Shown: in pieces, positions 1 to 64,000 of the stretch | Layout: the number at the start of each line of letters is the position of its first letter | Numbering within the stretch: the stretch's first letter is position 1 | Assembly: GCA_038222225.1 (NCBI GenBank) | Contig: JBBRHV010000003.1 | Location: forward strand, 10,331-74,330 | Origin: Candidatus Omnitrophota bacterium | Lineage (GTDB): Bacteria; Omnitrophota; Gorgyraeia; Zapsychrales; JANLHA01 | Length of the DNA stretch: 64,000 nucleotides | Direction: 5' to 3' | The notes under the pieces: model-generated | What the model was told of the DNA's origin: nothing | Database searches by the model: none | The model's input: only the letters and a program-made list of their open reading frames with translations | Translations under genes and position numbers: made by a program

Positions 1-1
1 A

Positions 2-346
2 AAAAACTCCCCGCTCATCATCAGCGCCAAAGGAGATATTCAATCCGATCCATACTACCAAAAGGTTGACGGCCTTACGAATGCGCTTATCAATACCCCT
101 GACGTTTCCGGAGTTAAAAGCATCCCCAGCGGCCCTGCAGATCTTAAGGACGCAATGACGAGCTCATTATGGAAACGCATACTGATCTCGCAAGATCAAC
201 GTTCAACAAATATTATTATTTTCCTCGACGATGAAAAATCTTCTGAGAGCATCAAGCCAATTGAAAAGCTTATTAATGACGCCGAAAACAACGACTTCCA
301 ATTAAGTGCCTCCGGCCTCCCCTATATTGTTGAACTGATCAAATGA
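2..346 (+). CDS. Partial ORF (5' end cut by window start), hypothetical; weak resemblance to a periplasmic loop of an RND/MMPL-type exporter. Its stop lies inside the fic 5'-end duplicate.
   Basis: Open frame from position 2 to the TGA at 344-346 (the ORF track gives only the Met-initiated part 155..346). No recognisable catalytic motif. Confidence 0.3.
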   Translation, partial: KNSPLIISAKGDIQSDPYYQKVDGLTNALINTPDVSGVKSIPSGPADLKDAMTSSLWKRILISQDQRSTNIIIFLDDEKSSESIKPIEKLINDAENNDFQLSASGLPYIVELIK

Positions 347-395
347 TCCTTTCTTTCTTTTAACTTATCAAACTCCTTTAAAATAGCCGCTAATT
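325..395 (-). repeat. About 75-bp duplicate of the 5' end of the fic gene (matches 36304..36378; encodes KLAAILKEFDKLKERKDHLIS versus MKLSAILKEFNKLKETKDHLIS).
   Basis: Direct nucleotide similarity seen by eye between 325-395 and 36304-36378; the 91-aa ORF 322..597 ends with the Fic N-terminal peptide. Confidence 0.75.
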
Positions 396-557
396 TCACT
401 ATCAAAACAAGAACTTCCTCAATCTCTGCCCAGAAGTTCAGCAAGACATCATCCTCGGTGATGAAGAAAACTTTCGCGATATCCCCGAATACAAAAGCCG
501 CCCCATCCTTCAGTTGTTCGATCCAAATACTCAGCTCTCCCGATGGAAAAAGATGAC

Positions 558-873
558 GTTCATTTACTAAGTGGCAATTCTGAGAGGACTGATCCATATT
601 GGGCCATAAATGGGACCTTCGAGAGGCATGAGCTTTTTGAATTATCCACAGCTAAGGCATAAACCACAAAACAACGCCCCAATCATGCCCTAACCGTTTG
701 CAACCAACGCGGGCATCCCTCCTTCGGAGGTCGATGCTGCGTAATCATCTAAACCCTGCAAAAAACAGCAGCGTTTAGATACGCAAACCGCATCAAAGAG
801 ATCCCTGACTGCGTTTGGCAATCAGGGATCTTTTTGATTCTAAGAGTCGCTTCCGACACTGTTATACTGGTAG
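558..873 (+). repeat. Repeat R1, a diverged copy of R2/R3: CATTTACTA site, an sRNA-like structured segment (about 650-835) and a terminator hairpin, ending ...CCGACACTGTTATACTGGTAG.
   Basis: Alignable by eye to 33616..33963 and 36711..37142; shared 3' block GATCCCTGACTGCGTTTGGCAATCAGGGATCTTTTTGATTCTAAGAGTCG. Confidence 0.7.
800..835 (+). terminator. Rho-independent terminator hairpin GATCCCTGA-N13-TCAGGGATC followed by TTTTT. Present in all three R copies (also 33890-33922 and 37063-37107).
   Basis: Perfect 9-bp stem plus T-run read directly from the sequence. Confidence 0.6.
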
Positions 874-1350
874 TGGGGGCTAATCGCGGTAGTCATAGCC
901 TCTCTACGTCATTATCCATATCCTATATAATTGAAATTACAAAATCAAAGCAATTTGCGGATCACAGAGAATGCTTTATCAACTGGAGTGATTCGAACCA
1001 ATTAATACCACAATTTGAAGCCAAAAACAACGCGAAAAAATGTCCTATTTGTCCACTTTTTAGACGCCAGAATTTACATAACTATTTGATATATAATCAA
1101 TTGGGGGCGTCCGGAACCTTTAAGGCGGACATAACTTTTTTCGCAATTATAAATATCCAAATCACTTAAAAGGGACATCTTAGCCTTCAAGTTATGAAGT
1201 TGAAGCATATTTTACATAACCCGTTGCTATATAAAGAAAAGACAGATAACCTAACAAGTTGTATGCTGGATTTGTGATCGTTCTAGGGCGACTGAGCACA
1301 TCAAGTTTGAACCTCTTTAATGACCTGAAATAGTTTTTTAAACTAAATTT

Positions 1351-2814
1351 CTACAGTATAGAAGAAAGAAGCCGCATCAAAGAATTCCGCAAATGCACAA
1401 TAGTAGAAGTTTTATTAAAATCTGCCAATGTAACTTCTTTTGAATTCGCCAGATCTTTCAGGATCTGCGCATCTATTTCATTTGTCAATTTTGGATCATA
1501 GAAAACAGCATTAACTTCATAATTCAGACGAAGACTTCTTATATCAAAATTTGCTGTTCCTATAGTACAAATCCGGCTATCACTTGACAGGATTTTCGCA
1601 TGCAAAAATCCTTTTTGATATTGAAAAATCCTTACACCAGACTTAAGAAGCTCTTCGAAATAAGAATATGCTGCCCAGTAAGGAATCAGATTATCCGGCA
1701 CTCCCGTCATCAATACTGTAACCTTAATGCCCCGCATCGCTGCTGTTTTTAAGGCCATAAGTAACGTCGTATCGGGAATAAAATATGGCGAAACAATAGT
1801 GATATTTTTTTGCGCCAGCGTAATAAAAGAGAAATACAGATGCATAATTGCCGGCCACGTTGAATCAAAGCCTGAAGTTGGAAATTGAATTGGAAGATCT
1901 CCCTCTAATCCAAGCTCTTCTGGAATCGGAAAATATTTTTTATCTAAAATATCTTCTTGATTAACAGTGTTGGCCCAATCAATCGAAAAAATTGCATTTA
2001 AAATATTGACGCAGTCTCCTTCAAGACGAATATGCGTATCTCTCCAGGAATCATATTTCTTCCCACCATCTATAACTTCCTGACCGACATTCATGCCGCC
2101 CGTATAGGCAATTTCTCCATCAATGACAGCGATTTTTCGATGATTCCTATAGTTAAAAGTGTGAACCTTAAAAGGCGATAAATAATTAAAGAATGGATAA
2201 ATAAGAACTCCGCCCTTTCTTAATTCGTGAATATACAAACGCCCTAAAGGAAAGAAGCATCCAGAATAATCATATAAAATCCTTACCTCCACACCTTGTT
2301 TCACTTTCTCAAGAAGAAGCGTTTTTAACGTCTGGCCTAAGCTATCATTTGAAGTCCAAATAAAATATTGAAGATGAATAAATTTCTTGGCTTCTTTAAT
2401 GTCCTTAATAAGATATTCAAACTTCTCTTTGCCCGCGTGGAAAACTTTTACCTTATTATTTGTTGTTAGCAGCGATCTTGAGTTGCGGTATAAAAGCGTC
2501 ATCAAGTCGTCTTGATAAACGTTGGACTGGCTCTTCATCTTCTTGATCAGCGCCTCCTGAACCTCATCGATCGGCTTAAATAACGTAATCAGATTCTTAG
2601 CAAGATGCTGTGGAAGCTTCCTTTTCTTATCATAACTTCTTTTCCAATTTCGACCAACAATCAAATAAATCACGAAACCAAACACAGGCAAAAGAATAAA
2701 AATGAATATCCAGGCAAATGTTTCAGAGGGCTGCCTATTGTCCAGCAAAAGAACAATGGCTGTAAAAATAATATAAATATGAAAAGCGATTACAAGAAGA
2801 GGAACAATGCTCAT
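1351..2814 (-). CDS. cls: Cardiolipin synthase (phospholipase D superfamily; two HKD motifs, two N-terminal TM helices).
   Basis: HRKIAVIDGEIAYTGGMN and HAKILSSDSRICTIGTANFD HxK(x4)D motifs; hydrophobic N-terminus. Confidence 0.9.
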   Translation of the reverse strand: MSIVPLLVIAFHIYIIFTAIVLLLDNRQPSETFAWIFIFILLPVFGFVIYLIVGRNWKRSYDKKRKLPQHLAKNLITLFKPIDEVQEALIKKMKSQSNVYQDDLMTLLYRNSRSLLTTNNKVKVFHAGKEKFEYLIKDIKEAKKFIHLQYFIWTSNDSLGQTLKTLLLEKVKQGVEVRILYDYSGCFFPLGRLYIHELRKGGVLIYPFFNYLSPFKVHTFNYRNHRKIAVIDGEIAYTGGMNVGQEVIDGGKKYDSWRDTHIRLEGDCVNILNAIFSIDWANTVNQEDILDKKYFPIPEELGLEGDLPIQFPTSGFDSTWPAIMHLYFSFITLAQKNITIVSPYFIPDTTLLMALKTAAMRGIKVTVLMTGVPDNLIPYWAAYSYFEELLKSGVRIFQYQKGFLHAKILSSDSRICTIGTANFDIRSLRLNYEVNAVFYDPKLTNEIDAQILKDLANSKEVTLADFNKTSTIVHLRNSLMRLLSSIL

Positions 2815-2859
2815 TATGAACTCCTAAAAAGTACTGTTAAAATTTTTATCTATTCTGTC

Positions 2860-3246
2860 TTATTTCGTTACCTTAAAAACCCAGATTTTAAATGTAACGA
2901 AAGTAAAAATAGCAGTCGCCGTCGTTGCGATTATTAAAGCTAAAAAAACCGCCTGCTGACTAGCTTGCAAAACTATCTCATTGACAAAAACATTAACACC
3001 TAATGCGCAAATATTTGCGGCAGTGAATCGCATGACCTCCGTTAAGGATTTTTCATTTTGTTCAAACGTCCAATACTTATTTAACAAATAAGCAATTATA
3101 CCGCCGCAAGTGAACGAAATACATTTAGCCAGGGCAAATGGAAATAAATGGATCAGAACATAATACACAGTGATATCTGTAAAAATAGCAAGCAAGCCTA
3201 CTAGCATAAATCTTAGCAATTCTGATTTATTTTTACTTTTTATCAT
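2860..3246 (-). CDS. GtrA-family membrane protein (polysaccharide/glycolipid synthesis accessory, 4 TM).
   Basis: 128 aa, four hydrophobic helices, RFMLVGLLAIFTDITVYYVL GtrA-like N-terminus. Confidence 0.7.
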   Translation of the reverse strand: MIKSKNKSELLRFMLVGLLAIFTDITVYYVLIHLFPFALAKCISFTCGGIIAYLLNKYWTFEQNEKSLTEVMRFTAANICALGVNVFVNEIVLQASQQAVFLALIIATTATAIFTFVTFKIWVFKVTK

Positions 3247-4576
3247 TGGAAGTATGTTCTCGTATTATTCTTTTAATATTCTTTTGAATTTCCCTTACAA
3301 CCGTTGCTGGAATTCCGGCAATTGCTAAAGCGCCTGCTGAAGATGTATTTGACATTAGATCGGTTTGCATTTTCAGCATTCTCATCGCCTTTCTCCAAGC
3401 ACTATCTTCCACATGACGCTCCTCCTTACGATGCTTTTTTATGGTCGCAGAATAAAGCGCAAGCGCCTTATCAACACAAAGCGGTACGGAATAATTGTCA
3501 GCTGTTTTTTTAGAATTTTTAATCATAACTGCTCGGTCATGTAGAGATAATGCTGCCATCCAATCCAAGCAGGCAGAAAATTCCTTGATATTGTCTTTTT
3601 TGATCATTCTTCCATTTTGTTTGTCTATCAATATATCCCTGACTCCTGGCGCGTCAACCGCCACCACAGGCGTTCCCGCAGCCATCGCCTCTGCTAAAAC
3701 TAATCCCTGCGTTTCACTATGCGATGCAAATACAAAAACATCCAAAGCATCATACGCATTGATAAGCTGTTTTCCTTTTAATGAACCAGTACAGACCAGT
3801 CGATCGGCAAATTTCATTTTTTCAAAACTTTCTTTTATATCCTCCAGCGAAGGACCATTTCCAACAACAACAAAATATGCTTTTTTATTTTTCTTTAAAA
3901 AAGAAATCACTGCTTTGGATAAAAAAACTACATTTTTCTCCGGTGCGATTCGGCCTATGATGCCAACCACAAATGCATCGTTTGGAATACTAAAATATTT
4001 ACGAAATGTTTTACCGTCTCCTTTTTTAAATTCATCAACATAAATACCCGTAGGTACCACATCGATTGGTGCTATTACGCCTCTTTCTTTAAGAAGATCA
4101 GCTACACTTTTACTGGGAGCAATGACCTGATCACACAAATCCGCATAACCTTTTGCAAGCGCGATAACAAATTTTTTCATAGCCCTTGAATCGCCAGGTA
4201 AATAATGCGTGTTTTCTTCATAAATCGTATGATTCGTAAAAACAATTGGTACATTGAACTTTGCTGATGCTCTTAAGGCCGTGTCGCCAACTAAAAAAGG
4301 ATGATGTGTATGAATAATATCCGGTTTAAATTTTTTCAACGTTTGATTCAATTTTTGCGACATTGGCAATTCAACTGAAAAATCTGTATGATTAAACTTT
4401 TGAATCGCAGGAAGGCGAAAAACACCCCTTTCCCTCTTAGAATCTTTCTCGAATTCTGGAGCAATAATTAAAACCTTATGTCCACGTTTGCGATATTCAT
4501 TAGAAAAGACCTCAATCGATATCTCTAAACCCCCAAGAATAGGTTTATACGTATTGGTCATCATGATAATATTCAT
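3233..4576 (-). CDS. Glycosyltransferase family 4 (GT-B, group 1).
   Basis: GIIGRIAPEKN and E-x7-E region ETQGLVLAEAMAAGTPVV typical of GT4. Confidence 0.85.
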   Translation of the reverse strand: MNIIMMTNTYKPILGGLEISIEVFSNEYRKRGHKVLIIAPEFEKDSKRERGVFRLPAIQKFNHTDFSVELPMSQKLNQTLKKFKPDIIHTHHPFLVGDTALRASAKFNVPIVFTNHTIYEENTHYLPGDSRAMKKFVIALAKGYADLCDQVIAPSKSVADLLKERGVIAPIDVVPTGIYVDEFKKGDGKTFRKYFSIPNDAFVVGIIGRIAPEKNVVFLSKAVISFLKKNKKAYFVVVGNGPSLEDIKESFEKMKFADRLVCTGSLKGKQLINAYDALDVFVFASHSETQGLVLAEAMAAGTPVVAVDAPGVRDILIDKQNGRMIKKDNIKEFSACLDWMAALSLHDRAVMIKNSKKTADNYSVPLCVDKALALYSATIKKHRKEERHVEDSAWRKAMRMLKMQTDLMSNTSSAGALAIAGIPATVVREIQKNIKRIIREHTSNDKK

Positions 4577-5227
4577 TTATATTTTCTCTTTTATTAAATT
4601 GTTTACTAAAAAATACACTCCCACAAGTAAAACAAGGGCTACTGCCATTTTCCACCAATGCTGGGGATTGGATAATACGCTTACAAATGAATCACCAAAA
4701 TAAACTAAAGCGATCGAACCCGGCAACATACCAATAATCGTACCCAAGATATACTTCCAATATTTTATTTTTGTTAAACCAATAATAATATTTTGAACAT
4801 CCCACGCAATATTGGGAACTAAGCGAATGATAACAACACTTATCAAACTGTTTTTTTCAATATATTTCTCTACCCTTTCAGCTTTTTTACCAACAATATT
4901 CTCAACCATTTCAGGAGCAATATAGCGGGCAATAAAAAACTGCCACGTTGCACACACAACATAAGCCACCATAATATAAATCAGTCCTTCCCATCCCCAA
5001 ATAACTCCGGCTAGAAGCGTGGCTCCGGTGGCTGGAAATAAAATAAAGGGACGAATTTGAAAAAATAATATATAAACCAGCGGTGCCCAGACGCCATATG
5101 CCGTAACACTTTCCTTTATTCGAACAATATCTATACCCGAATAATCTACGCCCATCTTTTTTAATACAACAAAAAGGGTTATAAATATCGCCGCAAAAAC
5201 ACCTAGTCGAATTAATGTTTTCTTCAT
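4577..5227 (-). CDS. DedA/TVP38/TMEM64 family membrane protein.
   Basis: VTAYGVWAPLVYILFFQIRPFILFPATGATLLAGVIWG signature region; multi-TM. Confidence 0.75.
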   Translation of the reverse strand: MKKTLIRLGVFAAIFITLFVVLKKMGVDYSGIDIVRIKESVTAYGVWAPLVYILFFQIRPFILFPATGATLLAGVIWGWEGLIYIMVAYVVCATWQFFIARYIAPEMVENIVGKKAERVEKYIEKNSLISVVIIRLVPNIAWDVQNIIIGLTKIKYWKYILGTIIGMLPGSIALVYFGDSFVSVLSNPQHWWKMAVALVLLVGVYFLVNNLIKEKI

Positions 5228-7476
5228 GTTAGATTGAATGAGATTTCTTGCTCATCACCGTTTACACTTACTGTGCTCATTCCCGGAATTTTAATTTCCA
5301 TCTGCGGTGGCTCTTTATGCCAATTCGCCTTCCATTGAATAAGAATGTCCTTCTGATGACATTTGATTTCTAATGAAATTTCTCCATAAATTGTCGATGC
5401 CGGACCAAACAATATATTATTTTCCTTCTTAAGCCATTCTAATGGAACGCCGGAACATAAAATTAACTTACCGACTGCTTCTTCCTCTCGGACAAAACAG
5501 TTGCGCATCATTATCATCCATTCCGCTGCGGCCCAGGTATGCTGGCCGTCCCCCATACATCCGCCTTTTGTTTTTGGATGAATCGCCTCCGGCCATTGGC
5601 CCGTGGGAGATGCTAGATCAGCAATTCCCTTCATTAATTGAAAATATCTTTTATCGCCCGCCCTCAAAAATACCTGAGCCATATGCAATGTTAAATAAGG
5701 ATTAATCCCTGAGTGGCTCATATCATGAAAAAAACCATTATTCACCAAACAATGATCAAACAAATACTCTGCTGTATCAGACAATCTGACATTCTCTTGA
5801 ATATTTAACTGCAAAGGATACCCGCAGGCCAACGATCCAACCGCAGATGAATCCAATCGTCGGTAAGGCGATGAAGGAATGGCTTGCCTTTTAATACGGC
5901 TTTCTACATCCTGTAAGCTTTTGTCAACAGCTTGACGCAATAAGTCCGCCTCCCGAGAAAAAACTGCGGATTCTTTTTCTTCACCATACATGAACGCTAA
6001 ATAAGATGCAGCCTCCAATCCTCCAATGCTCCAGAAATCGTCCCAATAATAATAATCATTCGGTCCAAAATGCTCGGCGCTAAAACCTGAAGGCATTAAA
6101 CCCGCATGAATCTTTTTCATATTATCCGCAAGGCGTTTTCTCTTAATCCATCGCGCCCCTTTATGAATCATCTCTTTCCACTCATCCTTCGGCGGCTTAT
6201 TTGTCATTTGAACAAACTTTTGTATAAGCCAAAGAACCTGCCCATTAGAATCCCATTCACCTTCTTGCGACTCAAAGTATCCGCTTATACCTTGCCTCTC
6301 ATGAAATCGATCGATAATACGTTCTGCACGTTCATAAAAACCACAGCATAAAAGAGAATATGTAATAAATACCGCATCACGAAACCAAAATCGTTTATAA
6401 ATGTAGGGCCCGGCATATACATCTTCTGCGGTGTGGGTGATGACTGTCCGCAATGATGAATTGAAAAGATACTGAAAATGCTTATCCGGCACCTCAAGCT
6501 GGCAGGACTTTTCAAGATACTCGATCCAATTTTTTCCGGCATCGGATGATTTTTTTGAAAGTCTCGTTTTTTCTCTTAAAGGAATACTAACTTTTACTTC
6601 CCTTTTTTTGCCTTTTTCTAAATTAAATACAGCTGCAGCACTAGCCATTTCATGAGAACAGCTTATATGCTCTTTTGCGCTGCTTTTCTCATTGAATTGA
6701 TAATAAACATCCCCGTGGTGAAAATCGGATACTACATAATGCTCTGGCTCAATATCAAACAGCACATCGTGCATTTTATTGACTCGCCATCCAGGCCCAC
6801 GCTTTAACAATGAAATATCCTTAACCAAACTAATGCCCTCTGGATTATACGGCCGCAAAGAAACAACTAAACAATTACTATTCTGTCCTTCTGCTGTCAT
6901 CGCAATACAACAAGTTGGATTGCCCTCTTCTTTAATCATTTTGACGCGAGTTGTTAAATGCATATCGCCCGATGAAGACTTGGTCACAACGCTGTTATCT
7001 TCCAATTCCAAATATTGATCAACTTCATTTAACTGTGCAGGAATTAAATCTTTACCATTCTTTGCGACAATCCAAACATCAATTGACCAACTATCCCAAA
7101 AAGGGGTAACTAAGCCACGAGGATCGACTAAGGGAGTTTCTTCCATGTCCGGCAAGCCGACTGCCGTCCAATTTCGGTGCGTTAAATTAATATGCGTTAA
7201 TGAAAAAGAGCGGGGAATAAATGAATCATCCTTTGGATCAAACTGTTTATTCACCCAAAATGGCCAAATCCAGTCTAAATTGTGCTGGATGACCTGTGTA
7301 TTTAACAAGCCCCTGGCATGCAAGACCGCTGTAGCGCGTAATAATTCTGTAGGCGCGAGCACTTCTGAAGGTTGCGCAAATCGACTTATTTTTGTAAAAA
7401 GCCTGACAGGATCTAAAAATCCATGCGCGTGAGCTAAGCGTCTTACAAAATATTTCCAGATAAATCGATTAAACAT
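5224..7476 (-). CDS. Large six-hairpin glycosidase-like protein (GDE_C / amylo-alpha-1,6-glucosidase-like); exact family uncertain.
   Basis: 750 aa; FWFRDAVFI and GYFESQEGEWDSNGQVLWLI resemble GDE_C/GH15-GH63 clan motifs; 4-bp overlap with neighbours suggests an operon. Confidence 0.45.
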   Translation of the reverse strand: MFNRFIWKYFVRRLAHAHGFLDPVRLFTKISRFAQPSEVLAPTELLRATAVLHARGLLNTQVIQHNLDWIWPFWVNKQFDPKDDSFIPRSFSLTHINLTHRNWTAVGLPDMEETPLVDPRGLVTPFWDSWSIDVWIVAKNGKDLIPAQLNEVDQYLELEDNSVVTKSSSGDMHLTTRVKMIKEEGNPTCCIAMTAEGQNSNCLVVSLRPYNPEGISLVKDISLLKRGPGWRVNKMHDVLFDIEPEHYVVSDFHHGDVYYQFNEKSSAKEHISCSHEMASAAAVFNLEKGKKREVKVSIPLREKTRLSKKSSDAGKNWIEYLEKSCQLEVPDKHFQYLFNSSLRTVITHTAEDVYAGPYIYKRFWFRDAVFITYSLLCCGFYERAERIIDRFHERQGISGYFESQEGEWDSNGQVLWLIQKFVQMTNKPPKDEWKEMIHKGARWIKRKRLADNMKKIHAGLMPSGFSAEHFGPNDYYYWDDFWSIGGLEAASYLAFMYGEEKESAVFSREADLLRQAVDKSLQDVESRIKRQAIPSSPYRRLDSSAVGSLACGYPLQLNIQENVRLSDTAEYLFDHCLVNNGFFHDMSHSGINPYLTLHMAQVFLRAGDKRYFQLMKGIADLASPTGQWPEAIHPKTKGGCMGDGQHTWAAAEWMIMMRNCFVREEEAVGKLILCSGVPLEWLKKENNILFGPASTIYGEISLEIKCHQKDILIQWKANWHKEPPQMEIKIPGMSTVSVNGDEQEISFNLT

Positions 7477-7536
7477 AAACTATTTTCTTTCTAATATAAC
7501 AGATATAAACATCTCCTTTAGTCCCATTGCAATTTT

Positions 7537-8325
7537 CTATAATTGAAAATCAGCAATCAAAGGCAGATGATCTGATGCTATTCTTGTTAATTTTGTTGAT
7601 GGAATATCGACTGCATTCAACTCTATGTTCCCTCTGTAAAATATATGGTCTACTTCAAACAATGGATAATAACTAAAAAATGTTTTTTTGTTGTTTTTTA
7701 GGATAAGTTTCGCTTCTTTAAATTCCGTGCGCAGCATTTTGTAAGTTGCTGACCTAGGTCCTGCGTTAAAATCTCCACATAGTATTGTTGGAATATTTTC
7801 ATTCAATCCTTGCGTCCACTTTGCACTTAAAATATCCTCTGCTTGTAACGTTCTTTCGTTAACCCTAAGCCCTAAATGAGTCGTAAAAAAATTAATGACA
7901 TGAGGACCTATTTTAATATTAGCCCATATCATTTCCCGCGATTCATAAAAATATTTTAAAGCTGGAATATGCTTCAGAAAAAATCCCTCCCCACTGAGGC
8001 CAGCCAAACGTTCCGCTTTGACAATATTAAAAGGATGTTGACTCAAAAAAGATATTCCATAATGTTCCCCTTCAAGAGTTATTGCCGGCTGAAAATGACA
8101 ATGCATCCGCAAATACTCGGCAATATATGAAGGCTGATCGATATTCCTTGATGATTTCCTATTAACATCCAATTCCTGCAGAGCAACGATATCGGGGGAA
8201 TACTTCTCTATGACCTGACAAATACGCTCAGGGGAAACTTTACCATCTAGTCCGCGGCAGCTATGGACATTATACGTCATAACCCTTATTTTAGATTTTA
8301 GTTCTTTTTTCTTCATGAACCTCAC
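7537..8325 (-). CDS. Endonuclease/exonuclease/phosphatase (EEP) family protein (YbhP-like).
   Basis: VMTYNVHSCRGLDG...IVALQELD and C-terminal SDHLPLIADF motifs. Confidence 0.85.
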   Translation of the reverse strand: MRFMKKKELKSKIRVMTYNVHSCRGLDGKVSPERICQVIEKYSPDIVALQELDVNRKSSRNIDQPSYIAEYLRMHCHFQPAITLEGEHYGISFLSQHPFNIVKAERLAGLSGEGFFLKHIPALKYFYESREMIWANIKIGPHVINFFTTHLGLRVNERTLQAEDILSAKWTQGLNENIPTILCGDFNAGPRSATYKMLRTEFKEAKLILKNNKKTFFSYYPLFEVDHIFYRGNIELNAVDIPSTKLTRIASDHLPLIADFQL

Positions 8326-8450
8326 AAATGAAGCCTTCTAAACTCCCCGCAGCAAGCGTGCGGGACATCCAGATAGGGCTTCATTCCCCGAGCATATTAA
8401 CCTCGCAGCAAGCTGCGAGGTATTCGAGGGCAATAAAATTCCTACTGACA

Positions 8451-10172
8451 TTAATGCAACAAAATGTTATCCGTCCGCTGTCCATGACTATGAACCATGT
8501 TTTTCCCTGCCTTCTTGGATTTTGATAACTCAATATCCGCCCTTTGGATCAACTCATATCTATTCGTATTGTGAGCCGTACATTGGGCGACACCAATGCT
8601 CACAGTCACCTCCCGTTTCAGTGAAAGAGCTGCCACGGTGCCTCTGATCCTTGCTGCCACGATCTTGGCCGAAGACACATCCGAATCCGGCAAAATAATA
8701 ACAAATTCATCCCCGGCATACCGACATACAATATCAACATCACGTATACTTTGTTCAAAGGCCTTACCCATCTTTTGCAGCAAAGTATCCCCGTCAAGGT
8801 GACCAAAAGTATCATTATATGACTTAAAATCATCCACATCAATCATAAGTAAAGACAACGGTCTTTCTGGATGACGCTTCAATCTTACAATTTCATGATC
8901 TAACATTTTTGAAAAATAACGGAAATTATAAAGATGCGTCAAAGGATCAGTAATGGAAAGATGCGTTAAATCTCGATATAGTTTCGCGTTTTCCATTGCC
9001 ACAGCTACCTGACGCACGAGCATACATAAAATTTTCAGATCTAGGCCGGAAAAGACGATTCCTTCTTTTGACTTTTTATCCGCGACATTAATAAAACCCA
9101 TCACATTACCGCCTAACTTTATCGGCGCGGAGATAAACGACTTAGTCTTATAAGAGACTCCCTTCTTTCTTAAAAATCTCTTATCATGTTCGATGTCAGT
9201 AATTAAAAGCGGCTTACACTCGCGTGCAATAACCCCCGCTACAGACCCTTCTCTCTTAAATTCGCCGCTGTGAATAAACTTATCCTCTATTCCTTTGTGC
9301 CCTTTGATACAAAGTTCACGTGTATCATCATCAACGATCATCAACGAGCACTTTCCCGCCTCAAGCACTTCCATTGTTTTATTAACAATGAAATCAAATA
9401 ATTTATTCGCATCAAAGATGGTGTTTAGATGTTCTTCAATGCCCAGCACCTTTCTGATTTTATTTCTTTCCAAAACAACTTCTTCGTTCAATTCTTTAAG
9501 CTTTTTTTCTATTTCTATGCGCTCTGAAATATCCCGTGCAATGCTGGAAATCCCGATAATATTGCCAAAAGAATTTTTAATGGGGGAAAGTGCTAAAGAA
9601 ATAGGGATTAGGTGCCCATCTTTATGCTTACATACTGTTTGATAATGTTTGATTTCCCCGCCATCATTGACCTCATCTAATAAGCGCATCTCATCAGCTA
9701 ATCTATCTTCAGGAATAATTCGGTTGACTAGCTGACCAATCATCTCGTTTCTTGAATATCCAAAAAGAATTTCCGCAGCCTCATTCCAGCTAAGGACAAT
9801 ATTGTCTGGTGTTTTTCCGATAATGGCATCAAGTGAAGAATCAACAATAGCCGCCAACGTTGCACTGATCATTCGTTCTTTTTTAAATCTCAGACCAGAA
9901 ATAGTCAACGCCCAAATCAAAGCTATTGATACATGCCATATTTTTTCTGTTGATGGGGAAAGTTTCCAGCTGACGATGAGCAACACAGACGCTATGACCG
10001 CAAAAAAATAAACGTTTCTGCTTTTTGAGGATTGCAAAGACAACATAATAACAAGAAGATATAAAACACCGAAAACTGGCCATGAAAATAAACTATCCAT
10101 ACTGAATATAAAAAGCAACAAAATAACACACCCAATAAAAATAAGAGCGTCTTTTGATTTATGCTTTTTCAT
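8451..10172 (-). CDS. Membrane-anchored PAS-GAF-GGDEF diguanylate cyclase-type protein; GGDEF signature reads AGDEF.
   Basis: N-terminal TM helices, PAS and GAF-like regions, RYAGDEFVIILPD active-site region. Confidence 0.85.
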   Translation of the reverse strand: MKKHKSKDALIFIGCVILLLFIFSMDSLFSWPVFGVLYLLVIMLSLQSSKSRNVYFFAVIASVLLIVSWKLSPSTEKIWHVSIALIWALTISGLRFKKERMISATLAAIVDSSLDAIIGKTPDNIVLSWNEAAEILFGYSRNEMIGQLVNRIIPEDRLADEMRLLDEVNDGGEIKHYQTVCKHKDGHLIPISLALSPIKNSFGNIIGISSIARDISERIEIEKKLKELNEEVVLERNKIRKVLGIEEHLNTIFDANKLFDFIVNKTMEVLEAGKCSLMIVDDDTRELCIKGHKGIEDKFIHSGEFKREGSVAGVIARECKPLLITDIEHDKRFLRKKGVSYKTKSFISAPIKLGGNVMGFINVADKKSKEGIVFSGLDLKILCMLVRQVAVAMENAKLYRDLTHLSITDPLTHLYNFRYFSKMLDHEIVRLKRHPERPLSLLMIDVDDFKSYNDTFGHLDGDTLLQKMGKAFEQSIRDVDIVCRYAGDEFVIILPDSDVSSAKIVAARIRGTVAALSLKREVTVSIGVAQCTAHNTNRYELIQRADIELSKSKKAGKNMVHSHGQRTDNILLH

Positions 10173-10277
10173 ACATGTCCGTTCCTTGCCTTTAAGTTTT
10201 ACAAATTTTCTTCAACTTTCCCCATTAAGAAACGTCCTGATCTATTCTTCTTACTTACAAATGATACATCCCTACCA

Positions 10278-10562
10278 TTAATTATTTTCAAAAACAAAAA
10301 CAACTTTGGTGTCAGGCGCAATCATACAGATCCCGTCATTAAAACACGTTTTAACTCCATTGACCACCGCGATACCTTTACGAATATTAAAAACATTCTC
10401 AGACACTTTTTTACAGAAAACAACACAATGATTGTCTTCTTTCTGTTGCCTTTCCAGGCCGCCAAGAACATTTGGCGGGATCAGATACTGATAAAACTTT
10501 TCAGTCTCACACTCTTGCATAAGTTTACTTTCCATAACCCCTTCTCCTTGTTCAAAAATCAT
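10278..10562 (-). CDS. Hypothetical protein (4 Cys), immediately upstream of the diguanylate cyclase.
   Basis: 94-aa ORF, no recognised motif. Confidence 0.35.
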   Translation of the reverse strand: MIFEQGEGVMESKLMQECETEKFYQYLIPPNVLGGLERQQKEDNHCVVFCKKVSENVFNIRKGIAVVNGVKTCFNDGICMIAPDTKVVFVFENN

Positions 10563-10629
10563 TTATCGAAATAGACGCACCTCTCCATTCCGCGCTTCTT
10601 ATCTTCCGCACGCTTAACGGCGTTTCTCC

Positions 10630-10818
10630 TTACCGAATACGCACGCCATTCAAGTCGCCTAATATGCCGAATGATTGCAGCAACCAGATCGCCACAACAA
10701 TAACCACAACGACATTTAAAACAGACTTGATCTTGGGATCCATGGGGATATACGTATTCACTAACCATAGAATGACCCCCACAACAACCAAAGCAATAAT
10801 CATTGAAATTAATGACAT
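10630..10818 (-). CDS. Small two-TM membrane protein (62 aa).
   Basis: Strong RBS AAAGGAGGG before the ATG at 10818; MSLISMIIALVVVGVILWLV...VVVIVVAIWLL. Confidence 0.55.
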   Translation of the reverse strand: MSLISMIIALVVVGVILWLVNTYIPMDPKIKSVLNVVVVIVVAIWLLQSFGILGDLNGVRIR

Positions 10819-11157
10819 TGTCCTACCCTCCTTTTTAGAATTTATCTTAGATAATTGCCAGAGTAACACATAAAATCATGACAATCCGCCGCATTCCCTG
10901 CAAAATATATTGCCCTTATTTTTTTGGTTTAAAAAACCAGGGGCAAGCGACTTTAATGCGCCACCGCAAATGGGTCCAGCAATCCGTATTTTGCCCGTCC
11001 GGCTTCTCTTCAAAATCATTCTCTGAAGAAACCTCAGCATTGTCTTTTCTTCTCTCTTGATATTGTTTCGCCTTATTTTTCATACTTGACCTGCCCTTCA
11101 CCTTTATTTTGGGCATCGTCCCTTTTCTGGTTTTTCATCACTGCTTGCTGTTACCTG

Positions 11158-12012
11158 TCAAACCGTGATCTTTGTCTTTCTAAACCTTATTCCCAGCAAC
11201 CCTAATCCTAAAAGCGCTACGGTAGCCGGTTCCGGAACGACTGCTGAGGAGACATCCGGCACAACTTTACCGTTTGCATCAAATACAAGCCCGCCGCTTA
11301 AACCATGGCTGGCATTGCAAATGGCAGAAATATCGTTTGTATCCATCGTCACTGCGCCCTTTAGCGCAAGGGCTCTGCCGCACAAAATATCTGCATCGGT
11401 AGTCAGCGTGATGCTCTGATCCGCAAGAATATTGCCTATAAATGAAGTCCCTGTGCCGAGAGTCGCAGAAGTGCCAACCTGCCAGAACAGACCATCATTC
11501 AAGCCTGGATTGATCACCGACACCGATGAAGAGGACGCCGTTGTAAGTGTGCTCCCGATCTGAAAAGCCCAGAACGCATTATCAAGACCCTGAGCATCTA
11601 GCGTAAGTGGCCCCGTCAACTGAGCCGACGAGTTAAAATGATAAACGCCTGAAGTAAGCGTGAGTCCGCCAAGATCCTGACCAGTCAGGTCACTAGTGAA
11701 CGGCATATTAAAAAGGCCAGTCCACGCTGTGATGGCATCATTCCGAGCCTGAAGAGACACCCCATCGGGTCCGTGTATCGTTCCAGCAACAGTCCCCGGC
11801 CCTCCGGGAACATCAAAACCAACAATCGCGCTCCCTGGGGAAACACCCAAATCTCCAGTAACGGTACTCGAGCCAGTATTGGCTACCGTCGAACTACCTA
11901 AAACTCCGAAACTCTCCCCCAAACCTAATATCGAAGCAAGCCCTGTGGTAGGACTATGGAAAAAAATGATTACTGCCACGACTGCCGAAATGATTAAATA
12001 TTTGCCTCTCAT
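11158..12012 (-). CDS. PEP-CTERM sorting-domain protein with an ice-binding-like (DUF3494-type) Gly/Thr-rich beta domain.
   Basis: Signal peptide; C-terminal VPEPATVALLGLGLLGIRFRK (PEP motif + TM + basic tail). Confidence 0.8.
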   Translation of the reverse strand: MRGKYLIISAVVAVIIFFHSPTTGLASILGLGESFGVLGSSTVANTGSSTVTGDLGVSPGSAIVGFDVPGGPGTVAGTIHGPDGVSLQARNDAITAWTGLFNMPFTSDLTGQDLGGLTLTSGVYHFNSSAQLTGPLTLDAQGLDNAFWAFQIGSTLTTASSSSVSVINPGLNDGLFWQVGTSATLGTGTSFIGNILADQSITLTTDADILCGRALALKGAVTMDTNDISAICNASHGLSGGLVFDANGKVVPDVSSAVVPEPATVALLGLGLLGIRFRKTKITV

Positions 12013-12084
12013 TTGTGCCCCATCGCGTTATTGTGTTATAAAACTCTATTGTATTATTAAACTCACTACTCCCTATTCATGTCC

Positions 12085-12747
12085 TTATTGACTCATGGTA
12101 GTTGTTGTTGTGGTAGTCGTTGTTGTGCCCATAGTAGTTGGTGCATACAATGTAATATCCCGCGCTTGTTTGTTCCCCTCCACCATCACGTAATCAACCT
12201 TTACCACATCACCGGGCTTTAATACTAATTCGACCGGCTGACTGCTTGGACTTTTCATCACAACGATCGTCTGGGGGTCAAAAATGAAATCAGAAGTCCT
12301 GCGTATTTCATCTTGCCCCATCCTTACCCTTTCTTCAACGACCAGCGTTCCGGCCTGGGTATCGATTGCCTTAAGCTCGCCAAAAGCCTGCTGGAACTCA
12401 GACACGGGCAAGGGTTCAACAATAATTTTTGGTACAACCGAATCCCCTTGACCATCGAGCACTTCAATGGTGACATTTTGACCTGCACGCAAGTCCGCAA
12501 CATTGAGAAACTTCTCATCCTTAGGGTCAGTGACCCTCGTATCATTCTGGCTAATTCGATACGCTGTTGTTTGCGTACCCTTCGGCACGTCTTGATTTAA
12601 CTCTAACTTGCCCGATTGAACATCGACCCATCCAATCTCTCCTGATACACGGTGCGTATCCCTATTCTCCGCGCTGCATACAGAAATGCCCGCAAGCAGC
12701 ACAAAAACCGCAACTGCGACCACGTGTTTAAAATTGTTTGCATTCAT
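12085..12747 (-). CDS. Secreted protein, paralog A (MNANNF... signal peptide, SGEIxxxDxxxGxLxL domain, poly-Thr tail).
   Basis: RBS AAAGGAG; signal peptide; shares N-terminal architecture with 12929..13459. Confidence 0.6.
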   Translation of the reverse strand: MNANNFKHVVAVAVFVLLAGISVCSAENRDTHRVSGEIGWVDVQSGKLELNQDVPKGTQTTAYRISQNDTRVTDPKDEKFLNVADLRAGQNVTIEVLDGQGDSVVPKIIVEPLPVSEFQQAFGELKAIDTQAGTLVVEERVRMGQDEIRRTSDFIFDPQTIVVMKSPSSQPVELVLKPGDVVKVDYVMVEGNKQARDITLYAPTTMGTTTTTTTTTTMSQ

Positions 12748-12928
12748 AGATTGTACTCCTTTTTCATTTTGATTTTCAACGCTATGCTTTCATGAAGCCC
12801 CGCGGACTAAAGTCCGCGGTTCCATTTTCTGCGAGATCCCGCGGGGCGGAATCTCGACCGAAACGCCTCCCATCCCCCATCTAAAGATAGGGGTGTTTCG
12901 GCGTCGGGATAAAAAAAACTGTTGTTTT

Positions 12929-13459
12929 TTAAAACTCCACCTTGACCTGTCCCTCCCCTTTATTCTGCGAATCTTCCATGAGTTGCGTTGCTTCCGCTTT
13001 TTTCTCTGTCTTTTCTTCAGCCTTCATTTTGGCTCGGAATTCTTTATTCTCCTTGCCCTTGAAAACATCCTTAGTTCTCTTAAATTGGGCTTTTTCATCA
13101 GCCCGCTCCTGTGCAGAGCTGGGAGCCACCACAATCCTTTTAACAACCTGACCTTTTTTGCTTTTTTTAATGTCCATCGTGACATACTGGCCTGGCTGCA
13201 GCTCCTTGATCGAACGCAGCTTTTTATCTGAAGAATTCATGATATGTTTTTCATTGCGGCCAATTCTATACTCCATGATCTCTCCCCTGCTTTGGGGAGC
13301 ATCGCTCTTAAGCTGAATCGTACCCAGCGTCAGGTCTATCCCTACAATTTCCCCTGAGACTTGACTCACCTTCGCCGCTTCACAAACGGGCGCAAAAATG
13401 CCAGCGAAAAGCACAACAGCCGCACCCACGATCATCACTTTTAAAAAATTTGCATTCAT
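12929..13459 (-). CDS. Secreted protein, paralog B (MNANFLKV... signal peptide; Lys/Glu-rich C-terminus).
   Basis: Internal Met with RBS AAAGGAG; domain SGEIVGIDLTLGTIQLKSD parallels paralog A. Confidence 0.55.
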   Translation of the reverse strand: MNANFLKVMIVGAAVVLFAGIFAPVCEAAKVSQVSGEIVGIDLTLGTIQLKSDAPQSRGEIMEYRIGRNEKHIMNSSDKKLRSIKELQPGQYVTMDIKKSKKGQVVKRIVVAPSSAQERADEKAQFKRTKDVFKGKENKEFRAKMKAEEKTEKKAEATQLMEDSQNKGEGQVKVEF

Positions 13460-13561
13460 GGCATACACTCCTTTCTGTTCTTCATTCCCAATCCACACCC
13501 CCATGAAAACAGATTTCTTTCCGGTCTTTCATTCCCTCTAAGTTATAAAAAATCCTGATCT

Positions 13562-14026
13562 CTATTCAGCATTCAAAAAAGCAATACGGGCCTTGTGCAT
13601 CCCGGGTAAAACGTCGGTAAAATGCTCCAGCATATCCTCCGAAGATTTCAACTTAACAATCTCCATTTCGCTCTGGTAACGCGCCACATCACATCCGGTT
13701 TCATTTTTAATGATCTTTTCAATGCCGGCCATGCTGCTGGTCTTGGGATCAAATTTGATCATCCTCATGTCTTTTTGATTCAAAGAACTGAACGCCCCTC
13801 CGGGAAGATAAATCGTGCCATTATTAAAATCAACGGCATAGGCAATGATGCCCGGAATAAGAAAGAACAGCAACCCGATCCCGTCCAAGACGGCAATACC
13901 GGCATCGATCTTACCGCCTCTTTGCCCTTTCCGTTCAGGGTACATAATGGTCCCGCAACCCGCTAGTTGAAAAACGAGTACAGTACATATCAACGTATAG
14001 AAGACTTTGGTTATCTTGTTTAACAT
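13562..14026 (-). CDS. Lipoprotein (LAGC lipobox) with an internal hydrophobic segment.
   Basis: MLNKITKVFYTLICTVLVFQLAGCG signal/lipobox. Confidence 0.6.
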   Translation of the reverse strand: MLNKITKVFYTLICTVLVFQLAGCGTIMYPERKGQRGGKIDAGIAVLDGIGLLFFLIPGIIAYAVDFNNGTIYLPGGAFSSLNQKDMRMIKFDPKTSSMAGIEKIIKNETGCDVARYQSEMEIVKLKSSEDMLEHFTDVLPGMHKARIAFLNAE

Positions 14027-14041
14027 ATGCTCCCTTTTTTT

Positions 14042-14458
14042 TTAGATCGTTTTTTTTATGGACCCATCAGCCGACAAAACATCTGCGCTGAGCTCAAACG
14101 CATGCCGCATCATCAATTCAAACGCTTTTTTGCTGAGATGTTCAAAAACAATTCCAAGCACTTCATGGGTCGGCTCTGACTTGGCCCAGGCCACACGGCC
14201 CCGAGTCTTAAAATTTTCTTTATTTGAAAGATAAATTTTCAGTTGAACCTGATGTTGCACGCGCGGATGCCCGAGCACAATGATCGAGGCACCATCCAAA
14301 CTTAAATCCTTCGTAAAAGACTGAACAAGAGGCCCCCTGTCCTTCCCATAACATTCAACGCGTTTATTTACTTCCCAACGGGGAAAATATCTTTTATCGT
14401 ACTTTTTTTCCCTCTGCCCTATGTTCCTTTGCTTGACGTCCAATATACCGTGAGCCAT
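14042..14458 (-). CDS. PilZ-domain c-di-GMP binding protein.
   Basis: KRYFPRWEV (RxxxR-like) and DLSLDGASI (DxSxxG) motifs; GGAGGG RBS before the second ATG. Confidence 0.7.
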   Translation of the reverse strand: MAHGILDVKQRNIGQREKKYDKRYFPRWEVNKRVECYGKDRGPLVQSFTKDLSLDGASIIVLGHPRVQHQVQLKIYLSNKENFKTRGRVAWAKSEPTHEVLGIVFEHLSKKAFELMMRHAFELSADVLSADGSIKKTI

Positions 14459-14564
14459 AGGACCCTCCTTCACCGTTTTCCCATACCGCTAAATGGAACT
14501 CGAAATCCCCGCCAAAATAGTATCTCCAGAGTACCTGTTTATTTGGCGAAGATTCCATTCCCAA

Positions 14565-15137
14565 TTATTTCTTTCCGCTTCTTGAAAAAGGCTCTTTAAC
14601 AACAACCTTGACACCATCGATTGTTCCTGTTGCCGCGTCTTTGACCTTATCCCCCACCGACGCGCTGATGTCATACGCAGCCTTAACAGCTCCGGACGCG
14701 GCTTCAGCAGCTGCTTTTTCCACATCAATACCCGTCTCTTTGGCCGAATGGATAACTCCTTTGATCAATCCTTTGGTTGCGACACCGACATCTCCCCCTA
14801 TATCAAAGGTTGCTTTGATGACCCGGCCGCCTAAGGCCCTGATCACAGTGAGCGCTTCTGCTCCTGCTGCCTTGGATCCCTTTAATATCCCTACAACAAG
14901 TCCCTTGACCCCATCCTCCAGATTTTTTCCGGTTTCCACAATACCGCTGATCGTTGCACTGATCACATCCTGAGCTGATTCGATCAACGCCGCTCCGGTT
15001 TTGCCTGTCTCTTTGGCCAAGTTGCTCACAACTTTGCTGATCGTATCAATGATCGCATTGACAAGATCCCCTGTTCCTGTAATGATACCGACGATATCGT
15101 CCTTCACTGTTTCGACAATCTCTTTTGTTGTGCTCAT
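14565..15137 (-). CDS. Gly/Ala/Val/Ile/Lys-rich repeat protein, predicted all-helical amphipathic (LEA/apolipoprotein/phasin-like); function unknown.
   Basis: 190 aa of about 11-residue periodic repeats (GIVETGKNLEDGVKGLVVGILKG...); RBS GGGAGGTG. Confidence 0.55.
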   Translation of the reverse strand: MSTTKEIVETVKDDIVGIITGTGDLVNAIIDTISKVVSNLAKETGKTGAALIESAQDVISATISGIVETGKNLEDGVKGLVVGILKGSKAAGAEALTVIRALGGRVIKATFDIGGDVGVATKGLIKGVIHSAKETGIDVEKAAAEAASGAVKAAYDISASVGDKVKDAATGTIDGVKVVVKEPFSRSGKK

Positions 15138-15239
15138 TCCACACCTCCCTGCCTGCTGCCGCGTAGACTCCGCAGACTATTTTTTCTTCTTTTATTGAAT
15201 GCTCCATCTGTCAACCGCTGCTGACCGCAGCGACACACA

Positions 15240-16040
15240 TTAGTTCTTGGATAACGTATCATCCAACGTCATGTTATTAACCACACTAGTTACTCCATTA
15301 ACATCATTGGCGACTTTACCAGCCATATCTTTTCCGGCTGCATTACTAGCCTTGCCGCTTAAGGTGACCACGCCATTATTCGTCGTAACCCCGGTCTTAA
15401 AAAAGCTGGTCGAGTGGTGCGTTAAGAGCGCCATTTTAACCTGGGCGGTGATCGATGCATCATCGATCTTGTCAGCCATGGTTGGCTCCTGCATCACCGG
15501 TTTTTTGGCATAGATCGACCTTGAAACTTTGGCGACCGTCATCTCATTCTGGACGTCTTTCACGCCATTGATATCCTTAGCGTATTCCCCGGCCAGATCC
15601 TTTTGCGCCTGATTCGCGGCCTCCCCCTGCAATGTGACGACCCCCTCCTTAACGAAAACCTGAGTATTGATGCCGCTCACATTTCGATTATAAAGAAGCG
15701 AATACTTCACCTGCATGCTGATCCATCCATCAGAGCTTTCAGCCGGAGGAGTATTTTTCAGCTTCAGTTGGTTGTCGACACTTTTGACTCCCGGAAGGCT
15801 TGCCACGGTCTCCTGAGCTAATCCTTTATGCGACCCTTCTTCAACGGTTCCCGTCAACGTGACCACACCGTCCTTGGCCTGAAGGTTGACACTGTCATCT
15901 TTAAGATACGTTTTAAAAACATACGAATTTTTTGCTGACGCTTCAATGCGGTTATCCATCTCAGAGGCGCGCGCAGAAACGCTTGAGAGCAACACAACAG
16001 CTGTGACCGCAATGACGACTTTGGAATAATTGACATTCAT
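15240..16040 (-). CDS. osmY: Periplasmic BON-domain protein (OsmY-like, three BON repeats).
   Basis: Signal peptide; repeated GVVTLTGTV / GVVTLQGEA / GVVTLSGKA BON cores. Confidence 0.8.
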   Translation of the reverse strand: MNVNYSKVVIAVTAVVLLSSVSARASEMDNRIEASAKNSYVFKTYLKDDSVNLQAKDGVVTLTGTVEEGSHKGLAQETVASLPGVKSVDNQLKLKNTPPAESSDGWISMQVKYSLLYNRNVSGINTQVFVKEGVVTLQGEAANQAQKDLAGEYAKDINGVKDVQNEMTVAKVSRSIYAKKPVMQEPTMADKIDDASITAQVKMALLTHHSTSFFKTGVTTNNGVVTLSGKASNAAGKDMAGKVANDVNGVTSVVNNMTLDDTLSKN

Positions 16041-16241
16041 AAAACACCTTCCTTTATAGTAAACTGCTTATGTTTGAATGGACTCTCTTTCTAAAACCGG
16101 CCCAAACCCTGATTCACGCATATGATTCACGCGGTTTTCTTTTTCCCGAGGACAAATATGAGAACCGATAAAATAATAAACACAAAAAATGTCGCTGCCC
16201 AATGCAACATAAGGGCCTCCTTTCTTAAACGATCCCCATGA

Positions 16242-16478
16242 CTACTTCAACAAAGATCCCCGCTGGATCTGATCCTTACGGATGTTATACTCCTGCTGAG
16301 TGATCTTTTTATTCTTCAGGTCTTCATTTAACTGGTTCATTTGTCGCTCTGCCTGAATTTCATATCCGGCTCCCGCGCCTAAAGCCCCGGCCCCGGCGCC
16401 TCCCCAAAAAGATCCGCTGCATCCTGCCAGCACGATCCCTGAAAGCACGATCAATAACCCTATTGATTTTTTCATCAC
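16242..16478 (-). CDS. Small lipoprotein with a glycine zipper (GAGAGALGAGAG).
   Basis: Lipobox LAGCS, Gly-zipper, short helical tail. Confidence 0.6.
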   Translation of the reverse strand: MMKKSIGLLIVLSGIVLAGCSGSFWGGAGAGALGAGAGYEIQAERQMNQLNEDLKNKKITQQEYNIRKDQIQRGSLLK

Positions 16479-16521
16479 GATCCTCCTGCCTCTTTGATGA
16501 GCATTCCCTGCTCATGTGTCT

Positions 16522-16647
16522 TTATATCCGTTGAATACCTGCCCCTGTATTCTCGATATCTTTTCCAGCGCCTTTCACCATATTGCAACCCGAAACTGAA
16601 ACCGCTAAAAATAAGACAATAAGAATCACTACACTTTTATTTTTCAT
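16522..16647 (-). CDS. ecnAB: Entericidin A/B-like small lipoprotein (41 aa).
   Basis: Translated by hand: MKNKSVVILIVLFLAVSVSGCNMVKGAGKDIENTGAGIQRI; matches the entericidin pattern L-x-GCNT-x-GAGKD-x-x-x-G. Confidence 0.6.
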   Translation of the reverse strand: MKNKSVVILIVLFLAVSVSGCNMVKGAGKDIENTGAGIQRI

Positions 16648-16660
16648 GTCCTCCCCCTTT

Positions 16661-17029
16661 CTAAAACGCCAGATTAATCAAATCAACTAGTGTCTGGTCA
16701 TTAAACGGTTTTTGTAAAAATCCTACGGCCCCTGCACTTAAGGCTTGCTCTCTAAGGTGCCCGTTCTTGTCCGCCGTAATGATGATGACCGGGCGCGTGG
16801 AACCGGATTTAATGATCCGTTTTATCGCTTCCCATCCATCCAGTCCCGGCATGTGAAGATCAAGGATCAAACAACCCTCCGTACTATTCGGCACTGCACT
16901 AAAAAATTTCTCTGCCGAAGGAAATGTCTCTACCTTAAATCCAAACGTAACCAGAAGAAATTTAAGAGCACGGCAAATCGATTCATCGTCGTCAACTATA
17001 TAAATATTCTTTTTGAGTATAATCTTCAT
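16661..17029 (-). CDS. Single-domain response regulator (CheY-like receiver).
   Basis: IYIVDDDESICRALKFLL...LILDLHMPGLDGWEAI...KP. Confidence 0.8.
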   Translation of the reverse strand: MKIILKKNIYIVDDDESICRALKFLLVTFGFKVETFPSAEKFFSAVPNSTEGCLILDLHMPGLDGWEAIKRIIKSGSTRPVIIITADKNGHLREQALSAGAVGFLQKPFNDQTLVDLINLAF

Positions 17030-17065
17030 AACGTTATCCTCTTTTTAACTCCATACTAACCACAA

Positions 17066-17674
17066 TCAAGAAAGAAACAATTGTACCTGGGTATCATCCG
17101 CCACCTTCGGCGCCAACACATGGCACATATATAACCGCGCCCGATGAAGCAGGACATAAAGATTTTCAACACTGATATTTAAGATCTCGCATATCTCTGC
17201 AACGTCCATCTGTTCTATTTCCCGAAGGTAAAAAGCCTCTGCGACCGCCTCCGGTAATTCCTGCAGACAATCAAAGAAGGCCGGCCAGAATTTCTTTGTT
17301 TGAGCTTCTTTGCCCGGATCAAGCTCATGGATGCCCAACAAATTCCTGTGTCGGCCTTGTTGATCAAAAAAACTGTTGCTAGCTGCCTCATTTTCCCGAA
17401 CATCTTTGAATGGTTTTTTCTGAAAGACCTTGCGGAAATGATCCCGGATCTTAGCCTCCAGCATATCCGTCAGCCAAACCCCTTCATCTGACAATCCTCC
17501 GAAACGGCGCTTTGTATCTGCCGCAGATAAAAGTGTCTCTTGCACAAGGGTTTCTGCCTGTGCGGAATATTTCACCCGCCTTAAGGCAAGCGTGTAAAGT
17601 TGTTGGCCATACTGATCCACCCACAGATCAGTATCAATAGTCCCCGAACTCTTTTCCTTCAGCACGTGTACCAT
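17066..17674 (-). CDS. ECF-type sigma-70 family sigma factor (alternative upstream start at 17743).
   Basis: Region 2 (LYTLALRRVKYSAQAETLVQETLL) and region 4 (LPEAVAEAFYLREIEQMDVAEICEILNISVENLYVLLHRAR). Confidence 0.75.
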   Translation of the reverse strand: MVHVLKEKSSGTIDTDLWVDQYGQQLYTLALRRVKYSAQAETLVQETLLSAADTKRRFGGLSDEGVWLTDMLEAKIRDHFRKVFQKKPFKDVRENEAASNSFFDQQGRHRNLLGIHELDPGKEAQTKKFWPAFFDCLQELPEAVAEAFYLREIEQMDVAEICEILNISVENLYVLLHRARLYMCHVLAPKVADDTQVQLFLS

Positions 17675-17857
17675 GGCAACCCTCTCATCTTTTTTACCCC
17701 TGAAAAAAGAAACACGCCTTCTGCTCACAGGCTTTAGCTTCACACCTGTTGAGCATTGTAGGCTTTATCAAAAAAAGGACAATTGTACCAGGGTATAACT
17801 GATGAATGAACAGATGCGGACGAAAAAACTCTTTATCACGATGGAAAAAATTTTTAA

Positions 17858-20650
17858 TTATACGAATGATCTTTCGCGCTCTAAAACTCTCAGAAATGCA
17901 TCAACGATCTTAGGTTCAAATCGCGTACCGGAAAATTCCTGAAGCATTCTGAGGGCACTCTCTTTTGGGAACGCCTTGCGGTACGGCCGATCTGAAATCA
18001 ACGCCTCGTATACATCAGCAACGGCAATAATCCTTGCGGCCAAAGGGATTCTTTCTTTCACAAATCCATAAGGATATCCTTTGCCATCCCATCTTTCGTG
18101 ATGATAAAGAAGGGCCGGTATGATCGGATGCAACGAATGAATCGGCCTGATAATATCCACGCCTATCTGAGGATGCCGTTTAACCTCTTCAAACTCTTCT
18201 CTGGTCAGTTCGGACGGTTTATGCAGGATCTCTTCTCTGATCCCGACTTTCCCCAGATCATGCAGCATCATCGCCTGTCCAATAAGCTCAATCTGCTGGG
18301 AAGACAAATTTAACTCACGAGAAATTGCGACGGCATAATCAACGGCCCTTTCACCATGCCCCCCGGTGTCATGATCTTTCAGCTCTATAATTTTTGCGAA
18401 TGCGAATATTTCCTCGATCAAACTTTGATTTGCCCGTAACGTCAGTCGAGCGATTTTATCTTTGAGCGACTTGATGTCGGAAGTTTCCGGAATTGTTGCG
18501 TCCCCCTTCTTTATGTCTGAGAGAGAAAATACCCGGTTGCCGCCGCTCTCTTTGGCCTTATTCAAAATTTTGTCAACAAAATCCACCATCTCCATCCCTT
18601 GAAGAGGACTGTCTTCCGGATATGATGAAACCGCTAATGTTAACTTCAACTTAATAAGATGCGCCTTATCCCCAAAGTTATGTGCCTTGGCCCTTTTCAG
18701 AATTCTTTCAGCCAAGGCGAGGATGCCCGCCTTATCCGTGTCCGGAGATAACACAATAAACTCATCCCCTCCGTAACGGATGACAGTATCATAGGGCCGG
18801 ACGATCTTGGTCAACTCTTGAGCGAACTGCCTTAATATCAAATCGCCGAAGACATGCCCATACACATCATTGATCGACTTAAAATAATCCAGATCCATCA
18901 TAATGAGCGAAAACGGACTAAATGTCCGTTCAGCCTGAGAAAGGCCTCCTTCCAGCGTTTCTTTCAGATAACGATGATTATAAAGACCGGTATGGGAATC
19001 TTTCAAAATCAGCTGTCCCATTTCCTTGCTGAGTTGTTCCCGTTCGGTTTCTGCCATTTTGCGGTCGGTAATATTGCGAATGTTGCATTGGATGACGTTG
19101 ATATGGTCAACGCTATAGACATTGCTGACAAATTCCACATTGATCAAGCGCCCGTCTTTGGTCTGAAGGGGCAAATCTTCATAACGGACATATCCTTGAG
19201 TTTGCAGTTGCTGAAATGCTGTTTTACATCTATTGGTATCTATAAAAGCGCCGACATCCCAGAGTTTCTTTCCTAAAAATTCTTCGCGTGAATAACCCAA
19301 CATATCAACTAAAAATGGATTCACTTCATTGATCTGACTCGTTTCTGCATCAAGAATTAATATCCCATCCTGGGCCGTCTCAAAAAGCCGACGGAACCGG
19401 CTTTCCGAATTCTGCAGGGCATCCTGTAGACGCTTATGTTCGGTGATGTCGCGCCAAACACTTAAAAACATCCACCTCTCTTTGTAACGGGTCAAAGACG
19501 TCGACACCAGGATGTTTTTCTTCGAACCATCCTTTGCGCGAATAACGGTCTCAGTTTCACGGCATCCGTTTTCTGCAACAATTTCGTTTAAAAAGCGCAG
19601 CGCTTCCTGGCTATCTTTAAAATTCGGATGAATAAGGGTATCAAAATCTGAATGATTTGCTTCCTCTATTGTATAACCGCAAATATTTCCCATCCTTGAA
19701 TTAAAAACCTCAAAATGGCCTTTCGTATCCGACAAGGTGATCCCATCGCTCACCTTATCAACAACCATTTGCAGCTCTAAAAAATCATCCAAAAACCCTT
19801 TCTCCACCACTTTGCGTGTGGTTATATCACGAACGACTCCCCACATGCCCCGCGGCTTTCCTTCTTTATCCTTAATAAGCCAAATTTTAAGGCTTACGGG
19901 AAAAACCGTCCCGTCCTTTTTGATATATTCTTTTTCATATTCATCAGCATACCCCTTTTCCAGGATTTGTTTTTCAAAAATATCTTCTTCGAGGCTATGC
20001 CATTTCTCAGGAGTGAACTGCCGGCAAATAAATCCTTTGATTTCCTGCTCAGTATAACCGAGCATTTCTCTGTAAGCCTGATTGGTGTCAATAATATTTC
20101 TCTTCATATCCATCAAGAACATGCCGTCCTTAAACGAATCGTAAAAACTGTGATATTTCTCCTCTGATTCTTTCCATTGAGCCACATCACTCAATTTTTC
20201 TAAAAATTCTTTGATCGATTGGGCCCGGTTAAGAATTTTTTGTGTGGTCTCTAATGAAACTGGCGCGGGACTTAGAGTGTCAAGGGAATCTTCCAGCATC
20301 AGTTCCGCAGCGTAGATATCATTGCCGAATTGATGCGTGATGATTTCTTTAAGGATGGGATTGATGGGGATGGCATTCTGGAATTGAGGAAAATTCGGGC
20401 TCTCTTTCGAAGGTGAGGTCACCGCGCCAATAACATTTTTTATGTCTTTGTACCACAATAAAATCCGATGCGCTTCCTGAATCGGCATCATTTCTTTTTT
20501 TTCAAGCCACCGCTGGCACAGAAGGATGATCGCGGCCACGCTATCCTCAACGCGATGGTAAATAAAATCCCAGACATCCTTTCCAATGCTGATGCCTTCA
20601 TGGTTTATATATTCGTAAAGCTCTTTTTCTCGGGGCATGGGATTGGACAT
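17858..20650 (-). CDS. Cytoplasmic PAS-PAS-PAS-GGDEF-HD-GYP protein (c-di-GMP synthesis and hydrolysis domains).
   Basis: RYGGDEFIVLSPD GGDEF site; HDLGKVGI ... HHERWDGKGYPYG HD-GYP signature. Confidence 0.9.
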   Translation of the reverse strand: MSNPMPREKELYEYINHEGISIGKDVWDFIYHRVEDSVAAIILLCQRWLEKKEMMPIQEAHRILLWYKDIKNVIGAVTSPSKESPNFPQFQNAIPINPILKEIITHQFGNDIYAAELMLEDSLDTLSPAPVSLETTQKILNRAQSIKEFLEKLSDVAQWKESEEKYHSFYDSFKDGMFLMDMKRNIIDTNQAYREMLGYTEQEIKGFICRQFTPEKWHSLEEDIFEKQILEKGYADEYEKEYIKKDGTVFPVSLKIWLIKDKEGKPRGMWGVVRDITTRKVVEKGFLDDFLELQMVVDKVSDGITLSDTKGHFEVFNSRMGNICGYTIEEANHSDFDTLIHPNFKDSQEALRFLNEIVAENGCRETETVIRAKDGSKKNILVSTSLTRYKERWMFLSVWRDITEHKRLQDALQNSESRFRRLFETAQDGILILDAETSQINEVNPFLVDMLGYSREEFLGKKLWDVGAFIDTNRCKTAFQQLQTQGYVRYEDLPLQTKDGRLINVEFVSNVYSVDHINVIQCNIRNITDRKMAETEREQLSKEMGQLILKDSHTGLYNHRYLKETLEGGLSQAERTFSPFSLIMMDLDYFKSINDVYGHVFGDLILRQFAQELTKIVRPYDTVIRYGGDEFIVLSPDTDKAGILALAERILKRAKAHNFGDKAHLIKLKLTLAVSSYPEDSPLQGMEMVDFVDKILNKAKESGGNRVFSLSDIKKGDATIPETSDIKSLKDKIARLTLRANQSLIEEIFAFAKIIELKDHDTGGHGERAVDYAVAISRELNLSSQQIELIGQAMMLHDLGKVGIREEILHKPSELTREEFEEVKRHPQIGVDIIRPIHSLHPIIPALLYHHERWDGKGYPYGFVKERIPLAARIIAVADVYEALISDRPYRKAFPKESALRMLQEFSGTRFEPKIVDAFLRVLERERSFV

Positions 20651-20951
20651 AGCTCTTATTGCACCTCATGAAAAGGCAACCGTATGCCGACACATTGCCA
20701 GACAGTTCGGCTCCCTTTATTTGTTTTTATTGTAGGCCTTATCGTAAACAGGGGCAATTGCACCAGGGTATAACTCAAACCCTGGAACGTTCGGAAGAAA
20801 AAAAACCGCTGTTTTAGAAAAGGGTGTCCCTGCTTGAATGAGACAAGCCATGCCTTTTGGCGAAGATGTTTTGAATGGTATTCTTTGAAAAAAATTTCAC
20901 GTCATATGATCGCTCAAGTTTTCTCTCGCGCTTTTTCTGAATCTGCCGTAC

Positions 20952-21302
20952 TTATGCTTCTGCATCACCAACTTCTACCGTAAAGTTCATTCCTTCCCAG
21001 GTGTTCGTCTCCGACCAAAAAATCGCAAAGGACAACATTTGCTTGCCTGTTATTTTTGCTGTCGGAAGATCGACCTTATAGATGCCAATACCAGTGTCCT
21101 GTGCGTTGGCATCTTGAGCGGTTGTCCAGTTATCCAAACTCCAGTGAATAACTGCCGGTGCGAGCACCTCTATGCGCAGCGTGCTGCCTTTTGGCACCAC
21201 CCTGCACTTCTGATTGTAGCGCCATATGACGTAACGCGATTTCGTTTTATTTTTTTGATAACGCTCTACCCGGTTGAGGCGGGGTATCAAAGACGCGGCC
21301 AT
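20952..21302 (-). CDS. Hypothetical; possibly a remnant of a glycoside hydrolase C-terminal beta-sandwich domain.
   Basis: RIEVLAPAVIHWSLDNW...GIYKVDLP pattern; sits beside a truncated sugar porter. Confidence 0.25.
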   Translation of the reverse strand: MAASLIPRLNRVERYQKNKTKSRYVIWRYNQKCRVVPKGSTLRIEVLAPAVIHWSLDNWTTAQDANAQDTGIGIYKVDLPTAKITGKQMLSFAIFWSETNTWEGMNFTVEVGDAEA

Positions 21303-21317
21303 CCATAAGCGAACGCC

Positions 21318-21788
21318 TTAATTTAATATATTCGGCGTGCGCCCAAACCAAGGGCATCGCTGATCCCAACGGCCTGCCGTAAAACAGCCCTCTCTAGAGA
21401 TATATAACGGAGTCGCAAAAGAGGCGACGCCAATGGCGATCCCTACGATCATTCTACCTTCGATTAACCAGGCAACACTCGATGCCAAAGCAGTCCCAAT
21501 CCCGCCAAACGTAAATATGAGAGCCGCCAGTATTATGATCTTACGCCGTCCAAAACGGTCAGACCAGACGCCGCCGAATATCACTCCTATAATCGCTCCC
21601 AGCAAAACCGCGCTGACGACAAACTCTTGAGCGATCGTTGAAAGCAAAAAATCTTGTTTGACAAAAAGTATGGCGCCGGAAATAACGCCCGTATCATAAC
21701 CAAAAAGCAATCCCCCCAGCGCGGATATTGCCGCAGCGATTTTAACAAATCCCGTATTCTCAACCGCTAAGTCAGAAACATTGTTCAT
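21318..21788 (-). pseudogene. N-terminal about 150-aa fragment of an MFS sugar-porter transporter (truncated).
   Basis: GYDTGVISGA and SDRFGRRK sugar-porter motifs; the ORF ends after about 4 TM whereas family members are about 450-480 aa. Confidence 0.7.
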
Positions 21789-21862
21789 TTAGCCCCCCTT
21801 CTTCCCACTGAATTCGTTCTATCCTTCTCGTTCCACATGAATAAATGAACAAGGATTTACTG

Positions 21863-22033
21863 TCATTTTAAAAATGACACACTGAACAAAGCGCCTAAAA
21901 AACCCCCGTACAAGGCTCCCCGTATTGGTGTGCTAGTCAATGGGCAGACCCCGCTCCTGCATTTTCCATAATATCCCATAACCGCCCCCAAAGAAGCGCC
22001 TGCAATAATAAAACCCAGACTTTTTATGATCAC
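21863..22033 (-). CDS. Small membrane protein with a CxxGxCP motif (56 aa, GTG start).
   Basis: Hand translation VIIKSLGFIIAGASLGAVMGYYGKCRSGVCPLTSTPIRGALYGGFLGALFSVSFLK; GGAGG RBS 5 nt upstream. Confidence 0.45.
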   Translation of the reverse strand: MIIKSLGFIIAGASLGAVMGYYGKCRSGVCPLTSTPIRGALYGGFLGALFSVSFLK

Positions 22034-22054
22034 TTCGGCCTCCGCATAAAATTC

Positions 22055-22288
22055 CTATTTTCTGACAGCCGTTTCAGACTTTATGATTCTTTCCGCTTCC
22101 AGCCAATTATCCATATCCCTTCCGGGGATATGGCCGCTTTTTTCAAAAAGTTCTTGTGCGGTCTTACTCACGCGCTGCTGGAACTCATTCAGATCCATTG
22201 CGACCCGTTCAGACTTTCTGTTCATCACTTTTTCATTTTCCGTTACGTCCATTTTGCTTTTTTCTAATTTAAAATTTTTTTTCACCAT
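22055..22288 (-). CDS. DUF2934-like small protein.
   Basis: DNWLEAERI motif typical of DUF2934. Confidence 0.5.
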   Translation of the reverse strand: MVKKNFKLEKSKMDVTENEKVMNRKSERVAMDLNEFQQRVSKTAQELFEKSGHIPGRDMDNWLEAERIIKSETAVRK

Positions 22289-22528
22289 TTCTTCGTCTCC
22301 TTCGTGTTTAACAGTTCTTTTTAATTTAAAAATGTCTTCAGCTCAATGCCCTTCATCATCTTCGTTTCTATAATATAAATTTGCCTATCAATTAGACGGA
22401 ATTGAACCTGACCCCTTACTGATCTTATTTTAAACCGCGTTTAAAAGAGTTCAATTATACCAAAGTATCATTGGTGAAGTGGACTGTTCGGGAGAAAAAA
22501 AGGAAAGCTGTTTTGGAAAAAACTATGC

Positions 22529-23152
22529 TTATTTGGAAGAAACGAGCCCAGCTTTTTGGGCAAAGTGGATGAGTTCGGTAACGGTTTTGGCTTGCATTTT
22601 TTGCATGACGCGGCTGCGGTGGACCTTGATCGTCTGAAGAGCCGTCCCCCGTTTTAAGGCGATCTGTTTACTCAACATTCCACTGGCCACTAAACGGAAA
22701 ACCTCAAGTTCTCTGGGCGAAAGAGTTTTGATGCAGCGCCATATTTTATCAATTTCGGATTGTTCTTTATTTATAATTTTATCTCTTACAATCGCACGAT
22801 CGATAGCTTCCAGCAAGTCTTTATCAGTGAACGGTTTGGGCAGGAAATCTATGGCCCCCCCCTTCATCGCTTTCACGCTTTTTGGGATGTCCCCGTGTCC
22901 TGAAATAAAAATGATCGGGATGGTTAACCCTCGCATCGTCATTTTTTCCTGCAGAGCAAGCCCGTTTACATGCGGAAGACGCAGGTCTAAAACCAGGCAG
23001 GATGCGGCTTTGGTATGCTTAAAAGCCAAGAAATCGGCTGCGCTTTTAAATGTCTCAACCTGAAAACCGTGTGAGTTTAATAATAAAGCTAAGGCCCGGC
23101 AGACAGAGATATCATCATCAACAACATAAATAATAGGCTTACGATTGGTCAT
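22529..23152 (-). CDS. FixJ/NarL-type response regulator (REC + LuxR HTH).
   Basis: PIIYVVDDDISVCRAL... and LSPRELEVFRLVASGMLSKQIALKRGTALQTIKVHRSRVMQKM. Confidence 0.9.
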   Translation of the reverse strand: MTNRKPIIYVVDDDISVCRALALLLNSHGFQVETFKSAADFLAFKHTKAASCLVLDLRLPHVNGLALQEKMTMRGLTIPIIFISGHGDIPKSVKAMKGGAIDFLPKPFTDKDLLEAIDRAIVRDKIINKEQSEIDKIWRCIKTLSPRELEVFRLVASGMLSKQIALKRGTALQTIKVHRSRVMQKMQAKTVTELIHFAQKAGLVSSK

Positions 23153-24525
23153 AAAGCATCCTTTGTCCCTGTGCTTTTCGCAGGTATCACAGGAACAGTG
23201 AAATAAAAAGTCGCGCCACGATCAGGATTATTCTTAGCTTCTAAACATCCGCCATGAGCTTCAACAATAGAACGGCTGATGGACAACCCCATACCCAAGC
23301 CATCAGGCTTGCTGGTAAAAAAATGTTTAAAGAGCTTTTTCATATTCTCTACCGGAATGCCGCATCCGGAATCCTCGATTTCCACTATAATCGTATCAGA
23401 ATTCTTACACGATGAACGTATCATTAGTTGACGAGATTCATCGCGCGCTTCCATCGCGTCCAAACTGTTACTGATCAGATTCAGAAGAACCTGTTGCAAT
23501 TGGATTCGATCGCCGCGTATAGGAGGAAGCTTCTTAGCTAATTCAGCTTTAATGACCTTATTCCTTACAGTAACGTCTGTCGTAATGAGAACAACCGTTT
23601 CATTAATGATCGCGTTCATATCAAGAGGCTCAAATTCAGGATCGCTTTTCTTAAGCAAAGACCTAAGCCGCCGGATGACCTCCGACGCCCGCTGGTCATC
23701 ATTAACGATGTATTGTAAGATTTCTTGGAGCTGAGGCTCCCGTCCTGCAAACATGCGTTGTGCAGCTTGGGCGTGCGAAAGAATGGCCGTTAAGGGCTGG
23801 CTGATTTCATGAGCGAGGGATGAAAAAAATTCGGCAAGTTTTCCCACTCTCGTGACATGCAAAAGATCTTCACGTTGTTCTTTGATTTCTAAATCCTTCT
23901 GTCGCATGGATGTAACATCCGTTTGAATCCCCGCATAATGGGTAACGATGCCGTTTGCATCACGAACAGGAGAAATGCGCAGGTAATTCCAGAAACTCTC
24001 TCCGTTTTTCCGAAAATTAAGCATCTCTCCATGAAAAGACTTGTCCTGATGTAAAGTGTTTTTTATTTCTTCAGCGATTCTCGGGTCAGCAGCAGCTCCG
24101 TAAAGCAAAAAGTAGTTTTGCCCTATGATGTCTTTCTTGGGCAAACCTGTCATCATATGGAATGATTGATTGGAGTAAATGATCGGAAAATCAATCTTTT
24201 GAGCATCGATAATAAAAATACCATCCGATACCGAGTCCATGACCTTGGTGCGAATGTAGACCTGCTCTTCTGATAGTTTTTCTTTGTCGATCCATGCTTT
24301 TATTTGTCCATTCTTAATTTTTAGCTCATCCGCTTGGTGGCTGACCATCGTGGTTAGCTCATTATGCGTTTTATCTTTATCAGAAATCCGCTTAGAACAA
24401 TGCCGGCGATCCTTATTGCCAGATTCTTTCCCCAAAATCGACTTTTGCGTCTTCGTGCTTTCTTTAATAATCGAATTTAGGGGTTTCTTTTTTTGACCAC
24501 TTTGAGTTAGCTTTTGTTTTTTCAT
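23149..24525 (-). CDS. Soluble PAS sensor histidine kinase (FixL-like).
   Basis: H-box SLAHEISQPLTAI; HATPase GMGLSISRSIVEAHGG; PAS region; 4-bp overlap with the RR gene. Confidence 0.9.
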   Translation of the reverse strand: MKKQKLTQSGQKKKPLNSIIKESTKTQKSILGKESGNKDRRHCSKRISDKDKTHNELTTMVSHQADELKIKNGQIKAWIDKEKLSEEQVYIRTKVMDSVSDGIFIIDAQKIDFPIIYSNQSFHMMTGLPKKDIIGQNYFLLYGAAADPRIAEEIKNTLHQDKSFHGEMLNFRKNGESFWNYLRISPVRDANGIVTHYAGIQTDVTSMRQKDLEIKEQREDLLHVTRVGKLAEFFSSLAHEISQPLTAILSHAQAAQRMFAGREPQLQEILQYIVNDDQRASEVIRRLRSLLKKSDPEFEPLDMNAIINETVVLITTDVTVRNKVIKAELAKKLPPIRGDRIQLQQVLLNLISNSLDAMEARDESRQLMIRSSCKNSDTIIVEIEDSGCGIPVENMKKLFKHFFTSKPDGLGMGLSISRSIVEAHGGCLEAKNNPDRGATFYFTVPVIPAKSTGTKDAL

Positions 24526-24638
24526 TATATGTTCTTTTATTTACATTAAACTATTCTATATTTGCCAACATATACTTTATCAGACACATCATTAAGGGTA
24601 CGCTTCTTGTCATAGTTTCTTTGCGCGAAATATTTGAC

Positions 24639-24839
24639 CTACTCAATCTTACCATCAATACCACCAATGCTACGGTCCTTTTCACCATGAGGCGCAGAAA
24701 AGATAAGCGTCCGTATTTTTTCTATCTTTTTAGCAGTCAAAGGCTTTTCAATAAAATCGGCAGCATGACCTCGAACAGCATCAATGGCCGTTTCTTTTGA
24801 ACTATATCCAGTAAGAATACTCGTACGGACATCAGGCAC
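24639..24839 (-). pseudogene. C-terminal fragment of a receiver (REC) domain; gene remnant.
   Basis: DVRTSILTGYSSKETAIDAVRGHAADFIEKPLT corresponds to the alpha4-beta5-alpha5 part of a REC domain; stops upstream in all frames. Confidence 0.5.
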
Positions 24840-25086
24840 AATAATCCTTTTTAGTTTATTTTTTACATTTTACCATTTTTGTGGAAAAAGGGAAGAACCA
24901 AAAAAGACGTCAGCTTCCCAGCTCCTTGAGTGTGATGAAGGGTGCTAATCGTGAGGGATCTGGCCAGTCTGTGGGGGCACTTCTGCCGTATCTGTTTGGG
25001 GTGGCGAGGTTAAGGGGATTTATGGAGTTAATAAAGGTGTCAGCACCTTTATTTTGAAAAGTGTCTTCCTTCCCCTGCGGGGACCA

Positions 25087-25632
25087 CTAATATTTCGCAT
25101 TCATTTTTTCAAGAAATTCTTGGACCTTGGCCCGCTGACCAAATCCTGTTTGTTCGGCTTCCATGCGCTGGAAATCATTCAAAAGTTTTTTCTGCGCCTC
25201 TAACGATAGGCGCTGATCAGCCATCATATAAAGAATTTGATCTTCCTTATCAATATGCTGCCTCAGCAGCTGCATATACTGTTGAGCATTCTTTACGATC
25301 TGATCAACTCCGCCCCCGTCTTTTTTATAACGCTCAATACCCTCCAGCATGCCTTTGACATATCCCCTTCCCTCATCATGTTCGCTCAGCATGACGCCGA
25401 TCGGCCCACCCTGACGCGGAATACCAGCCTTTTCCATTTCAGGAAAGAGAAGGTCTTCCTCTTTGGCATGATGAGAATGATCCGCAAAGACCCTGATACA
25501 GTCAACGATCTTCTCCAGATGCTCAGAATCAACGCTCTCTCCAGCAATGAGCCGACCGCAAATCCTTTCCAAAACATCCATCACCAATTTGATAACCTTG
25601 TGCTCATCTTTTAAAAATTGTGTAGCATTCAT
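25087..25632 (-). CDS. Hemerythrin-like (HHE cation-binding) domain protein.
   Basis: H..HHAKEEDLLFPEM and HIDKEDQILY motifs. Confidence 0.8.
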   Translation of the reverse strand: MNATQFLKDEHKVIKLVMDVLERICGRLIAGESVDSEHLEKIVDCIRVFADHSHHAKEEDLLFPEMEKAGIPRQGGPIGVMLSEHDEGRGYVKGMLEGIERYKKDGGGVDQIVKNAQQYMQLLRQHIDKEDQILYMMADQRLSLEAQKKLLNDFQRMEAEQTGFGQRAKVQEFLEKMNAKY

Positions 25633-25757
25633 ATGGCAATTCCTTTGTAATAATGCCCGGCCATGACAGAACCGGATTAATAGGACTTTCTATTCAGTCG
25701 AATCTCTCGGTTAGCGACTTACAATATAAAGGTGTCGCCTTTATTGACCTTTATTGA

Positions 25758-25866
25758 TTAAGGCAACCTCTAATAATTCCATTTACAGTCAAAATGAATG
25801 GCTCTTTATCGACGATAGCGGAATCAGTAAATGACTCAAAAATAGCATTTTTAGAGGTTGCCTTAA
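25758..25866. repeat. 109-bp element bounded by a 16-bp inverted repeat (TTAAGGCAACCTCTAA ... TTAGAGGTTGCCTTAA), orientation A. Inverton or MITE-like.
   Basis: Same element at 26245..26353 with identical direct flanks (CACCTTTATTGA ... GTATTGTGTC) but the inner 77 bp reverse-complemented. Confidence 0.75.
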
Positions 25867-25883
25867 GTATTGTGTCCCCAGAA

Positions 25884-26153
25884 TTACAGGGATCCTCTTC
25901 TCTTTGGTTTCTTCTCTACACTTTTCTTAGGGGCCATTTTGCCCCGATTACGAATAATCAAACCGTCTAAAAATCGTCTTAACAGCTGATCGCCGCAAGG
26001 CCTATAATTTTCCTGATCGTCTTTACGAAAAATAGCGGAGAGCTCCGAAGGAGAAACTTCTAATTCAGCGAGTTTAAGGATTTCAATAATATCCGTGTCT
26101 CTTAAATGCAAAGCGATACGAAGCTTTTTCATAATGTCGTTATTGTTAATCAT
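25884..26153 (-). CDS. DUF1456 (YehS-like) protein.
   Basis: NDIMKKLRIALHLRDTDIIEILKLAELEVS...QLLRRFLDGLIIRNRG pattern. Confidence 0.7.
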   Translation of the reverse strand: MINNNDIMKKLRIALHLRDTDIIEILKLAELEVSPSELSAIFRKDDQENYRPCGDQLLRRFLDGLIIRNRGKMAPKKSVEKKPKRRGSL

Positions 26154-26244
26154 CCTTGATCCCTCCTGTGATCCTAACAATTAAGCCATTTCTATCCAAG
26201 CCAATAATAAAGGTGTCAATCACCTTTCTTGTCACCTTTATTGA

Positions 26245-26353
26245 TTAAGGCAACCTCTAAAAATGCTATTTTTGGGTCATTTACTGATTCCGTTATCGTC
26301 GATAAAGAGTCATTCATTTTGACTGTAAATGGAATTATTAGAGGTAGCCTTAA
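26245..26353. repeat. Second copy of the IR-bounded 109-bp element, orientation B (interior inverted relative to copy 1).
   Basis: See 25758..25866. Confidence 0.75.
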
Positions 26354-26381
26354 GTATTGTGTCTCCAGAGTTTTTTTATTT

Positions 26382-27251
26382 TTACAAGCCTCTTAAAATT
26401 TCCGGCCTTAACCTTATCTCCCCGTCCATGGCCGACTTCAGGATATTTAACAACATCATTTTATCTTTTGGAAACGTCCCTTCCAGCGGAAGATAATTTG
26501 AGGCGTGATTTGATCGAAATATCGTTTTTTTAAGATCAAGTCCACTAATAATTTCGTACGATTCTTTTAACAACTCTAAGGAATTCAATTCCTCAAAATC
26601 ACCTCTTGCGGCTTCCTGCGCCAAAGGTGTGCCGAGAATGATCATCAACGACAAAAACGAAAGGTATCTTGGCTGCATCCTGTTTAAGGCTGCGATCGTG
26701 CCTGCGACATGATCTTTAGAATATTTCTTGCCGCCTAAGCCCAACAAAACAATCACCGAAGACTTTATCTGCGCCCTCGCCGCCTTATGAACCCCCTCAA
26801 TCATTTCCTCAACGCTTGAAGATTTTCCACACCGATTTAGTATATCCTGACTGCCGCTTTCTAACCCCATATAGATCAGGCTTAATTTATGATCGGACAG
26901 TTCAGTTAATTCCTGATCATTTTTTCGCGTGATATTGCTTCCGTTTGCATAGCTTGAAATGCGGGTAAGCCGTGGAAAGGACTGCTCCAATTTTTCTAAG
27001 ATTGGAACCAACTTGCTATTGTTCAGAACAAGCGCATCGCCGTCCATCAAAAAAACACGTCTCACATCTTTGTAGTGGCGAGCGTGCCAATCGATATCCG
27101 CAAAGATCTCTTTTTGGTCTTTGATGCGAAAAGCTTTGTTCTTATATGCACCGCAAAAGCTGCAGCTATCAGCCGAACATCCCAGCGTGACTTGCAAAAG
27201 AAAACTATCTGCCTCTGCCGGCGGTCTTATAACGGGTTCTACAATAGCCAT
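26382..27251 (-). CDS. Radical SAM domain protein with an unusual CX4CX2C cluster motif.
   Basis: GCSADSCSFCGAY; later glycine-rich SAM-binding-like segments. Confidence 0.7.
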   Translation of the reverse strand: MAIVEPVIRPPAEADSFLLQVTLGCSADSCSFCGAYKNKAFRIKDQKEIFADIDWHARHYKDVRRVFLMDGDALVLNNSKLVPILEKLEQSFPRLTRISSYANGSNITRKNDQELTELSDHKLSLIYMGLESGSQDILNRCGKSSSVEEMIEGVHKAARAQIKSSVIVLLGLGGKKYSKDHVAGTIAALNRMQPRYLSFLSLMIILGTPLAQEAARGDFEELNSLELLKESYEIISGLDLKKTIFRSNHASNYLPLEGTFPKDKMMLLNILKSAMDGEIRLRPEILRGL

Positions 27252-27356
27252 ATAATTTTACCCTGATTTGATAATAGGGGTCAGCGCCCTATCTTTAAAA
27301 GGGCCTGTCCCTGCCGAAAGGAAACGGTGTCGAGCTAAAGGTGTCCGTCACCTTTA

Positions 27357-27794
27357 TTAATCTCTATTCTTTTTAAACCACTCCTGATAATATTCCTCCT
27401 GCGCATCCGCTTTGCCGCTTGCGACATAATCCTGATACAGCATTTCTCCTAGATCTTCGCGAATAACATCATCAGGAACTCGACCGTCATCAAAATCCCG
27501 GTACATAATAAATAACGTCCTTAAAAGAACACCAATAGGCTTCATAAACTGTTCGGGAACTTCGATCCGAATCGAATCAACTTCCTCAGCATAAAACTTC
27601 GGATCCTTGCGAATAATTACACCTTTTCCCGCGAACTTCTCAATCACGCTTTCCACGGCCTTGACCTTCCCTTCAGAAGATAAGGCATCCCACATACCGG
27701 CACTGCTTTGAACTGAATTCTGAATAGAAGATGTCGCCGCTAATGTGGGACAGCACCATGTACACAAAAACATTATAATTAATATTTTCTGCAT
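27357..27794 (-). CDS. Secreted hypothetical protein (signal peptide; start taken at MQKIL).
   Basis: Hydrophobic MQKILIIMFLCTWCCPTLAATSS leader. The upstream in-frame extension is the translation of a CT tract and is unlikely to be coding. Confidence 0.5.
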   Translation of the reverse strand: MQKILIIMFLCTWCCPTLAATSSIQNSVQSSAGMWDALSSEGKVKAVESVIEKFAGKGVIIRKDPKFYAEEVDSIRIEVPEQFMKPIGVLLRTLFIMYRDFDDGRVPDDVIREDLGEMLYQDYVASGKADAQEEYYQEWFKKNRD

Positions 27795-28011
27795 TTTTAT
27801 TTTTAAAAACCGCTTCCTGATATCCGCAACACGCCCTGTCCACTCACGGTGGACTGTCCCCTTCTCCGTTCTCTTCTCCCTTCTCCTCTCCTTCTCCTTC
27901 TCTTGAGTTGACCCTTTATAAAGGAAACAGCGCATGTAGTTAAACCCGCAGTTAATGAAAGATGTGTTATTTTACTGAAAAAGTAATGATTTTACAAGAA
28001 ATAACCTGTCG

Positions 28012-29046
28012 CTATTTATATATACCCGCCAAACCTTTATCCAACAATTCCTGATTCACATAAACCCCCTCCTCCGCAATGCGGGCGAGGTCATCCGTTC
28101 CCTCCAGCACAAACAGATCAGTCAGATAACGGCCGTACTTTTCCGGGTCCTTATGGGTCTTAACCACCACGCGCTCAACGCCTTTGAGGCGGCCGGTCAA
28201 ATACTCTTTGGCCTTAACCCCGGCTAAAGTGGAAAGCTCCGGGGCATCGATCGCCCGCAGGCGCAGGCGCTGGGTTGTTAACATACCGTAGCCCATATCA
28301 ATGCGCGCCACCAAAGTATCGCCGTCCACCACTCGATCGATCCAGGCGCCGTAAGTATACAGCACCTCACTGGGACCTTTATAGGTTTCCAGCCGGTAAC
28401 CTGCCCCCTCTTTGATCGAGCACACAAGTTTCGAATTGATAAACTTGATATATCCCGCCTCGGCACTGTCAATGGCCACATGAAAACCCAGATCAAGCCT
28501 TGGTGAAAACGGCACGCCGTTTAAATCCGTGCCTTTGCGGATCGCATATAGATAGGGAATGCCGCGCGCACAGGTCAGCTGTCCGCCTTTGAGCTCAACG
28601 CGATGAAGCGCTTCGACGTTTTTGTCGCGAACCAATTCGGTCACCTGCAGGCTCGAAACTCCCTCTTTAATCATCCGGCGCTCAAGCTTGAGCCGTTCTT
28701 TACTATCGGCCACACTGATCAGATGGCGGTAATGCGTCCAGGTCAAGGGCGTGTTGCCCGGACACTGCGGATACATGCGGTAGAACTGAACCATCTTCTG
28801 AAGGACGCGCTCATTCAATTTAAGCTCCTCCCCCAATTTTTGGTACAGCGAAACCCTGTAAGCGGAGCGGTAATCCTTGTCGAGAAAAGATTCGGCGATC
28901 GAGCAGCCGATCTTCCAGTAGGTTTGAACACGGGCGAGGTTTAAAAGATGCTGAGCTTCTTTGAGCCCGGTATCCATGTCCCGGCGGATGGATGTCAGAA
29001 GTTTGGTGAAACGTTTTTCAACCACAACGTTGGCGGGAACGGTCAT
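28012..29046 (-). CDS. DUF1016_N (YhcG N-terminal) domain fused to a staphylococcal-nuclease-like (SNase/thermonuclease) domain; putative nuclease.
   Basis: LLNLARVQTYWKIGCSIAE (DUF1016_N-like) and VVDGDTLVARIDMG...LRLRAIDAPE (SNase DGDT...R..IDAPE). Confidence 0.6.
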   Translation of the reverse strand: MTVPANVVVEKRFTKLLTSIRRDMDTGLKEAQHLLNLARVQTYWKIGCSIAESFLDKDYRSAYRVSLYQKLGEELKLNERVLQKMVQFYRMYPQCPGNTPLTWTHYRHLISVADSKERLKLERRMIKEGVSSLQVTELVRDKNVEALHRVELKGGQLTCARGIPYLYAIRKGTDLNGVPFSPRLDLGFHVAIDSAEAGYIKFINSKLVCSIKEGAGYRLETYKGPSEVLYTYGAWIDRVVDGDTLVARIDMGYGMLTTQRLRLRAIDAPELSTLAGVKAKEYLTGRLKGVERVVVKTHKDPEKYGRYLTDLFVLEGTDDLARIAEEGVYVNQELLDKGLAGIYK

Positions 29047-29057
29047 GGAAATATTAT

Positions 29058-29140
29058 AGAGCGTAGAGGGTAGAGCGTAAAGCGTAGAGGGAAAAAAAGA
29101 CACTAAGACACTAAGACACTCAGGCACTAAGACACTGAAA
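29058..29140. repeat. Two short tandem repeat blocks: (AGCGTAGAGGG)-like x3 and (GACACTAA) x about 5.
   Basis: Read directly from the sequence upstream of the nuclease gene start. Confidence 0.7.
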
Positions 29141-29182
29141 AACGGAAAAACAAAAAACCGCCCTTTGGGGTGGCTTTTTATT

Positions 29183-29195
29183 TGGTAGCCCTGGG
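29183..29195 (-). repeat. Short tRNA-Glu 3'-end-like remnant (TGGTAGCCC..).
   Basis: 9-13 nt identity to the reverse complement of the tRNA-Glu 3' end. Confidence 0.35.
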
Positions 29196-29317
29196 CTTCG
29201 CTAATGCTCAGCCACTTCCTCGGACATTAAGTTTTTCAAAAAACCATTCTTCTTCAAAAATCAAAAACCCCTGCAAAACTCTACAGAGGCTAATAAAAAA
29301 ATTAAATGTACTAATCA

Positions 29318-29596
29318 CTAAATATTCTTCAGAAACCTTTTAATATCGTCGTGATTTCCCGCAAATATAAATTCCACTAAATCCCCTTGCCACCTAAACA
29401 AGATCCTAGCTTTTATGCCCTTGCGCACTTCCCAAAAGTCACCTCTTAAACGCTTTAAGCCAATTCCTTTATGAATACTTTGATCTTGGGACAGCATATC
29501 AATTAGCTGAATTGCAACTTCTTTTATTGCTGCCTTTTCCTTCTCGGAAAAGGATTTCATTGATCGCTTAAATGCCGGCTTAAATTCAAATTTCAT
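29318..29596 (-). CDS. RelE/ParE-family type II toxin.
   Basis: 92 aa; KGIGLKRLRGDFWEVRKGIKARILFRWQGDLVEFIFAGNHDD pattern; 4-bp overlap with the upstream antitoxin. Confidence 0.7.
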   Translation of the reverse strand: MKFEFKPAFKRSMKSFSEKEKAAIKEVAIQLIDMLSQDQSIHKGIGLKRLRGDFWEVRKGIKARILFRWQGDLVEFIFAGNHDDIKRFLKNI

Positions 29597-29856
29597 AAGT
29601 CTTTAAGATGTTCTTTGGCTACTTCTGCACTGGAAATGCTCTTGCCTTTTTCAGCGGCTAGCTTCTCGATCTTAGCCCATTCTTGTTCCGTGTATGGAGA
29701 TTCAGCCGTGACTTTGCAAGGAACCAAAATCACACCATCTTTTGTAATACCAAAACCCACCGCCGAACCTTCTTTTAAATTCAAAAGCTTTCGAATACGA
29801 TTGGGGATCGTGATCTGTCCTTTGGTGGTCATTTTTGCTACTTCTGTGATTGTCAT
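29593..29856 (-). CDS. AbrB/MazE/SpoVT-type antitoxin.
   Basis: MTTKGQITIPNRIRKLLNLKEGSAV swapped-hairpin motif; RBS AAAGGAG. Confidence 0.7.
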   Translation of the reverse strand: MTITEVAKMTTKGQITIPNRIRKLLNLKEGSAVGFGITKDGVILVPCKVTAESPYTEQEWAKIEKLAAEKGKSISSAEVAKEHLKDL

Positions 29857-30182
29857 TTGAAGGCTCCTTTCATTTTTCCTTACATCCTTACTTAAAGGAT
29901 ACCCTACAAGTAACCAACCGTCAACCCTTTTTAAATCCTGAAAGATCTCACAACACTCTTTCAAACATCCTCTCTAATCACAATCAGAAAGCTGCTTAAC
30001 GCAGAAATTTCATCAATATCAACATGCCACTCATTTGTGTGGATGTCAAGATTCTTCTGTTTCCTTTTATTTTCACCACCAAAACCATCACCAAAATCTC
30101 TAAAAAACATAACGCACCTTGATTAACATCGATATGGCTTGAAAAAATGAAGAAAGGGAAGGCAAAAGCCTTCCCTTTTATC

Positions 30183-30213
30183 TGGTAGCCCCAACTAGAT
30201 TTGAACTAACAAC
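30183..30213 (-). repeat. att-like remnant: copy of the 3' about 30 nt of tRNA-Glu (27/31 identical to the reverse complement of 37323-37353).
   Basis: tggtagccccaactagatttgaactaacaac versus tggtagccccaaccggatttgaaccggtgtt. Confidence 0.65.
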
Positions 30214-30449
30214 ACTTTTAGGTCAAAACTATCGAAAAAACATCAAAATTGTGCAGTTTTTTGCCGACTTTCATCATGCTGATAATTCCATCCCTAAATC
30301 CACTACTAAAAACTTCTATCAACGAAATCCCAAATTCAGAGAACCCTTTATCGACTGGCACGATCCATTCCAGTCGATACCATTAAACATTTCAATCAAA
30401 GACCACAAAATGAAGCAGCTTCCTTGAAGCTCCTTTCCCCATCTCCTTA

Positions 30450-31856
30450 TCAAAACTTCTTTCGCTTCTTAAGATGCTTTACCATCTGAACCATATCTTC
30501 CTTATACATAGACTTCAATTGCTCCCACTTTTCATGAGCAAGATCATAGTCGGGATAAAACATCAAGGCCTTTTCAAAACATTTTTCAGCCTTGCGTTTT
30601 TGAAGCAGAAAAACATAACAAACACCCATATTATGCCAAACCACGTGATTATCATCCCATAGCTTTGAATAATGCTGATAAAATTCCAGGGCCTTTTGAT
30701 ATTGCCCTTCTTTCATGCATCGGGCCGCATCATCAAAAAGTTTTTCAACCTTCTGCTTATCATCTGTGTAAATTCTGTTTATCTGAAAGTCATATCCGAA
30801 TTCTTCCTGGGGATTGCCCATCGCTTTGCGTTCCTCCATAATAACTTCTCTGGGCGTCTTTCCGTTAAGTTCTTCAAGAGGAGCAACAAACCATTCATCG
30901 CTCCACCGCTGAATCTTTTCAACAAACTCTTCCTGTTCTTTGGCAGACATTATCTTCATTGGATACAAAAACGTTTTCTCCATTGCGTCCGTACAAGCGC
31001 TCACCAATGTTTTTTCCAAAGGGCCTTTTTCCATACCCTGATGAAGTTCTCCCACAAACTGATTCCAGACATCGTTAAAAGCCTCGCCGAATTCCTCAAC
31101 ACTGACCCACTCCGGAAGCGTCATGCCGCTCAGCACACTTTGCATTATATCCGCCAGATGCTTTTTATCCTTGATCGCCATTCTCATTTCAAGAAAGATA
31201 TCCTCAGCATCGTCATCCGACAAGCCGCCTTCTTTACAAAGCAGAATGAATTTTTTTTCAACAGATAGCTGTTCCGGAACACGCTCTGGAAACAACGCTT
31301 TATACATCTCAAATGCATCCTGTCGATCATGCGATTCAGACGAGTTTTTTAAAAACAAGCCGATGATATCGTACTCCTGTTTCGGAAAAAACAGGCCATC
31401 CGATGCCATTATAAAATAGTTATCAAACGGCAATAATCTTCCGATAATATAATCGCCTTTCCCGGCAGCTCTGCTTCCTCTGGTGTCAAAAATATGATAT
31501 TCCTCCAATGAAATCACATCTTCGCACACAAACTCTTTACCGATCTTTACTGCCTTAACTTTATAAATCCCGAAGCGGTCCTGCCCAATCCGGGAATATA
31601 TTTCATAAAGCTCCCGGGAGATTTTGCCCCTCTCCTCATCCAGGAAAACATCAAAAAGCCTTTTATGATATTTCTCCAATTGGTGATCAAAAATAAACCA
31701 GTCGAAAAACAGCCGGCCGATATTCTGATCGGTAAATGACAAACGGATAAAATCTTTCTGCCGTTCAAACACCTCTTTTTCTATCGCGGAATGACATCGA
31801 ACAAAATCATTGATCGCATCATACATTTTTTTAATAAGGTCTTTATATTCTTTCAT
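30450..31856 (-). CDS. Hypothetical protein with C-terminal TPR repeats; N-terminal about 330 aa unrecognised.
   Basis: C-terminal KALEFYQHYSKL...GVCYVFLLQKRKAEKCFEKALMFYPDYDLAHEKWEQL TPR-like. Confidence 0.5.
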   Translation of the reverse strand: MKEYKDLIKKMYDAINDFVRCHSAIEKEVFERQKDFIRLSFTDQNIGRLFFDWFIFDHQLEKYHKRLFDVFLDEERGKISRELYEIYSRIGQDRFGIYKVKAVKIGKEFVCEDVISLEEYHIFDTRGSRAAGKGDYIIGRLLPFDNYFIMASDGLFFPKQEYDIIGLFLKNSSESHDRQDAFEMYKALFPERVPEQLSVEKKFILLCKEGGLSDDDAEDIFLEMRMAIKDKKHLADIMQSVLSGMTLPEWVSVEEFGEAFNDVWNQFVGELHQGMEKGPLEKTLVSACTDAMEKTFLYPMKIMSAKEQEEFVEKIQRWSDEWFVAPLEELNGKTPREVIMEERKAMGNPQEEFGYDFQINRIYTDDKQKVEKLFDDAARCMKEGQYQKALEFYQHYSKLWDDNHVVWHNMGVCYVFLLQKRKAEKCFEKALMFYPDYDLAHEKWEQLKSMYKEDMVQMVKHLKKRKKF

Positions 31857-32083
31857 TGTGTCAATTTTTGTAGAAACCCCTGATCAATAAATCATTAATA
31901 AATCGTGACCATGTTTTGCTGAAGTTTTCTGCAAGTATAAATTCCACCAAGCCGTCAAAGTTTTTTTCTTTTAGATGCCATAAAATTATTCTGTTTCATA
32001 AAAAATTTTGAATGCCAATTTAAAATTTTTATACAAATAATAGCCTTTTGGAAATGCATAAGTCTATGGTATTCTTACAGTAT

Positions 32084-32263
32084 GAAAGAAACATCCCTCT
32101 TTGAATCAAATCCTTATTTAAAAAATCAGGCTGTACGAAACCGGATGTTTTTAACTGCCGTGAATACCTCGACTGCTATTGAAGGTGTTCATGTCGATAT
32201 CTCATCTCCAAAAAAGCGTTCACGCCAAAACACATCCATATCTAGGAAGATGCTGAAGTAGCC
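32084..32263 (+). pseudogene. Fic-family N-terminal fragment (inhibitory-helix region TSTAIEGVHVDIS), 59 aa.
   Basis: Hand translation MKETSLFESNPYLKNQAVRNRMFLTAVNTSTAIEGVHVDISSPKK... parallels the N-terminus of the intact Fic at 35362..36378. Confidence 0.55.
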
Positions 32264-32490
32264 TTCTTGATTGTCCTTCTGATAACACTCAAAAACATCC
32301 TCTGCATGGGAACATAGTCTCTTCTAAGACCAGATTGTACCGCTGCGATATATTCGGCCTTTTTTCTGCCTTGAATACCGCCAAAATCCAAGGCCGGCAG
32401 CCCTGCCTGAAGAGCCATGATGATAGAAAGAAGTCGCGCAATTCGGCCGTTACCTTCCCGAAACGGATGGATCAGAGACCAATAAAAATA
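32236..32490 (-). pseudogene. Fic-family C-terminal fragment starting at the catalytic motif (YFYWSLIHPFREGNGRIARLL...). No start codon; in frame directly after the HEPN stop codon.
   Basis: HPFxEGNGR Fic motif read by hand. Convergent with the N-terminal fragment on the opposite strand. Confidence 0.7.
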
Positions 32491-32895
32491 TCAAGATAGC
32501 TTGTTCTTCACAAATTCAAAAAACCGCTCACAATCTTTAAACATCTTCTCTGCCTCGTTTTTGCAAACAAGGCGCTCCTCATACTCAGCCATATTTTTCA
32601 TCCGCAAAATCCTCACGATACGGTTGGCGTTTGTCGTGAACTCTTCGGTGTTTTTGATCATTTTAAACAGGACGACCGCCTGATTATGGTCTTCGCCGGC
32701 GCTTCTTTTCCCCAAAAAATAAACGCACATGGCGTCACAGGCGGATATCGTGCAGTGTATCGCATTAATAGCAACAGCATTCCACTGTTGTCCTTGCAAG
32801 GCTTTCTGCGATGCATTAAAACACTCTTGTGCTTTCTGCATAAAATTCGTATACGCTGCGCGCTGAACATCCCGTGTTTTCGGCTTTGCTATCAT
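32491..32895 (-). CDS. HEPN-domain protein (toxin partner of MNT).
   Basis: R-x4-6-H motif (KRSAGEDH); genetic pairing with the MNT gene. Confidence 0.7.
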   Translation of the reverse strand: MIAKPKTRDVQRAAYTNFMQKAQECFNASQKALQGQQWNAVAINAIHCTISACDAMCVYFLGKRSAGEDHNQAVVLFKMIKNTEEFTTNANRIVRILRMKNMAEYEERLVCKNEAEKMFKDCERFFEFVKNKLS

Positions 32896-32907
32896 AACAT
32901 CATCCTC

Positions 32908-33504
32908 CTAGGGGAATAATTGTATTCCTTTTTCGATTTCCTCCAAAAGCTTCAGATCCTTCTTCTGCTGAAACTGTTTTTCCGTCAGAACATACGCAGC
33001 CAATCTGTTGCCAAATTTTTCTAGGCATGTAATAGACAGTCCCTCAAGCGATTCCTCCAGAGACTTTAAACTTTCCTTATTTTGGGTCAAAACAAAAAGA
33101 TCAATATCGCTGTCTGTTTTTTCATCATGACTGGAAACAGATCCGAACAAAACGACTTTAATCAGGCTTTTCTTGGGTAGTCTGCTTAAAATGGTCGTTT
33201 TTAAGGCCACAATCGGCTGTGGCTGCGTGTCAACGATCCCTTTGACAGTATTCAACACATCATAAGCGTAACTCTGAGGATTGACTTTCCAGACATGGGC
33301 CCGCCCTACTCTTTCATAGGAAACAAAATGCCACTGCTCCAGATAGCGCATAACCCGGTTAACCGTCATGTGCGAAATTCCCACCAGAGACGAAATCTCT
33401 CTCTCACTCATGGCGGACTCATGGTTAATCAAAAACCGGACAACCTTGAGTTTCGCCTCAGTATCGATCAATTGAAAAAACGAATCATGAAACTTCATAC
33501 GCAT
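32908..33504 (-). CDS. Minimal nucleotidyltransferase (MNT) with N-terminal winged HTH (antitoxin partner of HEPN).
   Basis: LFGSVSSHDEKTDSDIDLFVL (GS...DxD) motif; wHTH at the N-terminus. Confidence 0.75.
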   Translation of the reverse strand: MRMKFHDSFFQLIDTEAKLKVVRFLINHESAMSEREISSLVGISHMTVNRVMRYLEQWHFVSYERVGRAHVWKVNPQSYAYDVLNTVKGIVDTQPQPIVALKTTILSRLPKKSLIKVVLFGSVSSHDEKTDSDIDLFVLTQNKESLKSLEESLEGLSITCLEKFGNRLAAYVLTEKQFQQKKDLKLLEEIEKGIQLFP

Positions 33505-33506
33505 TC

Positions 33507-33552
33507 CTTTGTAACTTTCATGTTACAAATGTAACATAAATGTTACATAAAA
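33507..33552. promoter_or_regulatory. Operator-like 18-bp perfect palindrome ATGTTACAAATGTAACAT plus an extra TGTTACAT half-site, immediately upstream of the MNT start.
   Basis: Palindrome read directly; the downstream gene encodes a wHTH protein. The TGTAACAT half-site also occurs at about 36645. Confidence 0.5.
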
Positions 33553-33615
33553 TCAATGATTTTATATCGAAATATCAACGGCACCATACGACGCAAAAAC
33601 TCTTTAAACTTCATC

Positions 33616-33963
33616 TTCATTTACTAGAGAGTGGTTGCCCAATTATGGCTAAATCCTAGTAAATGGCTTTTTGGCCATTTTCCCAAAATGCCGATTGCGA
33701 CTATTTTGATTTATTGTCATTTACTAGGGGCCATTTACTAAGTGCCACTTCTGATAGAAATGGCTAGTATCAGACCCAATTTGGCTGTCGCGAGTACTAT
33801 CAATTTTTCCAAATGTAAGCATCCAGCGCCGAAACTACAAAACACCATCCCACTTGCGCCCTAACCCTTTGACACGTCAAGACATGAACGATCCCTGACT
33901 GCGTTTGGCAATCAGGGATCTTTGTGATTCTGAGAGTCGTTTCCGACACTGTTATACTGGTAG
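33616..33963 (+). repeat. Repeat R2 (CATTTACTAG sites x4 in direct/inverted orientation, terminator hairpin, ends ...TTATACTGGTAG); lacks the central sRNA-like segment.
   Basis: Alignable to R3 36711..37142 and R1 558..873. Confidence 0.75.
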
Positions 33964-33999
33964 TGTACGCTGTCCGAAGACACACATGACTCTCACCAT

Positions 34000-35263
34000 T
34001 GATCTTCCCCACTTTAGTGGACAGTTTGTTTAGTTAGGACGGCTCGATTTTCAAACTCAAAAGGACTTAAATAATTGAGCGTTGAATGACTCCGTCTACG
34101 ATTATAATACATCTCTACATATTCAAAGATTTTTCTTCTTGCTTCTTCCCTAGTTCGAAATCGGTACTTGTGAACAAGCTCGACTTTTAACGTGTGGAAG
34201 AAGCTCTCAGCGACGGCATTATCCCAGCAGTCACCTTTTCGGCTCATACTGCCGATAAGCTTATGTTCAGCCAATATCGCCTTGAAATCATTCCCTGCGT
34301 ACTGACTGCCGCGATCTGAGTGACAGATCAATCCTTTATCCGGATTCCGCCTTAGGATCGCCTGTTGCATAGCCCTGGTGGTTAGTGTCGCGGCAATGGT
34401 TTTATCCATGGCCAAACCAACAATCCCCCGCGAAAAAAGATCCAGCACCATCGCCACATATAACCACCCTTGAGAAGTCCAAATATACGTTATATCGAAT
34501 ACCCAGACGGCATTGGGCTTCTCGACCACAAAGTTCCGATTCAAAACATTCGGCCATACCGGATAATCATGCTTCGAGTTCGTCGTTAACCGAAACTTAC
34601 GCTTCTGGACAGCGACGATTCTGGCTTCTCGCATGACCTTCGCCACACGGTTCTCCGAACAACGGATATGTTTGACGTTGTTCAACTGGTCCCAGATTCG
34701 TGGACTGCCGTAATTCTCTTTGTTCTCCACAAACACACATTTTATCTCAATGAGCAATGCTTCATTCTTGATGCGGCCCTGGCTCTTGGGCCGATTTTTG
34801 TATGCGTAATACCCGCTCCTCGACACTTCCAAGGCCCGGCACATCTTCCCGAGCGGAAAGACCAAACGGTTATCGTCTATGAATCCGAACCGTTCTCGGT
34901 CGATTTTGAAAATATGCCGACTGCTTTTTTTAGGATGTCACGCTCCATTTCAACATCACGTAACTGACGCCGTAACGCCGCCAACTCTGTCAAATGACCC
35001 TTGCCGGGAAAAGCCTTCTCTCCCTCATCGCCAAACTGCTTCTTCCAGAGATACAGCCGCCCCGGGTCGATTCCAAGGCTCCTGGCCACCTCTGCGGCCT
35101 TGTGCCCGCCCTCTGTGACCATCTTGACCGCTGACATCTTGAACTCCCGGTCAAACCGCTTCTTCTTCCCGTTTTCTCCTGCCATTGGACACCTCCCGTT
35201 TTTGAGCCGGCTATCATATTAAAACCAACTCTTCGTTGTGTCCACTTTTTCGGGGGAAGATCA
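34000..35263 (-). mobile_element. IS3-family insertion sequence (orfA 34877..35185, orfB 34014..about 34930, A7 -1 frameshift site near 34920; terminal IRs TGATCTTCCCC...).
   Basis: OrfA HTH protein; OrfB rve/DDE integrase core; slippery CTAAAAAAAGC; about 25-bp imperfect terminal inverted repeats at 34000 and 35263. Confidence 0.85.
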
Positions 35264-35361
35264 CTTTATCAACTTGAATAATGCATTCAAGTCGTTACAA
35301 CCGGATTTTTATCCATTCAAATCTTGAAATTTCGCACTCTTTCTTTGGATTTTCATACCAT

Positions 35362-36378
35362 TTATTGCTTTTCCACATATTCAGCCATATCCTGCACCCG
35401 AACATGCCAAGTCTTCCCTCTTTTGACACCCTTTAATTTTCCCCGATTAATTAAATTGCGAAGATAATCTGAAGAGTAATTATAGATTCTTGCCAAATCA
35501 CTCAGCGGCAACTCAGCCTCTTTATTAGTGTGACGAATATCTACTTCCTTAAGGCGTCCTACGGCATCATCCAACCGTCCTATAACAATTTCTTTTATCT
35601 TATCAAAATCCTCCAGACGAATGCATTCATCTACATCATTAACATCAAACTTTTTCCCTTGCTCTATTTTGCGATGAATTAATTCAAAAACATCATCTGC
35701 CTTCTCTAGGGCATCATAATAATACTCACGATCCTTTTTAGAAATACCTTTGATCGCTATATTCATCAACCCACATCCAATGAGAATATACGATAATAAA
35801 ATCCTCCCAGTGCGCCCATTCCCATCAGAAAAAGGATGGATCGATTCAAACCAAACATGTGCTATCGCCGTTAGTTCAATATGATTATATTTCTCTTTTT
35901 TTAGATGATAATTAATCCATTTAACCAATAATTCCGTCGCTGGACGCACATAAAATTCACTAATAGGCGTAAACGTAGATTCTGTAACCTCTGCCCTGCC
36001 CTTACGAAATCCCCCTAAATCTCCGATATAAAATCCCATTTCCTTTTCATAACGCATCAAAAGAGTGTGGATCTGTTTAACATCAGACATACGCACTGAA
36101 AATTCTTCTTCCTTGTGTTGATTTGCCGCATATTCATACATCGCAGATGCTGCTTCAAAATAACCTAGAATAGATGCCGCCTTATGCTTATCCGTTCTTT
36201 TATTATTTTCAAGAATATCAATCAAATCTTTACGATTAGCAAATACTCCTTCAATCGCAATGGAGTTGCGAATCTCATCCTTAAACAAAGAATACCATTC
36301 GGCATTAGAAACGCTGATCAAATGATCCTTTGTTTCTTTTAACTTGTTGAACTCTTTTAAAATAGCTGATAATTTCAT
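35362..36378 (-). CDS. fic: Fic-family protein (intact; HPFSDGNGRTGR motif) with a C-terminal HTH-like region.
   Basis: Fic motif, N-terminal SIAIEGV inhibitory-helix-like motif, 338 aa. Confidence 0.85.
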   Translation of the reverse strand: MKLSAILKEFNKLKETKDHLISVSNAEWYSLFKDEIRNSIAIEGVFANRKDLIDILENNKRTDKHKAASILGYFEAASAMYEYAANQHKEEEFSVRMSDVKQIHTLLMRYEKEMGFYIGDLGGFRKGRAEVTESTFTPISEFYVRPATELLVKWINYHLKKEKYNHIELTAIAHVWFESIHPFSDGNGRTGRILLSYILIGCGLMNIAIKGISKKDREYYYDALEKADDVFELIHRKIEQGKKFDVNDVDECIRLEDFDKIKEIVIGRLDDAVGRLKEVDIRHTNKEAELPLSDLARIYNYSSDYLRNLINRGKLKGVKRGKTWHVRVQDMAEYVEKQ

Positions 36379-36445
36379 GACATATTCCTAAGTAGTGTTA
36401 AATATCAAAATCTATCGAACCACATGTGCTTATTAAAACCAACAA

Positions 36446-36602
36446 GACTTGCGAACCTTTTCTTATGGTTCGATAATAATATATCATATTTATGTGTGAA
36501 ATAAAGCTATTTCTAGTATTTTACCGAACCTTCCGAACCACATCCAATTCTTATTTTTACCCTCAAACTATCGAACCTTTGCGCATGGTTCGGTAAAAGC
36601 CT
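36446..36602. promoter_or_regulatory. Two palindromic CGAACC-N9-10-GGTTCG sites (36446-36470, 36577-36602) plus CGAACC half-sites upstream of fic; putative operators.
   Basis: gcgaaccttttcttatggttcga and atcgaacctttgcgcatggttcgg read directly. Confidence 0.45.
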
Positions 36603-36710
36603 CAAATGTCCGTCTTTTTCTCAGACCCACTAGCTTTCCAGATATGGATATGTAACATAAAAATTGTACAAAACAGCACTTTCATTTTACAAAACACAAA
36701 AACCCCACTA

Positions 36711-37142
36711 TTCATTTACTAGAGAATTTTCGCCATATTCAGGCACAATCCTAGTAAATGAAATTCTGGCTATTCCACCCCAATAGGCATTTTCAAACAT
36801 TTTGATAAATAAGCATTTACTAGGAGCCATTTACTAAAGGCCGATTTTGATAGAAATGGCTAGTATCAGACCCAATTTGGCTGCCGCGAGTACTATCAAT
36901 TTTTCCAAACGTGATCATCCTGCGCCGAAACTACAAAACATCATCCCCATTACGCCCTAACCATTTGCAACGTCAACACAGGCATTACCCCCTTCGGGGG
37001 TTGATGCTGCGCAATCATCTAAACTCTGCAAAAAAACACCAGAGTTTAGATACGCAAACCGCATCAAAAATCCCTGACCGCGTTTGGCAATCAGGGATCT
37101 TTTTGATTCTAAGAGTCGTTTCCGACACTATTATACTGGTAG
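36711..37142 (+). repeat. Repeat R3 (full-length: CATTTACTAG site cluster + sRNA-like structured segment about 36930-37095 + terminator), directly abutting a tRNA-Glu 3'-end copy at 37137.
   Basis: See R1/R2; ends with ...ttatactggtagccccaa. Confidence 0.75.
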
Positions 37143-37148
37143 CCCCAA
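37137..37148 (-). repeat. 12-nt copy of the tRNA-Glu 3' terminus (TGGGGCTACCA+).
   Basis: tggtagccccaa identical to 37323-37334. Confidence 0.4.
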
Positions 37149-37269
37149 GCCGTGGCCCTCTGGCCACTGGCACTTCCTCGCCAGGCTCGGTCGGCCCAGC
37201 CGGGGACGGCCGGCACTTCCTCGGACATTACGTCCTCGGTCGCCGGATTGTATTTTCGCTTCAAAGGGC

Positions 37270-37322
37270 TGAAGCTCTCAAAATAAATCGGGCACGACCT
37301 TTCGGGTCGCGCCCGCTTATTT
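37270..37322. terminator. GC-rich hairpin (CGGGCACGACC-TTTC-GGGTCGCGCCCG) flanked by T/A runs; bidirectional terminator just 3' of tRNA-Glu.
   Basis: Read from the sequence. Confidence 0.5.
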
Positions 37323-37399
37323 TGGTAGCCCCAACCGGATTTGAACCGGTGTTTGATGGCTGAGAACCATCCGTCCTGACCAGGCTAGACGATGGGGCC
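37323..37399 (-). tRNA. tRNA-Glu (anticodon CUC), CCA encoded.
   Basis: Hand-folded cloverleaf: acceptor GGCCCCA/TGGGGCT, anticodon arm GATGG-TTCTCAG-CCATC, T-arm ACCGG-TTCAAAT-CCGGT, D-region TCGTCTAG...AGGAC as in bacterial tRNA-Glu. Confidence 0.85.
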
Positions 37400-37599
37400 A
37401 AATCTCACAACATTTATATTAACAAGCGGGATGAAACATTTCCCGCCAAATCTCTCTTTTCTTCGCCCAATGGTTTCGCTAGTACTCAACCACTCCCTCG
37501 GACATTTTGTCCTCGGTCGCCGGATTTTCACCGGGTTTCGCTCCCTTCGGAGCGCGGAATGGTTTCTCTCCCACTCAAAACGGAAGAAACCATTGGATG

Positions 37600-37703
37600 G
37601 CTGAGCAATGAGGCTTACCTCAAAATCTTTTAGCCAAAGCCTCATTCCCGGCCAACTTGATTGGCCGGCACCATCCGTCCTGACCAGGCTAGACGATGGG
37701 GCC
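37600..37703 (-). repeat. Partial copy of the tRNA-Glu 5' half (positions 1 to about 33, 37668..37703), then a 64-nt hairpin-rich insertion, then the anticodon/3'-stem sequence CTCAGCCATCC. Not a complete tRNA.
   Basis: ccatccgtcctgaccaggctagacgatggggcc identical to 37367-37399; downstream sequence lacks a proper T-arm and acceptor 3' strand. Confidence 0.6.
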
Positions 37704-37986
37704 AAAATTTTTAAACCCATAAAATTGAAATACTTGGAAATACATAGAAAGACGGGGAAATAAAAAAGCTTCCCCCCCCACCGTCCATGGCGCATCCTTC
37801 AATTTCAAGCGCATATCACTCGTATTTCAATCCACTTCTATCATTTTCCACTAGGGATAAATCTTACCACATTTCCCTTATTGGTCAATAAAAATATCCC
37901 GCTGCATTTTTAAGGAAAAGCACCTCCCATAAGACTATTTTTATGATATATTCTTTATAATTAGGAAAATTATCGAGGACCTCAGC

Positions 37987-39177
37987 ATGGCTTTATCCGT
38001 AGGGATCGGTTTTAACAAAGAAAAAAATACAAATCTGGCCGCCGCGGCAGCGATCGAACAGGCCAAACGCAATATCCATGTCGGCCGGATCGACCTCATT
38101 CTGGTTCTGGCAACGCCTCATTATTCCCCTCAAAATATCATTACGGAGATCGGAGACCAGCTGGATTCCCCCCGGGTCATCGGCTGCTCAACGGAAGGGA
38201 TCATCCTTGATAACACGATCCACCGGCGCGGCATTGCCATTGCCCTTTTTCATTCCAATGAGATGAAGTTTGTGACCGGCAGCACTCAACATCTGAACCT
38301 GCAAAACGCCAATCAAGCCGCCGAATCCCTGGTCCAATCCTGCAAATCCGAATACGGACAGAGCGAACGCCAGCTTTTCTTTATTCTGACGGAAGGCGCA
38401 CCAAATAGCATTCCGGATTTTCAGCACCATCTGCGGCGGAACCTTCAGGAAGACCCGGACATCCCCATTATCGGCGCCTGCTGCACAAGCATCCTCGCGC
38501 CCGAGAGCTCCTTTCTTTTTTATAATAACGAAACCATCAAAAAATCCGCGGCCGTCTTTATGGTCGGCGGAAAAGTCAAGGTCAAAATGGCCTGCCGCCA
38601 GGGCTGGCATCCGATCGGACGCCCCCGCTTTATCGATAAAAGTAGCGGCCATATCATTCATGTGATTGACGGACGGCCGGCCATTGAACTCTATCAGACC
38701 TTTTTTCCCGATCAATGCCGTTTTTTAAAAAATCCGTCTTCGTCACTCAACATCTACTATCCGCTGGGTATTGCCAGCGGGAAACGCGGGGTCTTCTTTC
38801 TCCGAAATGTTGTAGATGTTCTTGACGACGGCAGTATCGTCTGTAATGATAATGTCGAGGCTGGCTCACAAATCCACATCATGCTCGGCAACCGGGATTC
38901 CTGCCTGCAGGTCACGAGGAACGCCATCAACGAACTGAAAGGCTTCTTTTCGGATCAGCCTTCGGGCGCGGCGCTCATGATCGCCTCAGAACGGCATGAC
39001 CGGATCCTGGGACGGGCCTTTGAGCGGGAGTTGAACTATTTCAAACGAACGATCGGCGAAGCGATCCCTATCATCGGGTTCGTCAGCCACGGGGAGATCT
39101 TTGATGTGGGAGAACCGCATCAGCAATCTCCGAACTCAAAACAAAACAACAGCTTAATGGTCATCGGTATAAAATAA
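37987..39177 (+). CDS. FIST-domain sensory protein (FIST_N + FIST_C).
   Basis: GRIDLILVLATPHY...PRVIGCSTEGII and C-terminal IIGFVSHGEI patterns. Confidence 0.7.
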   Translation: MALSVGIGFNKEKNTNLAAAAAIEQAKRNIHVGRIDLILVLATPHYSPQNIITEIGDQLDSPRVIGCSTEGIILDNTIHRRGIAIALFHSNEMKFVTGSTQHLNLQNANQAAESLVQSCKSEYGQSERQLFFILTEGAPNSIPDFQHHLRRNLQEDPDIPIIGACCTSILAPESSFLFYNNETIKKSAAVFMVGGKVKVKMACRQGWHPIGRPRFIDKSSGHIIHVIDGRPAIELYQTFFPDQCRFLKNPSSSLNIYYPLGIASGKRGVFFLRNVVDVLDDGSIVCNDNVEAGSQIHIMLGNRDSCLQVTRNAINELKGFFSDQPSGAALMIASERHDRILGRAFERELNYFKRTIGEAIPIIGFVSHGEIFDVGEPHQQSPNSKQNNSLMVIGIK

Positions 39178-39185
39178 AATCACGC

Positions 39186-40664
39186 ATGTTCTGGGCTATC
39201 TTCATAACAAGTCTGTTCCTTTTGATTTCGATCGGCGCCTTCACCGCGCTCTACCAGAAACGTAAGATTCAGAATCTTTCCGCGTCCCTGCAGAAATTTA
39301 AGGAATCCTTTGATGAAATCGACGAGCAGGCCAAACTGATCATCAAGACCGATCTGGAGCTCAACCGCACACAGGAAGAGTTGGATAAACGCCTCAAAGG
39401 GCTCGACGCCCTGCAGGCCATCTCCCGCCTGGTCAGCACCAGTCTGGATGAACGCGAAATTTTTGAACTGCTGGGAGAGCCGCTGGTCTCCGACATGGGG
39501 CTTGAACAGTATTTCTTTCTGATCCTGAACAATCAGGGATCGCTCAACTGCGCCGCTCATTTAGGCGCCTCCGAAGAAGAGTCCAAACGCATCCTGGCCT
39601 TTATCGGAAATAATCTCACGCTGGTCGATCAACTCAAAAACCGCCAAGCCATCTCTTCGATCAACGCCACCGATGACGAACGCGCCTTCTTTTTAAAACA
39701 TTTGAAAACCCGCCATTTTATCATTACGCCGATCATGGCCAAAAATACAATGCTCGGCATCCTGCTGGCGACCAGCCATTCGACAACCTATGCCGTCACC
39801 GAGGGCGACGAGGAAATCGCCTCGATCCTCTCCGATCAGATCGGCCAGGCGATCCAAAACGCCCGTCTGTTTGAAGAGGTCTTTCATTCGCGCCAAAAGC
39901 TCGAACTGATGGTCCAGGAACGCACCCGTCAGCTTCAGGAAGCGCTCTCCAACGTTCAGCAGGTCAGCAAAATGAAATCTGAATTTATTTCCGCCGTCTC
40001 CCATGAGCTGCGCACCCCTTTAACGTCGATTAAAGGATACGCCTCCCTGTTGAGTTCCGGGAAGCTGGGAAACATCCCGGATGCCGTCCGTGAGCGCCTG
40101 GAAAAGATCAATCACCATTCCGACAGCCTGGTTCAGCTGATCAACAACCTTCTGGATATTTCCCGCATTGAGTCAGGGAAGACCGGCATGAAGCGCCAGC
40201 GCTCATCCATCGCCTCCATCATCGACAATGTTCAGGACCTGCTGGCTCCGCAGCTCAAAGAAAAAAATGTCCGTCTGGTCCTTAAAGTTCCGCCGGAGAC
40301 CCCCCAGCTCCTGGTCGATCAGAGCCAGATCGAACGGGTCTTTATCAACCTGGTCGGCAACGCCGTCAAATTCACTCCGTCTGAAGGAACGATCACGGTT
40401 ACGGCAGAACCCAGAGAGAGCGATGTTCTTTTTTCGGTGGCCGATACCGGCATCGGCTTAAAGGAAGACGACCGCCGGAAATTATTTAATGAATTCTACC
40501 GTGTTGATAATGATATCAATCAAAGCATGAAAGGCTCCGGCCTTGGCCTTTCGCTGGCGAAAAAGATCATCGAAGCCCATAACGGCCAGATCTGGGTCGA
40601 TAGTATTTACACAAAGGGATCCACCTTCTCATTCACGATCCCGCATCAGGATGATCAAACATAA
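39186..40664 (+). CDS. Sensor histidine kinase (1 TM, coiled coil, GAF-like, HisKA, HATPase_c).
   Basis: SHELRTPLTSIKGY H-box; N-, G1- and G2-like boxes (DTGIGL, GSGLGLSLAKKI). Confidence 0.9.
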   Translation: MFWAIFITSLFLLISIGAFTALYQKRKIQNLSASLQKFKESFDEIDEQAKLIIKTDLELNRTQEELDKRLKGLDALQAISRLVSTSLDEREIFELLGEPLVSDMGLEQYFFLILNNQGSLNCAAHLGASEEESKRILAFIGNNLTLVDQLKNRQAISSINATDDERAFFLKHLKTRHFIITPIMAKNTMLGILLATSHSTTYAVTEGDEEIASILSDQIGQAIQNARLFEEVFHSRQKLELMVQERTRQLQEALSNVQQVSKMKSEFISAVSHELRTPLTSIKGYASLLSSGKLGNIPDAVRERLEKINHHSDSLVQLINNLLDISRIESGKTGMKRQRSSIASIIDNVQDLLAPQLKEKNVRLVLKVPPETPQLLVDQSQIERVFINLVGNAVKFTPSEGTITVTAEPRESDVLFSVADTGIGLKEDDRRKLFNEFYRVDNDINQSMKGSGLGLSLAKKIIEAHNGQIWVDSIYTKGSTFSFTIPHQDDQT

Positions 40665-40676
40665 AAGGAGTTTTGC

Positions 40677-41609
40677 ATGCCGAGAGCGCGCATTTTAACG
40701 ATTGATGATGACCCGGATATCCTCGATGTCCTGGATTTGACCTTGTCGGAACACTACGATGTCCTTCAGGCCCCCAACGGCCAGGAAGGGCTGATCATCC
40801 TGCAGAACAAAACCCCGAACCTGGTCGTCTGCGACTACATGATGCCGGTCATGAACGGCAAGGAATTCTGCAAAGCCGTCAAAAAGGATGTGCTCCTGCG
40901 CAATATTCCGATCATCATGCTGACCGGCAAAGGCGAAGTCCATGACATGATCGGCGGGATCGAGGCCGGCGCCGATGACTATATCGTCAAGCCTTTTGAG
41001 CCCGAAGCCCTGCTGGCCAGGATCCACATGATCCTGCGCCGAACCGAACAGAGCCTGGACGCCAACCCGCTGACCCATCTTCCGGGCAACACCTCGATCA
41101 CCGAAAAACTTCAGGAATGCATCGACAGCAAGTCGGCCTTTGCCGTCGGGTATGCCGATCTTGACAAATTCAAAATTTATAACGACAAATACGGTTTTGA
41201 AAAGGGAGATGAGATCATCCGGGAAACGGCGCGCGTCATTGTCAAGAATGTCCGCACCATTGCCGGCGAAGACGCTTTTATCGGGCATATCGGCGGAGAC
41301 GATTTTGTTTTTATCACGAACGACAGCATCATTGATGATGTCTGCCGGGGCGTCATTAAGGAATTCGACGCCAACAGCCCGGGCTTCTACACTGAGGAAG
41401 ACCGCCTGGCGAAATATATTGTCGGGAAAGACCGCCTCGGAAATGAAACCCGCGCCGGCCTGCTCTCGATCTCGATTGGGATCGTCAGCAACGCGCATGC
41501 CGAGATCGCCCATATCGCGCAAGTCAGCGAAATCGGGGCAGACCTCAAAAAATATGCCAAGACCTTTGATACCAGTGTTTTTGTGAGAGATAAACGGCGG
41601 GCACTATAA
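40677..41609 (+). CDS. Response regulator: REC + degenerate GGDEF domain (GGDDF).
   Basis: RILTIDDDPDILDVL...VVCDYMMP REC; LDKFKIYNDKYGFEKGDEII ... HIGGDDFVFIT. Confidence 0.85.
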   Translation: MPRARILTIDDDPDILDVLDLTLSEHYDVLQAPNGQEGLIILQNKTPNLVVCDYMMPVMNGKEFCKAVKKDVLLRNIPIIMLTGKGEVHDMIGGIEAGADDYIVKPFEPEALLARIHMILRRTEQSLDANPLTHLPGNTSITEKLQECIDSKSAFAVGYADLDKFKIYNDKYGFEKGDEIIRETARVIVKNVRTIAGEDAFIGHIGGDDFVFITNDSIIDDVCRGVIKEFDANSPGFYTEEDRLAKYIVGKDRLGNETRAGLLSISIGIVSNAHAEIAHIAQVSEIGADLKKYAKTFDTSVFVRDKRRAL

Positions 41610-41615
41610 GACTGC

Positions 41616-41864
41616 TTATGGAAAGGGTCCGAACTGTCCGGCCGGCACCCCGTCACTGCCGACCGCATTCCGGCCGTAAGTTTTCCTGATAACCGTGTTC
41701 ATAAATTCATCCGTGAGATTTTTAGCCCTGACCAAAACTCCGCTTGTCGGGTGAAAAGACAAAAGAACAACGATCACAACCGTCGTTAAAAGAATAATAT
41801 ACTCGAAAGCGGCCTGCGCGTGGCGCCTGGACAAAATGGTTTTACGGATGGCTTGAAGAAACAT
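41616..41864 (-). CDS. TadE/Flp-pilin-like small protein (class III signal-peptide-like N-terminus).
   Basis: RRHAQAAFEYIILLTTVVIVVLL; RBS AGGAG. Confidence 0.45.
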   Translation of the reverse strand: MFLQAIRKTILSRRHAQAAFEYIILLTTVVIVVLLSFHPTSGVLVRAKNLTDEFMNTVIRKTYGRNAVGSDGVPAGQFGPFP

Positions 41865-41957
41865 AACACATCTCCTCTTTTGCTTTAAGTATAGCATTCT
41901 CCTGCAGGGCTGCAAACCGTTTTATCTGTTCCTTGCGCCTGCTTTTGGGCGGGCTTT

Positions 41958-42671
41958 TTAGGACAAACCCAGCGACTTTAATTCCTTCACCAGGCCTTTA
42001 GGGTCATTCGAGCCGAAAAAATAACTGGCGGTCGCCAGAATATTAACCCCGACTTTAACGGCCTGCGGAGCGGTCAATCCGTTGATCCCTCCATCCACCG
42101 AAATGTCCCCCTGGAATGTCCTGGATAACTTTTCGATCTTCGCCAATACGGCAGGCATAAATTGCTGGTGCGCGAATCCCGGATTCACCGACATCAGGAG
42201 CACTCCATCGAGTTCCCCGGCCAACGACCCCAGTTCAACCGGGGTGCCCGGATTAAAGACCAAGAAGGCCTTCTTCCCCAGCTTCTTGATGGTTTGAATA
42301 TCCTGACGGAGAAGGTCATACTCGATATGATCGACCTCTTTGGGAAATTCGCCGTAACCGGCACACCCCGGCCGGCGCCTTCCATAACATTCCGCGTGAA
42401 CCATCAGCACATCCGCCCCGGCTTTCGCGAACGCTTCAATGTGATCCGCAGGATGGTCGATCATCAAATGAGCGTCAATCGGAAGCCTGGTCAAGGGCCG
42501 GATCGCCTCCACGATCAAAGGGCCGATGGTGATCGGGGCCACAAAATGCCCGTCCATCACGTCGACATGAATCCGGTCGGCCCCGCTGGATTCAATCGTC
42601 TTGATCTCCTCGCCCAAGCGGGCAAAGTCGGAGCACAAAACACTAACGCTGATTTGGATAGATTTTTTCAT
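41958..42671 (-). CDS. rpe: Ribulose-phosphate 3-epimerase.
   Basis: ISVSVLCSDFARLGEEIKTIESSGADRIHVDVMDGHFVAPITIGP... canonical Rpe N-terminus. Confidence 0.85.
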   Translation of the reverse strand: MKKSIQISVSVLCSDFARLGEEIKTIESSGADRIHVDVMDGHFVAPITIGPLIVEAIRPLTRLPIDAHLMIDHPADHIEAFAKAGADVLMVHAECYGRRRPGCAGYGEFPKEVDHIEYDLLRQDIQTIKKLGKKAFLVFNPGTPVELGSLAGELDGVLLMSVNPGFAHQQFMPAVLAKIEKLSRTFQGDISVDGGINGLTAPQAVKVGVNILATASYFFGSNDPKGLVKELKSLGLS

Positions 42672-42698
42672 ATGAAATAAGAGAGGTATTAAAATTAA

Positions 42699-42780
<82 letters not shown>

Positions 42781-43008
42781 GAAAAATCAAACTGCATCTC
42801 AAATGCAAACAATGTCCTCGAACCCCACACCATCTGCCGCGGGAGCTGTTTTTCCCTCCAACCTCAGCGGTCAAAACATTTACCGCCACCCGCGCGAAAT
42901 AATATTTGCTAAGAAAACGGATACTGGAAAACAGAATACGGAAAAATTTGAACAACGTCAACCGTTTTTTGATTCTTCCGTCCTCCCCCCTCCATCCTCC
43001 TTCATGAA

Positions 43009-44619
43009 TTATATACTCAACGCTGCCTTAATAAAATCCCTAAAAAGCGGATGCGCCTTATCCGGTTTTGATTTGAATTCCGGATGAAACTGACACGCCA
43101 CAAACCACGGGTGATCCGCGATCTCCAGGATCTCCACCAATCCGGTTTGCGGATTGACACCTGATATCATCGCACCGTTCTTTTCCATAAGCTTCAAATA
43201 TTTTGAATTAAATTCATAACGATGACGGTGCCGTTCGCTGATCATTTCTTTTTTATAGGCCTGAAAAGCTTTTGAAGTTTTGATCAGCTTGCACTGGTAG
43301 GCCCCCAGCCGCATGGTCGCGCCCATATCCTTGACCGCCTTCTGCTCTTCCAGCAAGCTGATGACCGGATACTCCGTTTGAGCATTAAATTCGGTTGAGT
43401 TGGCGTTTTTCATGCCGCAGACATTGCGGGCAAACTCAATCGTCGCCGACTGCATCCCCAGACAGATCCCGAAAAACGGGATGTTCTGTTCGCGGGCAAA
43501 CTGCACGGCCTTGATCTTTCCCTCGATCCCGCGGTTGCCGAATCCGCCGGGGATCAAAATGCCTTTTGAATCCGTCAAGAGCTTGGCCATCCCTTTGGCC
43601 GTTTCCAGATCTTCCGAATCCACTTTATTGATACAGACCCTGGCGTCATTGGCGATCCCGCCGTGAGTCAGCGCCTCATAGATCGACTTATAGGCGTCGG
43701 GCAAGGTAATGTATTTTCCCACCACCGAGATCTTCACCTCTTTGGACGGATGCTTCACCCTCTCCACCACATACTCCGCCCAGTGGGTCAAGTCTTTGTC
43801 CTCGCATTTAATGTTGAGCTTGCGGAAAATCAGGTCGTCGATGCCCTGCTTCTTAAAACACAACGGCACTTCATAGATCGTTTTGACATCGATCGCCTCA
43901 ATGACCGCGTCGCGGTCCACATTGCAGAACAGGGATATTTTTTCTCTCTGTTCCTGCGTGATATGTTTTTCGGTGCGGCATAATAAAATATCCGGCATGA
44001 TCCCGATCTCGCGTAACCGGCCGACGCTGTGTTGCGTGGGTTTTGTCTTGTGCTCCCCGGCGGCCTTAATGTAGGGAAGGAGCGTCACATGAATATTGAG
44101 CGCGTATCCATCGCCCAGTTCCCAACGCATTTGCCGGATCGCCTCCAAGAACGGAAGGCTCTCGATGTCCCCGACCGTCCCGCCGATCTCAACGATCGTC
44201 ACATCAATATCCTTATTTTTAGAAACCGCGCGGATCGAATCCTTGATCTCATTGGTGATGTGAGGAATGATCTGGATGGTTTTTCCCAGATAATCTCCGC
44301 GTCGTTCTTTGGTGATGACGGAATAATAAATTTTGCCGGTCGTGGTATTGCTGGACTTTGAGCACACGCTGTTGGTAAACCGCTCATAATGCCCGAGGTC
44401 CAGATCGGTTTCCGCCCCGTCATCGGTCACATAAACCTCGCCGTGCTGAAAAGGGCTCATCGTGCCGGGATCCACATTGAGATACGGATCGCACTTGATA
44501 AAAGCGACCTTCAGCCCCCTCGTTTCCAATAGCTTGCCGATGGAGGCCGCCGCCAGTCCCTTTCCTAAGCTTGAAACCACACCGCCTGTCACAAAGATGT
44601 ATTTGCTCATAGAATTCAC
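43009..44619 (-). CDS. pyrG: CTP synthase.
   Basis: [17 protein letters not shown]-terminus; GATase domain GICLGMQ; full length. Confidence 0.95.
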
Positions 44620-44640
44620 CTGACTGTTGGTTTTTTCCTC

Positions 44641-46017
44641 TTAACCTTCCAAAAGAAACTTGCTCTGATTAGCCGGGATCTTGACCGGATACTGGCCGGA
44701 AAAACAGGCATGACAAAACTGCTGCCCGTCGGTCATTACCGAAAGCATCCCCTGTCGGCTTAAATATCCCAACGAATCCACTTTGATAAATTTCGCGATC
44801 TCCTCCACCGTTTTGCTGGAGGCGATCAGTTCTTTTTTGCTGGGAAAATCAATGCCGTAAAAACACGGCCACTCGATCGGCGGACAGCTGATCCGCATAT
44901 GAATTTCTTTGACCCCGACCGTGCGCAGCTCTTCAATACGGCTACGGCTCGTCGTCCCCCGGACAATGGAATCCTCGACCACCACCACGCGCTTGCCTTT
45001 CAGGACGTCACGGATCGGGTTCAGCTTGACCCGCACCTGAGATTCCCGGATGAATTGGCTCGGCTGAATAAACGTCCTGCCAACATAATGATTGCGAATC
45101 ATGCCGACTTCAAACGGCAGCCCCAGTTCCTGAGCATATCCCAGGGCCGCATAGTTGCCTGAGTCGGGGATCGCGATCACAAAATCCGCGTCTTTCACCG
45201 GATGCTCCTGGGCCAGCCGCGCGCCTAAGCGCTTGCGGGTCAAATACACATTGTCGTCGAAAATATGGCTGTCCGGACGGGCAAAATAAATGTTTTCAAA
45301 AATACAATGGGCGTGCGTTTCCGTTCCGTTCTTGCCGTACTGGTATGTTTCCAGCTTTTCCTTATTGATGATCACCATCTCGCCGGGCTGGATCTCACGG
45401 ATAAATTCCGCCTTGATCAGGTCCAGCGCGCAGCTCTCGCTGGCCAGCACATATCCGTTCACGGATTTGCCCAGGCACAGCGGCCGAAACCCCTGTGGAT
45501 CACGCGCCCCGACGATGGTATCTCCCACCAGAAAAACCAGCGAAAACGCGCCCTCCAGCTGCCGCAGCACATTGGTGAACATTTCCGCCAGGTCGCTCGT
45601 TTTTTCCTTGGCCAATAAATGAACAATGAGCTCCGAGTCCATGGTCGTCTGAAAAAGCGAGCCTTCCGCTTCAAGCCGGCTGAACAGCTCTGCCGTATTG
45701 GTCAGGTTCCCGTTATGGGCGATCGCGATCGGACGCCCCCGGTGCCGCACCAAAAACGGCTGGGTGTTTTTGATATTACTGGAACCGGTCGTCGAATAAC
45801 GGCAATGGCCGATGGCGGCATAGCCTTTGAGCTTCGCCAGGTCCTGCTCGGTCAAGGCGTCGGCAACCAGGCCGGGACCCTTGATCAGATGCACGTCTTC
45901 CCCGTCAAAGGAGGCAACCCCGGCCGCCTCTTCGCCCCGGTGCTGAAGCGCGTAAAGGCCCAGATAGATCGCCTTGCTCGCCTCAGAATGATTTGAAACT
46001 CCGATAATTCCGCACAT
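44641..46017 (-). CDS. purF: Amidophosphoribosyltransferase.
   Basis: MCGIIGV N-terminal nucleophile Cys; PRTase motif VVVVEDSIVRGTT. Confidence 0.95.
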   Translation of the reverse strand: MCGIIGVSNHSEASKAIYLGLYALQHRGEEAAGVASFDGEDVHLIKGPGLVADALTEQDLAKLKGYAAIGHCRYSTTGSSNIKNTQPFLVRHRGRPIAIAHNGNLTNTAELFSRLEAEGSLFQTTMDSELIVHLLAKEKTSDLAEMFTNVLRQLEGAFSLVFLVGDTIVGARDPQGFRPLCLGKSVNGYVLASESCALDLIKAEFIREIQPGEMVIINKEKLETYQYGKNGTETHAHCIFENIYFARPDSHIFDDNVYLTRKRLGARLAQEHPVKDADFVIAIPDSGNYAALGYAQELGLPFEVGMIRNHYVGRTFIQPSQFIRESQVRVKLNPIRDVLKGKRVVVVEDSIVRGTTSRSRIEELRTVGVKEIHMRISCPPIEWPCFYGIDFPSKKELIASSKTVEEIAKFIKVDSLGYLSRQGMLSVMTDGQQFCHACFSGQYPVKIPANQSKFLLEG

Positions 46018-46162
46018 ATTTATCCCTCAGTAATGACCTAATGAAAAATCTAAACATGTTGAAACAACTCGAAATATATGGAAACATAAAAACCGCGCGC
46101 ATCAAAACCAACCTGAAATTTTTTTATCGCTCCTACACGCTTCGTATTGGGTATTTCGATTG

Positions 46163-46218
46163 CGTCTTGTGTCCTGCGTCCTGCGTCCTGCGTCCTGTGT
46201 CCTGTGTCCTGTGTCCTG
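46163..46218. repeat. Tandem heptanucleotide repeat GTCCTG(C/T) x about 8 in the purF upstream intergenic region.
   Basis: gtcctgcgtcctgcgtcctgcgtcctgtgtcctgtgtcctgtgtcctgc read directly. Confidence 0.8.
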
Positions 46219-46429
46219 CCCTGCGCAAATCGAAGATTAGCACAGGATTGGCCTCCCACGCAAAATAAAATTTTGAATGGGACCTTCTCTTGGCAAATCT
46301 ACGATTTGCTCAAGGCTATACAAACCTACGGTTTGTGTAGGATGTCTTTTCTATTTCTATTTTGTTTCAATGTGCTTCTTTCTTCTTTCTTCTTTCCGCG
46401 TCCCTCTCCGCCACTGCGTTTCAACGCCT

Positions 46430-49400
46430 TCACTTTTTGTAATGTTCCTGCAGCGAGCACACGGACCAGCCGTTTTTCAAACTGACATCCAGGGCATTCA
46501 CGGCCGCCCAGGCCCCCTGCAAAGTGGTGATGCACGGGATATTGTGCAGGATCGCCGCGGCGCGCATCGCGCGCATATCCGATTGACTGCGCTCTCCCGA
46601 CGGTGTATTTAAAATCAGCTGGATCTTGCCTTCTTCGATCAGTTTTAAAAGATCTTTCCGGCCTTCTCCGCACTTATCAACGACTTTTACCTTCACGCCG
46701 TTGGAACGCAGAACTTTTGCGGTCCCCTTGGTGGCCACCAGATCAAACCCCAGGTCCTCCAGCTTTTTGGCCACAAAAATAATATGCCGCTTGTCCTCGT
46801 CATTCACGCTTAAGAAAATGGTCCCCTTCAGCGGAAGCCCCTGGCCGGCGCAGATCTGAGATTTCGCAAACGCCTCGCCGTATGATAACGCAATCCCCAT
46901 GACTTCGCCAGTCGATTTCATTTCCGGGCCGAGCACAATATCCACACCGGAAAAACGGGAAAACGGCAACACCGATTCCTTAATGGAAAAGTGGCGCGGG
47001 TCTTCGCGTTTGAGCACAAAATCCGAAAGCTTTTTTCCAACCATGACCTGCGCCGCGATCTTCGCGACGGGATTTCCAGTGGCCTTCGCCACAAACGGCA
47101 CGGTTCTCGACGCGCGCGGATTGACCTCCAGAACAAAAACATGACTGCCTTTGATGGCATACTGAATATTTAACAACCCGACCACTTTGAGGCCCAGCGC
47201 AATGTCGCGGGTGTGCTGGCGGATACGCTCGATCACGGATTCGCCGATGGTCGGAGGCGGGATCACGCAGGCCGAATCCCCGGAATGGATTCCGGCATTC
47301 TCAATGTGCTCCATGATTCCGGCGACAAAAACGTCTTCGCCGTCACAGATGGCATCCACATCGACTTCAATAGCGTCTTCAATAAATTTGTCGATCAGGA
47401 TCGGCCGCCCTTCGGAAACCTCCTTGGCCTCATCAATAAAGGACAGCATGGTCTTTTCATCGTACACAATTTTCATCGCGCGGCCGCCCAGGACGTAGGA
47501 CGGGCGCGCCAAAACCGGAAATCCGATCGAGCGGGCCGCTTTCAAGGCCTCCTCCGTGGAGGACGCGCACCCGTTGGCAGGCTGTTCCACGCCTAATTTG
47601 GAAATGAACGCCGAGAACCGCTCGCGGTTCTCGGCCATATCGATGGAATCAACCGTCGTCCCCACAATCGGCACGCCGGCCTGCTCCAGGCGATGGGCCA
47701 AATTCAAGGGTGTCTGTCCGCCGTACTGCACGATCACTCCGTCAGGCTTTTCGACATCCACAATATTCATCACGTCTTCAAAGGTCAGCGGCTCAAAATA
47801 CAAACGGTCGGAGGTGTCATAATCGGTCGAGACGGTCTCCGGATTGGAATTGACCATGATCGTCTCGTAGCCCAATTCCTTCATCGCGAAAGACGCGTGA
47901 CAGCAGCAGTAATCAAACTCGATCCCCTGGCCGATCCGGTTGGGGCCGCCCCCTAAAATCATAATTTTTCTGCGCGCGCCCAGCCGCTCATCCATCTTGC
48001 GGTTTTCCAGAACCGCCTCATCCTCAGTCTCATAAGTGGAATAATAATACGGCGTGTACGCCTCAAACTCCGCCGCGCAGGTATCCACCTGCTTGAAAGT
48101 GGCCACGATCCCTAAATTTTTGCGCTTGACGCGGAACTCCAGTTCGGACACCTTCAAAAACTGCGCCATTTGCGCGTCGCTAAAACCCTGTTCCTTGGCT
48201 TTGCGTATCGTCTCTTTGGACAGATCCCCGCTCTTCTCGATCTCCGCCGTCATCTCGCGCTCGAAATTGATCAGCTGCTGAATGTGGGCCAGGAACCAGA
48301 CATCGATCTTGCTGATCTGAGCGACCTCTTCAACCGTCATTCCCTTTTGCAGCGCGTATTTCAGATAAAAAATTCGCGAGGCGTTGGGTTCCATCAGGCG
48401 TTTCCGGATCTTTTCATCCGCGATATCTTTAGACTGCAGTTTATTGTCCAGTCCGATATGCCCGATTTCCAGTCCGCGCAGCGCCTTCTGCAGCGCCTCC
48501 TTGAAGGTGCGTCCAATGGCCATGGTTTCTCCGACGGATTTCATCTGAATGCCCAAAAGATCCTGCGCTTCGGGAAATTTTTCAAATGTAAAACGCGGCG
48601 CCTTCACCACGCAGTAATCGATCGTCGGCTCAAAACTGGCCGGAGTCACGCGGGTAATGTCGTTCCGGATCTCATCCAGGGAATATCCGATCGAAAGCTT
48701 GGCCGCAAATTTGGCGATCGGAAAACCCGTCGCTTTACTGGCCAAGGCCGAACTTCTGGAAACGCGCGGGTTCATCTCGATAACCACCATGCGCCCGTCT
48801 TTGGGGTCCACCGCGAACTGAATATTGGACCCGCCGGTCTCCACGCCGATCTCCCGGATCAACGCCAAGGAGGCGTTACGCATATTCTGATATTCGGCGT
48901 CCGTCAGCGTCTGCTGCGGCGCCACGGTAATGCTGTCTCCGGTATGCACACCCATCGGATCCAGGTTCTCGATCGAGCAGACGATCACCACATTATCTTT
49001 ACAGTCCCGCATGACCTCAAGCTCAAACTCTTTCCACCCCTCGATGGACTCCTCCACCAGGATCTCATGAATGACGCTGCTTGCGATCCCCAGCGCCGCC
49101 ATTTTTGGAAAATCTTCTTTGACCCGTACAATTCCGCCGCCGGTCCCACCCAGCGTGAACGACGAGCGTATGATCAGCGGAAATCCGATCTCCTCGGCAG
49201 CCTTCATCGCCTCATCCATATTATAAGCGAACGCGCTGCGCGGAAGGTCCAACCCGATGCTTTGCACCGCCCGTTTAAAATGTTCCCGGTCTTCCGCTTT
49301 TTTGATCACCTCGTAATCCGCGCCGATCATCTTGACGTTATGCTTTTTTAAAATCCCCTGCTCATAGAGCGCCATGGCCACGTTCAATCCGGTCTGCCCT

Positions 49401-49672
49401 CCCAGCGTCGGCAAAATAGCGTCCGGTTTTTCTTTCTCGATGATCTTCTCAATGAACTCCGGCGTCAGCGGCTCAATATAGGTATGATCCGCGGTCTCCG
49501 GATCAGTCATGATAGTGGCCGGATTGGAATTGACCAGTACAACCTCAAACCCTTCCTGACGAAGGGCCTTGCAGGCCTGGGTCCCGGAATAATCGAACTC
49601 ACACGCCTGGCCGATCACGATCGGGCCGGAGCCGATTAATAAAATTTTATGGATATCTGTACGTTTTGGCAT
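46430..49672 (-). CDS. carB: Carbamoyl-phosphate synthase large subunit.
   Basis: 1080 aa; [29 protein letters not shown] and duplicated ATP-grasp halves. Confidence 0.95.
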
Positions 49673-49907
49673 ATTTTATATCTTAAGAAATAGAAATATA
49701 TAGAAACAAATAAAACACAATTAAAATCCTTAGGAACACATAGAAATATTTAGAAATATTTTGAAACAAAAACCCAAATATCATTGTGCTGATTAATTAA
49801 TTTCTCTTTTCCGCCTCTTCCTTTTATTTCTACTTATTTCCATTTATTTCAACATGTTTCAACCTGCTTCAAGTGTATTTCCACTATATTTCAATGATGT
49901 TTCACTT

Positions 49908-51011
49908 TTACTTCTTGTGCTCTTCCATTAATGTAATAAAATCCTCAAACAAATACTGCGCATCATGCGGCCCCGGCGCTGCTTCCGGATGATGCTGGAC
50001 CGCGTAGATCGGATATTCTTTATGCCGAATACCCTCGACCGTCTGATCGTTCAAATTCGTATTGATAATTTCAATCTTGTTCTTATCCAGGGAATCCATA
50101 TCGACGCAGAACCCGTGGTTCTGTGCCGTGATCCCGATCCGCCCGTTCCGGGAATCCAGAACCGGATGATTGGCGCCGTGATGGCCAAACTTCAATTTAA
50201 AAGTGCGGCCACCCAAGGCCAGGCCCATGATCTGGTTTCCCAGACAAATACCGAAGATCGGCAGCTTCCCGATCGCCTTTTTGGCCTCCAAGATCACATA
50301 CGGCACCGCCGCCGGATCACCCGGCCCATTGGAAATAAACAGTCCATCGGGCTTATACGCCATGATCTGTTCCAGCGTTGTCCCGGCCGGAACCACCTGG
50401 CATTCACATCCCAGACGGGCAAAAATGCGCAAAATATTAAATTTAACCCCGCAATCAATGACCGCCACCCGGAAGCGCGGACGGTCCTTAAATTCACCGT
50501 CGGCAGGCCACACATACGGCGCCTTGCAGGCAACCGCCTTGACCCAATCCGCCCCTTCCATCGAAGGAACCTTTTTCATCTTTTGGGCCAAACTCTTTTG
50601 GTCCAGATCATCCGTGGAAATGATCGCCCGCATCGCTCCGCGCTCACGGATATGACGCGTCAAGGCCCGGGTATCAATCCCCTCAACAGCCATGATCTGA
50701 TGACGGTTTAAATAATCGATCAGGCTCTCGGTAGCCCGAAAATTAGAATGGTAGCGGCAGAATTCCTTAACGAGAAAACCTTTAACATGCACACCGTCGG
50801 ATTCGACGTCTGTTTGATTGACGCCGTAATTGCCTATCAACGGATAGGTCATGGTGACAATTTGGCCGGCATAACTGGGATCGGTGAGAATTTCCTGATA
50901 ACCGCTCATCGCGGTATTAAAGACAACTTCGCCTGAAGTTTCGCCCGCGGTCGCAAGCGTTTGACCGTAATAACAAGTTCCATCTTCTAAATAAACAACT
51001 GCATTTTTCAT
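49908..51011 (-). CDS. carA: Carbamoyl-phosphate synthase small subunit (glutamine amidotransferase).
   Basis: N-terminal CPSase_sm domain + GATase GICLGNQ. Confidence 0.95.
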   Translation of the reverse strand: MKNAVVYLEDGTCYYGQTLATAGETSGEVVFNTAMSGYQEILTDPSYAGQIVTMTYPLIGNYGVNQTDVESDGVHVKGFLVKEFCRYHSNFRATESLIDYLNRHQIMAVEGIDTRALTRHIRERGAMRAIISTDDLDQKSLAQKMKKVPSMEGADWVKAVACKAPYVWPADGEFKDRPRFRVAVIDCGVKFNILRIFARLGCECQVVPAGTTLEQIMAYKPDGLFISNGPGDPAAVPYVILEAKKAIGKLPIFGICLGNQIMGLALGGRTFKLKFGHHGANHPVLDSRNGRIGITAQNHGFCVDMDSLDKNKIEIINTNLNDQTVEGIRHKEYPIYAVQHHPEAAPGPHDAQYLFEDFITLMEEHKK

Positions 51012-51162
51012 AAAATTTTTCTATAAAAAAGGCCCTCTCAAGTCAAAGACTTCGGAGGGCGCCATTGCCCTAAAACCCGCACTACTATAGCGGGCGAGCC
51101 TGCCTTTGTCAAGACTTTTCCTGTAAAAATATCAATTATTGTCGTCGAGAAATCACAAACAC

Positions 51163-51684
51163 TCAAGGAGCCGCTTGTTCCTGGGACAATCCCTGAAGAA
51201 GCACTAAAGCACGCCGAAAATTCTCTTCATTCCGCTCTTTCTGGAAGATCAAAAGACTTTTTTCCGCGTTGGCAATGGCCTGCTCTTTATCGCCCTGCAG
51301 ACCATTGGTAATGGCCAAAAGATAATACAATTCTCCCTGATCCGGAGCCACCCGTAACGCGGCCATGTAGGTCTGAGACGCATTATCAAAATCATTTAAA
51401 TGCATATAGGTCTGCCCCAGAACCAGATAGGGCTGTAGATCCTGAGGATTGCTTTGAATAGCCAATATCAGATTTTGTACCGCCTCTGCCGGCTTAGAGT
51501 CTTGAAGATAGGTGATCGCCTTAGCCAGATATTCGCCGCCCTGCTTGGACTGTGGCGTCTCTACAGAAGCTGTTTGCTCCTGCTGAGTCGTTTGAGGTTG
51601 AGGTGGTTTCTGGCATCCTGTCAGCACAAACATGACCGCCATCACAAAGGCTAGACGTTTCATATACCTGCTCCTTATGTTCAA
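51163..51684 (-). CDS. TPR-repeat lipoprotein.
   Basis: LTGC lipobox; TPR-like helices (AEAVQNLILAIQSNP..., YMAALRVAPDQGELYYLLAI). Confidence 0.6.
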   Translation of the reverse strand: MNIRSRYMKRLAFVMAVMFVLTGCQKPPQPQTTQQEQTASVETPQSKQGGEYLAKAITYLQDSKPAEAVQNLILAIQSNPQDLQPYLVLGQTYMHLNDFDNASQTYMAALRVAPDQGELYYLLAITNGLQGDKEQAIANAEKSLLIFQKERNEENFRRALVLLQGLSQEQAAP

Positions 51685-51821
51685 TGATTAAAATTTAGTT
51701 TATTATACTATAGAATATAGATATATCAATCTTTAGAACATCAGATTGTCGCCTTCTTTTCCTATCCATAAATTCTTGAAAACAAATGGCTTACATAATT
51801 TTTAAAATATAAACCGTTTTA

Positions 51822-52498
51822 TTATGGAGTTTGACCCAGAAAATGCATGATATTGACATTCTCAACAACACTGACCACAGCCGGAGAAAGCCCGGTCCGG
51901 TCTTCTTTAAGAAAACCCTCTGGTGTATCCAGCGCTTGAGCCCATCCCTGCCGAAACGTCTCAATGTTTCCAACCGTTTCCACGTCGATTCTTTTTAAAT
52001 CAATACCACCCGTAGGCACCCCTTCATCGACCGGCCCGCCGCTGAAACGACAAAGCTCACCTCACTCCCAGCGCCCCTCCCCGCTCCCCCTTCCCGCGGC
52101 TTGGCCTGATACGCCAAGAACCGCGCCGCGACCTGTCTCATGAAAGATTTAAACCTTTTTCCATGCGTAAAAACGCCCTCTTCTTCCTCCGACACAAAAA
52201 ACGTTTCTCCGGCCCATTTCGGTCTGCCCAAAATCCGCTGCAATAATACGATCCTGCTCATAAGGGGATAGGTTGACCCAGAAATCCTCTTCCGGAATAG
52301 CCAAGCCGGTGAGAAAGAAATGATCAAAGATTCGCTTTCTTCTTTTAAAGATTCCTCGAACGCCTCTTGAGAGCCGGTATCCACAATAAAATCAAATTCA
52401 AAAGGCTTATCCAAATCAAACTGCAGGCCCTTTAAAAGAACTGGGCTGTAGGGTGGACTGAAGGTGACCAGTTGCCCAACAACGGGCAAAGTTGGCAT
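51822..52498 (-). pseudogene. Two overlapping ORFs in different frames (51995..52498 and 51822..52019) with low-complexity junction; possible frameshifted or decayed gene, function unknown.
   Basis: ORF track only. No motif recognised. Confidence 0.2.
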
Positions 52499-52662
52499 GG
52501 GTTAAGCCAAACAAGGGTGAGGATATATAGAATAAAAAGGGGGAACTCCTAAAAATGCAATAAAAATTGCTTTTTAAAAATAAAAAGTACTAATTTTCGT
52601 ATGTTTTTGCCTATTACACATAATATAAATATATATTTTTCAAAACATCCCTGCTTTTTTGT

Positions 52663-54048
52663 TTGCACTTTTCACGGTTTTTCAGTACAGTATCTTGCAT
52701 GACTCTCTGGATTCTCGGCTTTTTCATTCTGCTGCTCTTGATCGGATTCAAGGTTTCAGCAAAAACCAAAAACCCTTCTCAATTTTATATTGCAGGCGGT
52801 AGCAATTCTCTTTGGATCACGACTGCCAGTCTTCTGGCCACGATCCTGGGCAGTTCCGCGATCTTAGGAACGATCTCATTAAGTTTTAAGATCGGCTGGG
52901 CCGCCGTCTGGCTGATGCTCTCTGCCAGCCTGGGGCTTTTTGCCTTAGTCCCTCTTTCCAAATACGTGCGGCGTTACGGCCAATTTACCCTGCCGGAACT
53001 CTTTGGAAAATTCTTCGGCCCGCAAGCCTTCCGCATCTCTTCGATCATGATCCCCATTGCCTGGACCGGGGTCATCGCGGCTCAAATCATTGGCGGCGGA
53101 AAAATTTTAAATGCGGTCACGCCTTTAAGCTATCCGGCCGGCTGCGTCTGCTGCGGAACCATCTTTATCGGATACACCCTTTTGGGCGGGCAGCTTTCCA
53201 TTCTCAAAACCGATTTCTGGCAGGCCTTACTCATTCTTGCCGGACTGATCACCACGGCTTTCTTCGCAGCCAAAACCCTTGCCGCTCCTTTCGCGCATAC
53301 ACCGCTCAACACCTTTCCCTTTAACGCGCATTTTATGCCGCTGGATCTGGGGATTCTGCTTTTGACCTATGCATCGACTTTTCTGGTGGGTCCTGATATT
53401 TATTCGAGGCTGTTCTGCGCCCGCGACGAACGCACGGCAACCCATAGCGTTCTCTTAACGGCCGCTCTTCTGATCCCCGTAGGGATCCTGTTAACCATGA
53501 TCGGAATCTTCTCTCAGGCGTTATTTCCGTCTGCAGGAGCACGCACTCTGCAATCACTGATCCAAACCCTGCAATTTCTGCTGCCCCCGTGGGCGTTTGT
53601 GGTGATGGTCTTAGGCCTGTTGTCCGCCGTCCTGTCCTCGGCGGATACCACGCTTTTGACCTCGGCCACGATCTTTAACGGGTTGTTTCAGAATTTAAAA
53701 GACTCGGCCTCCATCGCCTTTACCCGGCTCTGGATCGGAATTTTCGGAATCCTGAGCACAACCATCGCGCTCTTTTTTACCAGCATTATTGAAGTCCTGC
53801 TCTTGGCCTTCTCATTTTTTTCCGGAGCCTTCTTGATCCCGGCGGTGGCGGGCTTACTGGGAAAGAAATTTTCACAACGGCGCATCTCCTGGGCCATGCT
53901 CACCGGCGGAACGCTGGCTTTAGCCGGAAAACTCACCGCCCTGTTCCTAAGTCCCACCACCGGACCCCTGCTGATCCTCGCGGCCTTCATGATCAATGCG
54001 GCGATTCTTTTTGTGCCGACACCTCAAACAAAAAAGCCGTTGGCTTAA
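52663..54048 (+). CDS. Sodium:solute symporter (SSS/SLC5) family transporter.
   Basis: 12-13 TM; N-terminal KNPSQFYIAGGSNSLWITTASLLATILGSSAILG typical of SSS family. Confidence 0.7.
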   Translation: MHFSRFFSTVSCMTLWILGFFILLLLIGFKVSAKTKNPSQFYIAGGSNSLWITTASLLATILGSSAILGTISLSFKIGWAAVWLMLSASLGLFALVPLSKYVRRYGQFTLPELFGKFFGPQAFRISSIMIPIAWTGVIAAQIIGGGKILNAVTPLSYPAGCVCCGTIFIGYTLLGGQLSILKTDFWQALLILAGLITTAFFAAKTLAAPFAHTPLNTFPFNAHFMPLDLGILLLTYASTFLVGPDIYSRLFCARDERTATHSVLLTAALLIPVGILLTMIGIFSQALFPSAGARTLQSLIQTLQFLLPPWAFVVMVLGLLSAVLSSADTTLLTSATIFNGLFQNLKDSASIAFTRLWIGIFGILSTTIALFFTSIIEVLLLAFSFFSGAFLIPAVAGLLGKKFSQRRISWAMLTGGTLALAGKLTALFLSPTTGPLLILAAFMINAAILFVPTPQTKKPLA

Positions 54049-54086
54049 ATACAGCCAACGGCTTTTCATCTGGTCATTGTGTTGAA

Positions 54087-55520
54087 TTAAATTTTGTCTT
54101 TTAGAAACTTATGAACACCCTCGGCGGCCAGCTGGCCTTCTTTAATAGCCCAAACCACCAGGGATTGCCCGCGGCGCAAGTCACCTGCCGCAAACACGCC
54201 CTTAACGCTGGTCATAAAATTCTGATCCGCTTTGACATTACCCCGTTCGTCCATTTCAATGCCGAGCTCTTCCACGGCTCCGCTACGGACCGGTCCGAGA
54301 AAGCCCATGGCCAAAAAAACATAATCACAATCCACTTCGAATTCTGAACCCGGGATCTCGTTCATTGAACGCCGACCAGTCTTAGGGTCCTTCTCGCCGA
54401 ATTCCAAGCGCACGGCATGGAGTTTTTTCAGCACGCCGTCGGTGCCGGTCAACCTCTTGGTCAAAACACAATATTCCTGCTGAACGCCTTCTTCATGCGA
54501 ACTGGACTTACGCTCAACAAAGGCCCACTGCGGCCAGGGATTATCCGGCGCGCGATCCTTTGGAGGACGAGGAAGCAACTCAAACTGTTTAACGCTCGCC
54601 GCACCCTGACGGTTGGATGTCCCCACGCAATCCGAGCCCGTATCCCCTCCACCGAGAACGACCACCTTCCTGCCTTTGACATCAATCCGCCCGCCTTCCA
54701 ATTTCAGCCCGCTGTTCAGACGGTTCTGCTGGGTCAGGAACTCCATGGCAAAATAGACGCCCTTCAGGTCTTCTCTGCCGGGGACATTCAGATCGCGCGG
54801 CGCTTCCGCTCCGCCGGAAAGAACGATGGCATCATATTTGTTCTTCAGCGCTGACAATGTCACGTCCCGACCGACATGAACAGCCGTTTTAAATTCAACG
54901 CCTTCCTTTTTCATGATTTCAAGACGGCGGTCAATCACTTTTTTATTCAGTTTAAAATCCGGAATTCCGAAGCGCAGCAAACCGCCAATGCGTTCGTTCT
55001 TTTCATACACGACAACCTTATGGCCGTACTTATTCAGCTGATCAGCGCAGGCTAAACCGGCCGGGCCGGATCCCACAATGGCCACGGTCTTCCCGGTGCG
55101 CGTTTTCGGGGGACGGGGCTTAACCCAGCCCTCTTCATAGGCCCGTTCAATGATCATCAATTCAATGTTTTTAATGGTCACCGCCGGAAAATTATATCCC
55201 AAAACACAGGAATTTTCGCACGGCGCCGGACAGATGCGCCCGGTAAATTCAGGAAAATTATTTGTCTTAAACAAACGATCGATCGCCTCTTCCCAGCGGT
55301 CCTGATACACCAGTTCGTTCCACTCCGGGATCAAATTATCCACCGGGCAGCCGGACTGACAAAAAGGAATTCCGCAATCCATGCAGCGGGCGCCCTGGGC
55401 CTGGATCTCTTCGTTCTTCAGGAACTTCGTGAATTCATTCCAGTGCTTCAGGCGTTCGCCGACCGGCTCCTTGTCCAGATCCTGACGGTCGTGTTTTAGA
55501 AATCCTTTTACTTCTCCCAT
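54087..55520 (-). CDS. gltD: Glutamate synthase small (beta) subunit, NADPH-dependent.
   Basis: Two Cys clusters ([23 protein letters not shown]), FAD/NAD dinucleotide motif [14 protein letters not shown]. Confidence 0.9.
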
Positions 55521-55582
55521 AATACGAATCCTCTTTAAAAGGGACACCGAGCTTAATCATAAACCCGATCTCCATGTTCGCT

Positions 55583-58500
55583 TTATTCCCAGACCGAATC
55601 CCTCGTGACCAACAGTTCCTCGGGCTCCTCCACAGAGCTGTTCTGCTCAATAACCAGCCGGTAATCACGGGGATAAACTTTAACAAACTGCGACAAGACC
55701 TCGTTCCAGTGATCCAGCACAGACCGGGCAACAGCACTGTCAGTATACTGATAATGTGCCCGTATCAACTGCAATAACTCGGCAGAATCCTCCGACGATT
55801 CGACCGGAAGCAGATCAGCCATGCCATCATTGAACCGGGTGTGAAAATCTCCCGCTCTATCCCACACATACGCGATCCCGCCGCTCATCCCCGCGCCGAA
55901 ATTGCGACCGGTAGACCCTAAAACAACAACACGCCCACCAGTCATATATTCACAGCAATGATCCCCCGCGCCTTCAACAACGGCATGGGCCCCGCTGTTA
56001 CGCACGCAGAACCGCTCACCGGCTATTCCTCTAAAATAGGCCTCACCGCAGATCGCGCCGTAAAGAAGAACGTTTCCCACGAGAATATTCTGCTCGGGAA
56101 CGAACGTCGCATTCTTAGGAGGATAAACAATGATTTTTCCGCCGGACAATCCCTTGCCCAAATAATCATTGGCATCGCCCTCTAAAGTGAAGGTAACCCC
56201 CCGCGATAAAAACGCGCCGAAACTCTGTCCGGCTGAGCCGGTAAAATGGATCTTAATGGTGTCTTCCGGAAGGCCTTGCATGCCGTACTTTCTAGCGATA
56301 AAAGAACTCAACATCGCCCCGACGGTGCGGTTAACGTTGCTGATTTCGGAATCAAAACTGACCGGACGACGAGTCTCAATCGCCTTTTTACAATGCTTGA
56401 TCAATTCATTATCAAGCGCTTTTTCCAATCCATGCTGCTGTTTCTCCTCGCAAGAAATCGCAATGTGTCCATAGACGTCAGGTTTATGAAGCACGTAGGT
56501 CAAATCGATGCCTTTGGTCTTCCAATGACCAACAGCTTCCTGCACGTCAAGCATATCCACCCGGCCGATCATTTCTTTAAATGTCCTAAAACCCAGGCCT
56601 GCCATGATCTCGCGGACTTCTTCAGCCACAAACATGAAATAGTTTACAACATGCTCCGGCTTTCCCTCAAATTTCTTGCGCAGTTGCGGGTCCTGTGTTG
56701 CAATTCCGACGGAACAGGTGTTCAAATGACATTTACGCAGCATCACACAACCCATCGTGACGAGCGCGATTGTCCCGAATCCAAACTCATCCGCCCCCAG
56801 CATCGCCGTAATAACGACATCGCGTCCCGTACGGATCAGCCCGTCGGCCTGGACCCGTATGCGGCCGCGAAGGTCATTCATAACCAAAACCTGCTGCGCT
56901 TCAGCCAATCCAAGTTCCATCGGCAACCCCGCATACTTAATCGATGTCTGCGGAGAAGCGCCTGTCCCACCCTCGCCTCCGCTGATCACCACATGGTCCG
57001 CTTTTCCTTTAGACACGCCGGCAGCAACCGTTCCCACGCCAACCTCCGAAACCAGCTTGACACTGATATCCGCGTTTGCGTTCACGTTCTTTAAGTCGTG
57101 GATCAATTGCGCCAAGTCTTCGATCGAATAGATATCATGATGCGGAGGAGGCGAAATAAGTGCAACCCCCGGAGTGGTTAAGCGTGTTTTGGCAATTTCT
57201 GGACTCACCTTATGTCCAGGCAGTTGTCCGCCCTCGCCGGGTTTGGCTCCTTGCGCCATTTTAATCTGGATCTGATCAGCGTTCACTAAATATTCAACCG
57301 TTACGCCGAATCGGCCCTGTGCAACCTGCTTGATGCGGCTCCGTCGATAATCTCCATTGGCATCGCGCTGAAACCGTTCTGGGTCTTCGCCGCCTTCACC
57401 AGTATTGGAAAACCCGCCTAACCGGTTCATGGCTATAGCCAGACACTCATGGGCCTCCCTTGAGATGGATCCATACGACATGCCGCCGGTAGCAAACCGC
57501 TTGACGATCTCCGCAGCCGGCTCGACCTCCTCAATCGGAATGGATTTTTTATTTTTGAATTTCAAAAGCCCTCGGATCGTTGTGAGATTCGTCTGATAAT
57601 TATTCAGGTACTGCGCGAATTCCCGATAGGCCTCCTTATTATTTGTCCGGACCGCATAATGAAGCTTTTGGATCGTATACGGATTGATCTGGTGTTGTTC
57701 GTCATCCTTGCGCCAATGATAAAACCCGCCGCTGTCCAAAAGGCCAACATCCGGTCTCGGCTCTTCGGAATAAACAGCTTCATGCCGCATCAACACTTCT
57801 TGGGCAACATCTTCTATGCCAATACCGCCTATCCGCGAAACAGTGGCCGTAAAATAACGCTTCACAAATTCTTCTGCAAGCCCGACAGCCTCAAAGATCT
57901 GCGCGCCGCAATAGGACTGAACCGTTGAAATCCCCATCTTGGATATAATCTTAAATAGGCCTTTACGCGTACTTTTCAAAAAATTCTTAACCGCAAGTTC
58001 ATGCGTCAGGCCTTCCGGTAAAAGGCCTTTCGACAGACGGTCCGCAATGATCTCGCCGATAAGATAAGGGTTGATCGCGTTACAGCCATACCCGATCAGA
58101 AGGGCGAAATGATGCATTTCGCGCGCTTCCCCTGTCTCAACGATCAAGCTCACCTTGGTCCGGGTCTGCCGGCGCACCAAATGCTGATGCAGCCCCGAGC
58201 AGGCCAAAAGCGCCGGAATCGGCGCATTCTTCTCATTCGTCGCACGATCGGACAGAATCAGGATGTTGCAGCCTTCTTCAATCGCCTTGTCCACCTGCAC
58301 AAAAAGCTCTTCCAAGGCGGACTCTAACCCTTTCTTGCCAAACGCGGCCTCAAAGGTCATTTGCAATGTCCTCGACTGAAAATCAGGATCTTTAAGATCG
58401 CGAATCTTTTCCAGCTCGCGGTTAGTTATTAAAGGTCTTTTTAAACGGATACGCCGGGTGTGGACCTCGGTCTCATCCAGCAGATTTGCCTCAGCCCCCA

Positions 58501-60136
58501 ACAAGACCCGTTCCGACATAACGTTTTCTTCGCGAATCGGATCAATCGGAGGATTCGTCACCTGTGCGAACAGTTGTTTAAAATAATGATACAAAAGCTG
58601 CGGTTTATTTGATAACACCGCCAGCGAAGAATCTGCCCCCATGTAGCCCGTAGCCTCTTCCCCGTTGACGATCATGGGAAGGATCACCATGTTGATATCC
58701 TCAAGGGTATAACCAAAAGCCTTCTGTCGCTGTAAAAGCGTTTTCAGGTCCGGTTCATGATACCGTTTCGGACCCGGAAGGCTTTCCAGATCAACAATAT
58801 TCTTCTGCAGCCACTCGCCGTAAGGCTTTGCGCTCGAGCATTCTTTTTTAAGCTCTGTATCGTCGATAATACGGCCCTGCTGCGTATCGATCAGAAATAT
58901 CTTTCCTGGTCTGAGGCGCTCTTTAGCCTTGACCTGTTGCGGAGCAACCGGAAGAACCCCGGTCTCAGATGCCATGATCACAACATCATCATGAGTAACC
59001 GTGATCCGTGACGGACGAAGGCCGTTCCGGTCCAAGATCGCGCCAATATAGCGTCCATCGGTAAAAGCAATGGATGCCGGTCCGTCCCAGGGCTCCATCA
59101 GGCATGAATGATACTCGTAAAAATCTTTTCTTTCCTGGGACATGCTTTCATGGCTAACCCAGGCCTCCGGAACCATCATCATCAACGCATGCGGCAGGCT
59201 TCGGCCAGACAAGACCAAAAATTCCAGGGCGTTGTCAAAAGTCGCCGAGTCGCTGACGTGCGGAACCACAATCGGCAGGGCCTTTTTTAATTCTTCGTCG
59301 CTGAAAACCTTAGAAACAAAATCTTTCTCGCGCGCTCGCATCCAGTTGAAATTTCCCCGCAAGGTATTAATCTCGCCGTTATGCGCGATCATTCGAAACG
59401 GATGAGCAAGCGCCCACGTCGGGAATGTGTTGGTGCTATAGCGTGAATGAACCATCGCCAAACCCGTTTCAAAATCAGGGTCCGCTAGATCCGTAAAAAA
59501 ACTGTCCACCTGATCCGCCAGCAGCTGGCCTTTATAAACGATTGTTCTTGATGATAAACTACAGAAATAAAAAGATCTCTTCTCTCTCAGGATCGATTCT
59601 TCAATTTTATTAAAAAGACTCTTGCGAATCACATAAAGCTTCAATTCAAACCGCTCTTGCGGCGTCTTTTCTCCACGGCCAATAATGATCTGCCGAAAAA
59701 TCGGCATGCCGGACCTAGCGACGGATCCGATCTTTTCAGGGTCAATCGGCACATCGCGCCACCCGAGGAAAATCTGTCCTTCCTGCCGGACAGCACGTTC
59801 AATCCACTCCTGGATCGTATTGCGCGACTCCAGGTTGCACGGCAAAAACGTCATTCCCACGCCGTAATCGCCCTCGCAGGGCAGATCAATGTTCAATTTT
59901 GCGCATTCTTTGCGAAAAAACTTATCCGGCATTTGGACCAGAATGCCCGCGCCATCACCGGTCAAAGGATCCGAACCGGTCGCACCCCGATGATTGAGAT
60001 TCTCAAGAATCCTGATTCCGTCACGAACCATCTTATGCGTTTTGTGGCCCTTCATATGACAAATAAAACCGACCCCGCAACTATCATGCTCATAAAACGG
60101 ATCATACAGACCTTGTTTTTCCGGATACTGATTCAT
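55583..60136 (-). CDS. gltB: Glutamate synthase large (alpha) subunit.
   Basis: N-terminal Ntn amidotransferase CGVGFIC; FMN and 3Fe-4S regions; about 1517 aa from the MNQYP start with RBS AGAGAGG. Confidence 0.95.
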   Translation of the reverse strand: MNQYPEKQGLYDPFYEHDSCGVGFICHMKGHKTHKMVRDGIRILENLNHRGATGSDPLTGDGAGILVQMPDKFFRKECAKLNIDLPCEGDYGVGMTFLPCNLESRNTIQEWIERAVRQEGQIFLGWRDVPIDPEKIGSVARSGMPIFRQIIIGRGEKTPQERFELKLYVIRKSLFNKIEESILREKRSFYFCSLSSRTIVYKGQLLADQVDSFFTDLADPDFETGLAMVHSRYSTNTFPTWALAHPFRMIAHNGEINTLRGNFNWMRAREKDFVSKVFSDEELKKALPIVVPHVSDSATFDNALEFLVLSGRSLPHALMMMVPEAWVSHESMSQERKDFYEYHSCLMEPWDGPASIAFTDGRYIGAILDRNGLRPSRITVTHDDVVIMASETGVLPVAPQQVKAKERLRPGKIFLIDTQQGRIIDDTELKKECSSAKPYGEWLQKNIVDLESLPGPKRYHEPDLKTLLQRQKAFGYTLEDINMVILPMIVNGEEATGYMGADSSLAVLSNKPQLLYHYFKQLFAQVTNPPIDPIREENVMSERVLLGAEANLLDETEVHTRRIRLKRPLITNRELEKIRDLKDPDFQSRTLQMTFEAAFGKKGLESALEELFVQVDKAIEEGCNILILSDRATNEKNAPIPALLACSGLHQHLVRRQTRTKVSLIVETGEAREMHHFALLIGYGCNAINPYLIGEIIADRLSKGLLPEGLTHELAVKNFLKSTRKGLFKIISKMGISTVQSYCGAQIFEAVGLAEEFVKRYFTATVSRIGGIGIEDVAQEVLMRHEAVYSEEPRPDVGLLDSGGFYHWRKDDEQHQINPYTIQKLHYAVRTNNKEAYREFAQYLNNYQTNLTTIRGLLKFKNKKSIPIEEVEPAAEIVKRFATGGMSYGSISREAHECLAIAMNRLGGFSNTGEGGEDPERFQRDANGDYRRSRIKQVAQGRFGVTVEYLVNADQIQIKMAQGAKPGEGGQLPGHKVSPEIAKTRLTTPGVALISPPPHHDIYSIEDLAQLIHDLKNVNANADISVKLVSEVGVGTVAAGVSKGKADHVVISGGEGGTGASPQTSIKYAGLPMELGLAEAQQVLVMNDLRGRIRVQADGLIRTGRDVVITAMLGADEFGFGTIALVTMGCVMLRKCHLNTCSVGIATQDPQLRKKFEGKPEHVVNYFMFVAEEVREIMAGLGFRTFKEMIGRVDMLDVQEAVGHWKTKGIDLTYVLHKPDVYGHIAISCEEKQQHGLEKALDNELIKHCKKAIETRRPVSFDSEISNVNRTVGAMLSSFIARKYGMQGLPEDTIKIHFTGSAGQSFGAFLSRGVTFTLEGDANDYLGKGLSGGKIIVYPPKNATFVPEQNILVGNVLLYGAICGEAYFRGIAGERFCVRNSGAHAVVEGAGDHCCEYMTGGRVVVLGSTGRNFGAGMSGGIAYVWDRAGDFHTRFNDGMADLLPVESSEDSAELLQLIRAHYQYTDSAVARSVLDHWNEVLSQFVKVYPRDYRLVIEQNSSVEEPEELLVTRDSVWE

Positions 60137-60149
60137 GAACAACCTCTCT

Positions 60150-61838
60150 TTAATACTCTTTATACTTATTAGTAATCGGCAAACGCCAATCCTTACCAAA
60201 TGCCCGCGGCGTGATCTTCACGCCGGGCGGAGCCTGACGGCGTTTATATTCGCTTTGGTCAACCAGCCGGAAAACCCGCTGAACGAGCTCAGAGCTCTGA
60301 GCCTTCTTTAAGATCTGCTTAAAGGAACGCTGCCGTTCAATATAATCAATTAAGATCTCGTCTAGAATTTCATACGCCGGCAAAAAATCCTGATCCGTCT
60401 GATTAAACTTAAGTTCCGCGGAAGGCGGCCGGTCCAAAACCGACTGCGGAATGATCTTCTGACCGGCCAGAGCATTCCGGTAACGCGCCAGCTCATACAC
60501 CCGTGTTTTATAGACATCCTTAATGACCGCAAACCCACCGGACATATCTCCGTAGAGCGTGCAATACCCGACGGCCATCTCGCTTTTGTTCCCGGTGGTC
60601 AAAACCAGCCAGCCGTGTTTATTGGAAAGCGCCATCAAATAATTTCCGCGAATGCGGGCTTGTAAATTTTCTTCCGCCACATTTTCCGGAAGCCCCTGAA
60701 AAACGCCGGACAGTGTTTTAAGATACGCCTCAAAAGTCGGTTTCAGCGGTATCTCGCAAAATTGAATCCCGAAATTCTCAGCAACCGTTCGAGCATCCGC
60801 ATATGTGCCGGCACTGGTATACTGAGACGGCATTGAAACGCCGATCACATTTTTAGATCCGATGGCATCAACGGCAATGCAGGCCACCAAAGAAGAATCA
60901 ATCCCGCCGCTCAAACCGATGACCGCTTTTTGAAACCCGTTCTTGGCCATATAATCCCGTGTCCCTAAAACAAGCGCTTTATAAATACGCTCAATCTTTT
61001 CACTCTTCGGCTGCATTTGGCGCGGCACCGGCGGCTTTTGCCGCCCATTGCCGCAAGTGAGAACAATCACGTCCTTGCCTGGTTTTCTCCGTCTGGAAAG
61101 GCGGGGCAGAACAACATCGGTCACCAGAAAATCTTCCTCAAAAAGACACGCCGTTGACAGAACTTTTCCGTCAGGGGAATACACGCAGCTGCCGCCGTCA
61201 AACACGATCTCATCCTGGCCTCCGACTAAATTCACATAGAACACGAACGCCTGCGCTTCTTTGGCCCGGCGGGATAACAGTTTGTGACGAACTTCTAGCT
61301 TCCCGATATCATACGGAGAGCCGGACATGTTGATCAAGACATCCACGCCCTGCTGAATTTGAAAGGCATGCGCTCCGTTTTCCGGCCAGATGTCTTCACA
61401 GATGCTCAGGCCGATCCGAACATCACCGATCTGAAAAACCGGATTCTGTTCTCCGCGCACAAAATACCGGCGCTCATCAAAAACTCCGTAATTCGGGAGA
61501 TGATGCTTATGATAAATACCGGCAATCTTTCCGCCGCTCAGCACCGCGGCCGCGTTAAAGAGCTGCCCGCTCCGGTCCCGGTCAACAAATCCGACAGCAA
61601 CACTGATGCCGCGCGAATGCGTTTTCAAGGAGTGCAGAAATTTTATATTGTCCGCGACAAAATGCGGTTTTAAAACCAGGTCTTCCGGTGGATAACCGCA
61701 CAGGGTCATTTCCGGAAAAACCACAAGGTCGACCGCCAAATTTTTAGCCTGACTGATCAGGCCTAAAATTTTCTGCCGGTTCCCGCTTAAGTCCCCGACT
61801 GTCGTATTGATTTGAGCCAGCGCAATTCGCATAACCAA
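60150..61838 (-). CDS. nadE: Glutamine-dependent NAD+ synthetase (CN-hydrolase + NAD synthetase domains).
   Basis: MRIALAQINTTVGDLSGN...VVFPEM nitrilase-like N-terminus; SGGIDSS PP-loop. Confidence 0.9.
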   Translation of the reverse strand: MVMRIALAQINTTVGDLSGNRQKILGLISQAKNLAVDLVVFPEMTLCGYPPEDLVLKPHFVADNIKFLHSLKTHSRGISVAVGFVDRDRSGQLFNAAAVLSGGKIAGIYHKHHLPNYGVFDERRYFVRGEQNPVFQIGDVRIGLSICEDIWPENGAHAFQIQQGVDVLINMSGSPYDIGKLEVRHKLLSRRAKEAQAFVFYVNLVGGQDEIVFDGGSCVYSPDGKVLSTACLFEEDFLVTDVVLPRLSRRRKPGKDVIVLTCGNGRQKPPVPRQMQPKSEKIERIYKALVLGTRDYMAKNGFQKAVIGLSGGIDSSLVACIAVDAIGSKNVIGVSMPSQYTSAGTYADARTVAENFGIQFCEIPLKPTFEAYLKTLSGVFQGLPENVAEENLQARIRGNYLMALSNKHGWLVLTTGNKSEMAVGYCTLYGDMSGGFAVIKDVYKTRVYELARYRNALAGQKIIPQSVLDRPPSAELKFNQTDQDFLPAYEILDEILIDYIERQRSFKQILKKAQSSELVQRVFRLVDQSEYKRRQAPPGVKITPRAFGKDWRLPITNKYKEY

Positions 61839-61854
61839 GACCCCTGACGTCCTA

Positions 61855-62556
61855 TTACATTATATTAAGTAAATTATTATATATATTTTCACTTAGTTGG
61901 CAAAACCTTTCTTGATTTTCCTGAAATTCGCGCGCCAAGGAATGCCTCTTTTCAAAAATATCGCCTCTTTCAACAGAACAATACGCCTTTGCCCAAACCT
62001 CTGCCATTTTCTCAGTTATTTCCATATGACACTGAAAACCATAGACTTGCGAACCTAAACGAAAGGCCTGGTTGCGGCATTCGCGCCCCTCCAACAGAAG
62101 CGTTGCCCCTTGCGGCAGGTCAAAGGTATCGCCATGCCATTCAAAATAATTTTCCTGCCGACAAACACCATCAAACAAAGGATCCTTAAGGCCCTGTTCC
62201 GTTAGAGAAAGCGACTTAAACCCGATTTCCTCTTTCTCGCACCGGTACACCTTAGCCCCGGCTGCCTTAGCAATCAGCTGCGCCCCAAGACATAACCCCA
62301 AAGTCGGAACACCTTGATCAATCAAACGCCGGATGAAATCTGTTTCATCACGCAAAAAAGGATACTTCTGTTCTTCATACACATTCATCGGCCCACCCAA
62401 GATCACTGCCAGCTCAATGTCGCTCACCTTCTCCGGCAAAACTTCCCCTACGCTCAATTCAATCGTGCGTGCAAAAAACCCCTGTCTCTCCAGAAACTCT
62501 CCTAGCGTCCCCGGCCCTTCGATATTAATGTTTTTTAGATAAAGCACCATAATCAA
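61855..62556 (-). CDS. Class I glutamine amidotransferase-like protein (GATase1 domain).
   Basis: GLCLGAQLI catalytic Cys region; His/Glu near C-terminus (FQCHMEITEK). Confidence 0.75.
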   Translation of the reverse strand: MIMVLYLKNINIEGPGTLGEFLERQGFFARTIELSVGEVLPEKVSDIELAVILGGPMNVYEEQKYPFLRDETDFIRRLIDQGVPTLGLCLGAQLIAKAAGAKVYRCEKEEIGFKSLSLTEQGLKDPLFDGVCRQENYFEWHGDTFDLPQGATLLLEGRECRNQAFRLGSQVYGFQCHMEITEKMAEVWAKAYCSVERGDIFEKRHSLAREFQENQERFCQLSENIYNNLLNIM

Positions 62557-62817
62557 CCTCGTAGGTTACTTCGTAGGTTAGAACCTACGAAGTTAAATTA
62601 AAAAAGCGTAGCACGTAAAGAAACTTCCACGCTTTACGTCTACGCTCAAATCTTTACGCTTTTTTAAGGGGGTGGAGGTGGACCTGCTGGAAGTCCACCC
62701 CACCAATGGGATGCATCCTACACAACATCCCGATAACCTCCTCTAAACACTCACATCAGCATCTGCTCCTTCCAGCGAAGCATGCTCCTGTGCTGTACAA
62801 ATACGCTCCTGTACACC

Positions 62818-64000
62818 TTAATACATAAATAACATCTCAGCATACGATGGCACCGGCCAAAGATCTTTCGGCACCAGACCCTCAAGCTCATCGATCGGCT
62901 TACGCACAGCCTTCATCGCCTCCTTGATCTTCAAAGGATCAGCCTTGGCAACCGCCTGATCAATTTTTTCCGTCAGGCTCAGTGCCTTTTCGGCTAAACT
63001 TGTGATCTCATCAAGGATCTTTCGCTGCCCGATCATTTTTGTTTTCGTTAAAGACTCCACCGACTTAATCGAGTCTGCCAGTTCTTCCTGATACGTGACA
63101 ACCACCGGAATATACATAGTCTTAACCATGTCTGAGGCCAGCTTGCCTTCATAATCCAGAATTGTGTTATACATCTCCGAATAGACTTCAAAACGGCTCA
63201 CAAGCTCTGTCTTATTCAAAACGCTATGACGGGCAAACAGATCAATGACCTCTTTGCTCTTCATGAACGGTAAAGCTTCCGGCGTTGTTTTCAAATTCGG
63301 CAGGCCGCGCTTTTCAGCTTCCTTAACCCACGCTTCCGTATAATTATCGCCGTTAAAAAGGATTCTCTTGTGCTTCTTAACAATTTTCTGTAAAAGCTTT
63401 TGCACGGCTACATTGAAATCCTTTTTACTGACTTTTTCTAACTCGTCACAGATTTCCACCAGAACATCTGCAACGATGGTATTCAAAATCAGGTTCGGAC
63501 CGGCTAAACTCTGATTAGATCCGGCCGCGCGAAACTCGAACTTCGCGCCCGTAAATGCAAACGGCGATGTCCGGTTGCGGTCAGTGGCGTCGCGCGGGAG
63601 ATCCGGAAGAGAATCCACGCCGACCTTCAGCGTTCCGCCCTGCTTGGATGTCTTGGCGTCGCCCTTCTCGATCTGATCAATAATATCCTGCAGCTGTTCC
63701 CCCAAGAAGATCGAAATAATCGCCGGAGGCGCTTCATGAGAACCTAAACGATGATCATTGCCGGCTGAAGCAACTGCAGCGCGCAATGCCGGCGCCCATG
63801 TATCGACCGCTTTAATGACAGCGCACAGCATCACCAAAAACTTGGCATTGTCATGAGGATTATCCCCCGGAGAAAGCCAATTCTTGCCGTCGGATCCGAC
63901 AACAGACCAGTTGTTGTGTTTGCCTGAACCGTTAATGCCTGCGAACGGTTTTTCATGCAACAGGCAGGCCAAATTATGCTTTTCGGCAACCTTCTGCATG
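62818..64000 (-). CDS. glnN: Glutamine synthetase type III, C-terminal part (gene continues beyond window end).
   Basis: KPFAGINGSGKHNNWS ... TDRNRTSPFAFTGAKFEFRAAGS typical of GSIII; ORF open to the window edge. Confidence 0.85.
   Translation of the reverse strand, partial: MQKVAEKHNLACLLHEKPFAGINGSGKHNNWSVVGSDGKNWLSPGDNPHDNAKFLVMLCAVIKAVDTWAPALRAAVASAGNDHRLGSHEAPPAIISIFLGEQLQDIIDQIEKGDAKTSKQGGTLKVGVDSLPDLPRDATDRNRTSPFAFTGAKFEFRAAGSNQSLAGPNLILNTIVADVLVEICDELEKVSKKDFNVAVQKLLQKIVKKHKRILFNGDNYTEAWVKEAEKRGLPNLKTTPEALPFMKSKEVIDLFARHSVLNKTELVSRFEVYSEMYNTILDYEGKLASDMVKTMYIPVVVTYQEELADSIKSVESLTKTKMIGQRKILDEITSLAEKALSLTEKIDQAVAKADPLKIKEAMKAVRKPIDELEGLVPKDLWPVPSYAEMLFMY

Follow-up and report, generated by a model that had tools for sequence, protein, structure and literature searches.

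A probable composite array of serine-recombinase island modules downstream of tRNA-Glu(CTC) in Omnitrophota

Genes and repeats at the locus

The stretch of DNA analysed here, 64 kb from a Candidatus Omnitrophota bacterium, is called the window. It carries a tRNA-Glu(CTC) gene on the minus strand (37323-37399; ARAGORN; Rfam, 56.8 bits), the putative attachment target. GC content is 0.38-0.45 left of this gene and 0.51 right of it. The DNA downstream of the gene (37149-37322, minus strand) has a terminator at 37289-37315; its tRNA-proximal part, terminator included (37235-37322), is of native type and conserved in two related loci, L002 and L004. On the other side, a copy of the tRNA-Glu 5' half (37657-37706, minus strand) is contiguous with the conserved upstream flank. 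The intact gene stands at one end of a series of 3' fragments, all in the same orientation (37137-37148, 30183-30207 and 29183-29191). A 25-nt pattern of the tRNA end, allowing up to 3 mismatches, found 2 sites, where shuffled sequences let expect 0. The tRNA-derived cores of the window are those at 30183-30207, 37137-37148 and 37323.

The earlier note had described three copies of a repeat, R, and they are indeed there, in the same orientation on the plus strand: R1 (561-873), R2 (33616-33963) and R3 (36711-37148), pairwise 77-91% identical. The repeat proper of R3 covers 36711-37142; its tail is a 12-nt copy of the tRNA-Glu 3' end, TGGTAGCCCCAA (37137-37148). R3 had been said to abut the tRNA gene. 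It ends, however, 174 nt before it and joins the DNA downstream of tRNA-Glu, not the tRNA body. R1 and R2 retain 6-7 nt of the tRNA core (TGGTAG followed by TG). The remaining 26 kb of the window contain no further copy.

A full R has four ATTTACTAG sites. Along it, two (A/T)TT(T/A)ACTAG sites in inverted orientation are followed by two in direct orientation, a GCCCTAACC-TTTG box that hardly varies, a hairpin that has T-runs on both strands, a short palindrome and the tRNA-derived core. The hairpin is likely a two-way terminator, which would replace the displaced terminator of the tRNA. R2 is a full arm without the optional hairpins; it has CATTTACTA at 33618, 33657 (minus strand), 33718 and 33732 and terminates in TGGTAG. 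R3 is a full arm with the optional hairpins and a terminator hairpin at 37070-37098. R1 is partial. Its first ~110 nt are missing, and what is left comprises motif 4, the GCCCTAACC box (687-700), the two optional hairpins, the terminator hairpin (801-829), the near-core palindrome (844-859) and TGGTAG (868-873). The two optional hairpins form an insert of ~79 nt in R1 and R3 that R2 does not have. R1 and R3 are 87% identical over 217 aligned nt, R2 and R3 81% over 270 nt, and the last 81 nt reach 89-91% across all three. Exact copies of CATTTACTA occur nine times in the 64 kb, and all nine lie inside R. The four to five sites per repeat, direct and inverted, that had been announced before are found as four in R2 and in R3 (3 direct and 1 inverted each); R1 has one.

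At the left end of the window, an ORF on the plus strand (2-334) extends past the window start and is cut at its 3' side where a fic piece begins; it has weak Pfam matches only (MMPL, E = 0.18). The fic piece (335-398, minus strand) corresponds to codons 1 to ~21 of a fic paralogue. It is 89% identical over 64 nt to 36314-36377 in the intact fic gene, and its identity to the 5' end of the L015 fic gene is 85%. The fic repeat reported before is real, yet homology begins at 335, and the alignable parts are 335-398 and 36314-36377, not 325-395 and 36304-36378. The next piece (400-570, plus strand; tblastn) is the 3' end, 56 codons and the stop, of a gene for a large serine recombinase (LSR), with 61-63% identity to residues 461-516 of the LSRs of L011/L012 (E = 8e-19). 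The stop codon falls within the CATTTACTAA motif of R1. That the window lacks a recombinase, as had been stated, holds for intact genes: the Resolvase, Recombinase and zinc-ribbon gene is represented by these 56 codons alone, and the window therefore holds a remnant of the LSR integrative elements, not a member. At the left boundary (325-398), two illegitimate junctions link the truncated ORF, the fic 5' piece and the recombinase 3' remnant. The fic piece and R had been regarded as one repeat. The DNA between them is, however, unrelated at the two places, being the recombinase 3' end at 400-570 and the fic promoter region at 36379-36710, so they do not form one unit. The flank to the right of R1, called X (874-1105, plus strand; alignment and BLAST), is also found behind one R copy of Ca. 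Aceula meridiana (L015).

An ORF and Pfam survey revealed ~28 kb of low-GC accessory genes on the minus strand (1351-29127). They encode a cardiolipin synthase, a glycosyltransferase, GGDEF/PAS proteins, PEP-CTERM proteins, two-component systems, a radical SAM protein and a DUF1016-SNase. Neither R nor the core nor a recombinase remnant was found inside 1351-29127. The block as a whole (874-29183) is without recognisable element ends of its own and has no counterpart in the relatives fetched; it may be an inserted island or old chromosome. It is followed by a terminator-type hairpin with a 9-nt tRNA-Glu 3' fragment, TGGTAGCCC (29158-29191, plus strand; fragment 29183-29191), which reads as an old att junction. 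A second terminator hairpin carries a 25-nt fragment with 3 mismatches (30156-30207, plus strand; fragment 30183-30207) and would be the distal, attL-type junction of the adjacent module. The fragments at 29183 and 30183 both look like older junctions. Between them sits a pair of a RelE/YafQ-like toxin and a MazE/AbrB-type antitoxin (29318-29964, minus strand; Pfam), the toxin match being weak and under the Pfam cut-off.

The MNT-HEPN module begins with a P' arm (30208-30388, plus strand), which is conserved beside the core in L010 (83% identity to 2880-3053) and L004 (73% to 8499-8665). A TPR-protein gene (30450-31856, minus strand; Pfam) is an insert when compared with these two loci, where the stretch from P' arm to HEPN has no such gene. 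The cargo consists of HEPN (32491-32895) and MNT nucleotidyltransferase (32908-33504) genes, both on the minus strand and identified by Pfam; amino-acid identity to L004/L010 is 82-94% for HEPN and 66-86% for MNT. The module ends in R2. Its cores are 25 nt on the left and TGGTAG alone on the right.

An IS3-family insertion sequence (34000-35265, minus strand) lies 36 nt from R2, a vicinity that had been noticed before. The assignment is based on the translations of its two ORFs (34877-35185 and 34014-34865) as read and on the terminal inverted repeats, TGATCTTCCCC... Relative to L015, the element splits the 3' flank of fic. The intact fic gene (35362-36378, minus strand; Pfam, Fic plus a C-terminal HTH_17), cargo of the R3 module, has a product that shares 85% of its amino acids with that of L004 and at least 90% with that of Ca. 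Aceula meridiana. Its predicted promoter/operator region (36379-36710, minus strand), conserved in L004 and L015, contains two CGAACC-N9-GGTTCG palindromes (36452-36472 and 36572-36592) and a promoter-like site (36500-36473). The cores of the Fic module measure 6 nt and 12 nt.

R and its recombinase in related genomes

In relatives, R is a conserved non-coding arm of 350-430 bp. On one side of it is the stop codon of a DUF2924-linked LSR gene, on the other a copy, 24-25 nt long, of the 3' end of tRNA-Glu(CTC). LSR stop, R and a core of 24-25 nt that equals the 3' end of the tRNA follow one another in L010, L011, L013 and L015. The gene immediately upstream of R is a serine recombinase in five independent contigs; in four of them (L010, L012, L013/L014 and L015) its stop codon lies within the first R motif. 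The domains are Resolvase, Recombinase and Zn_ribbon_recom (Pfam, L010), and the full set is present in L010, L011, L012, L013, L015 and L019. PDB sequence matches are the integrases of TP901-1, SPbeta, A118 and phiC31; by fold, the protein matches the SPbeta and Bxb1 integrases (E = 1e-16). Members of the clade have a DUF2924 partner and an extra, all-helical C-terminal domain of ~100 residues. A tyrosine recombinase or phage-integrase-family gene was detected neither in the ORF survey of the window nor beside R at any locus. For characterised LSRs, a simple attP of ~50 bp usually suffices, and accessory sites are not involved. Here the core has beside it a conserved arm of ~400 bp that contains four repeated sites.

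The module sets differ between L004, L010, L011, L013 and L020, although all sit at the same tRNA-Glu site. L011 has DUF2924, LSR (10001-11551), R and tRNA-Glu (12193-12269), followed by FIST/HK/RR genes that equal the right flank of the window. In L013/L014, LSR, R and core precede an AAA_14 module with its own R and core, and then a SWIM/Fic module whose R is joined to tRNA-Glu; the AAA_14 module of L013, which lacks a recombinase, has intact 25-nt cores at both sides. L010 reads LSR, R, 25-nt core, P', HEPN/MNT and R, and L015 reads LSR, R, core, P', fic, R and X. L004/L005 match the module set and order of the window without the IS3 and without the TPR gene: tRNA-Glu is joined to R, then follow fic, an 11-nt core joined to a second R, MNT/HEPN, P', a 21-nt core and a native-type terminator. 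The L004 array has paired 21-nt cores (5156-5176 and 8666-8686). The existence of small units without integrase, suspected earlier, is borne out by the MNT-HEPN and Fic modules, which recur in the same order by the tRNA-Glu of another genome.

Synteny with relatives is kept right of tRNA-Glu and lost left of it. L016 represents a near-empty site: it is collinear with 37856-49448 of the window (76-81% nucleotide identity) and has nothing in common with the window left of tRNA-Glu, where its ShlB/TPS genes lie at a distance of 300 bp from the tRNA. In L020, a single R is fused to tRNA-Glu, its neighbours are ordinary metabolic genes, and there is no LSR gene within 5 kb, which implies that R can persist without any element function. 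In L019, whose LSR is 60% identical, the same R architecture carries a tRNA-His-like core beside tRNA-His. By this comparison, R tracks the recombinase clade rather than the target.

Wider searches yielded little more. Across 185,579 species genomes, a 24-base near-core pattern matched a single contig, twice and each time in R-core context; in JGI metagenomes and viral contigs it matched nothing. A box-to-hairpin pattern matched one JGI contig, where R is again fused to tRNA-Glu. Mean pairwise identity within R is 0.65-0.85 in the motifs, the box, the hairpin and the near-core blocks and 0.43-0.46 in the spacers. This pattern of conservation is best described as site-like.

What the array may be

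The left 37 kb are, with a probability of about 0.8, a composite and partly decayed tandem array of LSR-island modules downstream of tRNA-Glu(CTC). We infer from the comparison of loci that R is the tRNA-proximal ('right') arm of a family of LSR-inserted islands in Omnitrophota. The R copies being conserved end-pieces of islands, the 36 kb are not a single island but are pieced together from old insertions and remnants. That mobile-element DNA is anchored at tRNA-Glu, and the decayed or tandem array that the earlier note offered as its second option, have thereby stood up. R copies are boundaries, as it assumed; the tRNA-Glu 3' fragments (29183-29191 and 30183-30207) had been missed as such.

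An intact element would be ordered as cargo, (HTH), DUF2924 gene, LSR gene, R, 24-25-nt tRNA 3' copy and tRNA body. The LSR would recombine the attP of the element (R-core-P') with the tRNA-Glu 3' end. Insertion would rebuild the tRNA and leave a fragment of the tRNA 3' end at the distal side of the element, and repeated events would stack the modules. The window would then be composed of four parts: a remnant of an LSR element (400-570 plus R1), illegitimately joined to the fic 5' fragment and the truncated ORF; the MNT-HEPN module from the P' arm (30208-30388) to R2, later invaded by the TPR gene; the Fic module from fic to R3, with the IS3 inserted into its 3' flank; and, at 29183 and 30183, the two older junctions with tRNA fragments. 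A trans-acting LSR is assumed for this genome. The short cores of R1 and R2 and the offset of R3 mean that several junctions cannot be simple products of attP x attB; they call for later deletions or for events at secondary sites. The LSR-less toxin-antitoxin-type modules may be relics kept because their deletion is counter-selected, or they may be cassettes still mobilised in trans by a resident LSR.

Other explanations fare poorly. Very unlikely is a structured non-coding RNA gene, antitoxin-like or regulatory, that is transcribed divergently from toxin-type cargo. Both fic and MNT-HEPN do have R upstream in divergent orientation, R has a terminator hairpin with a T-run on the plus strand, and hairpin changes are compensatory (CCTCC/GGAGG in R1, CCCCC/GGGGG in R3). 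Rfam, however, both at gathering thresholds and at E <= 10, gives the tRNA only and leaves R unmatched. RNAalifold on 11 copies yields 13 pairs, of which only the terminator hairpin is supported, the rest being trivial, and a covariation term of +0.42 kcal/mol, which is not favourable. The optional hairpins are missing in 8 of 11 copies, and the ~100-nt centre is poorly conserved (0.44 identity). As R is also found behind LSR genes and with other types of cargo, it is not the companion of one particular toxin family.

We give hardly any credence to a single 36-kb island that loops out by site-specific or homologous recombination of R1 with R3, the idea from which the earlier note had started. 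The direct repeats R1/R3 and the fic pieces, in the lengths and identities given above, and the low GC of the interval would fit it. In every relative, however, R is one-sided, downstream of the LSR gene, and not a terminal repeat. The interval encloses a third R as well as two tRNA fragments, the DNA between fic piece and R is not shared by its two ends, and the left junction truncates an ORF and a recombinase gene. R1, R2 and R3 being three 'right ends' in the same sense, the interval is not an excisable unit. Comparison with related genomes had been proposed as a check. The site proved variable, near-empty in L016; L004 has fic and MNT-HEPN at tRNA-Glu without the other 29 kb.

A classical tyrosine-integrase island with CATTTACTA as arm-type sites and its integrase gene outside the window is scarcely credible, even though a tRNA 3'-end target, 20-25 nt of identity and repeated arm sites make up the textbook pattern: the gene directly upstream of R in the five contigs is a serine recombinase, the window itself retains the 3' end of one, and no tyrosine recombinase is called beside R. 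The sites do lie in the recombination-proximal arm of the element, but the linked enzyme is an LSR, and the term 'arm-type sites' is only an analogy. The most remote explanation, a generic REP/MITE-like intergenic repeat of the lineage that is here by chance, draws on R being non-coding, hairpin-rich and multi-copy and on the short-read contigs of the source sample ending at R, but does not agree with the pattern searches, with the R-free 26 kb of the window or with the fact that all copies found are oriented alike, towards the 3' end of a tRNA or a fragment of it.

Likeness to known systems

The composite array at a tRNA hot spot resembles the ssrA islands of Dehalococcoides and the composite islands of SCC. 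In Dehalococcoides, LSR islands are stacked at the 3' end of ssrA, and 15 of these have no integration module (McMurdie et al. 2011, PMC3146451). Shared features are tandem islands downstream of a tRNA-like gene with direct repeats of ~20 nt of its 3' end, a serine recombinase of ~540 residues at the att-proximal edge whose 3' end reaches the att site, and many islands without integration module, there discussed as cis-mobilizable elements (PMC3146451). Low GC and a break of synteny at the site are likewise common to both. The differences concern the host phylum, here Omnitrophota, the target, here tRNA-Glu(CTC) and in a sister clade tRNA-His instead of ssrA, and the partner, here DUF2924 instead of a small second serine recombinase (DsiA), ParB or Mom. 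Moreover, 350-430 bp of arm with four repeated sites lie between stop codon and core, whereas the ssrA-island recombinase overlaps attL directly.

SCC/SCCmec at rlmH (orfX) and the Enterococcus cassette chromosome also use LSR integration at the 3' end of a conserved gene (PMC6222049; PMC3146451). Several SCC elements are stacked in tandem, and recombinase-less pseudo-elements are bounded by the same short repeats. Unlike here, the target encodes a protein, the recombinases are CcrA/CcrB pairs, the junction repeats of ~15-18 nt have short inverted repeats and no long conserved arm, and the cargo is resistance genes rather than toxin-antitoxin/defence genes.

In Prochlorococcus, newer integrations displace older elements and leave partial tRNAs and integrase fragments behind (Hackl et al., 10.1101/2020.12.28.424599). 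These tycheposons and tRNA-linked islands likewise occupy tRNA-anchored hot spots, with neighbours parted only by a partial tRNA; 910 of 937 elements, however, have tyrosine recombinases, and an R-like arm is not described (10.1101/2020.12.28.424599). The CIMEs of streptococcal ICEs/IMEs keep their att sites without encoding a recombinase and grow by site-specific accretion beside a competent element (PMC5704250). They belong to tyrosine-integrase ICE families with conjugative transfer (PMC5704250), whereas transfer genes were not seen here and the mobility of the small modules is putative.

A more far-reaching reading is doubtful, yet worth spelling out: R could function as a multi-site accessory arm in a distinct LSR clade, and the small units of P' arm, one operon and R would be cassettes shuffled in trans. 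A protein of the element would bind the four (A/T)TT(T/A)ACTAG sites and the GCCCTAACC box, and sites, box and tRNA-derived core would suffice in cis for insertion and excision. If true, this would be a tRNA-anchored counterpart of the integron that works with a serine recombinase, and a contrast to the simple attP of characterised LSRs. Chromosomal integron cassette arrays, too, consist of small promoter-poor or single-operon units, often toxin-antitoxin, with one copy of a recombination element each. They differ in that IntI tyrosine recombinase, attI and attC hairpin have no equivalent here; R measures ~400 bp, has a tRNA-derived core and goes with a serine recombinase, and its sole family-wide hairpin is the terminator.

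R, its recombinase and its target

The locus is of a known kind, tandem islands driven by a large serine recombinase (LSR) at tRNA-like genes, with a distinctive arm: R, a conserved non-coding stretch of 350-430 bp. Repeat finding and alignment bear out that the R repeats are real and non-random. Three copies, R1 (561-873), R2 (33616-33963) and R3 (36711-37142), lie in the same sense. Over 270 nt R2 shares 81% identity with R3; for R1 and R3 the figure is 87% over 217 nt, and the final 81 nt are 89-91% identical across all three. R1 lacks the first ~110 nt, R2 a two-hairpin segment of ~79 nt. The 9-mer CATTTACTA has nine exact copies in the 64-kb window, all nine inside R. Positions 335-398 repeat 64 nt from the 5' end of fic (36314-36377) with 89% identity. 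Short-read contigs of the source sample (Logan) break at R.

The gene for tRNA-Glu(CTC) occupies 37323-37399 on the minus strand. R3 does not abut it, as had been thought; its last 12 nt (37137-37148) repeat the tRNA 3' end, and 174 nt separate them from the gene. Two more 3' fragments in the same sense, one of 25 nt with three mismatches (30183-30207) and one of 9 nt (29183-29191), are each preceded by a terminator-type hairpin. The GC content is 0.38-0.45 left of tRNA-Glu and 0.51 right of it. The 5' half of the tRNA is also copied at 37657-37706, contiguous with an upstream flank conserved in L016, a 368-kb contig of a related species; it seems, then, that the intact tRNA-Glu and 37400-37656 arose later, by duplication or by insertion into the original gene. 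A further motif, CCACTTCCTCGGACATT, occurs three times (29212-29228, 37213-37229 and 37490-37506), extends to ~36 nt in two copies and always adjoins the tRNA-Glu gene or a fragment of it.

The recombinase came into sight outside the window. When 185,579 species genomes were scanned for a pattern from the near-core part of R, i.e., the part next to the tRNA-derived core, one contig, L010, matched; in JGI metagenomes and viral contigs the pattern had no match. A terminator-loop pattern found nothing in the genome collection, a null result of little weight, since the pattern is over-specific and mismatches even L004, another related contig. In L010, a split LSR gene directly precedes an R copy, and the stop codon of the gene falls inside the first CATTTACTAG motif. 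The product has the Pfam domains Resolvase, Recombinase and Zn_ribbon_recom. The gene is interrupted by one in-frame TGA (1543-1545), either a pseudogene mutation or a sequencing error; a 97% identical copy from another sample (L012, 1213-2763) is intact. The earlier note had stated that the window contains no recombinase. It does hold a remnant: 400-570 (+) codes for the homologous last 56 LSR residues (E = 8e-19), ends in the CATTTACTAA of R1 and is thus directly joined to that repeat.

The R-linked enzyme is a true large serine recombinase. Its sequence matches the integrases of TP901-1, SPbeta, A118 and phiC31, and its AF2 model, which is confident (pLDDT 83), matches the structures of the SPbeta and Bxb1 integrases (E = 1e-16). 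The model has an extra C-terminal helical domain (residues ~414-512, pLDDT ~90), for which Pfam offers no match even at E <= 5. A ParB-like HTH was suspected from the sequence of this region; Pfam at that threshold did not find one, and the model shows a confident helical domain only. The closest matches of the recombinase relatives, of Fic and of the FIST protein beside the tRNA all belong to Omnitrophota. In the contig L019 an LSR 60% identical to that of L010 accompanies an R of like architecture, which ends in a tRNA-His-like core (12800-13170, 14690-15250); the array there ends at tRNA-His(GTG). R therefore accompanies the recombinase, not the target. Apparently, the LSR clade has been retargeted between tRNAs and has kept its arm.

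Anatomy of the arm

An alignment of 11 R copies from five genomes reveals conserved blocks alternating with free spacers, here characterized by mean pairwise identity. Motif 1 (ATTTACTAGAGA) reaches 0.82, the spacers 0.43-0.46. The inverted motif 2 (0.77) is followed by the direct motifs 3 and 4 and then TGAGAGAA (0.65-0.66), a free centre of ~100 nt (0.44), a GCCCTAACC-TTTG box (0.85), a hairpin (0.76), the near-core stretch (0.71) and the tRNA-derived core (0.78). In a short near-core palindrome the symmetry is kept, while the sequence differs between clades. The stop codon of the ORF preceding R lies within motif 1 in L010, L012, L013, L015 (Ca. Aceula meridiana) and L019. In L011, the LSR stop falls within a degenerate CATTAAC copy, and an ORF of 74 aa separates it from the full motif 1.

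The hairpin displays compensatory changes and T-runs on both strands, and in L004 and L011 it is located ~35 nt past the CCA end of the tRNA. It probably replaces the tRNA terminator displaced by insertion and would likewise keep recombinase transcription from entering the tRNA. That R is a non-coding RNA gene was considered and dropped. RNAalifold on the 11 copies supports the terminator hairpin only, and a search of the whole window and the R regions against Rfam yielded two tRNAs and no match to R; R is therefore read as a group of DNA sites with a terminator. Candidate binders of the ATTTACTAG sites are the extra C-terminal helical domain of the LSR or its partner DUF2924.

Arrays, modules and their possible mobility

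In relatives the same parts recur in varying combinations. L011 reads cargo, HTH, DUF2924, LSR, 74-aa ORF, R, tRNA-Glu, FIST, HK, RR-GGDEF, RPE and tRNA-Leu, and its right flank is that of the window, orientation included. L013/L014 are composed of DUF2924-LSR-R-core, an AAA_14 module-R-core and SWIM/Fic-R::tRNA-Glu, followed by FIST. Ca. Aceula meridiana has LSR-R-core25-P'-fic-R, where P' denotes element DNA beyond the core. At the same FIST locus of L004/L005, tRNA-Glu is fused directly to R; then come fic, an 11-nt core with a second R, MNT-HEPN, a P' arm of ~200 nt, a 21-nt tRNA fragment and a native-type tRNA terminator. These are the modules of the window in the same order, without the IS3 element (34000-35265) and the TPR gene (30450-31856); the two Fic proteins share 85% amino-acid identity. 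The unit P' arm-HEPN-MNT-R is found in L010, L004 and the window with differing neighbours on both sides, and the Fic module, present in the window, L004 and L015, is missing from L010. The modules thus vary independently at R-core junctions.

Two sets of operator-like palindromes belong to this cargo: CGAACC-N9-GGTTCG occurs twice upstream of fic (36452-36472, 36572-36592) and TGTTACAAATGTAACATAAATGTTACAT once upstream of MNT (33520-33548). They are kept in L004, L010 and L015, are distinct from the R motifs and look like cargo-specific operators.

A comparison of presence and absence in relatives, as proposed in the earlier note, shows that modules differ from genome to genome and that L016 is a near-empty site. 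There, 300 bp separate a ShlB/TPS operon from tRNA-Glu; the right flank is collinear with 37856-49448 of the window (76-81% identity), and left of the tRNA nothing is common. In L016 (9455-9612) and its close relative L002 (431-597), whose FIST proteins fall into one 90%-identity cluster, a structured insert of ~147 bp separates the intact tRNA from a partial tRNA-Glu 3' copy; a 17-nt sequence complementary to the tRNA 3' end lengthens the terminator stem. An R-like piece, partial and confined to L002 (172-229), is absent from L016. In L020, a JGI metagenome contig, a solo, well-preserved R (5265-5684) is fused to tRNA-Glu beside FIST; Fur, NifB-like, MinD-like and oxidoreductase genes lie on its other side, and no recombinase was found within 5 kb.

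The sequences show directly that R is linked with LSR genes and with tRNA cores and that modules are bordered by directly repeated tRNA 3' ends. Most likely, R-core-P' and the tRNA 3' end are the two partners that the LSR recombines, and repeated events would make the arrays grow. Junctions with only 6-12 nt of core may result from secondary-site recombination or deletion. In three secondary junctions the break lies at core positions 10-12, where the dyad symmetry of attP is centred, whereas R1 and R2 break at 6-7; a single crossover dinucleotide thus does not fit all junctions.

The R2 unit with its MNT-HEPN cargo and the R3 unit with fic have no LSR gene. Such modules may be mobilised in trans, like CIMEs or pseudo-SCC elements; in favour of a function, at least five modules with unrelated cargo keep the full motif set and a sharp boundary at motif 1. 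They may, alternatively, be relics, their toxin-antitoxin-type cargo (Fic, MNT-HEPN, RelE/MazE-like) resisting deletion. R1 and the R_a copy of L004 are indeed partial, R stands alone in L020, and decay has affected several cores.

Among described systems, the Dehalococcoides ssrA genomic islands come closest: they lie in tandem downstream of a tRNA-like gene, and 20-nt repeats of its 3' end delimit them (PMC3146451). In each competent one a serine recombinase of the CcrB type occupies the att-proximal edge; 15 others, which have no integration module, were discussed as cis-mobilizable (PMC3146451). SCC composite islands and the enterococcal cassette chromosome work alike at rlmH (PMC6222049). 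Tycheposon islands show similar stacking and partial-tRNA debris, mostly with tyrosine recombinases (10.1101/2020.12.28.424599). The arrays discussed here differ in their target, tRNA-Glu or tRNA-His, the DUF2924 partner gene, the Omnitrophota host and the long conserved multi-site arm, which stretches from the recombinase gene to the core and is kept by very small single-operon modules. A limited literature search found no description of such an arm for LSR elements.

The puzzle of an integrase-less 36-kb island has thereby become a concrete, testable element family of an uncultivated phylum, with recombinase, target core and element arms each defined at the sequence level. LSRs with known attP/attB pairs are wanted for genome engineering, and in this clade tRNA-Glu and tRNA-His are available as natural targets; the role of its unusual long arm could be tested. 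The significance is greater if the arm is a cis-acting cassette signal and moderate otherwise. The locus also illustrates how tRNA hot spots gather toxin-antitoxin and defence cargo in Omnitrophota.

The 36-kb interval and its left edge

The idea of one 36-kb island bracketed by direct repeats has to be abandoned. Since R invariably forms the module arm nearest the tRNA, what R1, R2 and R3 mark is three right ends, not one left and one right end. The other option of the earlier note, a decayed or tandem array at tRNA-Glu, is the right one. For delimiting islands here, R copies and tRNA fragments are the right landmarks, not long direct repeats.

What looked like a left "boundary" is in fact a pair of illegitimate junctions: at 334/335 a truncated ORF meets the fic 5' piece, and at 398/400 the fic start meets recombinase codon ~461. 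The DNA to the right of R1 (874-1105) has its homologue beside an R copy in L015; this junction is therefore old, common to both, and not a recent insertion end. Right of R1, tRNA remnants and P'-arm similarity were looked for and not found. The 28 kb of 874-29183 contain no trace of R, core, P' arm or recombinase and have no protein-level synteny with any relative's locus compared; their low GC content suggests a foreign origin. Short ORFs (21318-21788, 20952-21302) resemble pieces of larger genes, e.g., the N-terminal part of a sugar-transporter-like membrane protein, which suggests gene decay within the block. A 109-nt inverted repeat, 96% complementary (25758-25866 / 26245-26353), flanks a 378-nt segment with a DUF1456 ORF (25884-26180); the pair could delimit an invertible segment or represent the ends of a small element.

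Follow-up and report, generated by a model that had tools for sequence, protein, structure and literature searches.

A probable att-proximal tail of small serine-recombinase elements at tRNA-Glu(CTC) accounts for a structured non-coding segment in a Candidatus Omnitrophota contig

The segment at positions 650-835 of the window (the whole stretch of 64,000 nucleotides that was analysed) does not stand alone as a locus; it lies on the 3' side of a serine-recombinase gene, where an integrative element ends. It lies in a terminal repeat, R, of which three copies (R1, R2 and R3) were located in the window (Table 1), and R is very probably the att-proximal tail of large serine recombinase (LSR) elements inserting into the 3' end of tRNA-Glu(CTC). 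For the segment as a whole, the best explanation, to which an even chance is given, is that it represents the att-proximal non-coding tail of small LSR integrative elements, with a hairpin as the terminator of the tRNA and with an insert of two further hairpins (H1 and H2) in the trailer.

Table 1. Positions of the features in the window, counted from its first letter
Feature	Position	Strand	Remark
LSR remnant, last 56 codons and stop codon TAA (568-570)	400-570	+	tblastn
R1, long form, whole terminal repeat	560-873 (start about 560)	.	from CATTTACTAA box to TGGTAG
Box GCCCTAACC-GTTTGCAAC	687-704	.	abuts the insert on the left; columns invariant in a 7-copy alignment
Optional 82-nt insert with H1 and H2	709-790	.	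absent with constant boundaries from short R
Probable terminator hairpin GATCCCTGA...TCAGGGATC	800-830	-	12-bp stem and 5-nt loop on the minus strand, then TCTCTTTG
att-proximal 38 nt (GATTCTAAGAGTCGCTTCCGACACTGTTATACTGGTAG)	836-873	.	ends at the crossover region; conserved between copies
attR-like 24-nt copy of the tRNA 3' end, 2 mismatches	30183-30206	.	conserved far-end arm of the MNT-HEPN cassette to the right
Cargo of the R2 cassette: MNT-type nucleotidyltransferase (32908-33504) and HEPN protein (32491-32895)	32491-33504	-	Pfam
R2, short form without the insert	33616-33963	.	upstream of the MNT/HEPN cargo; hairpin 33891-33919
Cargo of the R3 cassette: Fic/DOC protein with C-terminal HTH_17 domain	35362-36378	-	Pfam
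R3, long form	36711-37142	.	insert 36979-37061, hairpin 37070-37098, plus-strand T-run 37100-37104
tRNA-Glu(CTC), integration target	37323-37399	-	native-type terminator 37289-37315, minus strand

R1, R2 and R3 are each longer than the repeat limits set by an earlier reading made from the letters alone (the sequence-only reading). The shared stretch of about 180 nt that it had reported for R1 and R3 was recovered with about 79% identity (154/194 columns, 650-835 versus 36930-37107), and the identity rose to 90% in the right part (705-873 versus 36974-37142). Its statement that R2 lacks the central segment and keeps the terminator was also borne out, exactly 82-83 nt being absent and the hairpin being retained. 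The box to the left of the insert was kept in both long and short R and was seen too in L013, L015, L017 and L018. Apart from L005 (see below), the other copies of R were obtained solely via the contigs of Fic, MNT and LSR homologues. Nothing was matched by blastn of 560-880 against plasmid and phage collections, the exact 20-mer of the hairpin gave 0 matches in genome and metagenome collections, two patterns gave 0 matches in viral contigs, and the window's own Fic and histidine-kinase proteins had no record in the look-ups. One short-form copy (L005) was found in metagenomes with a degenerate hairpin pattern, and the four matches of the central-block pattern in genomes (L006-L009) were rejected as chance matches of 21-23 nt.

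The LSR remnant at the left end of R1 was aligned by tblastn with the recombinase of L013 (57% identity, E = 4e-17) and fell on the extreme C-terminus of full-length homologues of 516-517 aa (best P0181, 71%, E = 7e-26); it ends with a stop codon that falls within the first CATTTACTAA box of R1. In the intact elements (L013, L017 and L018), the LSR gene, on the strand corresponding to the window's plus strand, runs into R and towards the tRNA and stops within the first CATTTACTAG box or a short distance ahead of it. The stop codon is followed by about 330-430 nt of non-coding R and then by the hairpin; a conserved stretch of about 38 nt comes next, and the tRNA 3' end is repeated after it as a copy of 21-24 nt. 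R was seen between the recombinase stop and the att core in L013b, L017 and L018.

The 3' limit of R1, R2 and R3 is TGGTAG, the reverse complement of the tRNA-Glu(CTC) end CTACCA; CCCCAA follows directly after R3, so that TGGTAGCCCCAA (37137-37148) constitutes a 12-nt copy of the tRNA 3' end. Direct repeats of the 3' end of the target were found at the element boundaries, as copies of GTTCAAATCCGGTTGGGGCTACCA (up to 24 nt) at the junctions of the window (24 nt at 30183-30206 and 12 nt at 37137-37148) and of L001, L005, L013, L014, L015 and L017. In L001, L002 and L018 a copy of R abuts an intact tRNA-Glu, which is adjoined by the att-proximal 38 nt (82-95% identity among copies, or 90-95% if L001a is left out). 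In L001, the displaced 21-nt tRNA end and a native terminator were located on the far side, beyond two cassettes. GC content of the window was 37-47% to the left of the tRNA versus about 50% to its right.

The Fic/DOC protein of the window has a homologue (85% identical) behind the R copy beside tRNA-Glu in L001, and homologous MNT-HEPN cassettes with R copies were present in L001, L013, L014 and L015. From the attR-like copy at 30183-30206 and the far-end arm, the MNT-HEPN cassette of the window spans 30183-33963; the assignment of 874-30182 to a single R-headed cassette was dropped, since the MNT-HEPN cassette ends at 30183. By comparison with the intact elements, R2 and R3 are the heads of recombinase-less cassettes (MNT-HEPN and Fic, respectively) that have kept only the tail and are stacked by accretion downstream of the tRNA. 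We infer, from adjacency only, that the LSR would be the integrase of these cassettes.

The hairpin at 800-830 was common to every R copy, whether the central block was present or not. On the plus strand, its stem of 8-9 bp is followed by TTTTT (831-835); the description of this stem as perfect is right for the 9 bp of GATCCCTGA/TCAGGGATC in R1 and R2 and wrong for R3, in which the 5' arm is AATCCCTGA and the stem has 8 bp. On the minus (tRNA) strand, a 12-bp stem and a 5-nt loop with a folding energy of -16.7 to -21.3 kcal/mol were obtained in 12/12 distinct copies (with a variant of 8+4 bp and a 4-nt loop in L013a/L015). This stem is made uninterrupted by G·U pairs, each of which becomes a C·A mismatch when the plus strand is read, and in all 12 copies the hairpin was more stable on the tRNA strand (-19.1 versus -16.5 kcal/mol in R1). 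At least 5 T within 8 nt after the stem were counted on the tRNA strand in 10/12 copies. Within the window the count was 5 in R3 (good), 4 in R1 (weaker) and 3 in R2 (poor), the U-run being eroded to TCTCTTTG in R1 and to CGTTCATG in R2; an intact tRNA at present precedes none of these copies. Pairing was 100% in an alignment of 10 copies, two pairs of which show compensatory change (U-A to C-G, and C-G to G-C), and the intermediates in L017 and L018 pair on the tRNA strand only (U·G versus C·A). In L001 and L018, where the tRNA-Glu is intact, the hairpin lies about 37 nt beyond its CCA end, and the features of an intrinsic terminator, namely a stem-loop with a U-rich run directly after it and a gene upstream in the same orientation, were found on the minus (tRNA) strand.

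The plus-strand T-run after the hairpin, as had been claimed, was seen in R1, R2 and R3. Across the family, 4-6 of the 8 nt after the plus-strand stem are T in 10/12 copies (the CCCTGA subfamily, L018 and L015) and only 2 of 8 in L013a and L017, and the plus-strand stem is interrupted by C·A in L017 (-11.9 kcal/mol) and L018 (-8.5 kcal/mol); the plus-strand hairpin was not called by a simple terminator scan. Since L017 has neither a T-run nor a perfect stem on the plus strand, plus-strand termination is not a family-wide property. The minus-strand stability in all copies, the U-run in 10/12 and the two compensatory changes together argue that the hairpin is primarily a tRNA terminator supplied by the element, and its assignment as a tRNA-strand terminator is regarded as probable. 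Bidirectional termination by the hairpin is plausible in the window's subfamily only.

A replacement terminator for the disrupted tRNA gene is a known design principle of tRNA-targeting elements. Integration would separate the tRNA from its own terminator, and the hairpin of the element, about 37 nt past the CCA end, would take over, selected as minus-strand RNA with a 12-bp stem through G·U and then U6. With the A-tract/T-run pair of the window's subfamily, the same hairpin may act in both directions, so that plus-strand transcripts from the recombinase or from R would be halted before running antisense into the tRNA. The block of 82-83 nt would be an optional insertion just inside the terminator. 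If it is transcribed at all, it is most likely the end of a plus-strand 3' trailer (H1-H2-terminator), within which its most plausible role would be that of a 3'-end stabiliser or a 3'-UTR-derived RNA.

The insert (82-83 nt) was found in 3 of the 12 distinct R copies (R1, R3 and L001b) and was absent, with identical boundaries each time, from R2 and 8 other copies. It comprises H1 (713-737, GCATC-CCTCC-TTC-GGAGG-TC-GATGC) and H2 (739-784, GCGTA-ATCA-TCTAAAC...GTTTAGA-TACGC) and is located directly upstream of the plus-strand T-run and just past the tRNA-strand U-run. The UUCG tetraloop that had been assigned to H1 does not exist: CCTCC-TTC-GGAGG in R1 (718-730) and CCCCC-TTC-GGGGG in R3 form a 5-bp stem with a UUC triloop, the cUUCGg register is impossible in R1, where one G had been counted twice, and the loop in the third copy, L001b, is UUUC. 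The double substitution reported for this hairpin was confirmed: R1 has U720-A728 where R3 has C-G. The long hairpin TCTAAAC...GTTTAGA is present as reported and is not cleanly kept across the copies, with a C·C mismatch in R1 where R3 and L001b have U-A, loss of the apical C-G pair in R3 and plus-strand C·A mismatches of the outer GCGUA/UACGC stem in R3 and L001b. Among the pair changes of the insert in its three distinct copies, there were thus one compensatory pair (in H1) and several uncompensated ones, and the compensatory support that had been claimed for the central block shrinks to a single base pair. Uncompensated stem changes in further copies, which the sequence-only reading itself had named as evidence against it, were present in L001b and in the comparison of R1 with R3. 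The covariation term of RNAalifold for the three copies was a penalty on both strands (+2.0 and +1.6 kcal/mol for plus and minus, respectively). The energies of the single hairpins were mixed, H1 favouring plus, through G·U pairs in R3 and L001b, and H2 favouring minus; the G·U versus C·A strand test is decisive for the terminator hairpin and mixed for the insert.

All three LSR-adjacent copies (L013b, L017 and L018) are short, which indicates that the insert is dispensable for the autonomous element. The three copies of the insert are 87-88% identical and their left flanks 43-52%; since the host genomes are distant (33-34% aa identity of the FIST neighbour), this conservation is put down to recent horizontal spread and does not testify to purifying selection. 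A plus-strand RNA function of the insert is, on this sequence evidence, less likely than not, and that H1-H2-terminator would be a processed 3'-trailer RNA of the LSR element, kept in the Fic and HEPN-MNT cassettes for excision or cargo expression, is improbable; if true, it would be a new mobile-element RNA in an integron-like cassette array built by a serine recombinase at tRNA-Glu.

An unlikely alternative to a role in the trailer is that the insert is inert or selfish DNA (a miniature hairpin element or a captured palindrome) which was copied along with the att-proximal module, its hairpins reflecting its origin. All the more divergent copies of R (L013a, L015a/b, L017 and L018) lack it, with the same boundaries in each, which makes insertion the parsimonious direction, and CAT stands as a direct repeat at both ends (791-793 after the insert and within GCAT at 713-716 near its left end). 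The uncompensated stem changes without strand preference, loops conserved as much as stems and an 87-88% identity that can stem from recent spread among distant hosts would also be expected of such DNA, but the insert was retained in three R lineages with differing left flanks, it has no terminal inverted repeats, no IS200/IS605 or other hairpin-handling transposase was found in the window, and nhmmer, run over the window (64 kb) and related loci (about 90 kb), found no copy outside R. Its identification as a MITE, an IS200-IS605-derived hairpin element or a REP was rejected, the block occurring in the window and these loci only in R, with 3-nt CAT ends alone and no such transposase in the window. 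An integron attC was likewise rejected (no GTTRRRY/RYYYAAC pair around the hairpins by inspection, no tyrosine recombinase in the window), as were an IS110 bridge RNA, an IS605 omega-RNA, a retron ncRNA and an oriT/sso, the associated gene being absent from the window and Rfam giving no match.

The expressed plus-strand RNA of the sequence-only reading, taken as an independently transcribed sRNA gene of about 130-190 nt that has a promoter in R and ends at the hairpin and T5, is quite unlikely. What stands of that reading is a non-coding, strongly structured and conserved segment. Three successive stem-loops end in the hairpin and T-run, the plus-strand fold is far stronger than that of dinucleotide shuffles (z = -8.3 in R1 and -6.1 in R3), and the compensatory pair and the greater plus-strand stability of H1 in R3 and L001b point the same way; the minus-strand fold, with z = -8.1 (R1) and -5.3 (R3), is about as strong. 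What speaks against such a gene is that the hairpin is selected on the opposite strand throughout the family, that H2 and the outer stems carry plus-strand C·A mismatches, and that the unrelated left flanks of the long copies leave no common promoter region. Neither inside the segment nor shortly ahead of it did the plus strand show a promoter-like site: a scan covering sigma-70 only gave none in 300-1400 for R1, the sole plus-strand sigma-70-like site of R3 lies about 500 nt upstream (36449-36477) at chance frequency, and inspection by eye gave no sigma-54 -24/-12 match at the CCCTAACC-TTTGCA box. A minus-strand site, ATAACA-17-TAGAAT (865-837), would start transcription at the hairpin itself. 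The covariance-model check with Rfam, which that reading had suggested, matched no family, mobile-element RNAs such as IS605 omega-RNA/HEARO, c4 and STAXI included: for the window, only the two tRNAs reached the gathering threshold, and when 500-950 was scanned at E <= 10 the top score was 23 bits against a threshold of 54, the remainder being miRNA noise. Two short reading frames were also rejected, namely a plus-strand ORF of 27-40 aa ending at the CCCTAA box (in close left flanks only, without synonymous bias, absent from L001b, L013a and L015) and a 14-aa tRNA-strand ORF (MRFAYLNAAVFCRV) directly after the U-run in R1 and L001b, which is frameshifted in R3.

Large serine recombinases are known to need att sites of only about 50 bp and no arm sites. 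This speaks against a role of the block at the DNA level, in which it would fold or bend near attP as an accessory site serving the recombinase, a directionality factor or the replication of the circle after excision, and so do the short forms, all LSR-adjacent ones included, which evidently integrate without the block; its position, some 45-125 nt away from the crossover and framed by the conserved boxes on one side and the att-proximal module on the other, the similar folding of both strands and substitutions favouring neither strand would fit such a role, which is nonetheless very unlikely. A minus-strand RNA role of the block, as a back-up roadblock or processing structure for tRNA read-through towards the cargo genes, agrees with the location of the Fic and MNT-HEPN cargo and the tRNA all on the minus strand, the greater minus-strand stability of H2 and of the whole region and the eroded tRNA-strand U-run in R1, and is most improbable given that the block lies directly behind a strong terminator, where little transcription should arrive, that neither hairpin has a U-run after it and H1 is weaker on that strand, and that the same cargo types are served by short forms.

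With the segment read as the tail of an LSR element, a hairpin and a T-run at an island boundary need reading on both strands. Were the two-hairpin block expressed as RNA, it would add a mobile-element RNA motif that is so far uncatalogued. The more interesting lead is the occurrence of very small serine-recombinase elements and recombinase-less Fic and HEPN-MNT toxin/defence cassettes sharing one tail of about 350-430 nt; they stack at tRNA-Glu in uncultured bacteria that are distantly related and probably Omnitrophota-like.

In bidirectional intrinsic terminators between convergent genes, a GC-rich hairpin lies between an A-tract and a T-tract. The present hairpin is similarly placed between the tRNA (minus) and the recombinase or R (plus), but its two directions are unequal, because G·U lengthens the stem on the tRNA strand only and the plus-strand T-run is partly missing in the family. 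The 3'-UTR-derived sRNAs, e.g. CpxQ and SroC in enterobacteria, share the terminator of the mRNA, and the stem-loops immediately upstream of the terminator of a protein-coding transcript resemble this arrangement; the differences are that, of the gene upstream, R1 has only a pseudogene fragment and R3 nothing, and that no sign of processing or of Hfq/ProQ-type features was seen in the present case.

Serine recombinases were long believed not to target tRNA genes (PMC4383910), and the documented cases are few, namely the Dehalococcoides tmRNA islands (PMC3146451) and, in the tycheposon study, a minority of the elements with an integrase, a large serine recombinase having been found there in 27/937 elements (bioRxiv 10.1101/2020.12.28.424599). 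As in CIMEs formed by tandem accretion (PMC5704250) and in tycheposons (bioRxiv 10.1101/2020.12.28.424599), decayed integrase-less elements with att sites pile up at a tRNA gene because of repeated site-specific integration, and partial tRNA copies and recombinase fragments are scattered through the island. Those systems differ in using mostly tyrosine recombinases, and no conserved structured tail or optional hairpin insert is described for them in those texts (PMC5704250; 10.1101/2020.12.28.424599). The likeness to the ssrA islands of Dehalococcoides (PMC3146451) includes the serine-recombinase gene at the end of the island beside the att site, a direct repeat of about 20 nt of the 3' end of the tRNA-like gene at each boundary, several islands in tandem downstream of the target, and members without integrase, read as cis-mobilizable. 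In contrast to those islands, the target here is tRNA-Glu(CTC) and not tmRNA, the elements are far smaller (about 2-4 kb), the partner gene encodes a DUF2924 protein in place of DsiA/ParB/RecF, and every cassette keeps the conserved non-coding tail of about 350-430 nt with CATTTACTAG boxes and the terminator hairpin.

Direct reading of the sequence and a repeat search gave three direct repeats in the window, the long forms R1 and R3 and the short form R2. R1 650-835 and R3 36930-37107, proposed by the sequence-only reading as a common structured segment, were about 79% identical over the alignment (90% in the right part, R1 705-873 versus R3 36974-37142), and the region folded much better than shuffled sequence on both strands, with z values of -8.3 (R1) and -6.1 (R3) on the plus strand and -8.1 and -5.3, respectively, on the minus strand. 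R2 was rightly described as lacking the central segment and keeping the terminator: exactly 82-83 nt are missing and the hairpin is retained. The last bases of all three repeats are TGGTAG, which is CTACCA, a tRNA 3' end, in reverse complement, and R3 continues as TGGTAGCCCCAA (37137-37148), identical to the end of tRNA-Glu(CTC). The GC content rises from 37-47% on the left of this tRNA to about 50% on its right. On the minus strand, R3 is followed by a Fic/DOC protein gene with an HTH_17 domain, R2 by MNT nucleotidyltransferase and HEPN protein genes, and R1 by 21 Fic codons only, in a 64-nt fragment (335-398) with 89% identity to the Fic gene start (36314-36377). The Fic and MNT-HEPN units are separated by an IS3-family element, which has the R2 junction on one side and the Fic cassette, by its far end, on the other, and no integrase gene was found in the 64-kb window.

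In the related locus L013, a large serine recombinase (LSR) gene (Resolvase, Recombinase and Zn_ribbon_recom domains) reads into an R copy in the window plus-strand sense and stops within its first CATTTACTAG box. A tblastn search with this protein found a plus-strand remnant at window 400-567 (E = 4e-17, 57% identity). Its stop codon (568-570) lies within the R1 CATTTACTAA box, and its 56 residues correspond to the extreme C-terminus of full-length homologues of 516-517 aa (best identity 71%), several of them named as Candidatus Omnitrophota MAG proteins. The order is LSR, R and a 24-nt tRNA end in L017, and DUF2924 protein, intact LSR, 74-aa ORF, R, intact tRNA-Glu, FIST, HisKA and GGDEF in L018, the last three being the same neighbours as at window 37987-41609. 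With the L013 arrangement confirmed in L017 and L018, and the remnant present at R1, the flagged segment is thus placed in the 3' flank of the recombinase gene of an integrative element, after the recombinase stop codon and before the att site; its context is very probably the tail of a serine-recombinase element at tRNA-Glu. R1 thus belongs to a mosaic of truncated pieces (an ORF end, a Fic N-terminus and a recombinase C-terminus); the ORF (2-346, plus strand, without a Pfam match) enters from the window start and stops where the Fic fragment begins.

Members of the LSR family (516-517 aa) are encoded directly next to tRNA-Glu(CTC), at its 3' end or at 24-nt repeats of that end, with a DUF2924 protein gene as upstream partner in L017 and L018; serine-recombinase elements with a tRNA gene as target are rarely described. 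An R copy has up to four CATTTACTAG boxes, of which one is inverted and two form a tandem with a 7-nt spacing, and the recombinase stop codon lies within the first box in L013b, L017, R1 and L001a. The boxes look like binding sites for some protein and are kept in every cassette, although large serine recombinases should not need arm sites of this kind.

DNA pattern scans for further R copies were almost empty, and the relatives were found via Fic and MNT protein homologues and their contigs. In all, 12 distinct R copies are known (3 long and 9 short). On the tRNA strand, L001 contains an intact tRNA-Glu, a short R directly at the CCA end, Fic, a GGGGCTACCA junction, a long R, MNT, HEPN and, last, the tRNA 3' end repeated over 21 nt together with a terminator of native type; the two cassette types are arranged in different orders in L015 and L013. 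In the window, 24 nt at the far end of the MNT-HEPN cassette (30183-30206) repeat the end of tRNA-Glu with 2 mismatches. These orders and tRNA-end copies indicate small cassettes stacked by accretion with att-like tRNA-end bounds, of which R is the tRNA-proximal tail. The hosts are distant genomes, the neighbouring FIST protein of L001, L015 and L018 having only 33-34% identity to that of the window; cassettes and R show 78-95% identity, and the elements therefore move horizontally.

Several further features were recorded around the cassettes. The hairpin AAAGGGAAGGC-aaaa-GCCTTCCCTTT precedes the 24-nt copy, so that a terminator follows right after CCA on the tRNA strand, and 30143-30206 has the appearance of a native tRNA end that was displaced and now bounds the MNT-HEPN cassette on its far side. 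The live tRNA is not abutted by the island: 174 nt of native-type downstream sequence, including its own terminator (37289-37315), separate it from the R3 core of 12 nt. The 5' half of the tRNA recurs nearby as a copy of 88% identity, a 36-nt repeat is also present, similar extra partial tRNA ends are present in L005 (864-1031) and L015 (2270-2432), and the rearrangement history at this site (37137-37322, 37400-37706) is complicated. Cargo-specific operator-like palindromes, CGAACC-N(8-10)-GGTTCG with related half-sites upstream of Fic and TGTAACAtaaATGTTACAaaTGTAACA upstream of MNT, are both conserved in L001, L013 and L015. Elsewhere, three of the four copies of the 30-nt motif AAAAAAGGACAATTGTACCAGGGTATAACT and its variants lie just upstream of minus-strand genes (response regulator, ECF-type sigma factor, PAS-GGDEF-HD protein), and the motif may be a shared promoter or operator. 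Repeats of about 40 nt (families D11 and D13), partly reverse complements of each other, form a pair 487 nt apart between hemerythrin and radical-SAM genes.

Locations of the features (window coordinates unless a locus is named)
Feature	Location	Strand	Remark
R1	about 560-873
R2	33616-33963
R3	36711-37142
Insert	R1 709-790; R3 36979-37061
tRNA-Glu(CTC)	37323-37399	minus
IS3-family element	34001-35263	minus	orfA 34877-35185, orfB 34014-34865; terminal inverted repeats TGATCTTCCCCAC...GTGGAC
LSR family loci	L018:4001-6269; L017:2250-4157; L013:5076-6980; window 400-570
CATTTACTAG boxes	561-571, 33619-33745, 36714-36845		also R of L001, L013, L015, L017, L018
Fic palindromes	36430-36600
MNT palindrome	33510-33550
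tRNA 5' half copy	37657-37706
36-nt repeat	37214-37249, 37491-37526
AAAAAAGGACAATTGTACCAGGGTATAACT motif	17069-17098, 17771-17800, 20746-20775, 22443-22472
D11/D13 pair	25747-25885, 26234-26372
C(T/C)CCGTCG(A/G)G	L013:3500-3600; L015:2540-2610, 4200-4300

The terminator hairpin, whose stem GATCCCTGA/TCAGGGATC had been called perfect, pairs over 9 bp in R1 and R2 but over 8 bp in R3. In a ten-copy alignment it is 100% paired, with compensatory double changes (U-A to C-G, C-G to G-C) in two of the ten pairs. Each strand of every copy was folded separately. The tRNA (minus) strand gave 12 stem pairs in every copy (-16.7 to -21.3 kcal/mol), as an unbroken stem closed by a 5-nt loop in nine of them and in an 8+4 arrangement closed by 4 nt in L013a and L015a/b, whereas the plus strand gave -8.5 to -17.6 kcal/mol, because the G·U pairs that lengthen the minus-strand stem become C·A mismatches there. 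The natural intermediates L017 and L018, with CCCCGA paired with TCAGGG or TCGAGG, are fully paired on the tRNA strand only. At least 5 T of 8 follow the stem on the tRNA strand in 10 of the 12 copies; on the plus strand, 4-6 T follow in ten copies and merely 2 in L013a and L017. Wherever R adjoins an intact tRNA, the hairpin stands about 37 nt beyond the CCA end. The hairpin is probably, first of all, the element's tRNA-strand replacement terminator for tRNA-Glu, and in the window subfamily it could plausibly also terminate plus-strand transcripts from the recombinase or R as a bidirectional terminator. The tRNA-strand U-run of the window copies is partly eroded (TCTCTTTG in R1, CGTTCATG in R2, TTTTTGAT in R3), which fits copies no longer downstream of a live tRNA. 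The motif C(T/C)CCGTCG(A/G)G, putatively a protein-binding repeat, occurs three times in CCCCGA-type R copies, once as the 3' arm of the hairpin.

The central insert, with hairpins H1 and H2, is present in three distinct copies only (R1, R3 and L001b, to which L003b is identical) and missing with the same boundaries in nine others, among them all the more divergent R and all three copies next to an LSR gene, so the parsimonious view is that one R lineage gained it by insertion. CAT stands after the right end and again, within GCAT, near the left end. The insert is 87-88% identical among the three copies (left flanks 43-52%), an identity which, given horizontal spread, is no proof of purifying selection. 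The favoured though tentative reading is that the insert would be transcribed solely at the very end of plus-strand trailers (H1-H2-terminator); this is supported by its position, immediately before the plus-strand T-run and immediately past the end of tRNA-strand transcripts. An inert or selfish DNA insertion is rather unlikely. The free-standing sRNA gene of the sequence-only reading is improbable. RNAalifold gave a similar three-copy consensus fold on both strands with positive covariation terms, and the compensatory change claimed for the stems stood as one clean H1 pair on the plus strand, but uncompensated changes were seen elsewhere among R1, R3 and L001b. H1 is CCTCC-TTC-GGAGG in R1 and CCCCC-TTC-GGGGG in R3; its 5-bp stem carries a UUC triloop and not the UUCG tetraloop (cUUCGg) reported. 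The second hairpin was indeed found in the copies, but with uncompensated plus-strand differences: a C·C mismatch in R1 versus U-A in the others, an apical pair lost in R3, and C·A mismatches in the outer stem of R3 and L001b. No plus-strand sigma-70-like promoter was found in or near the insert, the suggested Rfam search matched no family, and nhmmer found no further copies in the window or related loci. A coding reading was rejected, the overlapping small ORFs not being conserved. A DNA-level accessory site, with the fold shared by both strands, has slightly less chance still than an sRNA gene; a minus-strand read-through structure is the least credible. The energies of the single hairpins favour different strands, plus for H1 (in R3 and L001b) and minus for H2 (in all three copies).

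The original observation was partly confirmed and its interpretation partly supported; the flagged feature is an element-borne terminator and non-coding trailer with an optional hairpin insert, ordinary in kind. The element family is of a known type, as a somewhat unusual example. It also follows the general scheme known for cis-mobilizable elements that accrete at tRNA genes (PMC5704250), and is comparable to the arrays of integrative elements in the tycheposon study, where a large serine recombinase was carried by 27 of 937 elements (bioRxiv 10.1101/2020.12.28.424599). Among described systems, the Dehalococcoides ssrA genomic islands come closest: they have a CcrB-like serine recombinase adjoining att and 20-bp repeats of the tmRNA end, form tandem arrays and include members without an integrase (PMC3146451).

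Follow-up and report, generated by a model that had tools for sequence, protein, structure and literature searches.

A palindromic promoter box shared by stress-type and signalling genes of Omnitrophota, and its candidate response regulator

Four minus-strand genes in the window, a 64-kb stretch of a Candidatus Omnitrophota MAG, are each preceded by a copy of the same repeat. Each copy is read here, with reasonable though incomplete confidence, as a compact promoter that includes a palindromic site of 16 bp, whose likeliest binder is the neighbouring response regulator (RR) and whose effect is probably activation. The repeats share one promoter anatomy, are conserved across many Omnitrophota MAGs and are linked to the gene of that regulator.

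Anatomy of the repeat in the window

The core CAATTRYACCWRRGTAT occurs at 17078, 17780, 20755 and 22452, without a mismatch at any site in a search allowing up to two; the chance expectation in the window is 0.13, and 0 shuffles reached four copies. A repeat search of the window returned the same four sites as one 30-nt family, while the dyad-plus-TTG consensus, searched at three mismatches, gave no fifth copy in the 64 kb. The shared intergenic core proposed in a preliminary description is therefore real, and its position upstream of minus-strand genes (REC, ECF sigma, PAS-GGDEF-HD-GYP and DUF2934) holds for all four copies.

Read on the minus strand, the box consists of a 16-bp dyad (TTRTACC-NN-GGTAYAA; consensus TTATACC-NN-GGTACAA), a sigma-70-like -35 hexamer (TTGnnn) that directly abuts it, and a -10 hexamer (TAnnAT) 16-17 nt further on (Table 1). 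A blind promoter scan called TTGnnn-16/17-TAnAAT at copies B, C and D and placed the -35 at the TTG within CAATTG, and the layout of copy A, read from the sequence, matches that of the other three. The -35 is TTGATT in most genomes; in the window it is TTGTCC, TTGCCC, TTGAAC or TTGTTT. Dyad, -35, spacer and -10 form a conserved unit of about 45 bp, running downstream past the bounds first drawn for the element to 17053, 17755, 20729 and 22427. An extent of about 70 bp had been given, which is too long, as the long tail is strongly common to copies C and D only; a gap described as 5-10 nt has a constant length of 17 nt in the three copies B, C and D, where the core, the 17 nt and CGGRMGAAAAAA can be aligned gap-free. 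Two palindromes had also been recognised: the core is indeed dyad-symmetric, but CAATTG is not a site of its own, being the junction between the last two bases of the dyad (AA) and the TTG of the -35 hexamer. The 3' end of the sigma ORF, from its last codons to the stop, overlaps with copy A, and the copy D dyad lies 59 nt past the RR stop codon, a position conserved across the phylum.

Upstream of the dyad, the tails of copies C and D align locally with a score of 24 (null 7.7 +/- 2.4), copy B has a marginal counterpart (11-12 against the same null), and local alignment found no tail similarity in copy A. This A-rich tail had been taken as part of the conserved element, yet the region upstream of the dyad has zero information content over 128 sites from other genomes, and the tail is absent at the ortholog locus L002 and from every other genome examined. 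Most simply, the C/D tail is a copy of the regulator-to-box spacer, moved with a duplicated promoter cassette in this lineage. The similarity of the two tails has no functional explanation.

Table 1. Box copies, target genes and two-component genes in the window; promoter and transcription start site (TSS) positions are predictions from consensus
Feature	Position	Strand	Details
Single-domain receiver (REC)	16661..17029	-	Copy A target
Copy A predicted TSS	near 17046	-	REC ATG 17029, preceded by AGAGGA Shine-Dalgarno
Copy A promoter	17053..17080	-	-35 TTGTTT (17080-17075), 16-nt spacer, -10 TAGTAT (17058-17053)
Copy A dyad	17081..17096	-	TGATACC-CA-GGTACAA; upstream of single-domain REC gene
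ECF sigma factor	17066..17674	-	Related to TIGR02943, below its cutoff; copy B target
Copy B predicted TSS	near 17748	-	Sigma ATG 17674, preceded by GAGAGGG Shine-Dalgarno
Copy B promoter	17755..17782	-	-35 TTGTCC, 16-nt spacer, -10 TACAAT (promoter scan)
Copy B dyad	17783..17798	-	TTATACC-CT-GGTACAA; upstream of ECF sigma gene
Copy B weak tail counterpart	17808..17828	-	TTTTTTCGTCCGCATCTGTTC; marginal
PAS-GGDEF-HD-GYP protein	17858..20650	-	Copy C target
Copy C predicted TSS	near 20722	-	PAS-GGDEF-HD-GYP ATG 20650
Copy C promoter	20729..20757	-	-35 TTGCCC, 17-nt spacer, -10 TACAAT (promoter scan)
Copy C dyad	20758..20773	-	TTATACC-CT-GGTGCAA; upstream of PAS-GGDEF-HD-GYP gene
Copy C tail	20783..20821	-	TTTTCTAAAACAGCGG-T8-CTTCCGAACGTTCCA; window-specific
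DUF2934 protein	22055..22288	-	Copy D target
Copy D predicted TSS	near 22420	-	DUF2934 ATG 22288
Copy D promoter	22427..22454	-	-35 TTGAAC, 16-nt spacer, -10 TAAAAT (promoter scan)
Copy D dyad	22455..22470	-	TGATACT-TT-GGTATAA; upstream of DUF2934
Copy D tail	22480..22520	-	Window-specific; fills most of the spacer from RR stop codon (22529-22531) to dyad
REC-GerE response regulator (StyR/FixJ subfamily)	22529..23152	-	Proposed dyad binder
Cognate PAS histidine kinase	23149..24525	-	

The box across Omnitrophota genomes

A genome-collection scan with a strict pattern found at least 134 sites in at least 120 genome stretches; since the pattern consists of 18 fixed bases and one two-fold position, the apparent invariance of those positions arises partly by construction. 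Among the stretches listed (at least 120), 82 are titled Omnitrophota or Omnitrophica and 32 'uncultured Planctomycetales'; an RR ortholog is present in several of these 32. A TAnnnT stands 16 or 17 nt away at 112 of the 134 sites listed (84%), against a per-position background of 2.1%, and a co-oriented ORF starts within 400 nt in 130 of the 134 (97%), the median leader being some 60 nt long. Only 22 of the 134 are covered by an open frame 120 or more codons long, compared with 83% of random positions, so that 84% of the sites listed are outside long open frames versus 17% at random. The right arm GTACAATTGA occurs 186 times in about 1 Mb, with the left arm before nearly all occurrences.

At L002, where sigma, RR and REC are 52%, 78% and 79% identical to their window counterparts, only the dyad, -35 and -10 are kept, before both sigma and REC. 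Three further Omnitrophota lineages have an HK-RR-REC cluster with a box before REC and no sigma nearby. The single-domain receiver is the commonest first gene behind the box among the sites listed, DUF2934 takes that place at at least four sites in other genomes and a GGDEF protein at at least one scanned site, and a GGDEF operon stands behind a box at locus L088. The families behind or near the box further include BON/OsmY-like, Transgly_assoc (YeaQ/GlsB), entericidin, DUF1328, DUF3309 and DUF2934 proteins, as well as ferritin-like domain proteins, Hsp70, MscS and c-di-GMP enzymes. The earlier suggestion that the genes behind the box form a single regulon is plausible.

The candidate regulator and competing readings

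The FixJ-type RR, already named as a candidate regulator, is the best candidate binder, as the box adjoins its orthologs. These number more than 120 (72-86% identity). One is present in 36 of the at least 120 box stretches listed, and in 24 of those 36 a box follows on the same strand within 400 nt, usually at 10-80 nt and in the same position as copy D; in every lineage checked by hand, the RR gene is directly followed by the box. For 84 of the at least 120 stretches listed, the RR gene is not in the 8-kb block. Such partial linkage is expected for a regulon and equally fits another global factor.

Both the named RR orthologs and the box are nearly confined to Omnitrophota-titled records. The closest solved structure to the RR is StyR (1YIO, E 2e-50), followed by FixJ; its recognition helix TIKVHRSRVMQKM is similar to TVKVHRHNIMQKL of StyR, with the KVHR..MQK motif common to both, and the helix segment LQTIKVHR, at least 98% invariant in 120 orthologs, parallels the near-invariant box. 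The recognition sequence proposed for StyR/TodT-type regulators, ATAAAC-N4-GTTTAT, has a 6-4-6 geometry, and the 16-bp dyad described here shares both this geometry and the xTxxAC half-site (PMC5874301).

It is unlikely, if conceivable, that the operator-promoter is real and its dyad bound by some other dimeric Omnitrophota regulator, the RR being a regulon member or an unrelated neighbour. The restriction of the RR gene to 36 of the box stretches listed speaks for this, as does the lack of an upstream box at the HK-RR operon in the window or at L087 (3-4 mismatches allowed), and the residue corresponding to StyR His179, said to contact DNA, is Ser in the window RR and variable among orthologs; weighing more heavily are the placement of the box directly behind the RR, the operator geometry of its closest characterised relatives, the joint invariance of helix and box, and the near-confinement of RR and box to Omnitrophota-titled records.

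Less probable still is repression through the same box and regulator, whereby a dimer bound next to the -35 would keep RNA polymerase off until a signal releases it. The -10 hexamers are near consensus (TATAAT, TAAAAT, TAGAAT) and the TTG of the -35 is invariant, so the promoters might fire unaided, and the dyad abuts the -35, although dyad and hexamers do not themselves overlap. However, activation from this very position is known for the closest characterised relative, the high-affinity STY2 site of StyR lying some 40 bp ahead of the transcription start (PMC2442086), and the window -35s match TTGACA poorly beyond TTG, which is typical of activator-dependent promoters.

The ECF sigma had also been proposed as the regulator, and there is very little chance that the box is its target promoter, autoregulated from copy B and read as a CCGAAC -35 with an ATACCC -10, or through the core itself. 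ECF sigmas commonly autoregulate, the gene lies behind copy B, and copies C and D contain CCGAAC-N17-ATACCC/ATACTT; but CCGAAC is missing in copy B (CCGCAT), copy A, both L002 boxes and 128 sites elsewhere, the conserved hexamers (TTGATT and TAnAAT) are sigma-70-like, and the box is widespread in Omnitrophota MAGs while the sigma occurs in none of the stretches listed (at least 120). The sigma has one close relative in 5.8 billion proteins and 16 relatives at E < 1e-10, and the 80 loci of more distant relatives have 0 upstream boxes. With CCGAAC not conserved, boxes found without the sigma and sigma-70-like hexamers, this promoter reading is largely refuted, and the ECF sigma is a lineage-specific target of the box, not its regulator.

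Least credible is the end of a dispersed mobile (MITE-like) or other non-regulatory repeat, which the preliminary description had named as the outcome that would overturn a regulatory role: one MAG holds copies in at least eight stretches, the core is palindromic and copies C and D share some 40 extra nt, but conservation ends at about 45 bp without flanking homology, in other genomes the sequences flanking the boxes upstream bear no relation to one another, Rfam gives no match, and the sites, though dispersed, are mostly outside long frames, co-oriented with the next gene, close to it at a fairly uniform distance and furnished with a -10 at 16-17 nt, so that the regulatory reading stands.

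Known systems and the proposed mechanism

The REC-GerE architecture of the regulator is shared with StyS/StyR and TodS/TodT of Pseudomonas, and the predicted box position is similar to that of the activating StyR site (PMC2442086). The differences are that the half-site here is TT(A/G)TAC rather than ATAAAC, the position of StyR His179 is altered, the kinase is a simple PAS-HisKA-HATPase instead of the double-sensor type of TodS and StyS, no IHF-type architecture is evident, and a multi-promoter regulon of small stress-type and signalling genes takes the place of one catabolic operon. Rhizobial FixL/FixJ likewise pairs a PAS kinase with a REC-GerE regulator and works as a cascade through a second regulator; the best NCBIfam match of the RR is FixJ (E 1e-56, below the curated cutoff), and the kinase matches AtoS first and FixL second. 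Because the scores fall below equivalog cutoffs, the window proteins are not FixJ/FixL orthologs; moreover, the PAS domain is LOV-like, without the photoactive cysteine, as opposed to the haem-binding FixL type, and the second tier is an ECF sigma of this lineage only as opposed to FixK/NifA.

In the sigE-cseABC system of Streptomyces coelicolor, an ECF sigma is under transcriptional two-component control and not that of an anti-sigma factor. The arrangement here is comparable, with linked two-component genes and an ECF sigma gene behind a predicted RR-site promoter, beside which the window annotation gave no recognisable anti-sigma partner. CseB is OmpR-type, whereas the window regulator is NarL/FixJ-type; the sigma belongs to another family (TIGR02943-related), and it is one of many targets and missing from most box-bearing genomes. 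Gene content and the involvement of a single-domain receiver recall the general stress regulons of sigma-S (E. coli), sigma-B (Bacillus) and EcfG/PhyR (Alphaproteobacteria), which use an alternative sigma factor, unlike the DNA-binding RR at sigma-70-type promoters proposed here.

Under the favoured reading of an activating RR, the dyad would extend from about -51 to about -36, with its centre near -43. The location of the site, next to the -35, would suit repression just as well. A dimer of the RR, phosphorylated by its partner PAS kinase, would bind the dyad and assist transcription initiation by the housekeeping RNA polymerase holoenzyme, as StyR does at STY2. In this genome, four transcription units would be turned on by the system: DUF2934 with its downstream genes; the c-di-GMP enzyme of PAS-GGDEF-HD-GYP architecture; the ECF sigma factor, giving a two-tier cascade; and the single-domain receiver, which may compete as a phospho-acceptor and so exert feedback on the kinase.

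Gene content suggests that the regulon may have a stress role. In many Omnitrophota MAGs the boxes precede genes for stress-type, signalling and small membrane proteins and therefore mark an undescribed regulon in this uncultivated phylum, mechanistically ordinary and of a known kind.

A probable operator-promoter box in front of four minus-strand genes

From about 13.5 to 24.5 kb of the window, the minus strand holds every gene, and the histidine kinase gene adjoins that of the response regulator according to Pfam. Within this region, the core CAATTRYACCWRRGTAT occurs at 17078 (copy A, before the receiver gene REC), 17780 (copy B, before the ECF sigma factor gene), 20755 (copy C, before the PAS-GGDEF-HD-GYP gene) and 22452 (copy D, before the DUF2934 gene), against a chance expectation of 0.13 in the 64-kb search, and no further copy is present elsewhere within the 64 kb. 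The core element claimed in the preliminary description is therefore borne out.

Genes of the region and predicted promoters of the four box copies
Feature	Positions	Strand	Basis
PAS histidine kinase	23149-24525	minus	Pfam/NCBIfam
REC-GerE response regulator	22529-23152	minus	Pfam Response_reg + GerE; best NCBIfam FixJ, below equivalog cutoff
Copy D promoter, TTGAAC-16-TAAAAT	22454-22427	minus	blind sigma-70 scan
DUF2934 protein	22055-22288	minus	Pfam/NCBIfam
DUF6132 protein	21863-22033	minus	Pfam/NCBIfam
MFS transporter fragment	21318-21788	minus	Pfam/NCBIfam
116-aa ORF, without family	20952-21302	minus	Pfam/NCBIfam
Copy C promoter, TTGCCC-17-TACAAT	20757-20729	minus	blind sigma-70 scan
PAS-GGDEF-HD-GYP protein	17858-20650	minus	Pfam/NCBIfam
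Copy B promoter, TTGTCC-16-TACAAT	17782-17755	minus	blind sigma-70 scan
ECF sigma factor	17066-17674	minus	related to TIGR02943, below cutoff; ATG 17674, Shine-Dalgarno GAGAGGG
Copy A promoter, TTGTTT-16-TAGTAT	17080-17053	minus	read from sequence; layout as other copies
Single-domain receiver (REC)	16661-17029	minus	Pfam/NCBIfam
BON-domain protein	15240-16040	minus	Pfam/NCBIfam

When aligned in gene direction, each copy reads as a dyad, TTRTACC-NN-GGTAYAA, followed at once by TTGnnn, 16-17 nt and TAnnAT, and the 6-4-6 form of the dyad, TTRTAC-N4-GTAYAA, is shared by the four window copies and by 12 sites checked by hand. A blind sigma-70 scan called promoters at three of the four copies, with the -35 hexamer starting at the TTG of CAATTG. 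CAATTG, initially taken for a second palindrome, is therefore the seam between the terminal AA of the dyad and the TTG of the -35. Judging from the predicted hexamers, the dyad would span about -51 to -36, a place from which a bound regulator may contact RNA polymerase. Transcription is predicted to start about 7 nt past the -10 hexamers, near 17046 (copy A), 17748 (copy B), 20722 (copy C) and 22420 (copy D). The arrangement is that of a sigma-70-type promoter, in which TTGnnn and TAnnnT, 16-18 nt apart, precede a gene in its own orientation. An operator-promoter box of 45 bp makes up the functional unit; of the element of about 70 bp first proposed, the core stands but the full extent does not, the conserved unit being 45 bp and the tail local to this genome. 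A known structured RNA was rejected, as Rfam reports only two tRNAs in the window and nothing relevant in 16500-23000 at E up to 1, while a sigma-54 promoter (TGGCAC-N5-TTGC type) is excluded by spacing, the TGG and TTG of CTGGTACAATTG lying only 5 bases apart (TGGTAC-AA-TTG). An inverted 16-nt stretch inside the BON ORF (16018-16033), 94% complementary to copy D in its dyad region, fails a dyad search at 3 mismatches and was taken as a chance match rather than a fifth partial copy.

Several neighbouring features were also recorded. The PAS domain of the kinase is LOV/YtvA-like by score (E 2.7e-30) but carries NYFLLY in place of the photoactive cysteine motif NCRFLQ, and blue light is probably not what the kinase senses; in the closest ortholog locus (L002), the kinase ortholog has no such PAS domain at all. 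The MFS fragment is a 156-aa ORF whose match is restricted to the N-terminal third of sugar/MFS transporters, and it is probably a gene remnant within the block inserted between regulator and receiver. Past the receiver, the genes (window 13562-16478; downstream of REC in the related loci L087 and L088) are co-oriented and their order is conserved between lineages, comprising small ORFs, BON and a 190-192-aa protein, with PilZ in the window and with Transgly_assoc and MscS in other lineages; the REC box may drive their transcription as well, or they may possess weaker sites of their own. Finally, a 109-nt inverted repeat (25758-25866 and 26245-26353, 96% complementary) flanks a minus-strand ORF of 98 aa (25884-26180), with related hairpin-like AATAAAGGTG..CACCTTTATT motifs near 25040-25060, 25740 and 26215 (approximate positions); such a unit would fit an invertible segment as well as a MITE-like insertion.

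Distribution of the box across Omnitrophota genomes

The sigma factor is rare, with 16 relatives at E below 1e-10 in 5.8 billion proteins. Its best non-identical relative (52% identity) is encoded on a JGI contig, L002, in the same gene order as in the window, namely kinase, regulator, sigma and receiver. The regulator, receiver and kinase core of the two loci are 78%, 79% and 67% identical, and the L002 intergenic DNA, of far higher G+C content, is otherwise unalignable. Boxes are found there before sigma (TTATACCCGGGTACAATTGATT-16-TAAAAT) and before REC (TTGTACCTCGGTACAATTGATT-16-TATGAT), without the A-rich tail, the CCGAAC box or the AAAACAGC box.

On a broader scale, orthologs of the response regulator fall in more than 120 database clusters at 72-86% identity, and every source name given is Candidatus Omnitrophota/Omnitrophica, which places the window in that phylum. 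In three further lineages, one of them represented by a 3.36-Mb chromosome, PAS kinase, regulator and receiver are followed by small proteins, BON, Transgly_assoc, MscS and similar genes; no ECF sigma is encoded in this cluster, and the box is found before REC and before a GGDEF operon, and also at additional promoters. Moreover, the pattern TTRTACCNNGGTACAATTGAT, sought in 596 Gb comprising one genome for each species, gave at least 120 stretches, with about 9 chance matches estimated. By record title, 82 of the stretches listed are Omnitrophota/Omnitrophica, 32 are 'uncultured Planctomycetales' MAGs, several of which carry regulator orthologs among the matches listed, and 6 bear other titles. 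Judged by their -10 hexamers, by the presence of several boxes, or by orthologs of the regulator or the receiver, three of these last look real, and three look like chance. The box and the regulator are conserved across many Omnitrophota MAGs.

Within 8 kb, the contig L129 (359 kb, 56% G+C, titled 'uncultured delta proteobacterium') carries three boxes, at 1245 (+), 7685 (-) and 942 (-), each with an extra upstream half-site-like repeat CACCAAAGTACAAT and a -10 of TACTAT or TAGTAT, and neither a regulator nor a receiver ortholog is present in its 8-kb block; the bin may be mislabelled, or else the regulon extends past Omnitrophota. In L171, about 50 nt upstream of the box at index 3643 (minus), there is a second box (ATCAATTGTACCGAAGTATAAT) that points the other way, so that the two stand back to back, which suggests divergent box-controlled promoters in some genomes.

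The listed matches also bear on the possibility that the element is a MITE or other dispersed mobile repeat found in non-regulatory contexts. Across 134 sites among the matches listed, information content is zero upstream of the dyad and returns at the -35 T, the spacer TTT and cTAaAAT. A TAnnnT lies at exactly 16 or 17 nt in 112 of the 134 listed sites, against a per-position background of 2.1%, and a co-oriented ORF starts within 400 nt in 130 of them, the predicted leader having a median length of about 60 nt; only 22 of the 134 are covered by an open frame of 120 codons or more, compared with 83% of random 21-mers from the same loci. Furthermore, the right arm with the -35 (GTACAATTGA) occurs 186 times in about 1 Mb and is preceded nearly always by the left arm (T)TATACC, also at sites outside the strict pattern, so that the two arms belong together, as the halves of a dimer site should. 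A mobile repeat is therefore rejected, given the absence of information outside about 45 bp, the unrelated upstream flanks of different boxes in one genome, and sites that are co-oriented with genes and mostly outside long frames; the element survives this test and behaves as a regulon promoter. In most boxes (L093-L212), a C directly precedes the -10 hexamer (cTAaAAT, often then AC), at position -13 from the predicted start. In E. coli, a C at -13 favours sigma-S.

The response regulator as candidate binder

Several lines converge on the response regulator at 22529-23152 as the putative binder of the dyad. Among the stretches listed (at least 120, blocks up to 8 kb), a regulator ortholog is found in 36 and a receiver ortholog in 47. 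Of the 36 regulator-bearing stretches listed, 24 have a same-strand box no more than 400 nt downstream of that gene, mostly at 10-80 nt, and copy D matches this placement, 59 nt past the stop codon. Among solved structures, StyR (1YIO, E 2e-50) comes closest to the regulator, with FixJ next. The recognition helix reads TIKVHRSRVMQKM in the regulator and TVKVHRHNIMQKL in StyR, and its segment LQTIKVHR is at least 98% invariant in 120 orthologs, the most conserved stretch of the protein, paralleling the near-invariance of the box, which is partly by construction, the strict pattern having fixed 18 bases and one two-fold position. The residue equivalent to StyR His179 is Ser in the regulator and variable among orthologs. 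StyR, TodT and TmoT have been assigned the operator ATAAAC-N4-GTTTAT (PMC5874301), and for StyR the high-affinity site that activates is placed some 40 bp before the start point (PMC2442086). The box, TT(A/G)TAC-N4-GTACAA, has the 6-4-6 geometry and the xTxxAC half-site skeleton of the StyR/TodT operator, and its predicted position would agree as well. In its main lines the initial interpretation holds, namely that the element is a site for a dimeric transcription factor and defines one regulon, for which the FixJ-type regulator is the candidate. Binding of the dyad by some other transcription factor appears unlikely, and so does repression rather than activation by the regulator.

The ECF sigma factor was also considered as regulator, reading the box or regulating itself through a CCGAAC-N17-ATACCC promoter, and this is rejected. 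Sigma is missing from almost all box-bearing genomes and loci, including all of the at least 120 stretches listed (blocks up to 8 kb), and the box hexamers are sigma-70-like. A metagenome scan with an alignment of sigma and its relatives recovered 80 soil loci at 34-41% identity, none with a box upstream of sigma, the two TACCNNGGTA matches lying inside or far from the gene; the box thus does not travel with the wider sigma family. Neither synteny nor box is found around the relatives P0003 and P0006 (loci L003-L006). ECF-type boxes, an AAC-containing -35 and a CGT-like -10, are not conserved, CCGAAC itself being confined to copies C and D and missing at the promoter of sigma, at L002 and in other genomes. 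The sigma factor is a target of the box, not its regulator.

Rewiring in this lineage and content of the regulon

Elsewhere REC directly follows the regulator, whereas here about 5.4 kb lies between them, holding the DUF2934, DUF6132, MFS fragment, 116-aa ORF, GGDEF-HD-GYP and sigma genes. Three of the inserted units have a box of their own. Copy D retains the ancestral place beside the regulator gene, and copy A, before REC, now shares sequence with the 3' end of the sigma ORF, whose stop codon lies within the promoter spacer.

The A-rich tail upstream of the dyad may be a trace of this insertion. Copies B, C and D align without gaps through the core, a fixed 17 nt and CGGRMGAAAAAA, and a statistically clear tail of about 40 nt is common to C and D only (local alignment score 24, against a null of 7.7 +/- 2.4 from the upstream flanks of other sites), with copy B scoring 11-12 and copy A nothing. 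In copy D, this tail, faint in B, is the spacer from the regulator stop codon to the dyad, and the C/D homology stops near that codon. The pattern core-N20-CGGNNGAAAA found no match among GTDB representatives, the source genome not being one of them, and the tail is therefore common to no GTDB representative. The simplest account would be that the tail is the remnant of a whole intergenic cassette copied when new units joined the regulon; a lineage-specific second site is possible. An UP element was rejected, as the dyad occupies the interval expected of one (about -40 to -60, directly upstream of the -35), while the T-run, too far upstream at roughly -70 to -80, is not seen in other genomes, and so was a terminator, none being listed in the three tails by a minus-strand scan and no G+C-rich stem being visible by eye.

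A Pfam scan of the first ORF after 121 sites among the matches listed gave Response_reg (22 members), DUF5670 and DUF2934 (4 each), Entericidin, Autotransporter and Radical SAM/B12-binding (3 each), MlaE, Ferritin-like, DUF3309, DUF1328 and PLDc_N (2 each), and Hsp70 and GGDEF (1 each), together with many additional small ORFs without family after listed boxes. Farther along these clusters come BON, Transgly_assoc and MscS genes. This content resembles, as a likeness only, that of general or envelope stress regulons. The receiver, the commonest first gene after the box among the matches listed, is 40% identical to the receiver domain of the regulator and, judged by its sequence, keeps the conserved acidic pocket, Thr and Lys; it could plausibly act as a competing phospho-acceptor, giving negative feedback. 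Tentatively, the PAS kinase, the StyR/FixJ-like regulator, the receiver and the near-invariant 22-bp box might constitute a phylum-wide master stress or envelope-stress regulon of Omnitrophota, a counterpart of sigma-S, sigma-B or EcfG working through a DNA-binding response regulator at housekeeping promoters, in which the always co-regulated receiver would be a feedback phosphate sink and the ECF sigma a second tier recruited in some lineages.

No description of the box or regulon, or of gene regulation in Omnitrophota, was found in the literature searched. The regulon is new and its mechanistic kind is known, a conventional response-regulator operator, so that it is of value for biology and annotation and brings no new principle. 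The predicted promoters and transcription starts help to annotate small genes and to interpret metatranscriptomes. Omnitrophota are uncultivated, and the near-invariant box offers a sequence handle on a regulon that can be scanned for in any MAG, with a named candidate regulator whose binding can be checked in vitro without cultivating the organism. The box also shows how an ECF sigma factor, which is lineage-specific, and c-di-GMP enzymes were brought under an older two-component system.

Follow-up and report, generated by a model that had tools for sequence, protein, structure and literature searches.

Several described systems come close to the arrangement considered here. Invertons, such as those of the fimS and hin types, are invertible promoters bounded by inverted repeats. 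The Correia (NEMIS) elements of Neisseria are palindromic sequences of roughly 100-150 bp that occur in either orientation, lie in the intergenic regions of operons and are co-transcribed as long RNA hairpins; they duplicate TA on insertion and carry defined promoter and IHF-site variants. Non-autonomous transposons (MITEs) with IS5-family ends are likewise known from other bacteria (PMC4596501). IS5 itself duplicates a YTAR target, which includes TTAA, and hops preferentially to nearby and non-coding sites, and IS elements are a cause of rearrangements (PMC5009759).

Here, we analyse a pair of 109-bp units that surround a DUF1456 gene in a 64-kb stretch of DNA, which we call the window. Like invertons, the locus has a short segment, present both ways round, between inverted repeats. 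A first-pass annotation had therefore proposed an inverton-like switch or, alternatively, MITE-like elements inserted in opposite orientations. It is the latter proposal that holds. Each unit is a 101-bp IS5-type non-autonomous transposon with a 4-bp TTAA target-site duplication, and the inverton reading is not supported. The elements are thus the usual trace of a mobile element and leave one small question of rearrangement, since the flanks of both units are direct repeats while their cores are inverted.

The two units and their flanks

The units lie at 25758-25866 and 26245-26353, with a spacing of 378 nt, and are reverse complements of one another at 105 of 109 positions (96%). Together with the direct flanks, this agrees with the pair as it was first described. 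Copy 1 (plus strand) consists of a 101-bp element at 25762-25862 with TTAA at 25758-25761 and 25863-25866; its left end is end B (GGCAACCTCTAATAATTCC) and its right end, read inward, is end A (GGCAACCTCTAAAAATGC). Copy 2 (minus strand) is the reverse complement of copy 1 with four mismatches, its element spanning 26249-26349 with TTAA at 26245-26248 and 26350-26353, and its end B has GGCTACC. The terminal inverted repeats are near-identical over 16 bp, as the first reading had it: those of copy 1 (TTAAGGCAACCTCTAA / TTAGAGGTTGCCTTAA) are perfect over 16 nt and reach 27 nt at 89%, and those of copy 2 have one mismatch (TTAAGGCTACC). The terminal 16-mer occurs four times in the 64-kb window against 0.46 expected (none of 100 shuffles reaches four), and a search for a third unit across the window returned the two copies only.

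Read along the minus strand, the gene order is radical SAM (27251-26382), copy 2, DUF1456 (26153-25884), copy 1 and a hemerythrin-domain gene (25632-25087), so that the radical-SAM gene is upstream of copy 2 and the hemerythrin-domain gene downstream of copy 1. The short form of the DUF1456 gene encodes 89 aa behind a GGAGGG ribosome-binding site. It sits in the 378-bp segment bracketed by the inverted pair (25867-26244, minus strand), which is the candidate for an inverted segment. The closest homologues of the radical-SAM gene (81-83% identity) are in Candidatus Omnitrophota MAGs; exact-sequence look-ups returned no record for DUF1456, whether as the 89-aa form, the 98-aa form or P0001. Folded as RNA, each copy gives a single end-to-end hairpin whichever way it is oriented, with energies of -29 to -37 kcal/mol and z of -4.8 to -6.5 (for copy 1, -33 to -36 kcal/mol and z about -6). 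A structured-RNA identity was also considered and rejected, as an Rfam scan of 24.5-27.8 kb gave no real match: the only hit, to mir-282, scores 22.8 bits, below the gathering threshold of 55 (E = 0.45), and is put down to chance.

The flanks deserve equal attention. On the right they match at 17 of 19 positions (GTATTGTGTCYCCAGARTT). The right flank of copy 1, R1 (GTATTGTGTCCCCAGAATT, 25867-25885), overlaps the DUF1456 stop codon (25884-25886) by two bases. That of copy 2, R2 (GTATTGTGTCTCCAGAGTT, 26354-26372, within a plus-strand feature at 26354-26383), runs into a T7AT5 tract (26371-26383) located just before the radical-SAM stop codon (26382-26384). On the left, the 11 nt next to the units are identical (ACCTTTATTGA, 11/11), and beyond them a gapped similarity with indels extends to about 36-42 nt. 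The first-pass annotation had called these direct flanks identical; that they are direct repeats stands, and the left CACCTTTATTGA really reads GACC.../CACC... The left flank of copy 1, L1 (25722-25757), holds a hairpin (ATAAAGGTG-TCG-CCTTTATT) followed by a half-site, GACCTTTATTGA, that abuts TTAA, and the left flank of copy 2, L2 (26202-26244), has the same layout (hairpin AATAAAGGTG-TCAAT-CACCTTTCTT, then half-site CACCTTTATTGA). The last 12 nt of L2 match L1 at 11 positions in direct orientation and, if flipped, are complementary to it at 11 of 12.

When the MITEs are removed, the two intergenic regions align contiguously across TTAA over 59-66 nt (score 74-79, against a shuffle maximum of 24). 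On the minus strand, this module of about 60 nt reads AAYTCTGGRGACACAATAC-TTAA-TCAATAAAGGT...GACACCTTTATTATTG. A MITE-free module in the present orientation would read ...GGRGACACAATAC-TTAA-TCAATAAAGGTG... (also given as ...CACAATAC-TTAA-TCAATAAAGG...). Inside the module is a short hairpin, AAAGGTG-N3-5-CNCCTTT (with a loop of 3 nt in the copy at 25725-25745), and, as the locus now stands, four minus-strand genes in a row have a short hairpin of this AAAGGTG type on their 3' side. Two extensions of the module were tried and rejected. A third, MITE-free copy downstream of the hemerythrin-domain gene has only the short hairpin in common (remainder p = 0.18-0.63), and a duplicated unit reaching into the 3' coding ends (RGL*/RGSL*) gave p = 0.96.

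A family of elements with IS5-type ends

The termini of the two units (GGCWACCTCTAAWAAT...) bound elements of 97-300 bp in MAGs of many phyla. A scan of a genome collection with the terminal 16-mer was mostly saturated by chance single matches; among the 117 matches listed, an inverted second 16-mer lies 97-299 bp away in at least 35 loci, a pairing whose chance we estimate at about 0.0015 per locus. The hosts among the matches listed include Syntrophaceae and other Thermodesulfobacteriota, Planctomycetota, Sedimentisphaerales, Bacteroidota, Spirochaetota, Bacillota, Victivallales, Caldithrix and Gallionellaceae. Members have in common two slightly different ends, end A (GGCWACCTCTAAAAATG) and end B (GGSAACCTCTAATAATTCC), around unrelated, hairpin-rich interiors. 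The two ends differ consistently, including at stem-breaking positions, and thus point to protein-recognition sites rather than to a selected RNA helix.

The outer four bases of each unit are a direct target-site duplication. Adding a second scan, of metagenomes, in which the query was end B without its outer four bases, identical 4-bp direct repeats were found in at least 48 non-redundant members among the matches listed from both scans. TTAA is the most frequent (36 members), and TAAA, TACA, ATAA, TTGA, TATA, TGAA and others also occur. Because TAAA, TACA, ATAA and TGAA are not palindromic, the 4-bp repeat must be direct. Both window copies have TTAA on each side, and since TTAA is palindromic the junctions are the same whichever way the element was inserted.

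IS5-family transposase genes lie within or beside the same ends in at least five loci (L070, L057, L157, L020 and L151). The first is a 1,234-bp element encoding 342 aa with the Pfam domains DDE_Tnp_1 and DUF772 and a match to the NCBIfam IS5-family equivalog NF033581 (279 bits, against a cutoff of 140); L057, from a Planctomycetaceae MAG, is about 1.34 kb long and L157 is 1,356 bp. The terminus of L151 is identical to end B of the window over 27 nt. The window units therefore have what defines a MITE derived from the IS5 family, namely the ends of transposase-bearing relatives, a 4-bp YTAR-like duplication and a small size without transposase coding. The two open frames of the 101-bp element have no homologues in 5.8 billion protein clusters, and tblastn with the L070 transposase detects no cognate enzyme in the window (E > 2). 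A 22-mer specific to the subfamily had no matches in the JGI metagenome set. Further copies in the genome are hinted at by the breaks of Logan contigs, which fall at element positions 28-29 and not at about 38. Other identities were discarded, as the consensus motifs of integron attC sites, sigma-54 promoters and piggyBac/IS1380 ends do not fit the sequence. The terminus motif GGCWACCTCTAAWAAT had no match in the literature text searched; hence, while the element belongs to a well-known kind, its family may be undescribed by name.

These family data bear directly on the idea that each 109-bp unit flips in place between fixed flanks, whether as an inverton served by an invertase or by rare recombination or template switching at the unit's own 16-27-nt terminal repeats after a module-plus-MITE duplication. 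We regard this as very improbable. What speaks for it is the geometry, with inverted repeats bounding a segment seen both ways between homologous flanks, together with a TTGACT hexamer inside the unit and the fact that invertases can act from distant loci (the analysis covered the 64-kb window). The repeats, however, are transposon ends: the family to which they belong makes target-site duplications and has relatives that carry a transposase. The hexamer is present and oriented as the first-pass annotation described, but it has no -10-like partner at 16-18 nt, and a scan covering sigma-70-like sites predicts no promoter inside either unit. The earlier remark that the window lacks an invertase gene is borne out: none of the 46 window ORFs scanned has the Resolvase or Phage_integrase domain of a serine or tyrosine recombinase, and the sole mobile-element enzyme is an IS3-type rve transposase (34014-34865).

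Two independent Logan contigs (L001 and L119, SRR19962012), which are 100% identical to the window but may share the assembly's sample, read 28-29 nt into copies 1 and 2, respectively. This takes them past position 17, the point from which the two orientations can be told apart, and the orientation seen is only that of the assembly. Family loci sampled in several metagenomes also always have the same orientation. Moreover, since either orientation gives one long RNA hairpin, flipping would change little for a read-through transcript. Given this folding, a present-day effect is more likely to be on the structure or stability of the transcript than on the direction of a promoter.

Candidate histories of the inverted pair

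The flanks of family members are normally unrelated and non-palindromic, so a pair with direct flanks needs a specific explanation. Among the matches listed, common flanks are otherwise seen only where one and the same locus turns up in more than one sample. If anything flipped, it is more likely to have been the 378-bp segment with DUF1456 than the interior of each element. We give a little under an even chance to the view that the direct flanks and inverted cores arose through inversion of this segment between the copies. In a one-step route, intramolecular, replicative transposition of one MITE to a TTAA at a distance of 0.4 kb would create the second copy in inverted orientation and at the same time invert the DNA between the two. 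IS903 transposes replicatively, and the model assumes the same for the IS5 subgroup here. Alternatively, homologous recombination between two 109-bp copies could have inverted the segment later. The inversion model requires the copies to be inverted, and so needs no separate 50% coincidence for their orientation.

The main argument for an inversion comes from the locus that it would restore. With the inversion undone and the MITEs deleted, DUF1456 and its GGAGGG ribosome-binding site would be on the plus strand, and its stop codon (TAA) would run straight into a 19-bp hairpin with a TTAA loop (AATTCTGGGGACACAATAC-TTAA-GTATTGTGTCTCCAGAGTTTTTTT) and then into T7AT5. That is, the reconstructed element would have the canonical form of an intrinsic terminator, directed at the stop codon of the convergent radical-SAM gene, with R1 as its 5' arm and R2 plus the T tract as its 3' arm and U-tract. 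At the flipped-back right junction 19 consecutive pairs form (-28.3 kcal/mol); this hairpin takes in the final two bases of the DUF1456 stop, and U7AU5 comes next. The differences between R1 and R2 are both transitions, each of which gives a G.U pair in the plus-strand RNA. An A/T-rich tract directly after the stop codon is found in only two of 49 genes here, a terminator scan of the present arrangement returned no terminator-like site, and DUF1456 genes in relatives have their own hairpin and T-run 3'. The flipped-back left junction is complementary at 11 of 12 positions around TTAA and would form a second TTAA-loop hairpin, in the divergent region toward the hemerythrin-domain gene, in which case both MITEs would have landed in the loops of TTAA hairpins. 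The terminator reconstruction, the G.U transitions, the rarity of A/T tracts after stop codons and the lack of a terminator-like site at present all support an inversion history, in which the DUF1456 cassette may have flipped and split its terminator.

Other observations count against an inversion. Under this history each MITE must lie in the middle of a palindrome, and the 48 other members among the matches listed show no such tendency (a mean of 3.35 complementary flank positions of 12, against a null of 3.66, with a maximum of 8); hairpin-loop targeting as a property of the family was rejected on the same flanks, which are not palindromic. The left palindrome is long and imperfect, with arms of 36-42 nt that contain indels. 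The ORFs of at least 120 aa at 1.3-36 kb are almost all on the minus strand, as DUF1456 is now (the one exception is 10161-10574), and this makes the present orientation look native. In a short-read MAG, a 378-bp segment between 109-bp inverted repeats may also have been oriented by the assembler. No un-flipped or empty allele was found among the relatives of DUF1456 (L120-L125) or of the radical-SAM gene (L174-L177): in both sets the coding regions alone are conserved, the former having VF530 and SNF2 genes as neighbours and the latter (Candidatus Omnitrophota, 81-83% identity) other genes downstream. Uneven divergence along the module, tried as an argument for inversion, was not significant (p = 0.25).

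The strongest competitor is a history in which nothing was inverted. In this case, DUF1456 would already have lain between two direct copies of a module of about 60 nt. Two independent MITE insertions would then have struck the homologous TTAA in opposite orientations, the later one probably as a local hop from the first copy. The alignment of the MITE-free intergenic regions across TTAA is what such a history predicts, and the target is not very improbable, as there are about two TTAA sites per short intergenic region. The local hopping, non-coding bias and YTAR target of IS5 (PMC5009759) fit as well, the palindromic TTAA leaves orientation free, and DUF1456 is co-directional with its neighbours, each of the four consecutive minus-strand genes being followed by an AAAGGTG..CACCTTT hairpin. 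In addition, divergence is slightly lower in the MITE cores, with 4 differences in 109 nt, than in the module, where about 60 nt contain 3 substitutions and 3 indels. On the other hand, the perfect 19-bp hairpin of the right flanks, differences that are G.U-only and the T7AT5 that would follow the DUF1456 stop are all left to chance, and some mechanism must have duplicated the 60-nt module, for which the supposed third copy offers nothing significant outside its short hairpin. The absence of any other pair with common flanks also weighs here. We consider this double insertion somewhat unlikely, although it and the inversion of the 378-bp segment are near-equal, with inversion slightly favoured.

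It is improbable, in our judgement, that the arrangement is not fixed at all, either because the assembler oriented the 378-bp segment arbitrarily or because the MITEs keep recombining, so that both isomers coexist in the population and the contig shows one of them. In favour of this, the sequence evidently comes from a metagenome-assembled contig, the matching Logan contigs break inside both MITEs so that none spans an inner junction, and the alternative isomer, with its terminator intact, is structurally the more sensible one. Nevertheless, a modern assembler should resolve the orientation, since typical reads and large assembly k-mers are longer than 109 bp and four positions distinguish the copies, and no direct evidence of heterogeneity was found. 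A composite transposon bounded by the MITEs was considered too. Inverted copies do bracket DUF1456, and its relatives occur in other contexts. With TTAA at all four junctions the outer duplication is uninformative, and the match between inner and outer flanks is not something that such a model predicts.

Significance and comparison with known systems

The locus carries a practical caution, in that a palindromic MITE pair at TTAA sites can mimic the signature of an inverton. A census of target-site duplications, combined with a search for transposase-bearing relatives, separates the two. The ends of this IS5-type family are strikingly conserved across many phyla, which could help in annotating MITEs and IS elements in MAGs. 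If the inversion of the DUF1456 segment is true, the locus would also be a compact natural example of a MITE pair that re-orients a gene and splits its terminator. There is a slim chance that the inverted pair acts today as a recombination-driven orientation switch for the 378-bp cassette. Such a switch would alternate between two states within the population. In one, DUF1456 would be convergent and self-contained, its hairpin terminator intact; in the other, it would be co-directional with the radical-SAM and hemerythrin-domain genes and its terminator would be split. As a related possibility, this MITE lineage may target the TTAA loops of hairpins and terminators.

Compared with invertons, the window repeats are transposon ends with target-site duplications; the units have no promoter-like site and no nearby invertase, and the contigs compared give no evidence of two orientations at one site. 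Inversions between inverted IS copies offer another parallel. As in those cases, the orientation of the bracketed segment is at odds with the flanking signals, and the predicted outcome of an inversion-type intramolecular transposition matches the present junctions. The differences are that the repeats here are 109-bp MITEs, that the segment is only 378 bp long and that no alternative isomer was observed. With the Correia/NEMIS elements the window MITEs have in common a similar size, a palindromic build, intergenic positions in either orientation and a long RNA hairpin in both orientations, but they do not duplicate TA and show no promoter or IHF-site variants. The nearest relatives in kind are elements of the BrickBuilt/MITE239 type in Porphyromonas gingivalis and the ATR elements of Neisseria, the latter linked to ISNme1 (PMC4596501). 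Like these, the window units are short, non-coding and intergenic, share their terminal inverted repeats with full-length elements of the IS5 family and have a 4-bp duplication of the YTAR type. What sets the present family apart from both is its terminus, GGCWACCTCTAAWAAT as opposed to their GAGACCTTTGCA-type ends (PMC4596501), its occurrence in many phyla and its very variable interiors.

Relatives and possible further copies of the MITEs

At one locus (L040), a 636-bp member of the IS5-type element family (5388-6023) holds a whole 141-aa DUF559 ORF, with a Vsr-like endonuclease fold, inside its ends, a passenger gene in an element of MITE size. Partial family ends are nested or in tandem at a second locus (L063, 3779-3902), where the occurrence of several GGCAACCTCYAAAAA motifs in 124 bp suggests that one family copy was inserted into another. 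Six metagenome contigs (L136, L141, L144, L149, L150 and L152) share one context, aatttaggcatatttaRaagGGCG|GGCAACCTCTAATAATTCCTTATGATTTAGTC, in which the end-B 19-mer is present without TTAA. No partner end for this 19-mer was found within 700 bp in any of the six, and the shared context reflects either conservation of one locus or an element of greater length.

Two Logan contigs of SRR19962012 end inside the MITEs of the window. Position 1 of L001 corresponds to 25786, 29 nt inside the MITE, and position 1517 of L119 to 26326, 28 nt inside. A two-copy model (k = 31, with the position-8 mismatch) predicts a break about 38 nt into the MITE, whereas the observed breaks lie at 28-29 nt, and they therefore hint at extra MITE copies in the sample.

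Genes and hairpins around the MITEs

The DUF1456 protein (25884-26153) is a short, one-domain form of 89 aa, whereas most homologues are two-domain YehS proteins of about 155 aa. Its final ~10 codons were found in this genome alone. Because similarity to its close relatives (~85% nucleotide identity) is limited to the coding region, and because these relatives adjoin VF530 and SNF2-helicase genes, the gene appears to have been relocated to its present site.

We also observed a hairpin, AAAGGTG-N3-5-CNCCTTT (frequently AATAAAGGTG...CACCTTTATT), 3' of four successive minus-strand genes: the 192-aa ORF, radical SAM, DUF1456 and hemerythrin genes (hairpins at 27337-27358, 26206-26230, 25725-25745 and 25030-25053). 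All four loops start with TC in the plus-strand reading, and the hairpin is nearly confined to these sites within the 64-kb window. Conceivable roles are those of a weak terminator, an operator or an element affecting RNA stability.

Elsewhere, a 156-aa ORF (21318-21788) matches only the first ~128 of 452 positions of the Sugar_tr/MFS profile and is probably a truncated transporter gene or a pseudogene.

Possible second repeat system and accessory or defence-like island

Several repeat families (81-214 nt, 77-95% identity) recur at three places (335-873, 33616-33963 and 36314-37142). Since they lie on either side of an IS3-type transposase ORF (34014-34865, rve) and a Fic/HTH gene (35362-36378), they may form a second repeat or mobile-element system, separate from the MITE pair. 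The transposase and Fic genes belong to an accessory or defence-like island (29593-36378), together with a MazE-type antitoxin (29593-29964) and a HEPN and nucleotidyltransferase pair (32491-33504). In an Omnitrophota MAG (L175), the radical-SAM orthologue has a comparable Fic-NTase-HEPN set downstream.
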